This document shows, one piece after another, positions 1 to 36,382 of a stretch of DNA of 36,382 nt. Origin of the DNA: Macrostomum lignano. Lineage: Eukaryota. The position numbers were made by a program, and so were the translations under genes. The stretch is taken from assembly GCA_002269645.1 (NCBI GenBank), contig NIVC01002824.1, positions 1 to 36,382 of the forward strand. Reading direction: 5' to 3'. The notes under the pieces are model-generated. The model searched no databases and was not told where the DNA came from. It saw only the letters and a list, made by a program, of their open reading frames with translations. Within the stretch, counting starts at the first letter, position 1. The number at the start of each line of letters is the position of its first letter.

Positions 1-45
1 TTCTAATGCATGTTTAATATGTGTTACACTTTGACCCGACCCTTG

Positions 46-85
46 ACCTGACCAATTCTAATAACACCTTTGGCCCAAAACACCT

Positions 86-121
<36 letters not shown>

Positions 122-162
122 ACACACCTGACCAATTCTGATAACACCTTTGGCCCAAACCT

Positions 163-201
<39 letters not shown>

Positions 202-925
202 GACCAAATCTAATAACACCTTTGGCCCAAAACACCTGACACACACACACACCTGACCAATTCTAGTAACCCCTTTGACCCAAAACACCTGACACACACA
301 CACACACACCTGACCAATTCTAATAACCCCTTTGACCCAAAACACCTGACACACACACACACACACACCTGACCAATTCTAATAACACCTTTGACCCAAA
401 ACACCTGACACACACACACACACCTGACCAATTCTAATAACACCTTTGACCCAAAACACCTGACACACACACACACACACCTGACCAATTCTAATAACAC
501 CTTTGACCCAAAACACCTGACACACACACACACACACCTGACCCAAATCTAATAACACCTTTGGCCCAAAACACCTGACACACACACACCTGACCAAATT
601 CTAATAACCCCTTTGACCCAAAACACCTGACACACACACACCACACACACCTGACCAAATCTAATAACACCTTTGACCCAAAACACACTGACACACACAC
701 ACACACACACCTGACCCAAATCTAATAACACCTTTGGCCCAAAACACCTGACACACACACACACTGACCAATTCTAATAACACCTTTGACCAAAACACCT
801 GACACACACACACACACACTGACCAAATCTAATAACACCTTTGACCCAAAACACCTGACACACACACACACACCTGACCAATTCTAATAACACCTTTGAC
901 CCAAAACACCTGACCACACACACCT
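46..925. repeat. Compound minisatellite: constant ~40-bp core plus variable-length (CA)n, ~15 copies
   Basis: Repeating CCTGACCAAWTCTAATAACACCTTTGRCCCAAAACACCTGA followed by (CA)n of varying length. Confidence 0.95.
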
Positions 926-1141
926 GAATACACGGACTCCACAGTGCTATCCCCGGCACTAAGAATCCACAGAGCTGGCCAGTCATCAATCAGAGAGCAG
1001 GCAGTTTGAAACAAAAAATGTTTCGGCAAACGCAGCCGCGATTGTACAGCCACGAGAATTAACTCTCTGGGGGGTGCTGATTAGCCTCAGGGGGGGGGTG
1101 GCCCAGTCGGCCGGACAGCTCTCAAAGATAAGCATCTGCAG

Positions 1142-1342
1142 CCCAGACACTGGCGCGCGAGACTTGACAAGCGCCGACGGCGCGCAGCAGGGGGTGCCGC
1201 CGGACGGCCAGCGGCTAAGGAGAGAATGCAATATAGAATTGGATTTTTCACTCCTGCCTGGCCTCGGGGGTGGGGGTGCGTTTTACACTACCGCGTCAAG
1301 ATGTGCCAGCCCGATGGCGTGTGCGATGCACGTGTCCTGACT
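1142..1342 (+). CDS. Tentative upstream exon of the ZP-domain gene
   Basis: Open frame with GC3-rich codons (...MQYRIGFFTPAWPRGWGCVLHYRVKMCQPDGVCDARVLT) ending at GTAAGC donor 1343. The acceptor is uncertain (CAG ending at 1141 or 1090). The donor phase is 1 nt short of the next exon. Confidence 0.45.
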
Positions 1343-1490
1343 GTAAGCTGTCACGGCTTCAGTATAGTTACTTTCGAATACAGACTGTTCAAGGATTAGC
1401 GAAATTCTCAATTACAGTATTTTACAGGTTCAGAAGGTAGTTTACGGTATCTTATAGTCTCAAGGAACACCCTACAGGCCTAAAACAGAC

Positions 1491-1707
1491 ATTTACAGAA
1501 TCAGACAGGCACTTACAGAATCAGACAGTCATTTACAGAATCTGAAAGAAATTTACAGAATTAGACAGTTATTTACAGAATCAGAGACAGTCATTTTCAG
1601 AATTAGAGACAGCTATTTACAGAATCAGACAGTCATTTACAGAATCAGAGACAGCTATTTACAGAATCAGACAGTCATTTACAGAATCAGAGACAGTCAT
1701 TTACAGC
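1491..1707. repeat. 20-22-bp minisatellite ATTTACAGAATCAGA(GA)CAGTC, ~10 copies
   Basis: Direct inspection. Confidence 0.9.
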
Positions 1708-1804
1708 ACGAGTTATTTCAGGCTCTAACGGTATTCTAACAGCATTTTACTAAATCAATGAGCTCAGCGAACACCAGCATCCAAATCCTCTGTCTCCTCA
1801 TCAG

Positions 1805-4800
1805 TGTCCGTGAGCTGTCACTCCAAAAAGATGGTGGTAAAGTTCGACCCCAACTACGACAACCCTCCCTATGACCAGCTAAGAGAAAGGTTGACCAGCA
1901 AGAATTCCACAGCCTTCATCGGAGCTACGGCAGCCTGCAGCAGCAGCAGCAGGTGTGCCGGCTGCACCCGACCCAGATGGAGTTTACACGGCCATCCTGG
2001 CGCTGGACTCGAAAGCGCCTGCGGCAGGGGATAGTTCAGCGGACTCGCTACCCGGTAATGTGGGTCCGGCTGTTGGGTAGGCATTTGGGTAGACAGCCGG
2101 GTAGACAGTTAGGTAGGCAATTGAGTAGTTTACTGAGCAAACTGTTTCTACGAATTTTTTACGGGCTCGTAAATCTAGACAGTTTAGTAGACGGTTTGGT
2201 AGACAGTTTAGTAGACGGTTTGGTGGACAGTTTAGTAGACGGTTTGGTGGACAGTTTAGTAGACGGTTTGGTGGACAGTTTAGTAGACGGTTTGGTGACA
2301 GTTTAGTAGACGATTTGGTGGACAGTTTAGTAGACGGTTTGGTGGACAGTTTAGTAGACGGTTTGGTGGACAGTTTAGTAGACGGTTTGGTGGACAGTTT
2401 AGTAGACGGTTTGGTGGACAGTTTAGTAGACGATTTGGTGGACAGTTTAGTAGACGGTTTGGTAGACAGTTTAGTAGACGGTTTGGTGGACAGTTTAGTA
2501 GACGGTTTGTGGACAGTTTAGTAGACGATTTGGTGGACAGTTTAGTAGACGGTTCGGTAGACAGTTTAGTAGACGATTTGGTGGACAGTTTAGTAGACGA
2601 TTTGGTAGACAGTTTAGTAGACGATTTGGTGGACAGTTTAGTAGACGATTTGGTAGACAGTATAGTAGACGATTTGGTAGACAGTTTAGTAGACGATTTG
2701 GTGGACAGTTTAGTAGACGATTTGGTGGACAGTTTAGTAGACGGTTTGGTGGACAGTTTAGTAGACGATTTGGTAGACAGTTTAGTAGACGATTTGGTGG
2801 ACAGTTTAGTAGACGATTTGGTAGACAGTATAGTAGACGATTTGGTAGACAGTTTAGTAGACGATTTGGTGGACAGTTTAGTAGACGATTTGGTGGACAG
2901 TTTAGTAGACGATTTGGTGGACAGTTTAGTACACGATTTGGTGGACAGTTTAGTAGACGATTTGGTGGACAGTTTAGTAGACGATTTTGTGGACAGTTTA
3001 GTAGACGATTTGGTGGAAAGTTTAGTAGACGATTTGGTAGACAGTATAGTACACGATTTAGTGGACAGTTTAGTAGAGTTTTGCCTAGAATTTTGTGTAG
3101 ACAGGTGGACAGTTAGGTAGACGTTTAATATACAATGAGTGGGCAATCATTAGACAGTTAGGTAGACCGTCTCGTAGACAGTTAAATAGTCGCAGTTCAG
3201 TAGGCAATTTTGGTAGACAGTCTGGTAGCCAATCGTGTAGGCGATAGGTAGGCATCAGGGTCGGGTAAGAAGTGAAAGGTTGGGTAAATAGGTAGACAGT
3301 TGTGTAGACAGTGGGGTAGACAGTTGGGTAGACAGTTGGTTAGACAGTGGGGTAGACAGTTGGGTAGACAGTCGGGTAGGCAGTTGGGTAGACAGTTGGG
3401 TAGACAGTCGGGTGGACAGTCGGGTAGACAGTTGGGTAGGCAGTTGGGTAAGCAGTCCTGTCGCTAACAAAGCATTTCCTGTGCCCGAATTCCAGACATA
3501 TCAGGTGCTGGAAGCCACTCTGAAGGTCATGTGGGACCGCAACTTTCACACCTACCCGGACATTATCGTCGACATCGAATGCCGGGTGCCCGAGAGCGGT
3601 GCCGGCTCGGAGGTCGGCCTGCCGGTGGGCGACCCGATGGCCAGTTTCACCGGGTGAGAGCCGTGTCTAGGGGGTCGTATTGGCGCTCAGACAGGTCAGC
3701 AGGTACCTCAGACAGGTCAGCAGGTACCTCAGACAGGTCAGCAGGTACCTCAGACAGGTCAGCAGGTACCTCAGACAGGTCAGCAGGTACCTCAGACAGG
3801 TCAGCAGGTACCTCAGACGGGTCAGCAGGTACCTCAGACAGGTCAGCAGGTACCTCAGACGGGTCAACAGGTACCTCAGACAGGTCAGCAGGTACCTCAG
3901 ACAGGTCAGCAGGTACCTCAGACAGGTCAGCAGGTACCTCAGACAGGTCAGCAGGTACCTCAGACAGGTCAGCAGGTACCTCAGACAGGTCAGCAGGTAC
4001 CTCAGACGGGTCAGCAGGTACCTCAGACAGGTCAGCAGGTACCTCAGACGGGTCAACAGGTACCTTAGACAGATCAGCAGGTACCTCAGACAGGTCAGCA
4101 GGTACCTCAGACAGGTCAGCAGGTACCTCAGACAGGTCAGCAGGTACCTCAGACAGGTCAGCAGGTACCTCAGACGGGTCAGCAGGTACCTCAGACAGGT
4201 CAGCAGGTACCTCAGACGGGTCAGCAGGTACCTCAGACGGGTCAGCAGGTACCTCAGACAGGTCAGCAGGTACCTCAGACGGGTCAACAGGTACCTTAGA
4301 CAGATCAGCAGGTACCTCAGACAGGTCAGCAGGTACCTCAGACAGGTCAGCAGGTACCTGATACCGAACTTCACATCCAAGCGAGCTCGATTTGCTTCTG
4401 CACCCTCAGGAAGTCCGAGGACAGCCCGCTGCTGTCCCGGGGCCCGCTCTCCGGCCTGTCGCTGGACCTGAGGGTGCTGAACGAGTGGAACCGGATGATC
4501 GGAGAGGCGGACGAGAACGAAATTATTAAGCTGGACATCCTGCTGCATGACCGAACTGGTGAGTTCGCCTGTCTGGGTGGAAACTTATTACCAGCGAGTG
4601 CTGCAGCTCCAGACTGCTCAGGTGACCTCTCGAGACGGGGGATAATAACAGGGTGCAAAGGAGTGCTGGAAATAATTATCTCCAAGTTCCTGCCATGCTC
4701 GTCGTTTGCTCATCCGGTCCGGTGCGCAAGCTGAGGCCCCAGCTTCCTTTTCATCCCAGCAAATTGCCGGCTTCCTCCGCTGCGTTTGCCTGGCATTCCT

Positions 4801-7800
4801 TCCGGGCTGCTGCAGTTTTGTGATTCTGTCCTTTGTCACTCTCTGCTGTCTGCCTGTCTGTCACTCTCCAGCTCCAGTTCTGTGATTCTGTCCTTTGTCA
4901 CTCTCTGCTGTCTGCCTGTCTGTCGCTCTCCAGCTCCAGTTCTGTGATTCTGTCCTTTGTCACTCTCTGCTGTCTGCCTGTCTGTCGCTCTCCAGCTCCA
5001 GTTCTGTGATTCTGTCCTTTGTCACTCTCTGCTGTCTGCCTGTCTGTCGCTCTCCAGCTCCAGTTCTGTGATTCTGTCCTTTGTCACTCTCTGCTGTCTG
5101 CCTGTCTGTCACTCTCCAGCTCCAGTTCTGTGATTCTGTCCTTTGTCACTCTCTGCTGTCTGCCTGTCTGTCGCTCTCCAGCTCCAGTTCTGTGATTCTG
5201 TCCTTTGTCACTCTCTGCTGTCTGCCTGTCTGTCGCTCTCCAGCTCCAGTTCTGTGATTCTGTCCTTTGTCACTCTCTGCTGTCTGCCTGTCTGTCGCTC
5301 TCCAGCTCCAGTTCTGTGATTCTGTCCTTTGTCACTCTCTGCTGTCTGTCTGTCTGTCTGTCACTCTCCAGCTCCAGTTCTGTGATTCTGTCCTTTGTCA
5401 CTCTCTGCTGTCTTTCTGTCTGTCTGTCTGTCGCTCTCCAGCTCCAGTACTGTGATTCTGTGATTCTGTGAAGCGGTAGTGTCTATCATTTTCCCACTAC
5501 TGCCTGTCACTCTCCCACTACTGCCTGTCACTCTCCCACTACTGTCTGTCACTCTCTCACTACTGCCTGTCACTCTCCCACTACTGCCTGTCACTCTCCC
5601 ACTACTGTCTGTCACTCTCCCACTACTGTCTGTCACTCTCTCACTACTGCCTGTCACTCTCCCACTACTGTCTGTCACTCTCTCACTACTGTCTGTCACT
5701 CTCTCACTACTGCCTGTCACTCTCTCACTACTGCCTGTCACTCTCTCACTACTGCCTGTCACTCTCCCACTACTGTCTGTCACTCTCTCACTACTGCCTG
5801 TCACTCTCCCACTACTGTCTGTCACTCTCTCACTACTGCCTGTCACTCTCCCACTACTGTCTGTCACTCTCTCACTACTGCCTGTCACTCTCGCTACTGT
5901 TTGTCACTCTCTCACTACTGCCTGTCACTCTCCCACTACTGCCTGTCACTCTCCCACTACTGTCTGTCACTCTCCCACTACTGTCTGTCACTCTCTCACT
6001 ACTGCCTGTCACTCTCCCACTACTGTCTGTCACTCTCTCACTACTGTCTGTCACTCTCTCACTACTGCCTGTCACTCTCTCACTACTGCCTGTCACTCTC
6101 TCACTACTGCCTGTCACTCTCCCACTACTGTCTGTCACTCTCTCACTACTGCCTGTCACTCTCCCACTACTGTCTGTCATTCTCTCACTACTGCCTGTCA
6201 CTCTCCCACTACTGTCTGTCACTCTCTCACTACTGCCTGTCACTCTCGCTACTGTCTGTCACTCTCTCACTACTGCCTGTCACTCTCCCTACTGTTTGTC
6301 TGTTACTTTCCTGCTACAGTGCGATAGGTCTGTCACTCCTGGTATACAACCTGTCATTCTAACTACTGTTATTACTGTATCTCTACGCTCTACCAAGCCG
6401 CATATCCAACAACCCCCGCAGGTGCCAAAGGCGATCGCGAGTACACAGGCCTTCTAATCCGCCAGTGCTTCGCCGCCAACAAGTCGGCGGCATCGGCTGA
6501 TGACGGCCGGCCTTCCCGCCGAGGCGCCAACGGCCGCAGCGACAAACTGATCATCGGCTGCGGCGGGTAAGGAATGAATGGATACGACTTTTCATAGCAG
6601 TTATTTTTACCGACAAGATGCAAACTGCTCTACTTACAGTAAAAATATTAGCAGTTTAGACGGCCAGTCCACTTACGCAAGACGTCCTTGGTTCTTTAAT
6701 AACAAACTAACCCTAGCGGTCGCCGCCCGATTGCAGCGATCGAGTCCTGGACTCGGGCTTCACTGCCGACTTCCGCAGCACCCGGCCAAAGGGCGGCCTG
6801 CACATGCAGACCGGCGGGTTCCCGGCCTTCCGGTTGGGCAATTCGCCCAATCTCTACTTCCGGTGCACTGTCCGGGTGTGCCGGCATTCGGACGAGAAGC
6901 TGTGCGAACCGACCAGCTGCGCGTCGGACAAGATGGCCAAGCGGAGCCCGGACAGCAGTGTCTGGGATATCGAGACGGAGTCCCATGTGGTGGTGGCGCT
7001 CAAGCGGGACCAGAAATGGGCGCAGCCGCGTGAGTTGCTGCGGCTGGGGCAGGGCAGACGGAGCAGAGGGCGTATGGGGAAGGGCAGAGGGAGTATGGGG
7101 AAGGACAGAGGGAGCATGGGGAAGGACAGAGGGAGCATGGGGAAGGGCAGAGGGAGTATGGGGAAGGGCAGAGGGAGTATGGGGAAGGACAGAGGGAGCA
7201 TGGGGAAGGGCAGAGGGAGTATGGGGAAGGGCAGAGGGAGTATGGGGAAGGACAGAGGGAGCATGGGGAAGGGCAGAGGGAGTATGGGGAAGGGCAGAGG
7301 GAGTATGGGGAAGGGCAGAGGGAGTATGGGGAAGGGCAGACGGAGCATGGGGAAGGGCAGAGGGAGTATGGGGAAGGGCAGAGGGAGCATGGGGAAGGGC
7401 AGAGGGAGTATGGGGAAGGACAGAGGGAGCATGGGGAAGGGCAGAGGGAGTATGGGGAAGGGCAGAGGGAGTATGGGAAGGACAGAGGGAGCATGGGGAA
7501 GGGCAGAGGGAGTATGGGGAAGGGCAGAGGGAGTATGGGGAAGGGCAGAGGGAGTATGGGGAAGGGCAGACGGAGCATGGGGAAGGGCAGAGGGAGTATG
7601 GGGAAGGGCAGAGGGAGCATGGGGAAGGACAGAGGGAGCATGGGAAGGGCAGAGGGAGTATGGGGAAGGGCAGAGGGAGTATGGGGAAGGACAGAGGGAG
7701 CATGGGGAAGGGCAGAGGGAGTATGGGGAAGGGCAGAGGGAGTATGGGGAAGGACAGAGGGAGCATGGGGAAGGGCAGAGGGAGTATGGGGAAGGGCAGA

Positions 7801-8731
7801 GGGAGTATGGGGAAGGGCAGAGGGAGTATGGGGAAAGGCAGACGGAGCATGGGGAAGGGCAGAGGGAGTATGGGGAAGGGCAGAGGGAGCATGGGGAAGG
7901 GCAGAGGGAGTATGGGGAAGGGCAGAGGGAGTATGGGGAAGGGCAGAGGGAGATTGGAGAGTGGGGAAGGTAGAGAGAGGAAACCTACAAACCTACAAAA
8001 AAGGTTAATAGTGGCATCTCATCCGAACCTGCAGAGTCGAGCTGCCAGGCCAGCATGTGCCTGAGCACCAGACAGGTGATCGTGATCATTCTCATCCTGC
8101 TGGTGCTGCTGGCCCTGGTCAGCGGCCTGGTCATCGTGGTCTACCGGCGCCGGCTGCTCATCTCGGCTCAGCGACGTCTTCGCCGAGTCAGCAGCTCCCA
8201 GGACGGCGGCCCGAGCTCCTCGGCAGCGATCGCAGCTTCAGCAGCTTGCCGAGGCGGCGGTGCCATCGGCGGCGTCATTGGCGGCAGCGAGGAGGACAAC
8301 GATTTGGACGATCTAGACGAAGACGTCGTAGGAACGCCGCAGCATCGGGGAGGCGACGCGGCTGGGGCGGCGGCGAAGACGATTGTGGATTACCCGGGCT
8401 CGCCGCCAGCAGGCAGCAGCTGGCCCGCCTGGCCGCCTATTCGACCGTGTCCGGCTCCATGTTGGCGTCCCACTCACCCGTGTGCCGGTTTGTCGGCGAG
8501 CCGCCCGACGGTGGCATCGTTGGCGGCCCGGTCTCTATGACTCTGGACCGGAACGGCGGCAGCAACAGGCGGCAGGGCAGGCAGCAGCAGCTGCATCAGC
8601 AGCAGCACCAGAGGCTGCTGCAGTCGGCCGGGGCGGCGCAGGCGCTGCTGCTGGATAGCGGCAGGCCGGACTTGTGCACCTGCGATAGGCAGCTGCACAG
8701 CTCCTATTCCATCGCCTCGTCGCAGGTGTGA
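1805..8731 (+). CDS. Zona pellucida (ZP) domain single-pass membrane protein (cuticlin/Dusky-like architecture), multi-exon, with apparent frameshifts
   Basis: Exons 1805-2054, 3496-3653, 4410-4558, 6422-6566, 6717-7029, 8035-8731, all GT-AG. ZP-N signatures: VSCHSKKMVVKF, SACG, VMW...DIIVDIECR. ZP-C signatures: LLIRQCFA, FPAFRLGNSPNLYFRCTVRVC...CEPTSC. These are followed by a basic KRS cleavage-like site, CLS plus a hydrophobic TM helix (VIVIILILLVLLALVSGLVIVVY-RRR), and a cytoplasmic tail ending SSQV*. The 5' end is not defined. Confidence 0.85.
2176..3075. repeat. 24-bp (12-bp dimer) minisatellite GACAGTTTAGTAGACGRTTTGGTG, ~37 copies
   Basis: Direct inspection; lies in a ZP gene intron and explains the repetitive ORFs at 2280-3146 and 2509-3120. 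Confidence 0.97.
3280..3452. repeat. Degenerate 12-bp array GTAGACAGTTGG
   Basis: Direct inspection; related to the adjacent 24-mer. Confidence 0.85.
3687..4360. repeat. 21-bp minisatellite TCAGACAGGTCAGCAGGTACC, ~32 copies
   Basis: Direct inspection; intronic. Confidence 0.97.
4817..5462. repeat. 62-bp pyrimidine-rich minisatellite, ~10 copies
   Basis: Unit TTCTGTGATTCTGTCCTTTGTCACTCTCTGCTGTCTGCCTGTCTGTCGCTCTCCAGCTCCAG; identical ORF starts are 62 bp apart (5205/5267). Confidence 0.95.
5495..6295. repeat. 21-bp minisatellite ACTACTGYCTGTCACTCTCYC, ~38 copies
   Basis: Direct inspection; intronic. Confidence 0.97.
7045..7952. repeat. 21-bp purine/G-rich minisatellite GGGGAAGGGCAGAGGGAGYAT, ~43 copies
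   Basis: Direct inspection; last intron of the ZP gene. Confidence 0.97.
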
Positions 8732-8849
8732 AATGACATCTAACAAGCTAACCTACATGTAACTTGCACGGTACTTAGATGTAGATGAGGCGCATTGGCG
8801 TCTGGGCCTGCATAAATTAAAATGGTGTATTGATTCCAGTTAATTTATT

Positions 8850-9305
8850 TAACTGGGGGGGGGGTTAGAGCGGCCAGTGTCTAAAAATAGCAAGCCTCAA
8901 ACTCTACGTTGAATGTACAATAATGATAGCGCAAACATCACGTGACGACAGGGTACAGTGATGATCACGTGATGTCGTGTGTACACTACACTGATCGCTT
9001 AAAATAACGAATAGATTGAATTAGAGACACTGCGTGACTGCAAGTTAAGAGACGCTAATTCAACCCCTATCACAGGCCACATCAGGAGCCAGTCGCGTGG
9101 TTGGGGGTGGGGGTAGAAGGCTAAGTGTCTAAAAATAGTGTCTCAGACCCTACGTTGAATGTACAATGGTGATAAGTGCAAACATCACGTGACGGTAGTC
9201 GGCAGGGAAGGTTTTTTATTTGATAAACCACGTGATCTGTGTGTACACAGACTGTTTTAATATTGAATAGGCCAAGTTGAAGACCGCCTCAGCCTAATTA
9301 AACCC
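8850..9305. repeat. Diverged direct duplication, period ~248 bp
   Basis: Both copies share a G-run, GTGTCTAAAAATAG (8877, 9125), CTACGTTGAATGTACAAT, GCAAACATCACGTGAC, CACGTGAT..GTGTGTACAC and CTAATT.AACCC. Confidence 0.8.
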
Positions 9306-10006
9306 AGGTACCGATATTAGTGTAATGAATAGTTCAATTTGCAGCTCTGATAATCCCAATGCGCACACCGAATTATCCCCCACTGCCACAGAGCGCTTCC
9401 CATGGCCTAAACTCGGGCCAGATCTGTCCACACACGAATCTGCGCCTTATTCAAACCTGTTGTTACCTGTCACAACTGTCAATCAGCGTAATCATTCTCT
9501 TTATTGCTTTGCTAGTGCATATTTTATATGGCTACATGTAATTTTTTACCATATGACACGTTAAACTATAGTAAACTTCTCAGCCGCGCCAATCCATTGA
9601 GTACATAGCTATAAATATTGTATATGATAAACAATATACACGGATTGAAGTTATTCCATTTCAAGAAGCCGATTCTGCATACGAAGCTCATTATGCAAGT
9701 CTATATCATAAAAAACAATTAAACATAAATACAACGTGATACAGTTTACAGGTTGAAGACAAATTTATTAATCAGATTTATAATCACAAAAATGTCAGCT
9801 TTTATTCGTGATCAATGGCCAGTTATCATCAGAGAATTCACCGTCAGCACCGGCAACTTAAGGATGAATATAGGCTGCTCAACTCTGCATCTCAGGTCTC
9901 TTCACAGTCAACAGAAAAATCTATTTTTATCAAGTCCTGCATCCTAATCGCACTACTGCTATTACCAAGACCAATTGCAGTAGACAGATAAGGAAAATAT
10001 CACTAT

Positions 10007-10012
10007 TTTATT
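10007..10012 (-). terminator. Candidate polyadenylation signal AATAAA for ADCK1
   Basis: TTTATT on + strand, ~110 nt downstream of the ADCK1 stop. Confidence 0.55.
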
Positions 10013-10119
10013 TAATTCTATTTTAACAATCAAAACAGATTTCAAATTAGCTACTGGATAAAAGTATGCGCAATCAATACTACTCATCACAAGTAGTCAA
10101 AAGACAGTAAAAATGCAAC

Positions 10120-12946
10120 TCAAGCGCTTTCAACGGAAGCAGCCGCTGCGGCCCAGAGGTCCCGGACGATGAGCAGCGCACGGATCAGGCAGAGCCGGCA
10201 GCGCAGGCGGAGCCAGTCGCGCCAGTCGGCGGCTGCCCAGCTGGCCTCGGCCAGGGTGCGCAGGCAGGCGTCCGTCAGCAGGGTGAAAGACAGGCCGGGC
10301 CCGAACCTCTGCCGGCCCGTCAGGCGGTGCTCGATGCCTCTGAGCAGGTCGTTGGCTTTGAATAGCAGCAGCATCTGCCGGGGCACCGACTCCAGCACCT
10401 GCGTCATCTGCGGCAGGAGGCGACCGGCCTCCGACTGAATGGACTGGGTGGGATGGGGCGGCTCTCTAGGTGTGGGATGGGACGACTCTCAGGTGTGGGA
10501 TGGGGCGGCTCTTAGGTGTGGGATGGGACGACTCTCAGGTGTGGGATGGGGCGGCTCTTAGGTGTGGGATGGGGCGGCTCTCAGGTGTGGGATGGGGCGG
10601 CTCTCAGGTGTGGGATGGGACGACTCTCAGGTGTGGGATGGGACGACTCTCAGGTGTGGGATGGGACGACTCTCAGGTGTGGGATGGGGCGGCTCTCAGG
10701 TGTGGGATGGGGCGGCTCTTAGGTGTGGGATGGGGCGGCTCTCAGGTGTGGGATGGGGCGGCTCTCAGGTGTGGGATGGGGCGGCTCTCAGGTGTGAGAT
10801 AGAGGAGGCTGTCAGGTGTGGGATAGGGAGCGATGCTAAGGTGTGGGATGGGGCAGTTCTGAAATATGTTACAGGGAATATTTCAAGCTCAGCCCGCCTA
10901 CCAGCTCCTCCTCAGTGGAGAACTCGCTCCGGCTGACTCCGGCAGAGACGGCCCGCCAGGAGCGGCCGCTGACCATGCAGGCGAACAGGCCGTAGAGATG
11001 GCCGCAGCCCAGGCTGTCAGCGCTGGCCCGGATGCCGGCCAAGTCGCCGTCTATGATGGCGCGCCACAGCCGGCAGTAGCTGAGTCGGAAGTCCGGCGTC
11101 AGCTGGTTGTAGAGGCCGTGGTCTAACAGCACTATGCGGACTCCTGCGAATGGTTGAGTTAGAATGGTAGTGTAAGCATTGGTATCAGTAGTATCGTCAG
11201 TAGTATCGTCAGTAGTATCGTCAGTAGTATTATCAGTAGCATTATCAGTAGTATTAGCAGTAGTGTCATCTCAGTAGCATTATCAGTAGTATCATCAGTA
11301 GTATCATCAGTAGTATCATCAGTAGTATCATCAGTAGTATCATCAGTAGTATCATCAGTAGTATCATCAGTAGTATCATCAGTAGTATCATCAGTAGTAT
11401 CATCAGTAGTATCATCAGTAGTATCACCAGTAGTATCATCAGTAGTATCACCAGTAGTATTATCAGTAGTATTATCAGTAGTAATATCAGAAGTATCTTT
11501 AGTAGTATTATCAAAGTATTAGCAGTAGTATCATCAGCAGTAGTATCAGTAGCAGCAGCAGCCGAGCACTAACCGGAAGGCAGTGCAGGGTCGGGCCGCA
11601 CCAGGAGATTGCCGGGATGAGGGTCGCTGTGCACGAAGCCGCAGTCGAACATCATGCAGCTGTACAGCTGGTTCACCTGCTTCACAATCTGGCGCCTGTC
11701 CAGCCGGTTGGAGCTGATGTACGCCAGGTCGTCAATCTGGCCGCCCCGGCACAGCTCCATGACCAGCACCCGCTTGCTGACCAGGCCGGCCACCGCGCCC
11801 GGAACCTCCAGCCAGGGGAAGCGGCCGCAGTACAGCCGCCGGGCCAGTCGCATGTTCTCGGCCTCGGCGGCGAAGTCCAGCTCGCGCGGCAAATTCCGTC
11901 GGGTCTCGTCGACCAGCCATTGAAAGTGAAAGTCGACGAATAGGCGGGACACCAGGCCCACCAGCCAGTCCATGGTGGCCATGTCGGCCGCGGACCTGGC
12001 CAGCACGTCCGGGTGCTGCACCTTCACCGCCACCGGCGTGCCGTCCAGCAGCTCCGCCCGGTGCACCTGCGCCAGGCTGGCGGCGCCGCACGGTGACGGG
12101 TCGATGCTGCGGAATATGCTGTGCGCCTGGGGATCAGGGAATGGGGCTGAGGGGATCAGGGAATGGGCTGAGGGGATCAGGGAATGGGCTGAGGGGATCA
12201 GGGAATGGGCTGAGGGGATCAGGGAATGGGGCTGAGGGGATCAGGGAATGGGGCTGAGGGGATCAGGGATTGGGGCTGAGGGGATCAGGGAATGGGCTGA
12301 GGGATCAAGGAATGGGCTGAGGGGATCAGGGAATGGGCTGAGGGGATCAGGGATTGGGGCTGAGGGGATCAGGGAATGGGGCTGAGGGGATCAGGGAATG
12401 GGGCTGAGGGGATCAGACAATGGGGCTGAAGGGAACAGATAGATGGGATCCTGTGGGGATTGGTAAGTCAGAGTCACAGACGTGAAGTGGTGATAGAACA
12501 GAAGCAATAAACGCCCCCCCTCTCACCGGCCGGCCAAAGTCCTCCTCGATGACCTGGCGAACCTCTTCAATATTGGAGGCCGGCGCGTCGCTGTGCAGGC
12601 GGCCCAGCACCCGGGTGTAGGGCTCCGGCAGCAGGTAATTAAGTGCGGCCAGGTGCTGCCCGACTTTGACGAAGCAGCCGCGGTTGACGCAGCACAGCCG
12701 GTGCAGCCGGTTGGCCGAGCGCTCGTGCACCTCGGCGATGACGGCCGCGTATTCCGGACTGTCCGGGACTAGGCCGGACAGGCTCCATTTGTAGTCGGCG
12801 GCGACCCGGGCGACGATGAGGCCGGCCCGACCAAATCTGAGGACGCCTCGGACACCTTGGCCAGCAACGGGGTCCGAGTTTGAGTAGCTGGCCGCTGCCG
12901 CTGCCGCTGCCGCCGTGACCGCGACTGCCACTGCTCTGCGGTGATG
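10120..12946 (-). CDS. ADCK1: AarF domain-containing kinase 1 (UbiB/ABC1 family)
   Basis: Exons 12946(5' end uncertain)-12527, 12126-11574, 11143-10902, 10443-10120; all GT-AG and phase-consistent, ~515 aa. Motifs: CFVKVGQHLAALNYLLPE (KxGQ), GAASLAQVH, VAVKVQHP, LPRELDF, GFVHSDPHPGN, VLLDHGLY, VPRQMLLLFKANDLLRGIE. These closely match vertebrate ADCK1. Confidence 0.95.
10447..10860. repeat. 23-bp minisatellite CAGGTGTGGGATGGGGCGGCTCT, ~16 copies
   Basis: ADCK1 last intron. Confidence 0.95.
11185..11550. repeat. 12-bp repeat AGTAGTATCATC
   Basis: ADCK1 intron; explains the MILL-repeat ORF. Confidence 0.95.
12128..12430. repeat. 21-22-bp G-rich minisatellite GGGGATCAGGGAATGGG(G)CTGA, ~13 copies
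   Basis: ADCK1 intron. Confidence 0.95.
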
Positions 12947-13075
12947 CTGCAAGGTGCCGGGTTTCACCCACTCTGGCGGTTAACCAGCGGCTCGCACCTT
13001 AACGTTACCTGGTTGGGCCTTGTATGACCCTTCCCTGACCCTGGTGATCGCATCTGAGTAAGGCTTGACCCTGAC

Positions 13076-13235
13076 CTCACCTGACCCAAGCCCTACCTGA
13101 CCCAAGTCCAACCTGACCCAAGTCCCACCTGACCCAAGTCCCACCTGACCCAAGTCCCACCTGACCTAAGTCCCACCTGACTCAAGTCCCACCTGACCCA
13201 AGTCCCACCTGACCCAAGTCCCACGTGACTCAGGC
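13076..13235. repeat. 16-bp minisatellite CTGACCCAAGTCCCAC, ~9 copies
   Basis: Immediately upstream of ADCK1. Confidence 0.9.
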
Positions 13236-14119
13236 CTGACAAAACTCAGAAAAGACAAAAAACAAATAACTGGAATTTCTTCAATGATATGCTTGGGTAA
13301 ATATACTCGTAAAAAACTGAATATATTATAGATAGTTTACTCAAAAGATCCAGCTATGTCATAAGTCAAAAATTACTTAATTCGACTTAACAAAACCATT
13401 AAGATTAAGCTCTCAATTAATTTTAGACAATTAATTGACCAATTGCCAGCTTTAAAATGAGCCAAAAAAATCAAACATATGATTTATCACGAGATTAACA
13501 ATAAATTGCACAATTAATCTATATTAATGATCAATTACTTGTGGCACATAGCTTTAGCTAGATTACTTTCACTGGAAGAGTCTGCTTATTAAGATGTCTG
13601 TAGCAAAGCAGGAATATCGATAATAATAAAAAACTTACACAAAGCGACCGGGAATCAGAGGTTGAAATCATAGAAATGTCATAGTTCATGAAGCAAGCAA
13701 ATTTAGCTAAGTTGATTATTAATATTAAGACAGCTTATAAAATCAAGTTTAAAACAACTTCAAGAAACAAGTGACTTATATAACACAGTGAACATTTTGT
13801 GATTAACTGTTGCGTTAGTGGAGACGAGTGAAGCCTGGGATTAACACTGCCTTATAACACTTGATAAGTATGTTAAAATGAACAATTAAAATACTGGCAT
13901 ATTACTTCTGAGTAGCAATATTCGCGCATAGGTTTAAACAGTTGATAAAGTCACTTGAATTCTGCCCATCCAGCTGACTGCTGAGCACATACAAGTGCGC
14001 CAGTACTGTACGCAGGTACGCACTCTGTGCACCTGCAGTCTTCTGCTACTCATAGTAATAAAAAATCGGTACACGATTGACAATATTGGAATTAAAAAAG
14101 TACAGCTCAACAAACTCGG

Positions 14120-17100
14120 TCAGGCCAGAGGACTCTGCTGATCCAGCAGCTCTCGCTGCCTGTGCATCAGTTCTTGTTCTACTCGATAAACCCGCCTAGT
14201 TAGACGATTATTGCGCAATCGCAGGTAGCCAATTAGGGAGGCCTGCCTAGCCAGGAGCTCGTCCATGGGATGCGGCTGCTGCTGAGAATGCTGACGATTC
14301 AGAACTGTACTACTTGAAGAAGACGACAAGCCAACGTCAGCAACTGACAGCTTGCCACCAGTGGATGTGGTGAAGGAGCCGAATGGATCGTCAGGTTCTG
14401 TCTCGGCGGCATCAGCCAGCTGCTGATGACCCTCCGAGTAGGCGTCAGGCTGAGGCGATGCGGCCACCGACTGCCGCAGACGGCGCAGCAGCCACAGCAG
14501 CAGGCAGGAGTAGACCAGAGACTCGCAGGCCACCACCAGCATGACCAGATGCTGCGGGTAGAGCGGGCCCAGGCAGGCAGATCCGGTCGAGCTGTCGCCG
14601 CCGCCGATGGGGCAAAGCGACGCGGAGAAGCTGAGCATAGCGGAGAGGCCGGCTGTGACTGCGGGAATCTCAGCGGGGAGTGGGAATGGACCGCGTGTCA
14701 CTTGTCAAATTTTAACGCCCTCTGTAGATGAAATTGCGCCCCCTCAGATGACATGGCGCTTTTACTCAGATGAAATTGCGCCCCCTCAGATGACATGGCG
14801 CTTCCCTCAGATGACATGGCGCTTCCCTCAGATGAAATGGCGCTTCCCTCAGATGAAATGGCGCTTCCCTCAGATGACATGGCGCCCCCTCTCAGATGAC
14901 ATGGCGTCCTCTCAAATTAAATTGCGCCCCTCAGATGAAATTGCGCCCCCTCAGATGACATGGCGCTTCCCTCAGATGACATGGCGCTTCCCTCAGATGA
15001 AATGGCGCTTCCCTCAGATGACATGGCGCTTCCCTCAGATGACATGGCGCTTCCCTCAGATGAAATGGCGCTTCCCTCAGATGAAATGGCGCTTCCCTCA
15101 GATGACATGGCGCTTCCCTCAGATGACATGGCGCTTCCCTCAGATGAAATGGCGCTTCCCTCAGATGACATGGCGCCCCCTCTCAGATGACATGGCGTCC
15201 TCTCAAATTAAATTGCGCCCCTCAGATGAAATTGCGCCCCCTCAGATGACATGGCGCTTCCCTCAGATGACATGGCGCTTCCCTCAGATGACATGGCGCT
15301 TCCCTTAGATGACATGGCGCTTCCCTCAGATGAAATGGCGCTTCCCTCAGATGACATGGCGCCCCCTCTCAGATGACATGGCGTCCTCTCAAATTAAATT
15401 GCGCCCCTCAGATGAAACTGCGCCCCCTCAGGTAAATTGGCGACCCTAAATGAGTGGCACCCCCATAGATGACATAAAGCCCACTCAATTTGAAGCCTTT
15501 TATTCTTTAGCTTTTAAATTGGCCTCACTTGTGAACGCCGGTTGTGATCGAGCCCTTTAATATAAAAATAAATTATATTTTAAGGAGCTGACTGCTGAGC
15601 ACACACAAGCGCGCCAATGCTGTACGCAGGCACGCACTCACAAACACGCTCACCCAGGGTGTACAGCAGCCCTGACTTTCTGATCGTCAGGCATGTACAC
15701 TCTCAGGCATGTGCACTCTCAGGCATGTACACTCTCAGGCATGTACACTCTCAGGCATGTACACTCTCAGGCATGTACACTCTCAGGCATGTACACTCTC
15801 AGGCATGTACACTCTCAGGCATGTACACTCTCAGGCATGTGCACTCTCAGGCATGTACACTCTCAGGCATGTACACTCTCAGGCATGTACACTCAGGCAT
15901 GTGCACTCTCAGGCATGTACACTCTCAGGCATGTACACTCTCAGGCATGTACACTCTCAGGCATGTACACTCTCAGGCATGTACACTCTCAGGCATGTAC
16001 ACTCTCAGGCATGTGCACTCTCAGGCATGTACACTCTCAGGCATGTACACTCTCAGGCATGTACACTCAGGCATGTGCACTCTCAGGCATGTACACTCTC
16101 AGGCATGTACACTCTCAGGCATGTACACTCTCAGGCATGTTCACTCTCAGGCATGTACACTCTCAGGCATGTACACTCTCAGGCATGTACACTCTCAGGC
16201 ATGTTCACTCTCAGGCATGTACACTCTCAGGCATGTACACTCTCAGGCATGTACACTCTCAGGCATGTACACTCTCAGGCATGTACACTCTCAGGCATGT
16301 ACACTCTCAGGCATGTTCACTCTCAGGCATTTACACTCTCAGGCATGTACACTCTCAGGCATGTACACAATTTTCCTAGAATCAGAAGGCAGCCTTCAAA
16401 TACAGCTGAGGCTGGCACCAGCTACTCACAGCAGGCGCAGGTATAGAATGGCAGCCTGGCATAGCGCAGGCAGCAGCGGGCCACGCTGAGGTAGCCCGAG
16501 CGGGTCATTTGCCGACAGAACCAAAGCAGGCAGCCCTGGCAGGTCAGGGCCAAGCCGAACTGCAGACAGTTAATGCTAGCCGAATAAGCCAACTGCAGTT
16601 GCCAGGCGCACATTGGCTCCGAGCTGCCGGCAGTGGTGCTGTTGGGTGGCCGCTTGAACCAGGAAAATATTGCGGTGCAGCTGTACGGCAGCCAGAAGTG
16701 AACTGAGGACAGCACGAGCTGCGGGACAGGCGGAACAGGTTCACTTAGTATATAGTGGGGCGGTAGGCAGGCACGCGCTCTTACAGGGTGTACATGTACA
16801 TCTGCGCTCACTTTCCATCGTAGGGGAGTTTTCGCCACATTAAATAGATCGATTAGGAGGCCAAGGCATTCTAAAGTTTATCTTGTACGAAACCCCAGTG
16901 TTTGTTAAGTTCAGGTGACCATGCCGAGTTAACATTATCATATCATAATGATTCAGAATGCTTTGATCTCCCTATCGATCTACTTAATGTTAAACATCGT
17001 CATCATCATAATCATTATGATTAATCATCATCATAACCATTAAGCATCATCATCATCATCATCATCATCAGAATAACCATTATGATCTCACATCATCATC

Positions 17101-17797
17101 ATCATCAGAATAATCATTATGATCTCACATCATCATCATCAGAATAATCATCATGATCTCACATCATCATCATCATGATCTCACATCATCATCATCATGA
17201 TCATGAACATCATGATCATCAGAACAATCATCATGATCTCACATCATCATCATCAGAACAATCATTATGACGAATCAGCTCAATCTCTAAGAAACTGACA
17301 ATAAGATATCCGCAGTCACAGTACAAGACTTTGCATACACCATTCATCGAGTTTTTTATCTGAAAAAACTATAATTCCCTAAAGCTGTTTCACCTGAGCC
17401 CGGAGACTGCGACCTCCATGTTTACAGAATCCATATACCTAACAAACTGTTTGAAATCAATAGACTATAACACCACCAGTCGGCAGCTCACATAGCCCAG
17501 CAGTGTGGCAATGCAGAAGCAGACGCAAAACAAATCCGGCCGTCTGTGTCGAAAGCGCCGGAAGCAGCAGCTGCAGCACAGGCCGCTGCCCTCAGCGTCC
17601 TCTGCGTCGTTTAACTTATCGAATCTCTCGCTACTGGGACTAAACCGAATCCTAAAGGCGTGTTGCCGGCCTGACAGCAGCGGAACCGTCGGCGACGAAT
17701 ATTCGCCGTTATTGTCGGCGCCGTTAGAGTCGCTGTCGTAATTCGCTAGGTTGACGGGCAGTGTTGCCGGCTGTGGCTGCTGTTGGCTGATGGCCAA
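14120..17797 (-). CDS. TMEM192: Transmembrane protein 192-like (lysosomal membrane protein)
   Basis: Exons ~17800(start unresolved)-17492, 16718-16430, 14658-14120; GT-AG and phase-consistent. Similarity to human TMEM192: PLLSGRQHAFRIRF vs PLL...HFRPRF; RQMTRSGYLSV vs KIRNRGYNLI; LVVACESLVYSCLLLWLLRRL...SPQPD vs [20 protein letters not shown]...KPEPD; DELLARQASLIGYLRLRNNRLTRRV vs [25 protein letters not shown]. Confidence 0.8.
14725..15435. repeat. 21-bp minisatellite CCTCAGATGAMATGGCGCTTC with periodic variant blocks
   Basis: TMEM192 intron 2. Confidence 0.95.
15689..16368. repeat. 16-bp minisatellite TCTCAGGCATGTACAC, ~42 copies
   Basis: TMEM192 intron 2. Confidence 0.97.
16995..17270. 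repeat. Compound (CAT)n microsatellite with AGAATAATCATTATGATCTCAC interruptions
   Basis: TMEM192 intron 1. Confidence 0.9.
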
Positions 17798-17871
17798 CGA
17801 ACCGGAGGCAGCCGATCTTAGCGAAGACAGAAGTCGTTTTTGTTATGATTCTTTTTAGATTTACTCCGCTG

Positions 17872-17941
17872 GCTGAGTAGCTAACTGAGTAGCTAACTGA
17901 GTAGCTAACTGAGTAGCTAATTGAGTAGCTAACTGAGTAGA
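17872..17941. repeat. 12-bp repeat GAGTAGCTAACT, ~6 copies
   Basis: Same family as the arrays at 20845-21885. Confidence 0.9.
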
Positions 17942-18153
17942 TAACATAGTAGTGCTTAGGCATGCATGCATAGTACAAATACAATAATACTACTTCAATT
18001 AATAACAGTAGTCAGTTTGGGGGGTCTTTGGGCGCTGTCGCAAATTAAGACGACAGTCGACCCGCAGCCAGTGAAAAGGCAACAAGCCTTTCATGCCCAT
18101 TGCGCTGGCAGGGGTCACACAGGGTGCAAAGCGGCCCTGACTTTCTAACAGAC

Positions 18154-18219
<66 letters not shown>

Positions 18220-18220
18220 C

Positions 18221-18287
<67 letters not shown>

Positions 18288-18333
18288 ATAGTAGTAGTAG
18301 TAGCAGTAGTAGTAGTAATAGTAGTAGTAGTAA

Positions 18334-18372
<39 letters not shown>

Positions 18373-18373
18373 C

Positions 18374-18423
<50 letters not shown>

Positions 18424-18424
18424 C

Positions 18425-18462
<38 letters not shown>

Positions 18463-18493
18463 CAGTAGTAGTAGTAGTAGCAGTAGTAGTAGT
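18154..18493. repeat. (TAG)n microsatellite, ~113 units
   Basis: Near-perfect, with sparse CAG/TAA variants. Confidence 0.99.
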
Positions 18494-18613
18494 CTTTGAT
18501 GTAGCTCTGCCCTGCTACTAATACTATCTCAACTAGCAGCTAACAGCAAAGTAAAAGAAAGCAGACTAGGGGTACAGAAAAAACCCCAATACTGTTTTTT
18601 AGTAAAAACATAT

Positions 18614-18619
18614 TTTATT
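18614..18619 (-). terminator. Candidate polyadenylation signal AATAAA for EDC4
   Basis: First TTTATT (+ strand) below the EDC4 stop, ~490 nt downstream. Confidence 0.5.
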
Positions 18620-19103
18620 TACTTGGCCAAGCAAGCGTCGGAACAGAGGTTAAGTAACAAAGAAACAAGGGGACACAGGAATTTTTTAAAAAAGTAACAA
18701 GATCAACGAGACTGAGAGCTGCTGAATAAGAAAATAGCCACACAGGTATACGTATATATTAAAGCAACACCTTAGCACACGCACCGGTTGCTACAAGCTA
18801 TAGTACGGGGGGAGGAGGAGAGGGGAGGAGGGGAGGAGGAGAGGGGAGGAGGGGGAGAGAGAAGGAAAGGGAGGTAAGAGAGTAGAGAGGCGAGAGAAGA
18901 GACACACAGCAGCAGTACCAGCTGCGGTTAGCGGCATAAATATTAATTCTGAATAAACAACAGTAATAAAATAACGCCAACTTTTGAAACAACAAATTTG
19001 AACAGTAAAACTGCTAATAAAACACTTGCACTACAGAGTCGATAAACTTCATGTTAGAGTCGAATTGTGTTTAAGAAATGCGGAGAATCAAGCCGAGAGC
19101 GAT

Positions 19104-22100
19104 CTACACCAGGTGCTCATTGATGAATCCGGTAGCCAGCATGCGGACTCGTCGAACCGTGCGGTAAGCGAACTGGTCGGTGGGGTCGCAGTTCAGCTCG
19201 TCAATTCGTTTGACCAGGTGCTGCAGTACTCGCTTGCCGTGCTCGCGGACCACCGACTCCTCTGGGCGGAGATAGTCGAATGACTCCTGGGTTCGGGTGG
19301 GTTGCGGGATGGGGCGGCTCAATGACTCACTCAGTGCCACAGTGACTCACTCAGTGCCACACAGTGACTCACTCAATGCAAGACAGTGACTCACTCAATG
19401 CCACACAGTGACTCACTCAATGCAACACAGTGACTCACTCAATGCCACACAGTGACTCACTCAATGCCACACAGTGACTCACTCAATGCAACACAGTGAC
19501 TCACTCAATGCCACACAGTGACTCACTCAATGCAACACAGTGACTCACTCAATGCCACACAGTGACTCACTCAATGCCACACAGTGACTCACTCAATGCA
19601 ACACAGTGACTCACTCAATGCAACACAGTGACTCACTCAATGCAACACAGTGACTCACTCAATGCAACACAGTGACTCACTCAATGCAACACAGTGACTC
19701 ACTCAATGCCACACAGTGACTCACTCAATGCAACACAGTGACTCACTCAGTGCAACACAGTGACTCACTCAATGCAACACAGTGACTCACTCAATGCAAC
19801 ACAGTGACTCACTCAATGCAACACAGTGACTCACTCAGTGCAACACAGTGACTCACTCAATGCAACACAGTGACTCACTCAATGCAACACAGTGACTCAC
19901 TCAATGCAACACAGTGACTCACTCAATGCAACACAGTGACTCACTCAATGCAACACAGTGACTCACTCAATGCAACACAGTGACTCACTCAATGCAACAC
20001 AGTGACTCACTCAGTGCAACACAGTGACTCACTCAATGCAACACAGTGACTCACTCAATGCAACACAGTGACTCACTCAATGCAACACAGTGACTCACTC
20101 AGTGCAACACAGTGACTCACTCAATGACCTATTGACTAACTCAGTTATAACGACCCACTAATGACCTACCTACTGATGACTCGATGCATTCAATGACACT
20201 GAATGACTCGCTCAATGACTTAATGACCACTCATGACCCGACCCACTCGGTTACCTGCAGATAGTCGCACTTCAACTTGGTCCGCTCAAGCAGGTTTCGT
20301 CCCAGCTGCTGAATCAGCGACAAGATAACCTGCTGCTCCAGATTGGGCGACCGGAACAGGTCAAAAGGTTTGACTCTGTTGCACAGATCCAGCACCAGTT
20401 CGAGTCTAGTAGACGACAGCGCCTCCTTGAAAGCCCGATTGTAGTCTTGCATAGCCAAAGCCGAGTTCACCGCCTCGCGATAGTCTTCTATGCGGCGTTG
20501 CTCCTGCTGCTTCTGCGGCACCGGCGTCACCAGGGTTGAGCGCAGAGCCAGGCGTTGCTGCTGTTGCTGCTGTGTGTCCTGCTGCTGTTGCTGCTGCTGC
20601 TGGAACAGCTGTTGCATCTGTTGCTGCATTTGTTGTTGGAACATCTGCTGCTGCTCCTGCATCAGCCGCTGGTGTTGTTCCAGAAATTGGCGCTGCTGCT
20701 GCTGCTGCTGCTCGCCCAGACGGGCCAGGGAGTTGTCAACCTGAGAGGGAATATTTAGGGAAGGGGATTATCCATGTAATCCTGGTTGATTATTCTGGCG
20801 GTTGAAAGGCCGAGTTGAAGGCGACTATCACGATGGTTCGAGAAGCTACTAAGTAGCTAACTAAGTAGCTAGCTGAGTAGCTGATTGGATAGTTGAGTAG
20901 CTGACCAAGTAGCTAGCTGAGTAGCTGACCAAGTAGCTAGCTGAGTAGCTGACTGAGTAGCTGACTAAGTAGCTAGCTGAGTAGCTGACTAAGTAGCTAG
21001 CTGAGTAGCTGATTGAATAGTTGAGTAGCTGACCAAGTAGCTAGCTGAGTAGCTGACCAAGTAGCTAGCTGAGTAGCTGACCAAGTAGCTAGCTGAGTAG
21101 CTGACCAAGTAGCTAGCTGAGTAGCTGACTGAGTAGCTGACTAAGTAGCTAGCTGCGTAGCTAGCTGAGTAGATAGCGATTGTCTAAAAAACGGCATTCT
21201 CACCTCCTTCCGAATAGACTCGGCAGTGGAGCGCAGATCAGATTTCACATCGGTGCAGGCAGCTTTCAGACTGCTAATCTCCTTGTTCTTAACCAGAGTC
21301 TGCTCTCTGGCAATGGCCTCGGTCTCTTCACGCACCTTAGCTATGAGTTCGTTGAGACCTGCGCTGAAAGCGGTGTTAAGCTGCGTGAACAGCTCCTGGC
21401 TCATCTGTTCCAGCCGGGGGAACAACAGGTTGTTGCACATGTCCTTGTAGGCATTCACCAGGGGGCCCTGGATTGCAAATTGGTTGTAGAGAAACAATAA
21501 ATATCAATGTTCGATTCCGCAGCGCGGGTGACGAACGGAACTAGCTGAGTAGCTGAGTAGCTAACTGAATAGCTGAGTAGCTAACTGAGTAGCTGAGTAG
21601 CTAACTGAGTAGCTGAGTAGCTAACTGAGTAGCTGAGTAGCTAACTGAGTAGCCAACTGAGTAGTTAGCTGAATAGCCAACTGAGTAGCTAGCTGAGTAG
21701 CTGACTGAGTAGCTAGCTGAGTAGCTAGCTGAGTAGCCAGTTGAGTAGCTAGCTGAGTAGCTAGCTGAGTAGCTAGCTGAGTAGCCAGTTGAGTAGCAAG
21801 CTGAGTAGCTAGCTGAGTAGCTAGTTGAGTAGCCAACTGACCGGCTGACTGAGTAGCTAAGTGACTAATTGACTAACTAACAAGTAGCTAAACTAACAAA
21901 CTAAGAACTAAAGAAACAGCAATCAAAACATAGAAAGATCTGCTCACCTGCACACACTGAGCAGTGGTTTTGCCAATAGTATCAACGGTGCCTTTCGATC
22001 GAATAAACTTAGTGATATTTTCCTGGACGGCGGCATTCGTAGCCGACATCTCCCGGTGCACCTCGTCGCGGACCTCCTGCTGCAGCCGGTCAAGCGAAGT

Positions 22101-25100
22101 CAGCGCAGCCTGCCGGATACCGGCCAGGGTGTCCTGCTGATCTGATCGAAGCTGCCGCTCTGCCTGCCGGTGCTGATCGGCCAGCAAGGCCAGCTGGGCT
22201 GCCTGGCCGGCCACTTGGCGCTGGAGTTCAGCCAGCTGCTGCGACTGCAGCCTGGAAGCCTCGGCCAGCTGGCGAAGGTCGCCAACCGCTGAGCCGACAG
22301 CCGACGCAGCGGCCGACGATGCCGCCGACGCGACAGCGGCTGTCAGCGCCGAGTTCGACGACGCGATATTCGTAACTGGGGACTTTTTCGGCGCTGAGCT
22401 CGGCCGATCGCCGGCACCCCCGCTGTCCGCCGCCGCAGCCACCGCGGCAGCCGCCAAGTCGGCCACGGCGGCGGCCCGTTCGTCGTCCTCCTCAACGCAG
22501 CCGTCCTCCTCGGTGTCCTCATCATCTTCGTCGTTGTCGCCGGCCCGACCGGACTGACGGTCATTATCGTCGTTGTCATCTGGGCTGTCTGGCAGAATCA
22601 GCAGGTCGTCTCGCTGCTGACCTCCAGCCTCTCCCTCGTCTTGCTGCCCTTCTTCTTCTTCTTCTTCATCGCCTTCGTCGTCATCTTCGTCTGGCTCGAT
22701 GGCATTAGTGTCGTCCTCTTCGTCGCCGTTGGTCGGCGGCGGCGGTGGCATGTCGATAGCGTCGTCTCCGGCGTCTGTCGCGCGCTGTGACATCAGCTGC
22801 GACACCTCGGCGTCATCGTCAGCAGGCTCAGCGTCATCTACGTCAGCAGCGGCATCGGCAGCGGCGGAAGCGGCGACGGCGGCCACGGCAACGTCCCGAC
22901 TGCCGACAACTGAGCTGCCAACTGGCGACGCTAGTCCGGTTACTATGGTAACGGTGGAACTATCGACAGCCGTGCCGGCTCGGCCGAAACCGCCGCTACC
23001 GGCCGCGCTGCTGCCGGATGCCAACAGCAGATCGACGTCGGTGGAATTGCCCAGACTGCGCGGCGTGGCGGCCGCTGACGCCGGCCCCGACGAGGCAGCG
23101 GCGGCTGGCGAAGACGGCGCCGCACCGGAGGCGAACGACGGAGCGAAGGTTATGAAGTGATTCTGCAGGGCTCTGGGCCCACCTGGTAAAGAGAGAAGGG
23201 AGAAAGTGTTTATCATGTTCATTCTCTTAATTATTGAACATGACTTGGGAGTTTTTGTTATAAACGATACCGAGTAAGTTCAATATTAGTTCTTAGAACG
23301 ACCTACTAAATGACTCATTCGATGATCCACCCACTGAAGTATTCGTTAATACCTTGATTGACCCATTCGTTGACTTATTGAATTATCCACTCTGCTGACC
23401 CACTGATTGACCCATTTTTGTCCTACTGATTGACCCATTCGTTGACCCACTGGCTGACCCATTCGTTGACCCACTGGCTGACCCATTCGTTGACCTACTG
23501 ATTGACCCATTCGTTGACCCACTGGCCGACCCATTCGTTGACCCACTGGCTGACCCATTCGTTGACCTACTGATTGACCCATTCGTTGACCCACTGGCCG
23601 ACCCATTCATTGACCCACTGGCCGACCCATTCGTTGACCCACTGGCTGACCCATTATTTGACCTACTGATTGACCCATTCTTTGACCCACTGATTGACCC
23701 ATTGATTGAACCAATCGTTGACCCACTGATTGACCCTTTCTTTGACCCACTGATTGACCCATTCTTAGACCCACTTGTTGATCCACTGATTGGCCTATTT
23801 TTTGACCCACTTGTTGATCCACTGATTGGCCTATTTGTTGACCCACTTGTTGATCCACTGATTGGCCTATTTGTTGACCCACTTGTTGATCCACTGATTG
23901 GCCTATTTGTTGACCCACTTGTTGGTCCACTGATTGGCCTATTTGTTGACCCACTGATTGACCCATTGGTTGACCCAGTTATTGACCTACTGATTGACCT
24001 ATTCTTTGACCCACTGATAAATTCAGTCTTTGAACAATTCATTTACACAATCATTGAGCCATTTTCAGACCCACTGATCGACCCAAGTTGACCTACGTTG
24101 ACCTACACAGTTAAGTGACTTATTCGCTCCCTACCAGTAATTAAATAACCATTTGATCAGTTTATGCAGAGAAAAATTGCGAGTTCACTGTGTAATTAGG
24201 GAGAATACAGATCGCAGCGGCTCACCGTCTGCAGGTGCAGAGTCTGGGCAGACTCTCCGCTGCCAATCGCGCCAGTGGAAGCCAGCGCAGCAGTTGATTT
24301 GGCAGGCTTAAGCGAGGCGATGGAGAAATCAATGCACGGATCGGCGATGACAAATTCGGTCAAGCAGGTCAGCGCCGGTCCGCCGCCTGCGTCAGTCGAG
24401 CAGAACTCGGCCACGTAGAACACCGACCGGGTGGAGTCAGTTAGCACAACATATCGGCCGCTGGAGTCGCAGGCGATTTTCAACTCAGGCGGACGTTCGC
24501 CGGCCGGCGAAGCGAATTGGAGAGTCTGCAGGCAGGCCCAGTTGTCCATGCGCCACAGTTTCAATTCGCGGTTGAACTCGCCGCAGGTGATGGCGTGGCA
24601 GCAGAACTGTACGCTGTAATGGGAGCCGGCATGGGGGAGTGCTTGCCGATGCTAGCCAATGTACATTGAGGGTCCGGCATGGGGGAGTGCTTGCCGATGC
24701 TAGCCAATGTACATTGTGAGGACGGCATGGGGGAGTGCTTGTCGATGCTAGCCAATGTACACTGAGAGGCCAGCATGGGGGAGTGCTTGCCGATGCTAGC
24801 CAATGTACATTGAGGGCCCGGCATGGGGGAGTGCTTGCCGATGCTAGCCAATGTACACTGAGAGGCCAGCATGGGGGAGTGCTTGCCGATGCTAGCCAAT
24901 CTACATTGAGGGTCCGGCATGGGGGAGTGCTTGCCGATGCTAGCCAATGTACATTGTGAGGACGGCATGGGGGAGTGCTTGTCGATGCTAGCCAATGTAC
25001 ACTGAGAGGCCAGCATGGGGGAGTGCTTGCCGATGCTAGCCAATGTACATTGAGGGCCCGGCATGGGGGAGTGCTTGCCGATGCTAGCCAATGTACACTG

Positions 25101-28057
25101 AGAGGCCAGCATGGGGGAGTGCTTGCCGATGCTAGCCAATCTACATTGAGGGTCCGGCATGGGGGAGTGCTTGCCGATGCTAGCCAATGTACATTGAGGG
25201 TCCGGCATGGGGGAGTGCTTGCCGATGCTAGCCAATGTACATTGAGGGTCCGGCATGGGGGAGTGCTTGCCGATGCTAGCCAATGTACATTGAGGGGCCA
25301 GCATGGGGGGAGTGCTTGCCGATGCTAGCCAATGTACATTGAGGGGCCAGCATGGGGGGAGTGCTTGCAGGTGCTAGTCAATGTACATTAAAACTAAGCT
25401 TGAAGTACACTCACTCCTTTTTAACGCCGCGCACATCGTCCAAGAATAGCACGCGATAGACCGGCCTGCCCTCGTGCGGCTTCCACGGATCGGGCATTTG
25501 ACTGCGAACGATAAGAGAAGTCAATAACAGTTTATAGCTGGCCTGGGGAAAAGAGCCAAGCATATCAAAGAGATTCATTTCTCTTACCTAGCCTGCAACA
25601 GTCCGTCTTCCCATTCAACTTGAAAGAAGTACACGATACCGTCTAGACCGCAGGAGGCGACCAAGCCGCCCTCCGGACTGATGGCCAGGTCCATGATTGG
25701 CTGCGGCAAAATTATTTTTAGTTACAAATGTAATTAACAAAGCATGAGAATCGCCCACCTGTGCACCATGAGGGGCATGGCTATGAAGTCATCGCACACC
25801 TGTGCACCATGAGAATCGCACACCTGTGCACCATGAGAATCGCACACCTGTGCACCATGAGAATCGCACACCTGTGCACCATGAGAATCGCACACCTGTG
25901 CACCATGAGAATCGCACACCTGTGCACCATGAGAATCGCACACCTGTGCACCATGAGAATCGCACACCTGTGCACCATGAGAATCGCACACCTGTGCACC
26001 ATGAGAATCGCACACCTGTGCACCATGAGAATCGCACACCTGTGCACCATGAGAATCGCACACCTGTGCACCATGAGAATCGGCAATATGTGCACCATGA
26101 GAATCGCACACCTGTGCACCATGAGAATCGCACACCTGTGCACCATGAGAATCGCACACCTGTGCACCATGAGAATCGCACACCTGTGCACCATGAGAAT
26201 CGCACACCTGTGCACCATGAGAATCGCACACCTGTGCACCATGAGAATCGCACACCTGTGCACCATGAGAATCGCACACCTGTGCACCATGAGAATCGCA
26301 CACCTGTGCACCATGAGAATCGCACACCTGTGCACCATGAGAATCGCACACCTGTGCACCATGAGAATCGCACACCTGTGCATCATGAGAATTGCCCACC
26401 TGTGCACCATGAGAATCGCACACCTGTGCACCATGAGAATCGCCTATCTGTGCACCATGAGAATCGCACACCTGTGCATCATGAGAATTGCCCACCTGTG
26501 CACCATGAGAATCGCACACCTGTGCACCATGAGAATCGCCTATCTGTGCACCATGAGAATCGCACACCTGTGCACCATGAGAATCGCACACCTGTGCATC
26601 ATGAGAATTGCCCACCTGTGCACCATGAGAATCGCACACCTGTGCACCATGAGAATCGCCTATCTGTGCACCATGAGAATCGCACACCTGTGCACCATGA
26701 GAATCGCCTATCTGTGCACCATGAGAATCGCACACCTGAGCACCATGAGAATCGCCTATCTGTGCACCATGAGAATCGCACACCTGAGCACCACCTCCCG
26801 TATACAAATACCTTAGAAACCCCTAAATTCCCAATTTCCTCACCTGGCTGTGATTCTGAAACTTGACAAAATGCTCATCCAGGCTGTCCGAGTCCACAAC
26901 CTGGCCAGCATAGGTGGACACCAGTTTCTGCACATCCAGCAGGTTCAGCTCGTTGTCGTGCGTCACAGCCAGCAGACGAGCCTTGGCGCTTCGCCGACTC
27001 TCAGCGGAGGCTCCGTTCTGTCCGCCGCCACTCAAATCATCGTCTTCGTCCTCCTCGTCCTCGTCGTCGGCGTCGTCGGCGTCAGCAATATAGGGACACC
27101 AGGTGAGTCGGTGGTACTCGACACTCGGCCGCCGCTGCGCGTGACCGTCACCAGACGGCGGGTAAGCAATGACTCGGCGCTGTGCGAGTCTTGAATGAGA
27201 TCGACGTGCACAGTGCCGTGACCGTCAACCGAAGCAAGGATTGGCAGGTCGTCGATGTGAGCGAATGCTATGTCTACAACACGGCTGGCGTAGCCCTGCA
27301 GTGAAGAATGATCGCTTATTGCCAGAGAGAATTTTAAATGCAGATTAATGAGCTGGTTTTGATTAGCAGGAAGAAAACTATGACAAAAGCGTAATTCAAA
27401 CGTTAAGTAGACGAAACTCAGTAACTGTGCAAGTGACTCAGTGACTATGCAAGTGACTCAGTGATTGTGCAAGTGACTCAGTGACTGTGCAAGTGACTCA
27501 GTGACTATGCAAGTGACTCAGTGATTGTGCAAGTGACTCAGTGATTGTGCAAGTGACTCAGTGACGGTGCAAGTGACTCAGTGACTGTGCAAGTGACTCA
27601 GTGATTGCGCAAGTGACTCAGTGACACCTGTGCAGGCAAGGGCCTTATTCAAGCAGTTTCAAGTCAACCCAATGTACTACACCTTAATTAGAGCCTTAGC
27701 CGCAGTCTTGCTATTAAACACGCGTACAACGCCTTCGTCGTGCGAGGATCGAACCGCTTTAAGCGTGTAGGCAACCAGCGGCAGGCAGTGATGCGAAGCC
27801 ACCAAATGGCCATTATAGAACTGCTGAGTCCAAGCGAATTTTATCGTTGGGACAACTCGAATTCGGGCGTCCGCCTGGCGCTGCTCGGCGCCAGAATTCG
27901 AGGCCTGACTAGCCGTGACGTGCACCCGGCCGGGGCGCAGGCTGAACGAGCTGGAGTCCGACTGGCCGGTGCACGCTCTGGCGGGAGGACGGTCGGGACT
28001 GTTATTCTGATTCACTATGACTTGGAAACGGTTTATGACCTTAAACTGGTAATTCAT
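19104..28057 (-). CDS. EDC4: Enhancer of mRNA-decapping protein 4 (Ge-1/Hedls), 9 exons, two apparent frameshifts
   Basis: Exons 28057-27683, 27295-26844, 25700-25588, 25501-25415, 24613-24226, 23182-21948, 21467-21204, 20740-20255, 19286-19104. WD40 motifs match human EDC4: KFAWTQQFYNGHLVA, VVDIAFAH, HRLTWCPYI, LAISPEGGLVAS, WKPHEGRPV, NRELKLWRMDNWACLQTLQF, EFVIADP. These are followed by a low-complexity/acidic linker, a coiled coil and a Ge-1 C-terminal domain (AFKEALSS..LELVLDLC, LEQQVILSLIQQL, KCDYLQES, VRRVRMLA). Confidence 0.93.
19322..20125. repeat. 22-bp minisatellite CAGTGACTCACTCAATGCMACA, ~36 copies
   Basis: EDC4 last intron. Confidence 0.97.
20845..21170. repeat. 8/12-bp GAGTAGCT(AGCT/GACT) repeat
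   Basis: EDC4 intron 7. Confidence 0.9.
21540..21885. repeat. 8/12-bp GAGTAGCT(AACT/AGCT) repeat
   Basis: EDC4 intron 6. Confidence 0.9.
23345..24080. repeat. Degenerate 12-bp-based array (TTGACCCACTGA / TTGACCCATTCG) with 24/36-bp higher periods
   Basis: EDC4 intron 5. Confidence 0.9.
24626..25390. repeat. 48-bp minisatellite GGCATGGGGGAGTGCTTGCCGATGCTAGCCAATGTACATTGAGGGTCC, ~16 copies
   Basis: EDC4 intron 4; a 240-bp block is duplicated (identical ORFs at 24735 and 24975). Confidence 0.97.
25742..26792. repeat. 24-bp minisatellite GCACCATGAGAATCGCACACCTGT, ~43 copies
   Basis: EDC4 intron 2; open in several frames, explaining the 350-aa repetitive ORFs. Confidence 0.98.
27417..27623. repeat. 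20-bp minisatellite GTGACTCAGTGAYTRTGCAA, ~10 copies
   Basis: EDC4 intron 1. Confidence 0.95.
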
Positions 28058-28062
28058 AAATT

Positions 28063-28525
28063 GTCACTGACTCAAACAGTCAATGACCCAAACAGTCACT
28101 GACTCAAACAGTCAATGACCCAAACAGTCAATAACACAAACAGTCAATGACCCAAACAGTCAATAACACAAACAGTCAATGACCCAAACAGTCACTGACC
28201 CAAACAGTCACTGACCCAAACAGTCACTGACCCAAACAGTCAATGACCCAAACAATCAATGACCCAAACAGTCAATAACCCAAACAATCAATGACCCAAA
28301 CAGTCACTGACCCAAACATTCAATAACCCAAACAATCAATGACCTAAACAGTCACTGACCCAAACAGTCAATGACCCAAACAGTCAATAACCTAAACAGT
28401 CACTGACCCAAACAGTCACTGACCCAAACAGTCACTGACCCAAACGGTCACTGACCCAAACAGTCACTGACCCAAACAGTCCAGTCACTGACCCAAACGG
28501 TCACTGACCCAAACAGTCACTGACC
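28063..28525. repeat. 16-bp minisatellite CAGTCAMTGACCCAAA, ~28 copies
   Basis: Directly upstream of the EDC4 ATG. Confidence 0.95.
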
Positions 28526-28835
28526 GAAAAGTTATTAACAGAAAAGCAATGCAACAAGAGTGAAATAACAAGTACAATTTCAATTTTAACTTACATTTCT
28601 TGCAGGGATGCCATTGACAATACAACTGAAGATAAATATAGCTTGTTGATTTATATATCATGAATGCACAAGAAGTTTGTTTTTATAAAATTAGTCTTCA
28701 AAAGTACGAGCTGTGTATTGCTTTACTAGTGCTTGAATTTAATATCAAACTCAGACTAAAATCAAATGTAATAAAATGTTCTAAAAACTAAAAAATTCTA
28801 TTTCTATCTTCTCGGAATTGGACTGTTAGAAAACT

Positions 28836-29662
28836 TAAACCACACTGAAAATCAGCCCTAAACCACACTGAGAATCAACCCTAAACCACACTGAAAATCA
28901 ACCCTAAACCACACTGAAAATCAACCCTAAACCACACTGAAAATCAACCCTAAACCACACTGAAAATCAACCCTAAACCACACTGAAAATCAACCCTAAA
29001 CCACACTGAAAATCAACCCTAAACCACACTGAAAATCAGCCCTAAACCACACTGAGAATCAACCCTAAACCATAGAGAATCAGCCCTAAACCATAGAGAA
29101 TCAGCCCTAAACCATAGAGAATCAGCCCTAAACCATAGAGAATCAGCCCTAAACCATAGAGAATCAACCCTAAACCACACTGAGAATCAGCCCTAAACCA
29201 TAGAGAATCAGCCCTAAACCATAGAGAATCAGCCCTAAACCATAGAGAATCAGCCCTAAACCATAGAGAATCAGCCCTAAACCATAGAGAATCAACCCTA
29301 AACCACACTGAGAATCAGCCCTAAACCATAGAGAATCAGCCCTAAACCATAGAGAATCAGCCCTAAACCATAGAGAATCAACCCTAAACCACACTGAGAA
29401 TCAGCCCTAAACCATAGAGAATCAGCCCTAAACCATAGAGAATCAGCCCTAAACCATAGAGAATCAACCCTAAACCACACAGAATCAACCCTAAACCACT
29501 GAGAATCAGCCCTAAACCACACTGAGAATCAACCCTAAACCACACTGAGAATCAGCCCTAAACCATAGAGAATCAGCCCTAAACCATAGAGAATCAGCCC
29601 TAAACCATAGAGAATCAGCCCTAAACCACACAGAATCAGCCCTAAATCATAGAGAATCAGCC
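28836..29662. repeat. 21-23-bp minisatellite CARCCCTAAACCAYA(C/G)(T)GAGAAT, ~38 copies
   Basis: YTHDC1-EDC4 intergenic region; each unit contains CCCTAA. Confidence 0.95.
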
Positions 29663-29760
29663 TAATGATTCTGATTTCTCTAATAAATCTACCTGAGAGC
29701 AGTATACATAGAAATAAAAAGAAAATAATCAAAGACTTTCAAGAACATTACAGATATCAA

Positions 29761-29766
29761 TTTATT
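29761..29766 (-). terminator. Candidate polyadenylation signal AATAAA for YTHDC1
   Basis: First canonical TTTATT (+ strand) I found below the YTHDC1 stop (~1 kb); a variant ATTAAA occurs near 29930. Confidence 0.4.
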
Positions 29767-30159
29767 AGTGTTAGTAACACGACCATAAAACATAAATAAA
29801 GACATATACACACACACACAACAAGAGTTCAGAGAGTAAAAGCAGTTATGTTAGGCATTAGACAAATACAAAACATGGCATGGCTTATTGCTACTAATTA
29901 ATGGCCTTTCTAAGTATTTTCATCGCCTTTAATTGAGAGAACATATTACCTTCAAAAAGCAGAAATGAATTTAAAATCATGCTGACAGTAGAAATAACTT
30001 AAACAGTAGGCCACCATTTTTTGTTACGTCTAAACGTCTAAATGGAGTGTCGGAGGCTCCGCGTTATTCTGCATTACTGAGGAAAAACGCTCGTAGGGCC
30101 AAAGCTGTCTTACGCTGCTTCCATTCTGCGTAGCTAAAGTTGTAAAAGGAGTTTTTTAC

Positions 30160-30464
30160 TATACTTTACTTTACTATTATACTATTACTACTACCATACT
30201 ACTAATGTTACTACTACTATAATATACACTACTATCTTTACTACTGTATTATTACTACTACTATACTACTATTACTACTACTATTACTACTAATATTACT
30301 ACTATTACTACTATTATTAATACTACTACTACTAATACTACTACTATTACAAATACTACTACTATTACTACTACTACTATTACTACTACTACTACTACTG
30401 CTACTACTACTGCTACTACTACTGCTACTACTAATACTACTACTATTACAAATACTACTACTAT

Positions 30465-30504
<40 letters not shown>

Positions 30505-30590
30505 GCTACAACTACTGCTACTACTACTACTACTACTACTATTACTACTACTATTACTACTACTACTACTACTATATTACCAATTTCTAT
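30160..30590. repeat. Degenerate (TAC)n/(TAT)n microsatellite
   Basis: Direct inspection; explains the poly-Val ORF at 30261-30632. Confidence 0.95.
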
Positions 30591-30803
30591 TAATATACTA
30601 GTCAAAGTAACGCTTTTCGAGTCCCGAGGCATTTAGACATTAATGAAACAAGCAACACATACAATTAGGTCAACATTACAAGCTTTACGAGCGTACTGAT
30701 GCTAGGCAGCTTAATTTCATACTACAGTAAAATTAGTTAAAAAAATAAACCAATGCTTCAACAAAAACAGGTGTCCAATAGTAAAGAAGAGAACCGGAGC
30801 GTC

Positions 30804-33800
30804 TCAGCGTCGAGAAGACGATCGAGAACGTCGTCGTCGACGACGTCGACTGCGGCTTGACGAAGAGCGGCCGCCGTCATCGTCCGATGAGCTCGGACTG
30901 TCGCCGCCGCTACTAGATAAAGCAGCCGCGGTGGCGGTGGCTGCGGAAGCCGCGGCGGCACCTGGAGCGGCCCCGGTAGTGCGCTGGAGAAACTCGTTGA
31001 CGCGCTTCTCGTAATCCTCGGCAGAGAGTTGAGGCTGCTGCACCTGCTGCTGCACCTGGAACTGCTGCTGCTGCTGGTAGGCGTACATAGGCTGCTGCTG
31101 GCCGGGCATCATGTACTGAGCCTGGCCGTACATCATCGCGGCATAGGGATTGGCAGCGGCTGGGTACTGCTGGTAGCCATAAGCCGCATATTGCATCTGC
31201 TGCTGCGATGGCGGCTGCTGCTGAGATGCCTGATCAGCCGGGTTGGACACGGCTGAGCCGAACTGTCTCAGGTAGTCCTGATAGCTGCCATTGATGAACG
31301 TCTCTTTGCCGACGCCTTGAATGTCGCCGTTGCCGCCTTTCGGCGGACTTCGCGATCGGCGAGGCCGGCTCCTTGATCGTCGAGACCGGCTTCTTGACCG
31401 ACGACCGCCGCCTTCGCTAGATCGGCGACGTCGCCTAGACGAAGACGAACCAGAGTCGCGATGGCTTCGATGACGCTGCTGATGTCGGCGACGCTCACCA
31501 GGCGGCGATCGGCGACGATCTGTAGAGGGCGGCGACGACGCTCTCGGCGGCCGGTCCATCGACTGCGAGGGTGGCAGCGGCGGCGGAGGCAGCGAAGCCG
31601 GCTGTTGAAGATACGGCAGCTGCTGCTGATTGGGCGGCATCAGCGGCTGCCCGTGCGGCGCCATCATCGGGGGCGGGTAATGCTGATGATGCTGCTGCTG
31701 CTGCTGGTGATGCTGGTGATGATGAGGCAAGTTGACCCTGCGCCTGGACTTGGTGCGGTCAACCAGGCGATCCAGATCGCAATCGGGATCGAGATGGAAC
31801 AGGCGGCACAGGGCTTGGCCAACGCCCGGCTCAATCTCCTGGCCATCGCGACCGATTTTCACCGGTTTAAATTCGTTCCAAGCGTTCAATAGGTGGCCAG
31901 TTTTATTGAAGCGCAGCTCCCTACGGCTGAGCCAGTCGATGCGAAAGGTGCCGCTGAGAGCGCGATGGCTGAGGCCGGGCGGCAGGACCCAGTTCACCCG
32001 GTTGCTGGATTTCTCCGATGGGCCGGCCAGCCTGGCGTAGCCCTGGGTTCGAATTGCGTGTCAAGGATTTAGGGAGGGGGGGTTTGCGAATTAAAGTCTG
32101 CTTTAAAATATCAGTTTTCTTCTATCAGTGCTGTCGTTTCTTGCAAAGAAGCATCTTACTTTTGCTTGGAAATCACTTGACAACTTCATTCTTTATTGAC
32201 AACCCATTAGCTCATACTTACCTGTGAATAGTATCACTCGTAAGCTACTAATCAAAGTAGTAAGTTAAGCCCTAATAAATACACATTCAATGTTTAGAGC
32301 GTTGAATAATCTTTTCTGCTTTTTGTTGAGAGTAAATCAAATGGATAATATGCCGAAGTCAGAATGTTAAGTTTAGTGGGATAAGGGAAACTGGGGGATG
32401 GGATTAGGGATATGGATAATATGGGATAAGGGACACTGGGGAATGGGATTAGGGAATAGGAATATAGGTAATATGTGATATGGGACACTGGGAACGGGAT
32501 TAGGGAATAGGAATATAGGTAATATGTGATATGGGACACTGGGGAACGGGATTAGGGAATAGGAATATAGGTAATATGGGATAAAGGACACAGGGGAATG
32601 GGATTCGGGATATAGGTAATATGGGATAAGGGACACTGGGGAATGGGATTCGGATATAGGTAATATGGGATAAGGGACACTGGAGAATGGGATTAGGGAT
32701 ATAGGTAATATGGGATAAGGGACACTGGGGAATGGGATTAGGGATATAGGTAATATGGGATAAGGGACACTGGGGAATGGGATTGGGGATCTGGATAACA
32801 TGGGATAAGGGACACTGGGGAATTGGGATGGGATTGGGGATCTGGATAACATGGGATAAGGGACACTGGGAATGGATGGGATTGGGGATCTGGATAATAT
32901 GGGATAAGGGACACTGGGGAATGGATGGGATTGGGGATCTGGATAACATGGGATAGGGGACACTGGGGAATGGATGGGATTGGGGATCTGGATAATATGG
33001 ATAAGGGACACTGGGGAGTGGGTGGGATTGGGGATTTGGATAATATGGGATAAGGGACATTGGGGAGTGGGTGGGATTGGGGATTTGGATAATATGGGAT
33101 AAGGGACTATATCTCTTTTGATTCACCTGAAGAGGACACTAATAGACTACATATGCATAAACCAACCCTATTGATCTGCCCCACAGAGAAACACTTTGCG
33201 GGAGAAACAGTTCAAGTCGCACAACAGGATGTATAATTAGTTATAATAATTAAATCAGTGCAGAAAGACTCAAATATAAAAATATATATCAGCATAGTCA
33301 ATCTAATGAGTCTCTTTAAGCAATCTCTATGTTTGGTATAAAATTAAAAAATCAGATCAAGTTTAGTGTAGACAAGAAAACACAGGTGAAATGCTTGCCA
33401 ATAAAACTTTATAAATAAATAAATTTGTGTGCCAATTTAAGACTAGGTAGGTCATAGCACACACACCTGTCACCTAAATAGAGTCTCCAAAATGCACAGT
33501 CCCCCGAGATAAAAGTTCAATTCAGCAATCAATTTATCAATAACAGTTCCAGCAGGGCGCGGTGCCGATGTGCGTTAATTAAATAACTACCTGGAATCGG
33601 CCGCTCTCCTTCACTGAGAATATCAGATAGACGGAGCGCGACTCGTGATAAGCGCCATTCAATCTGTGCTCATTTGGCGGCGGCGTGGCCCAGACGCCTT
33701 TAGCTTTGGCCAGAGACACGTTCTCATAATTGGAGCTTTTAATCATAAAGTAGCGAGCGTCGCGAAACAGATGATCGAGTTGCTCCGGTTGCTCCGGCGG

Positions 33801-34019
33801 CGGCGAGCCCGCTGCCGCTGCTGAGTCCCCGACGAATACCGGCTGCTGCTGCTGCTCCGAGGCCGCCGCCACCGTCTCCGCCGCCACATTCTCATTGTTG
33901 ACATCGGCCGATTGCATCCTGATTGGCGAGATCGCAGGCTTTGAGAACTGCTCGGCAGCTGTTGATTCATCAGCTGGCTGCTCCTGCTGCTGCTGTTGCT
34001 CAACTTCGGTTGCACTCAT
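30804..34019 (-). CDS. YTHDC1: YTH domain-containing protein 1 (YT521-B), nuclear m6A reader, 2 exons, ~555 aa
   Basis: Exons 34019-33591 and 32042-30804 (phase 0; CAG|GTAGTT, CCCAG|GGC). YTH domain: [37 protein letters not shown]|[47 protein letters not shown]1-type C-terminal motifs: [26 protein letters not shown], and an RS-rich tail. Confidence 0.95.
32375..33105. repeat. ~43-47-bp G-rich minisatellite GGGATAAGGGACACTGGGGAATGGGATTRGGGATMTRGRTAATAT, ~16 copies
   Basis: YTHDC1 intron. Confidence 0.93.
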
Positions 34020-36382
34020 TATCTTTTCTTTGAATAATGATATTATCTTTTTAATTTAATATCACCAAAAATAGTTGGATAATATAGCATAAAGTCAGCA
34101 ATTATTTTGGTAAAGGTTTATCAATTTCCGTATTAAAATATAAGAAGCACTTATGCCTCTATTTCATGCAGAGGCATAAAGCACAATTCTTATTTTTGTG
34201 CTATAAGTGGCAAAAATTTATCAATTATCAAAAAGTAGCAAAAAACATAACTACAAGAAAGGATAAAATCAGCTTATGAAATGATCCTTTTGGGGTTTAA
34301 AATACATTTTACAACTCACCTAGGTGTGCATGTGTCCATGAAGAGTCCATGACTAATTTTGGGCAACCAGAGAGTATCAAGTGTAAAGCATAGAGGAAAG
34401 AATAAGATGTTGGACTGCTAATATGATCTGATAATTTTTGTTTTGTATATATTAATCTCATGTTTTAGCATTACCACAATACTATAAGTGGTTGGGCCAT
34501 TCAGCACATTTGTGTGCAAGCTACTACCAGTTCAGTAGTAAGTTAAACAGAAGCATTTCAATGTATTCTAAGTTGCCCCCAGCTGAACCCCTCCATCATA
34601 TCTTTCCACACCAAACCCCTATTCCCTGCCCCAGTCCCCAATAATTTTATTGCCTTCCACGCCTAGTGTTCCAGCCTAAAGCTGCCTGCCATGTACATTT
34701 CAGTGGTGTTAGGCTAGGCATAATGTATCCCAATAGCAAGAAGCCATTTACATCTGCAAGTCACTGCAACAACTTTTTTATAAAATAGCTTATGCATTCT
34801 TAATCACTACTGATACCTGAACTAAAAGTAGAGAAACTGTTTCACCAAGAAAATATGTCACAATGGCTCATCTAGGTTTACAAGGGGTGTCTGAAAGGTG
34901 TGATACCTTTGCTCATATAGCTTTACTGCATGCTTGAAAATCAACAAGTTTGGTACAATTAAAAAGTGGAATATATGAGCTTAAAGGTGTCAAAAATTAT
35001 CTTCATATATTGTTTTTTAATTATTATTGTCTATTTCAGCTAAGGTGGCCAATAGATCTTAAGAAGCTTAGAGACTGTATGAGGAGATTATTTAATTTGT
35101 ATATTGATCATTTGTCACTCTTTTCTTCTTTTTCTCTTATCTCTTTGCCATATTGTTTATAACTCTGAAACTATTCTATTGCAATCAATGCTATGCATGC
35201 ATACATTTGCAATCTGGGAAAATAATGACATTATTTTCTATTATATAGATCTAAATATTAAAATCATGATTTTATACATAAAAGCTTTTGAAATATGTTA
35301 AAAGTTTGCCAAAATGCAAAATTACATTAAATTATAGTGTATCTCATGGAAAAGATTCATATTTATATACAGAAAACATGCTAAATCATGCATAGGACAA
35401 TATACAATGAAAGTTATTTATGTCTTTAGAAACTAGCCACCCATATTTCTAAAAGCTAATACCAAAGGAGAGCTAATTCCATTACATAGCCTACATAACT
35501 TGTTGTATAGCAGAACTTAATATATATTTAGAAAAAGAATTGCTACAACATAGATCATAGGTCAAAAATGCAGCTTTTGCTATTGGAGTTATGCTTACTA
35601 CTTATAGCCTATACTCTAGATCATGTTGAGTACACGCTAAAAATATCAATCCCAGAGTGCCCTCCTTGGGGACCCCAAAAGATTTTGGTTTTAACCCTAG
35701 GGTTTTAGGCTAGAGGCATTTGAGAACCCTGGAAAAACAAATAAAGTAAAAAATTTGTTTTGAAAAGTTTTTAAATGCTATAAAATTCATCATATCTATA
35801 GCAACAAAGTATGCATTTTTTAGCAAGACTCAAATTGATGATAATAGCTTGATCTATAAGTTTTAAGCTACTTGCAAACTATGATTTGAATGCCACAGCA
35901 ATTTTGCCTAAAAAAATTTATGTAGCAGGTAGATAGATTTGACTATGCCACTATTATAGTGGCATTATATATAGATAAGCAAACAAATAAACCAACATTC
36001 AGGTGGGTAGACAGCTAGGTTTTTTGTCATAGGCATGCCATGTCAAAATTAAAAATGGCATAATTATTTTGATGCTGTTATGCCAAAATGGCATAACAAT
36101 TTTTTGCCATTATGCCATTGCTAAATTGCCAATGCTGAATTTCCAATTCTAAATTGCTTTTAAATTTACCAAACTGGCAAGCTATTATTACTTTATCCCA
36201 CCTAAATCTGAAGGGAAACACTAATATGGGCTCACAAAGTGTTTTTTTTATTTTATGCCAATGGTATATCATAATTGAAAATGACATAATGATTTTGATG
36301 CCATTATAACAAATGGCATAATGATTTTGACATAAAACACCTAGGTAGACAGGATGGCAAATAAGCAATCTATAATATCACA

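What the first reader, a model, noticed from the sequence alone, without database searches (positions are those of the whole stretch)
10120..34019. Candidate four-gene eukaryotic operon: YTHDC1-EDC4-TMEM192-ADCK1
Four unrelated conserved housekeeping genes are co-oriented on the - strand. CDS gaps are ~2.7, 1.3 and 1.1 kb and are mostly filled with repeats. Only YTHDC1 has a long (>2 kb) unique upstream region, and the two distal genes have acceptor-like AG sites but no clear ATG. SL trans-splicing and operons are established in flatworms and nematodes, where operons are enriched for RNA-metabolism and mitochondrial genes. An m6A reader next to the decapping scaffold would place two mRNA-fate factors under one promoter.
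Basis: inference. Interest (0 to 1): 0.75.

Follow-up and report, generated by a model that had tools for sequence, protein, structure and literature searches.

The report
Flatworm spliced-leader gene cluster, partly operon
This is a public contig of the flatworm Macrostomum lignano carrying four same-strand housekeeping genes; the last two (TMEM192, ADCK1) have no start codon of their own and almost certainly receive it from the trans-spliced leader and share one transcription unit, which is an ordinary, already described way of organising genes in this animal, while a single four-gene operon remains unproven.

Summary
The window is GenBank contig NIVC01002824.1 of Macrostomum lignano (Mlig_3_7). 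It carries YTHDC1, EDC4, TMEM192 and ADCK1 on the minus strand. A convergent gene follows ADCK1. In sister contigs, at least 10 kb of AT-rich, gene-free DNA lies upstream of YTHDC1.

M. lignano is already known to trans-splice about 30% of its genes to one 35-nt leader ending in ATG, and about 15% of its genes are assigned to operons with repeat-inflated spacers.

TMEM192 and ADCK1 fit that pattern:
- Exon 1 of TMEM192 has no ATG in any frame, and the first in-frame Met of ADCK1 is residue 189.
- The deposited CDSs are 5'-partial and start in phase 0.
- The ADCK1 CDS starts directly after a TTGCAG acceptor.
- Both genes carry the same transcriptional-unit prefix, Mlig000296.

EDC4 differs. Its trans-splicing status is unknown.

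YTHDC1 carries a different transcriptional-unit prefix.

All three spacers fall under or at the published limit of 1 kb repeat-adjusted distance, counting the 3'UTRs. Only the first spacer is mostly repeats.

Verdict: TMEM192–ADCK1 is probably a dicistron, a four-gene operon is possible (about 0.3), and this is a known kind of organisation of low novelty.

The parts
33591..34019 (-). YTHDC1 exon 1 (own ATG at 34019; N-terminal half of the YTH domain)
   Evidence: Pfam YTH E=4.5e-18. With exon 2 it reproduces deposited protein P0016 exactly.
30804..32042 (-). YTHDC1 exon 2 (C-terminal half of the YTH domain, RS- and Q-rich tail, stop TGA 30806-30804)
   Evidence: Pfam YTH; exact match to the 555-aa P0016.
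28615..30803 (-). Spacer 1, YTHDC1 stop to EDC4 ATG: 2,189 bp, 56% tandem repeats ((TAC)n 30172-30574; 21-mer array 28836-29662). Canonical poly(A) hexamers at 29933, 29766 and 28743.
28626..28657 (-). EDC4 5' flank: TATATAAA (28657-28650) followed by CTTCAG (28631-28626), 11 nt before the ATG. CTTCAG fits the published trans-acceptor motif YTNCAG and also reads as an initiator (TCAGTT). The TATA-like part is not conserved in sister contig NIVC01003030.1.
   Evidence: motif from PMC8629364
28595..28614 (-). EDC4 exon 1: 20 nt, ATGGCATCCCTGCAAGAAAT (MASLQE), donor GTAAGT.
   Evidence: The annotated CDS start of the 1,128-aa EDC4 in sister contig lies at this sequence. It splices in frame to exon 2.
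19104..27998 (-). EDC4 exons 2-10: 27998-27683, 27295-26844, 25700-25588, 25501-25415, 24613-24209, 23172-21948, 21467-21204, 20740-20255, 19286-19104 (stop TAG 19106-19104)
   Evidence: Pfam Ge1_WD40 and EDC4_C. GT-AG model is open for 1,183 aa once one missing base is restored. The GenBank CDS on this contig is only 916 aa, 25694-19104.
27111..27130 (-). 1-bp deletion in EDC4 exon 3 (GAGTGT-CGAG here, GAGTGTCCGAG in NIVC01003030.1). It shifts the frame and gives a stop at codon 200.
17828..19103 (-). Spacer 2, EDC4 stop to TMEM192 5' end: 1,276 bp, 36% tandem repeats. Single AATAAA at 18619, 484 nt after the stop.
14120..17827 (-). TMEM192: exons 17827-17492, 16718-16430, 14658-14120. The CDS is 5'-partial (starts SSLRS) with no ATG in exon 1 in any frame. 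The annotated 5' end follows CTTCTG, not an AG.
   Evidence: Exact match to P0007 / PAA55000.1, 'BOX15_Mlig000296g6, partial'. Pfam TMEM192.
12947..14119 (-). Spacer 3, TMEM192 stop to ADCK1 5' end: 1,173 bp, 14% tandem repeats, no canonical AATAAA or ATTAAA.
12931..12952 (-). ADCK1 acceptor cluster: TTGCAG (12952-12947; in frame with an SL-donated ATG; fits YTNCAG), followed by CCGCAG and GAGCAG (both out of frame).
   Evidence: Deposited 5'-partial CDSs start directly after these AGs: P0014 HHRRAV after TTGCAG, P0011 AVAVAVT, P0004 AVAVT.
10120..12946 (-). ADCK1: exons 12946-12527, 12126-11574, 11143-10902, 10443-10120. The first in-frame Met is residue 189.
   Evidence: Exact match to P0014 (512 aa, 'BOX15_Mlig000296g5, partial'). 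Pfam ABC1 E=4.7e-46.
10007..10016 (-). ATTAAATAAA poly(A) signal 103-107 nt after the ADCK1 stop; likely 3' end of the cluster.

Best explanation
The window is a complete contig of the Macrostomum lignano genome. It holds an ordinary spliced-leader (SL) gene cluster of that species.

Shown or directly read from the sequence:
- Four co-oriented genes, YTHDC1, EDC4, TMEM192 and ADCK1, sit behind a gene-free, AT-rich region.
- A convergent gene follows ADCK1.
- TMEM192 and ADCK1 have coding first exons without a usable ATG.

Inferred from deposited annotation and published methods:
- Both mRNAs begin at trans-splice sites, and the 35-nt SL, which ends in ATG, supplies their initiator codon in frame.
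- The two genes are cut out of one RNA-seq-assembled transcriptional unit (cluster Mlig000296). In other words they form an SL-resolved dicistron.

Inferred, and weaker:
- EDC4 and YTHDC1 may lie on the same primary transcript, because all three spacers fall under or at the published M. lignano operon rule of <1 kb after repeat subtraction.
- However, EDC4 has its own ATG and a possible core promoter, and YTHDC1 is a separate unit in the public transcriptome.

I therefore commit to 'at least TMEM192–ADCK1 is an operon; extension upstream is open'.
For: Identity of the window: contig NIVC01002824.1, 36,382 bp, the same length as the window. NIVC01 is the Mlig_3_7 assembly (PMC5730564).

Published background (PMC8629364):
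- The SL is CGGTCTCTTACTGCGAAGACTCAATTTATTGCATG.
- About 30% of genes are trans-spliced and about 15% lie in operons.
- Repeats inflate spacers. The repeat-adjusted mode is about 100 bp and the cut-off is 1 kb.
- The trans-acceptor motif is [T/C]TNCAG.

ADCK1:
- The exon model equals P0014 exactly.
- In the sister contig the P0014 CDS starts at the first base after ACCTTGCAG.
- There is no in-frame Met before residue 189.

TMEM192:
- The exon model equals P0007, which is deposited as 'partial'.
- Exon 1 has 0 ATG against 4.1 expected.
- The CDS start is in phase 0.

Transcriptional unit:
- Both genes carry the prefix Mlig000296: g2 and g6 are TMEM192; g1, g5 and g7 are ADCK1.
- The prefix denotes a cluster of RNA-seq transcriptional units. 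These are 'cut' into genes at SL and poly(A) signals by TBONE.
- Chimeric TMEM192+ADCK1 models of 815 and 817 aa exist in an independent annotation. Such chimeras are treated as operon indicators in PMC12582326.

Arrangement and spacers:
- The arrangement is identical in three other contigs, and no annotated gene interrupts it.
- Repeat-adjusted spacers, counting the 3'UTRs, are 949-960, 812 and 1,009 bp.
- Only the terminal gene has a canonical poly(A) signal close to its stop, at 103 nt.
Against: - No SL-containing read, cap signal or spacer-spanning read was seen directly. All RNA-level evidence is second-hand, through CDS boundaries and gene names.
- The TMEM192 annotated 5' end follows CTG, not AG. 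So either a non-canonical TG acceptor is used or that boundary has another origin.
- Two of three deposited ADCK1 5' ends lie after out-of-frame AGs.
- Raw spacers of 1.2-2.2 kb are far from the roughly 100-bp mode.
- Spacer 3 is only 14% tandem repeat, leaving about 1 kb of unique DNA that could hold a promoter.
- About 60% of trans-spliced M. lignano genes are not in operons (PMC8629364).
- The YTHDC1 prefix differs (Mlig023363).
- The EDC4 gene name could not be recovered.
Confidence: 0.6

Rival explanations
1. Full four-gene operon. One promoter upstream of 34019 makes a pre-mRNA of about 24 kb. The three downstream mRNAs are released by 3' processing and SL trans-splicing.
For: - The arrangement is co-oriented and uninterrupted in four contigs.
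- At least 10 kb upstream of YTHDC1 is gene-free.
- All spacers fall under or at the published repeat-adjusted 1 kb rule (PMC8629364).
- CTTCAG lies 11 nt before the EDC4 ATG and fits the trans-acceptor motif.
- Internal genes lack a proximal canonical poly(A) signal, whereas ADCK1 has one.
- The authors state that transcriptional units tend to split in repeat-rich operon spacers. A separate YTHDC1 unit is therefore not strong counter-evidence.
- Weak inference: if cluster numbers follow cd-hit length order, Mlig000296 would be among the roughly 300 longest units. That is longer than the 7.7 kb TMEM192–ADCK1 span.
Against: - YTHDC1 has a different unit prefix.
- EDC4 has its own ATG, with which an SL ATG at 28625 would be out of frame.
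- A TATA-like box plus TCAGTT lies at the right spacing for an independent EDC4 start site.
- Spacer 1 is 2.2 kb.
- There is no direct RNA evidence.
- None of these gene names appears in the text or held supplements of the parasitic-flatworm SL/operon study.
Confidence: 0.3
2. Four independent transcription units that merely share a strand. TMEM192 and ADCK1 are trans-spliced from their own short outrons. The shared unit name reflects read-through or assembly bridging.
For: - Most trans-spliced M. lignano genes are not operonic (PMC8629364).
- Each spacer holds 0.8-1 kb of non-tandem DNA. According to PMC5730564, regions of up to 2 kb upstream of start sites were sufficient for tissue-specific expression of the genes tested.
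- The spacers are no shorter than the genes' own introns, which measure 0.09-1.8 kb.
- Co-orientation of four genes has a chance probability of 1 in 8.
Against: - TMEM192 and ADCK1 share a transcriptional-unit cluster.
- Chimeric models exist in an independent annotation.
- Spacer 3 has no canonical poly(A) hexamer.
- No promoter-like feature was found in spacers 2 and 3.
Confidence: 0.2

Closest known systems
Macrostomum lignano SL trans-spliced operons (Wudarski et al. 2017, PMC5730564; Ustyantsev & Berezikov 2021, PMC8629364)
   Same: - Same organism and assembly.
- Same-strand neighbours of conserved genes.
- Spacers inflated by tandem repeats.
- Downstream genes start at a YTNCAG-type acceptor.
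- Genes are cut from one RNA-seq transcriptional unit.
   Different: - Repeat-adjusted spacers here are 0.8-1.0 kb including 3'UTRs. That is near the cut-off rather than near the roughly 100-bp mode.
- Only one of the three junctions has RNA-level support that I could reach.
Flatworm SL 3'-terminal AUG used as initiator methionine (Cheng et al. 2006, as cited in PMC12582326)
   Same: - The SL ends in ATG.
- TMEM192 and ADCK1 have open first exons without an ATG.
- Their annotated 5' ends are in phase 0, so the SL ATG would start the protein.
   Different: - Translation from the SL AUG has not been shown for these genes or, to my knowledge, for this species.
- The TMEM192 junction lacks a canonical AG.
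Caenorhabditis elegans SL2-type operons
   Same: Polycistronic pre-mRNA resolved by 3' processing plus SL trans-splicing; enrichment for conserved housekeeping genes.
   Different: - C. elegans uses a dedicated SL2 and spacers of about 100 nt.
- M. lignano has a single SL (PMC8629364).
- The spacers here are 1.2-2.2 kb.
- The nematode SL does not donate the start codon (own knowledge).

Membership tests
M. lignano operon (operational definition of PMC8629364) | Immediately adjacent genes on the same strand, not interrupted by an opposite-strand gene | tested here: met
   Annotated genes on this contig and three sister contigs run YTHDC1, EDC4, TMEM192, ADCK1 with nothing between. No convincing plus-strand ORF lies in the spacers.
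M. lignano operon (operational definition of PMC8629364) | Downstream gene is SL trans-spliced: ADCK1 | tested here: met
   Indirect. The deposited 5'-partial CDS starts at the first base after TTGCAG, there is no ATG before residue 189, and gene boundaries come from SL reads according to PMC5730564. No SL read was seen directly.
M. lignano operon (operational definition of PMC8629364) | Downstream gene is SL trans-spliced: TMEM192 | tested here: inconclusive
   The CDS is 5'-partial and in phase 0, and exon 1 has no ATG in any frame. However, the boundary follows CTTCTG, not AG, in all three copies examined.
M. lignano operon (operational definition of PMC8629364) | Downstream gene is SL trans-spliced: EDC4 | not testable with these tools
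   The CDS starts at its own ATG, so the mRNA 5' end is not visible from CDS coordinates. CTTCAG lies 11 nt upstream and is only a motif match.
M. lignano operon (operational definition of PMC8629364) | Repeat-adjusted intergenic distance below 1 kb | tested here: met
   From stop codon to next 5' end, minus TRF repeats: 949-960, 812 and 1,009 bp. These are upper bounds because they include the 3'UTRs. Poly(A) sites are unknown, and interspersed repeats other than tandem ones could not be masked.
Operon in the strict sense (one promoter, one primary transcript) | A polycistronic precursor RNA spans the genes | tested here: inconclusive
   TMEM192 and ADCK1 share the transcriptional-unit prefix Mlig000296, and YTHDC1 has Mlig023363. 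The EDC4 name was not recovered. No reads were inspected.
Operon in the strict sense (one promoter, one primary transcript) | Absence of independent promoters in the spacers | not testable with these tools
   This needs CAGE/RAMPAGE, chromatin or reporter data. The only sequence hint is TATATAAA plus TCAGTT before EDC4, and it is not conserved in a sister contig.
C. elegans-type operon | About 100-nt intercistronic region and a specialised downstream SL | tested here: not met
   Raw spacers are 1.2-2.2 kb. A single SL is described for M. lignano (PMC8629364).
SL-AUG-initiated flatworm mRNAs | Acceptor in frame with the ORF and no upstream ATG of the gene's own | tested here: met
   For ADCK1, TTGCAG|CAT CAC is in phase 0. 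For TMEM192, |TCT TCG is in phase 0. Neither has a usable ATG. Chance of both being in phase is 1 in 9.

The most novel reading that the evidence does not exclude
All four genes, including the nuclear m6A reader and the decapping scaffold, are transcribed from one promoter as a four-cistron unit of about 24 kb with kilobase-long, repeat-filled spacers. In addition, TMEM192 receives its SL, and with it its start codon, at a non-canonical TG 3' splice site.
Probability: 0.2. Interest if true: 0.4.

Novelty: new member of a known kind. Interest (0 to 1): 0.25.

Why it matters
If the cluster is an operon, it is one more of the several thousand predicted in M. lignano. It would be a handy test case for three reasons:
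- It combines a junction with good support (TMEM192–ADCK1) with two uncertain, repeat-rich junctions.
- It shows two genes that depend on the spliced leader for their start codon.
- The species can be made transgenic, so promoter activity in the spacers can be tested directly.

It does not open a new question. Co-regulation of an m6A reader with a decapping factor would be a mild curiosity, and it rests on the weakest junction.

Practical value: gene finders truncate or fuse such genes. ADCK1 is deposited here as 324 aa starting at an internal Met, and 815-817-aa TMEM192–ADCK1 chimeras sit in UniProt.

Tried and rejected
RNA features:
- An Rfam and tRNA scan of the window found nothing. There is no SL RNA gene here.

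Protein searches:
- Homology searches gave only M. lignano entries and distant hits, so they held no other flatworm and gave no synteny test. Two of the searches timed out.
- I looked up exact SL-initiated full-length proteins (M+P0014, M+P0007, M+P0009, and versions read through the SL) in the 15-billion-protein collection, hoping for RNA-seq contigs carrying the SL. None was present.
- I tried to rebuild the deposited 916-aa EDC4 protein to learn its Mlig name. Brute-force and guided GT-AG enumeration gave 909-, 916- and 918-aa models, and none is in the collection.

Literature:
- Supplements of PMC5730564, PMC5816591, PMC8629364 and PMC12582326 hold none of the gene names or Mlig identifiers. 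A full-text search for the identifiers also found nothing.

Comparison of assembly copies:
- Copies are 96-99% identical, introns and spacers included. There is too little divergence to reveal conserved spacer elements.
- Self-BLAST of the spacers found only satellite-type similarity and one 54-bp dispersed match.

Readings I rejected:
- EDC4 starting at the ATG at 28057. It lies in the intron; the real start is the 20-nt exon at 28614.
- GTGAGC at 24225 as the EDC4 donor. It encodes the conserved VSRC motif.
- My first guesses for in-frame TMEM192 acceptors (CAACAG, CAGCAG, CCACAG at about 17785-17770). The deposited 5' end lies upstream of them.
- The UniProt TMEM192–ADCK1 fusions as proof of co-transcription. 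They use an exon inside the 16-mer repeat and may be predictor artefacts.
Full report
**What the window is.** The exon-1 ORF of the YTH gene is found word for word on a Macrostomum lignano contig. A look-up of the TMEM192 protein returned record NIVC01002824.1, whose length of 36,382 bp equals the window. NIVC01 is the Mlig_3_7 assembly of the flatworm M. lignano (PMC5730564). Near-identical copies of the locus lie on NIVC01002605.1, NIVC01000946.1, NIVC01003030.1 and a 256,948-bp contig. They are 96-99% identical, introns and spacers included. This fits the known redundancy of this assembly (PMC8629364).

**Gene content.** Pfam confirms YTH, Ge1_WD40/EDC4_C, TMEM192 and ABC1 on minus-strand exons. 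I built exon models and checked them against deposited proteins.
- YTHDC1: 34019-33591 and 32042-30804. This equals the 555-aa P0016 exactly.
- TMEM192: 17827-17492, 16718-16430 and 14658-14120. This equals the 387-aa P0007 exactly.
- ADCK1: 12946-12527, 12126-11574, 11143-10902 and 10443-10120. This equals the 512-aa P0014 exactly.
- EDC4: ten exons from 28614 to 19104. Its first exon is only 20 nt (ATGGCATCCCTGCAAGAAAT, MASLQE). This is the annotated CDS start in NIVC01003030.1.

Surroundings:
- Downstream of ADCK1 lies a convergent gene of 557 aa in the sister contig.
- Upstream of YTHDC1, sister contigs show 10 kb with no annotated gene. In L002 this stretch is 24-43% GC and holds no convincing ORF.
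- Tandem repeats cover 43% of the window and fill most introns.

**Checking the observation.** Spacers from stop codon to the next 5' end are 2,178-2,189, 1,276 and 1,173 bp. TRF repeats make up 56%, 36% and 14% of them. So 'mostly repeats' holds only for the first spacer.

The 'no ATG' remark is correct and is the most telling feature:
- TMEM192 exon 1 (336 nt, 58% GC, open for 112 codons, includes the first transmembrane segment) has no ATG in any frame, against 4.1 expected.
- ADCK1 exon 1 has one out-of-frame ATG against 3.5 expected.
- The first in-frame Met of ADCK1 is residue 189, inside the kinase-like domain.

**What is known for this species.**
- M. lignano adds one 35-nt spliced leader, CGGTCTCTTACTGCGAAGACTCAATTTATTGCATG, to about 30% of its genes.
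- About 15% of genes are assigned to operons.
- Spacers are inflated by repeats. After repeat subtraction the mode is about 100 bp.
- The authors call an operon when the downstream gene is trans-spliced and the adjusted distance is under 1 kb.
- The acceptor motif is [T/C]TNCAG (PMC8629364).
- The GenBank annotation derives from RNA-seq 'transcriptional units'. These often are polycistronic precursors, and the TBONE pipeline cuts them into genes at SL-read and poly(A)-read signals. Units clustered at 95% identity share a name prefix (PMC5730564).
- All flatworm SLs end in ATG, which can serve as a start codon (Cheng et al. 2006, as cited in PMC12582326).

**Evidence for TMEM192 and ADCK1.**
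- The deposited ADCK1 protein P0014 ('BOX15_Mlig000296g5, partial') begins HHRRAV. In its contig the CDS starts at the first base after ACCTTGCAG. The window has the identical sequence at 12952-12946.
- TTGCAG fits the published motif. The junction is in phase 0, so SL...ATG|CAT CAC gives M-HHRRAV.
- Two other deposited ADCK1 models start after the next two AGs (CCGCAG and GAGCAG), which are out of frame. These look like tandem alternative acceptors.
- TMEM192 proteins from two independent annotations all begin SSLRS, at TCT 17827, again in phase 0.
- The base pair before that start is TG (CTTCTG|TCT) in all three copies examined. This is unexplained. It could be a non-canonical TG acceptor in an otherwise YTNC-G context, or a boundary of other origin.
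- Both genes carry the prefix Mlig000296: g2 and g6 are TMEM192; g1, g5 and g7 are ADCK1. By the authors' naming rule, at least one assembled RNA unit covers both.
- UniProt also holds 815- and 817-aa TMEM192+ADCK1 chimeras. These are weaker evidence, because they use an exon inside a repeat.
- Spacer 3 has no AATAAA or ATTAAA, whereas ADCK1 has ATTAAATAAA 103 nt after its stop.

**EDC4 and YTHDC1.**
- YTHDC1 carries a different prefix, Mlig023363.
- I could not recover the EDC4 name.
- EDC4 has its own ATG. Eleven nucleotides upstream lies CTTCAG, preceded by a pyrimidine-rich stretch. That fits the acceptor motif, but an SL ATG joined there would be out of frame with the EDC4 ATG.
- The same bases read as TCAGTT with TATATAAA about 25-30 nt upstream, which would be a classical core promoter.
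- The TATA-like part is not conserved in NIVC01003030.1.
- Repeat-adjusted spacers including 3'UTRs are 949-960, 812 and 1,009 bp. All three junctions would therefore pass the published rule if the downstream genes are flagged as trans-spliced. They sit near the cut-off, not near the mode.
- The authors note that transcriptional units tend to break in repeat-rich operon spacers. Separate names therefore do not exclude co-transcription.

**Conclusion.** TMEM192–ADCK1 is probably an SL-resolved dicistron. I put co-transcription at about 0.7 and SL dependence of both start codons at about 0.8. A three- or four-gene operon is possible, with all four at about 0.3. The kind of system is already described for this species, and the genes and units are already in GenBank. 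This is therefore a new member of a known kind, of modest interest. The proposed link between m6A reading and decapping rests on the least supported junction.

**Limits.**
- No RNA reads, cap data or chromatin data were accessible.
- No other flatworm genome could be searched, so synteny is untested.
- The text and held supplements of the parasitic-flatworm SL/operon study mention none of these genes.

Noticed in passing
27111-27130 (- strand, EDC4 exon 3): This contig and NIVC01002605.1 lack one C (GAGTGT-CGAG) that NIVC01003030.1 has. The EDC4 frame breaks, giving a stop at codon 200. This explains why GenBank annotates only 916 aa here and 388 aa on the other contig. It could be an assembly indel or a real null allele.
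   Followed up: partly
17827-17832 (- strand); same in L003:5457-5463 and L006:9995-10001: The deposited 5' end of TMEM192 follows CTTCTG, not an AG, in every copy examined and in two independent annotations. It could be a TG 3' splice site for SL addition.
   Followed up: partly
12931-12952 (- strand): Three AG acceptors lie within 16 nt at the ADCK1 5' end: TTGCAG, CCGCAG and GAGCAG. Each is used as a start in some deposited model. Only the first puts the SL ATG in frame, so the others would give non-productive mRNAs.
   Followed up: partly
whole window: Tandem-repeat arrays with periods of 12-62 bp cover 43% of the contig. They sit in most introns and in all spacers. The introns (86-1,771 bp) are as long and as repeat-rich as the intergenic gaps.
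   Followed up: yes
about 1840-8730 (+ strand): A convergent gene, 557 aa in sister contig NIVC01000946.1, with no Pfam hit. It contains a single-pass membrane segment (ORF 7974-8537) and long repeat-filled introns. Its 3' end lies about 1.4 kb from the ADCK1 stop.
   Followed up: no
10120-11982 (- strand): GenBank annotates ADCK1 on this contig as 324 aa starting from the internal Met (MATMDW...). This loses 188 N-terminal residues, although the window encodes the full 512-aa form. It is a typical mis-annotation of an SL-AUG gene.
   Followed up: yes
24209-24226 (- strand, EDC4 exon 6 end): A consensus-looking GTGAGC is coding: it gives the V-S of the VSRC motif, which I recall as conserved in human EDC4. 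The donor that keeps the frame is the weak GTATTC 17 nt downstream.
   Followed up: partly
13972-14025 and 15586-15639: A 54-bp dispersed repeat (91% identity) is shared by the TMEM192 3' flank and TMEM192 intron 2. In sister contig L003 the 3'-flank copy is replaced by a different short insert. This may be a small mobile element.
   Followed up: no
34020-36382 and L002:1-10000: The region upstream of YTHDC1 is 24-43% GC in L002, with short AT-rich repeats (for example 36052-36157), and no gene for at least 10 kb. This contrasts sharply with exons of 55-65% GC.
   Followed up: partly

What the first reader, a model, noticed from the sequence alone, without database searches (positions are those of the whole stretch)
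12940..13060. ADCK1 has no in-frame ATG in its first conserved exon: spliced-leader AUG as start codon?
Between the in-frame TAA (12982-12980) and the exon end (12527) there is no ATG; the first Met lies deep in the kinase domain. A good acceptor CACCTTGCAG| at 12948-12947 is in phase 0. The flatworm SL ends in AUG, which is known to be usable as initiator Met (shown in schistosomes). It would give MHHRRAVAVAVTAAA...SYSNSD, matching the length and character of the human ADCK1 N-terminus. Competing model: ATG 13053, a 15-codon exon ending CAG|GTAACG, and a 62-nt intron to the same acceptor; however, that exon looks like degenerate 16-mer repeat.
Basis: partly seen in the sequence, partly recalled or inferred. 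Interest (0 to 1): 0.7.

Follow-up and report, generated by a model that had tools for sequence, protein, structure and literature searches.

The report
ADCK1 start codon supplied by spliced leader
In this Macrostomum lignano contig the ADCK1 kinase gene has no genomic start codon, and it most likely takes its AUG from the trans-spliced leader RNA, a mechanism already known in flatworms, so the result mainly corrects a truncated database annotation.

Summary
The window is the whole Macrostomum lignano Mlig_3_7 contig NIVC01002824.1.

- **Gene:** ADCK1 lies on the minus strand in four exons. There is no in-frame ATG between the in-frame TAA (12982-12980) and residue 190, which lies beyond the KxGQ motif and the VAVKVQHP lysine.
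- **Acceptor:** TTGCAG| at 12952-12947 is the only match nearby to the published M. lignano trans-splice motif [T/C]TNCAG. It is in phase 0.
- **Leader:** the published 35-nt SL has a single ATG, at its 3' end.
- **Predicted product:** joining the SL at 12946 gives a 513-aa protein. Its N-terminus, MHHRR..., aligns end to end with 36 orthologues: 37 residues precede the invariant Arg, and the orthologue median is 37. The ATG-13053 model gives 52.
- **Annotation:** one copy that encodes the same protein carries a GenBank 5'-partial CDS starting at exactly this base. No model in five GenBank copies or three UniProt entries uses ATG 13053. The window's own annotation is a truncated 324-aa protein.
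- **Context:** ADCK1 shares a transcriptional-unit name with the upstream gene TMEM192, which suggests a polycistronic unit.

I could not reach any SL-junction read. SL-AUG initiation is known (Cheng et al. 2006), so this is a new instance of a known kind and of modest interest.

The parts
12947..12952 (-). Proposed SL trans-splice acceptor TTGCAG| (AG at 12948-12947). The exon begins at 12946 in phase 0.
   Evidence: Read. It matches the published M. lignano trans-acceptor motif [T/C]TNCAG (PMC8629364). It is the only such match within about 320 nt. The 5'-partial GenBank CDS PAA53755.1 starts at the equivalent base in copy L002.
12527..12946 (-). ADCK1 coding exon 1: 140 codons, HHRRAVAVAV...EEDFGRP, no ATG in frame, donor GTGAGA.
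   Evidence: It contains the KxGQ motif (KVGQ) of the ABC1/UbiB family.
12980..12982 (-). In-frame TAA that closes the ADCK1 frame 11 codons upstream of the acceptor.
   Evidence: It is present in all five copies.
11574..12126 (-). ADCK1 exon 2. It holds VAVKVQHP and the first in-frame ATG at 11982, which is where the window's GenBank CDS starts.
   Evidence: P0122 (324 aa) starts MATMDW.
10902..11143 (-). ADCK1 exon 3.
10120..10443 (-). ADCK1 exon 4 with the stop codon. The acceptor follows the annotated copies (…EEELSIQSEAG…).
   Evidence: the four exons translate to 512 aa, identical to PAA53755.1 (P0123).
13009..13053 (-). Competing 15-codon ATG mini-exon (MRSPGSGKGHTRPNQ), donor CAG|GTAACG. 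Judged non-coding outron.
   Evidence: GC3 is 0.53 against 0.86 for the CDS. It is one of 16 chance in-phase ATG..GT exons. It would give an N-terminus 15 residues too long. No annotation uses it.
12947..13008 (-). 62-nt stretch that would be the intron in the competing model. Here it is read as the 3' end of the outron.
   Evidence: The five confirmed introns in the window are 400-1771 nt.
13073..13236 (-). 16-mer tandem array (GGGTCAGGTGGGACTT, about 10 copies) in the outron. It has many CAG|GT donor-like sites.
   Evidence: The array is longer in copy L001.
12924..12935 (-). Cluster of downstream alternative AG acceptors, with exon starts at 12935, 12933, 12930 and 12924. All put the SL AUG out of frame.
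   Evidence: SL-AUG ORFs of 52-99 aa. The partial CDS of copy L001 (P0002) starts at +18 and UniProt A0A1I8HBE8 starts at +12.
14120..17827 (-). Upstream same-strand gene TMEM192, exons 17827-17492, 16718-16430 and 14658-14120. Its stop lies 1,173 nt from the ADCK1 acceptor.
   Evidence: One search gives a unique 3-exon solution. One search shows an exact match to PAA55000.1, 'BOX15_Mlig000296g6, partial', which shares the transcriptional-unit prefix of ADCK1 (Mlig000296g1/g5/g7).

Best explanation
The ADCK1 gene of Macrostomum lignano has no start codon of its own in the genome.

**Proposed mechanism**
1. Its pre-mRNA is probably the last cistron of a same-strand unit that includes TMEM192 and possibly EDC4.
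2. The pre-mRNA is trans-spliced at the acceptor TTGCAG| (12952-12947).
3. The 35-nt spliced leader supplies the cap, a 32-nt 5' UTR and its 3'-terminal AUG. That AUG lands in phase 0 directly before CAT CAC CGC AGA...
4. Scanning ribosomes meet this AUG first and make a 513-aa protein, MHHRRAVAVAVTAAAAAAAASYSNSD..., with a short basic, Ala/Val-rich N-terminus like other ADCK1 proteins.
5. The region upstream is outron and is discarded. It holds the 62 nt, the ATG-13053 'exon' and the 16-mer array.

**Shown here**
- the gene structure;
- the lack of an ATG;
- the phase and the motif match;
- the fit to orthologues;
- the start points of the annotated models.

**Inferred**
- that the SL is joined at 12946;
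- that the SL AUG is the codon used for initiation;
- that the unit is polycistronic.
For: 1. **Organism.** The window equals NIVC01002824.1 of M. lignano (L005 is the window's minus strand). The M. lignano SL ends in ATG, and the trans-acceptor motif is [T/C]TNCAG (PMC8629364).
2. **No usable ATG.** There is none in frame from TAA 12982 to residue 190. A start at residue 190 would remove KVGQ and VAVKVQHP, and 73 residues of the Pfam ABC1 domain, which spans 117-364.
3. **Acceptor choice.** Of nine AGs between 12997 and 12924, only 12946 matches the motif. Only 12946 and 12970 give a full-length SL-AUG ORF. The chance of an in-phase motif in this stretch is about 0.026.
4. **Orthologues.** In 36 orthologues, 33-42 residues precede the invariant Arg of VRFGRA (one has 53); the median is 37. 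The SL-AUG model gives 37. MHHRR aligns with MHRR, MLRR and MARK.
5. **Annotated start.** The window's four exons translate to 512 aa identical to PAA53755.1. That 5'-partial CDS starts at the first base after TTGCAG in copy L002. In that annotation, gene 5' ends were cut at mapped SL reads (TBONE; PMC5730564).
6. **Shared unit name.** TMEM192 and ADCK1 share the transcriptional-unit prefix Mlig000296 and have adjacent accession numbers. The gap, adjusted for repeats, is about 1 kb, close to the published operon threshold (PMC8629364).
7. **Precedent.** SL-AUG initiation is established in schistosomes (Cheng et al. 2006, as cited in PMC9851317). It is assumed for Macrostomum (PMC10468722).
Against: - **No direct RNA evidence.** No read, cDNA or peptide showing the SL joined at 12946 could be examined.
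- **Annotated 5' ends disagree.** One copy starts at 0. Another starts at +18 (P0002). A UniProt model starts at +12. Three copies, including the window, start at the internal Met. AGs are dense here, so a partial CDS that begins next to an AG is weak evidence on its own.
- **Other acceptors may compete.** If the sites at +11 or +16 are the main acceptors, the SL AUG is out of frame.
- **Partial starts are not always SL sites.** TMEM192's 5'-partial CDS does not begin at an AG.
- **The competing exon is intact.** ATG 13053, its donor and the acceptor are intact in all five copies. The copies are nearly identical throughout, so this carries little weight.
- **Poly(A) signal.** No AATAAA or ATTAAA lies between TMEM192 and ADCK1, so the 3' end of TMEM192 is undefined.
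Confidence: 0.77

Rival explanations
1. Cis-spliced start. Transcription begins upstream of 13053. The 15-codon exon 13053-13009 is spliced through a 62-nt intron to 12946, giving MRSPGSGKGHTRPNQHHRR... (527 aa).
For: ATG, CAG|GT donor, AG acceptor and phase are all correct. They are intact in all five copies. The peptide is basic and has no acidic residues, so it could extend a targeting sequence.
Against: - It would place 52 residues before the invariant Arg, against 33-42 in 35 of 36 orthologues.
- GC3 is 0.53 against 0.86. Only 1% of 15-codon windows in the CDS are that low.
- The donor GTAACG does not fit the published GT[G/A]AG motif.
- It is one of 16 chance in-phase ATG..GT exons in 1.17 kb.
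- No GenBank or UniProt model uses it, although such a transcript would give a complete ORF. The exact 527-aa sequence is absent from the 15-billion-protein collection.
- The five confirmed introns nearby are 400-1771 nt, not 62 nt.
Confidence: 0.07
2. Another, unrecognised ATG-bearing 5' exon is cis-spliced to 12946. It could lie further upstream in the TMEM192-ADCK1 spacer (for example 13689-13639, donor GTAAGT) or come from a read-through TMEM192-ADCK1 fusion transcript.
For: Candidate exons exist, including one with a consensus donor. UniProt models A0A1I8HDE2 and A0A1I8ISU8 fuse TMEM192 to ADCK1.
Against: - The candidates are AT-rich and would lengthen the N-terminus well beyond that of orthologues.
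- The fusion models skip the conserved ADCK1 N-terminus, join at FGRAG through a repeat-derived micro-exon and drop internal segments. This is typical of ab initio artefacts.
- The transcript-based annotation splits the two genes.
Confidence: 0.07
3. The SL is used, but at a different AG, or initiation is non-AUG. Two versions are possible. In one, the SL joins at the GAG acceptor (exon start 12970), giving MWVKPGTLQHHRR... (521 aa). In the other, a near-cognate codon such as GUG 12967 or UUG 12952 is used on an mRNA that is not trans-spliced.
For: Exon start 12970 is also in phase and open. GTG 12967 opens the ORF in bacterial-style ORF listings.
Against: - GAG| is a poor acceptor and does not match the CAG-centred motif.
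- It would give 45 residues before the invariant Arg, outside the 33-42 range.
- Near-cognate initiation is inefficient and is not needed when an SL AUG is available.
Confidence: 0.05
4. The locus is not translated into full-length ADCK1. It may be a decaying duplicate, or the 324-aa protein from Met 190 may be the real product.
For: The window's GenBank CDS is the 324-aa model. The assembly holds five copies, so there is redundancy.
Against: - All copies keep an open 508-512-codon frame with high GC3 (0.86) across all four exons, including 189 codons upstream of Met 190.
- A 324-aa product would lack the KxGQ motif and the catalytic-lysine motif.
- The 324-aa call is what an ORF finder returns when the transcript model keeps the outron with its TAA.
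Confidence: 0.03

Closest known systems
Flatworm mRNAs that take their initiator Met from the 3'-terminal AUG of the spliced leader (Cheng, Cohen, Ndegwa & Davis 2006, J Biol Chem 281:733; Schistosoma mansoni)
   Same: The SL ends in AUG. The acceptor is in phase with an ORF that has no genomic AUG and has an in-frame stop just upstream. The SL AUG restores an N-terminus like that of orthologues. By the account in PMC9851317, the SL AUG is in frame in 28% of trans-spliced schistosome transcripts, and more than 40 cDNAs need it.
   Different: The species is a free-living macrostomorph and the gene is different. Here the SL junction and the translation are inferred, not shown. I found no experimental test of SL-AUG initiation in Macrostomum in the library searched. 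[quoted passage not shown]
SL-resolved polycistronic transcriptional units (operons) of M. lignano (Wudarski et al. 2017, PMC5730564; Ustyantsev & Berezikov 2021, PMC8629364)
   Same: EDC4, TMEM192 and ADCK1 lie on the same strand. TMEM192 and ADCK1 share a transcriptional-unit cluster name. The spacer is rich in repeats and measures about 1 kb after adjustment for repeats. ADCK1 is conserved with human, which fits the reported enrichment of conserved genes among trans-spliced genes.
   Different: The operon status of this unit was not verified with reads. The spacer lies at the upper edge of the published 1-kb threshold. No canonical poly(A) signal was found for TMEM192.
slORFs: ORFs created by SL-borne start codons (slORFfinder, PMC9851317)
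   Same: The ORF exists only on the trans-spliced mRNA.
   Different: Those were detected from SL reads and ribosome footprints in nematodes, trypanosomes and Oikopleura, often with non-AUG codons. Here the codon is a canonical AUG, and it restores a conserved protein rather than creating a new one.

Membership tests
SL-AUG-initiated flatworm mRNAs (Cheng et al. 2006 class) | The organism has an SL RNA whose exon ends in AUG. | tested here: met
   The window is identified as M. lignano contig NIVC01002824.1. The published SL is CGG...TTGCATG (PMC8629364). The SL holds a single ATG. The SL gene itself is not in the window.
SL-AUG-initiated flatworm mRNAs (Cheng et al. 2006 class) | [quoted passage not shown] | tested here: met
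   TTGCAG| ends at 12947 and the exon starts at 12946, followed by 140 complete codons. It matches [T/C]TNCAG. The chance of an in-phase match is about 0.026.
SL-AUG-initiated flatworm mRNAs (Cheng et al. 2006 class) | No genomic in-frame AUG can give a functional protein, and the frame is closed upstream. | tested here: met
   TAA at 12982-12980. The first Met is residue 190, after KVGQ (95) and VAVKVQHP (173). ABC1 domain spans 117-364.
SL-AUG-initiated flatworm mRNAs (Cheng et al. 2006 class) | The SL-AUG product has an N-terminus like that of orthologues. | tested here: met
   37 residues precede the invariant Arg, and the median of 36 orthologues is 37. The basic pair aligns.
SL-AUG-initiated flatworm mRNAs (Cheng et al. 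2006 class) | The SL-exon junction is observed in cDNA or RNA-seq at that acceptor. | tested here: inconclusive
   The evidence is only indirect. One copy's transcript-based 5'-partial CDS starts at exactly this base. Other models start at +12 or +18. No reads were reachable. Exact look-ups of both candidate full proteins found nothing.
SL-AUG-initiated flatworm mRNAs (Cheng et al. 2006 class) | Translation starts at the SL AUG. | not testable with these tools
   This needs Ribo-seq, N-terminal proteomics or a reporter assay.
ADCK1 / ABC1 (UbiB) atypical kinase family | ABC1 domain with the KxGQ motif and a conserved lysine; best matches are ADCK1 orthologues. | tested here: met
   Pfam PF03109, E = 5.6e-75. 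KVGQ and VAVKVQHP are present. The top non-self hits are proteins named aarF domain-containing kinase 1, at 45-53% identity.
M. lignano SL-resolved operon | Adjacent same-strand genes, a downstream gene that is SL trans-spliced, and a repeat-adjusted spacer under 1 kb. | tested here: inconclusive
   The genes are on the same strand and share the prefix Mlig000296. The distance from stop to acceptor is 1,173 nt. Removing the 164-nt array leaves about 1,009 nt, still including an unknown 3' UTR. SL use at ADCK1 is inferred.

The most novel reading that the evidence does not exclude
ADCK1 is not an isolated case. Two consecutive cistrons of one M. lignano transcriptional unit, TMEM192 and ADCK1, both lack a genomic start codon and depend wholly on the SL AUG. 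This would mean 'start-codon-less' genes are a regular class in Macrostomum operons. At ADCK1, the tight cluster of AG acceptors (0, +11, +13, +16, +22), only one of which is in frame, could then work as a splice-site switch between translatable and untranslatable mRNA.
Probability: 0.15. Interest if true: 0.5.

Novelty: new member of a known kind. Interest (0 to 1): 0.25.

Why it matters
**Practical value.**
- The window's GenBank protein (PAA54999.1 or a sibling accession; the tool lists three for this sequence, 324 aa) is a truncated kinase that lacks essential motifs.
- Two sister copies are flagged 'partial'.
- UniProt holds TMEM192-ADCK1 chimeras.

All of these follow from one cause: gene callers need a genomic ATG that this gene does not have.

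**Use for re-annotation.** The same signature could be used to re-annotate M. lignano: an in-phase [T/C]TNCAG, an upstream in-frame stop, no ATG, and an N-terminus of orthologue length.

**Biology.** It adds a conserved mitochondrial kinase gene from a free-living, early-branching flatworm to the list of likely SL-AUG-dependent genes. This fits the view that the terminal AUG of flatworm leaders is functional across the phylum. It opens no new question.

Tried and rejected
- **Rfam scan of the whole window:** no RNA family found.
- **Search for the SL sequence in the window, up to 3 mismatches:** none, so no SL RNA gene lies here.
- **First homology search, exon 1 alone:** it returned one distant hit and missed the identical M. 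lignano proteins, probably because poly-Ala words swamped the candidate list. The full-length query timed out. A 320-aa query worked.
- **Homology search with the TMEM192 last exon:** nothing found. I instead rebuilt the exact annotated protein by enumerating GT..AG models and looked it up by identity.
- **Exact look-ups of M+512 aa and MRSPGSGKGHTRPNQ+512 aa:** neither is in the collection. No transcript-derived ORF decides between the models.
- **Comparing the five genomic copies for selective constraint on the mini-exon:** the copies are almost identical around the site, so this is uninformative.
- **Literature:**
  - No paper mentions Mlig000296.
  - No supplement is held for PMC8629364.
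  - Cheng et al. 2006 and Wasik et al. 2015 are not held. Cheng et al. is cited through papers that describe it.
- **Codon log-odds for the mini-exon:** the model was trained on the ADCK1 CDS itself. I use only the GC3 contrast, and only as modest evidence.
- **Treating a 5'-partial CDS start as an SL site in general:** rejected, because TMEM192's partial start is not at an AG.
Full report
**1. What is in the sequence**

I read the minus strand of 12400-13500.
- TAA at 12982-12980;
- CACCTTGCAG| ending at 12947;
- an exon from 12946 to 12527 that ends ...CCG|GTGAGA;
- ATG at 13053-13051, opening 15 codons (MRSPGSGKGHTRPNQ) that end CAG|GTAACG at 13009;
- a 62-nt interval from there to the acceptor.

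The in-frame translation from the TAA to 12527 has no Met.

The rest of the gene has three more exons: 12126-11574, 11143-10902 and 10443-10120. The product has a Pfam ABC1 domain (E = 5.6e-75, residues 117-364). Its best non-self matches are proteins named aarF domain-containing kinase 1, at 45-53% identity. In the 513-aa numbering the first Met is residue 190. It lies after the KxGQ motif (KVGQ, 95) and VAVKVQHP (173). No internal ATG can give a functional kinase.

**2. Where the window comes from**

- The closest protein is 'BOX15_Mlig000296g7, partial [Macrostomum lignano]'.
- Looking up cluster members and their contigs showed that one carrying contig, NIVC01002824.1 of assembly GCA_002269645.1 (Mlig_3_7), is 36,382 bp long. 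Its sequence equals the window's minus strand.
- The assembly holds five nearly identical ADCK1 copies: the window (also fetched as L005) plus L001-L004.

**3. How the databases annotate the gene**

- In the window and in two other copies, the GenBank CDS is a 324-aa protein starting at the internal MATMDW (11982..10120).
- In copy L002 (NIVC01003030.1), the CDS PAA53755.1 is flagged partial and has 512 aa. It starts at the first base after TTGCAG. Its sequence is identical, 512 of 512, to the window's four exons translated from 12946.
- In copy L001 the partial CDS starts 18 nt further in, at AVAVT.
- Older UniProt models either start at +12 (AVAVAVT) or fuse TMEM192 to ADCK1. The fusions use a repeat-derived micro-exon and skip the real N-terminus.
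- No model uses ATG 13053.

The 324-aa calls are what an ORF finder returns when the transcript model keeps the outron with its TAA. The partial calls are what it returns when the model begins at or just inside exon 1.

**4. Why the spliced leader is the likely source of the AUG**

- **The leader.** The published M. lignano SL is CGGTCTCTTACTGCGAAGACTCAATTTATTGCATG. The top motif at its acceptors is [T/C]TNCAG, placed right at the junction (PMC8629364). The SL has one ATG, at its 3' end.
- **The acceptors.** I joined the SL in silico to each of the nine AGs between 12997 and 12924.
  - Only 12946 matches the motif.
  - Only 12946 (513 aa) and 12970 (521 aa, behind a poor GAG acceptor) give full-length ADCK1.
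  - The AGs at +11, +13, +16 and +22 give out-of-frame ORFs of 52-99 aa.
- **Chance.** The motif occurs once per 568 nt on this strand. An in-phase copy in the 15 codon boundaries between the stop and the aligned N-terminus has P about 0.026.
- **Annotation method.** The Mlig_3_7 annotation cut transcriptional units into genes at mapped SL reads, using TBONE (PMC5730564). This fits the exact coincidence seen in L002.
- **The +12 and +18 starts.** RNA-seq in that pipeline was mapped end-to-end. Reads carrying SL sequence therefore cannot map, and coverage erodes over the first bases of a trans-spliced exon. This would explain the +12 and +18 starts, but it is my inference.

**5. The test against orthologues**

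I aligned the SL-AUG N-terminus with 36 ADCK1 orthologues from ticks, crustaceans, insects, amphioxus, a crinoid and vertebrates.

| Model | Residues before the invariant Arg of the VRFGRA motif |
|---|---|
| Orthologues | 33-42 in 35 of 36 (one has 53); median 37 |
| SL-AUG model | 37 |
| SL at 12970 | 45 |
| ATG-13053 model | 52 |

MHHRRAVAV aligns column for column with MHRRGLLKL, MLRRFLQL and MARKALKL. A hydrophobic stretch follows in each. This is the strongest argument I could compute that the Met belongs immediately before HHRR.

**6. The competing mini-exon**

- It is one of 16 in-phase ATG...GT exons in the 1.17 kb between the TMEM192 stop and the acceptor.
- Its GC3 is 0.53, against 0.86 for the CDS. 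Only 1% of 15-codon CDS windows are that low.
- Its donor, GTAACG, does not fit GT[G/A]AG.
- The five confirmed introns nearby are 400-1771 nt long, not 62 nt.
- Its resemblance to the 16-mer array is weak. The array is clean from 13236 to about 13073. The mini-exon keeps only a GGGTCAGG/GGGTCA core.
- The five copies cannot discriminate between the models, because the region is nearly identical in all of them.

**7. Genomic context**

- YTH-domain gene, EDC4, TMEM192 and ADCK1 all lie on the minus strand. The next gene downstream is convergent.
- I rebuilt the annotated TMEM192 protein by enumerating splice models, which gave a single solution. I then looked it up by identity. It is PAA55000.1, 'BOX15_Mlig000296g6, partial'.
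- TMEM192 (g2, g6) and ADCK1 (g1, g5, g7) therefore share one transcriptional-unit cluster name and have adjacent accession numbers. This points to a multi-gene precursor that was cut into separate genes.
- The distance from the TMEM192 stop to the ADCK1 acceptor is 1,173 nt. Without the array it is about 1,009 nt, close to the published repeat-adjusted 1-kb operon threshold.
- The polycistronic reading is plausible but not shown.

**8. What is missing**

- I could not reach any read, cDNA or peptide.
- Exact look-ups of both candidate full-length proteins found neither in the collection.
- The annotated 5' ends disagree between copies, and AGs are dense here. The annotation evidence alone would therefore be weak.
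- My confidence of 0.77 rests on five lines that agree: the absence of an ATG, the motif with its phase, the fit to orthologues, the exact start in one copy, and the known biology.

**9. Comparison with what is known**

- Use of the flatworm SL 3'-terminal AUG as initiator Met was shown in Schistosoma mansoni (Cheng et al. 2006). By the account in PMC9851317, the AUG is in frame in 28% of trans-spliced transcripts, and more than 40 cDNAs need it.
- Papers on tapeworms and schistosomes repeat this as a general flatworm feature.
- The mechanism is therefore known. The ADCK1 instance, and the explanation it gives for four kinds of faulty database model, are new but modest.

**Verdict.** This is a new member of a known kind, with interest 0.25.

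Noticed in passing
window 17827-17492, 16718-16430, 14658-14120 (minus); in-frame TAA at 17845-17843: The upstream gene TMEM192 also has no usable ATG. Its GenBank CDS is 5'-partial and starts SSLRS... at 17827, which does not follow an AG. The first Met is residue 148 of 387, after the first hydrophobic segment. About 230 nt from the CDS start hold no ATG in any frame. In-phase CAG| acceptors sit at exon starts 17779, 17776 and 17770 (CAA CAG|CAG|CCA CAG|CCG). This may be a second SL-AUG-dependent gene in the same unit.
   Followed up: partly
UniProt A0A1I8HDE2 (P0125), A0A1I8ISU8 (P0129), A0A1I8HBE8 (P0128); relates to window 17827-10120: Older M. lignano gene models fuse TMEM192 to ADCK1 (815 and 817 aa). 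They join ...ELLDQQS to a micro-exon LSHVGLG taken from the start of the 16-mer array, and then to FGRAG. They skip the true ADCK1 N-terminus and some internal segments. These are probably prediction artefacts caused by the missing ATG.
   Followed up: partly
window 12129-12438, 11184-11552, 10448-10854: Each of the three ADCK1 introns consists mostly of its own tandem array (periods 22, 12 and 23 nt). The whole 36-kb window holds more than 20 separate arrays, which occupy nearly every intron and spacer.
   Followed up: partly
window 28063-28529 and 13073-13236 (minus strand): The arrays just upstream of the first coding exons of EDC4 (16-mer TGTTTGGGTCATTGAC) and of ADCK1 (16-mer GGGTCAGGTGGGACTT) share the period and a GGGTCA core. 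EDC4 has an in-frame ATG at 28057, right after its array. The nearby AACAG| acceptor is out of phase.
   Followed up: no
L003 and L004 (NIVC01001631.1, record about 19110-21329 reversed and 32272-34491): Two further ADCK1 copies lie in opposite orientation about 11 kb apart on one contig. Each has a truncated 215-aa TMEM192 fragment upstream (BOX15_Mlig012747g1). This looks like an inverted duplication of the TMEM192-ADCK1 pair.
   Followed up: no
L001 10018-10040 against window 12929-12905: The Ala tract of the ADCK1 N-terminus is a (GCGGCA)n repeat that differs in length between copies: 8 Ala in the window and 10 in L001. The 16-mer array is also about 150 nt longer in L001.
   Followed up: partly
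window 34019-33579 and 31997-30804 (minus): A YTH-domain gene (…[25 protein letters not shown]…) with an ordinary ATG start at 34019 lies upstream of EDC4 on the same strand.
   Followed up: no
window 14119-12947 (minus): There is no AATAAA or ATTAAA between the TMEM192 stop and the ADCK1 acceptor, so the TMEM192 poly(A) signal is non-canonical or not recognised. ADCK1 has AATAAA about 100 nt after its own stop (near 10012).
   Followed up: no
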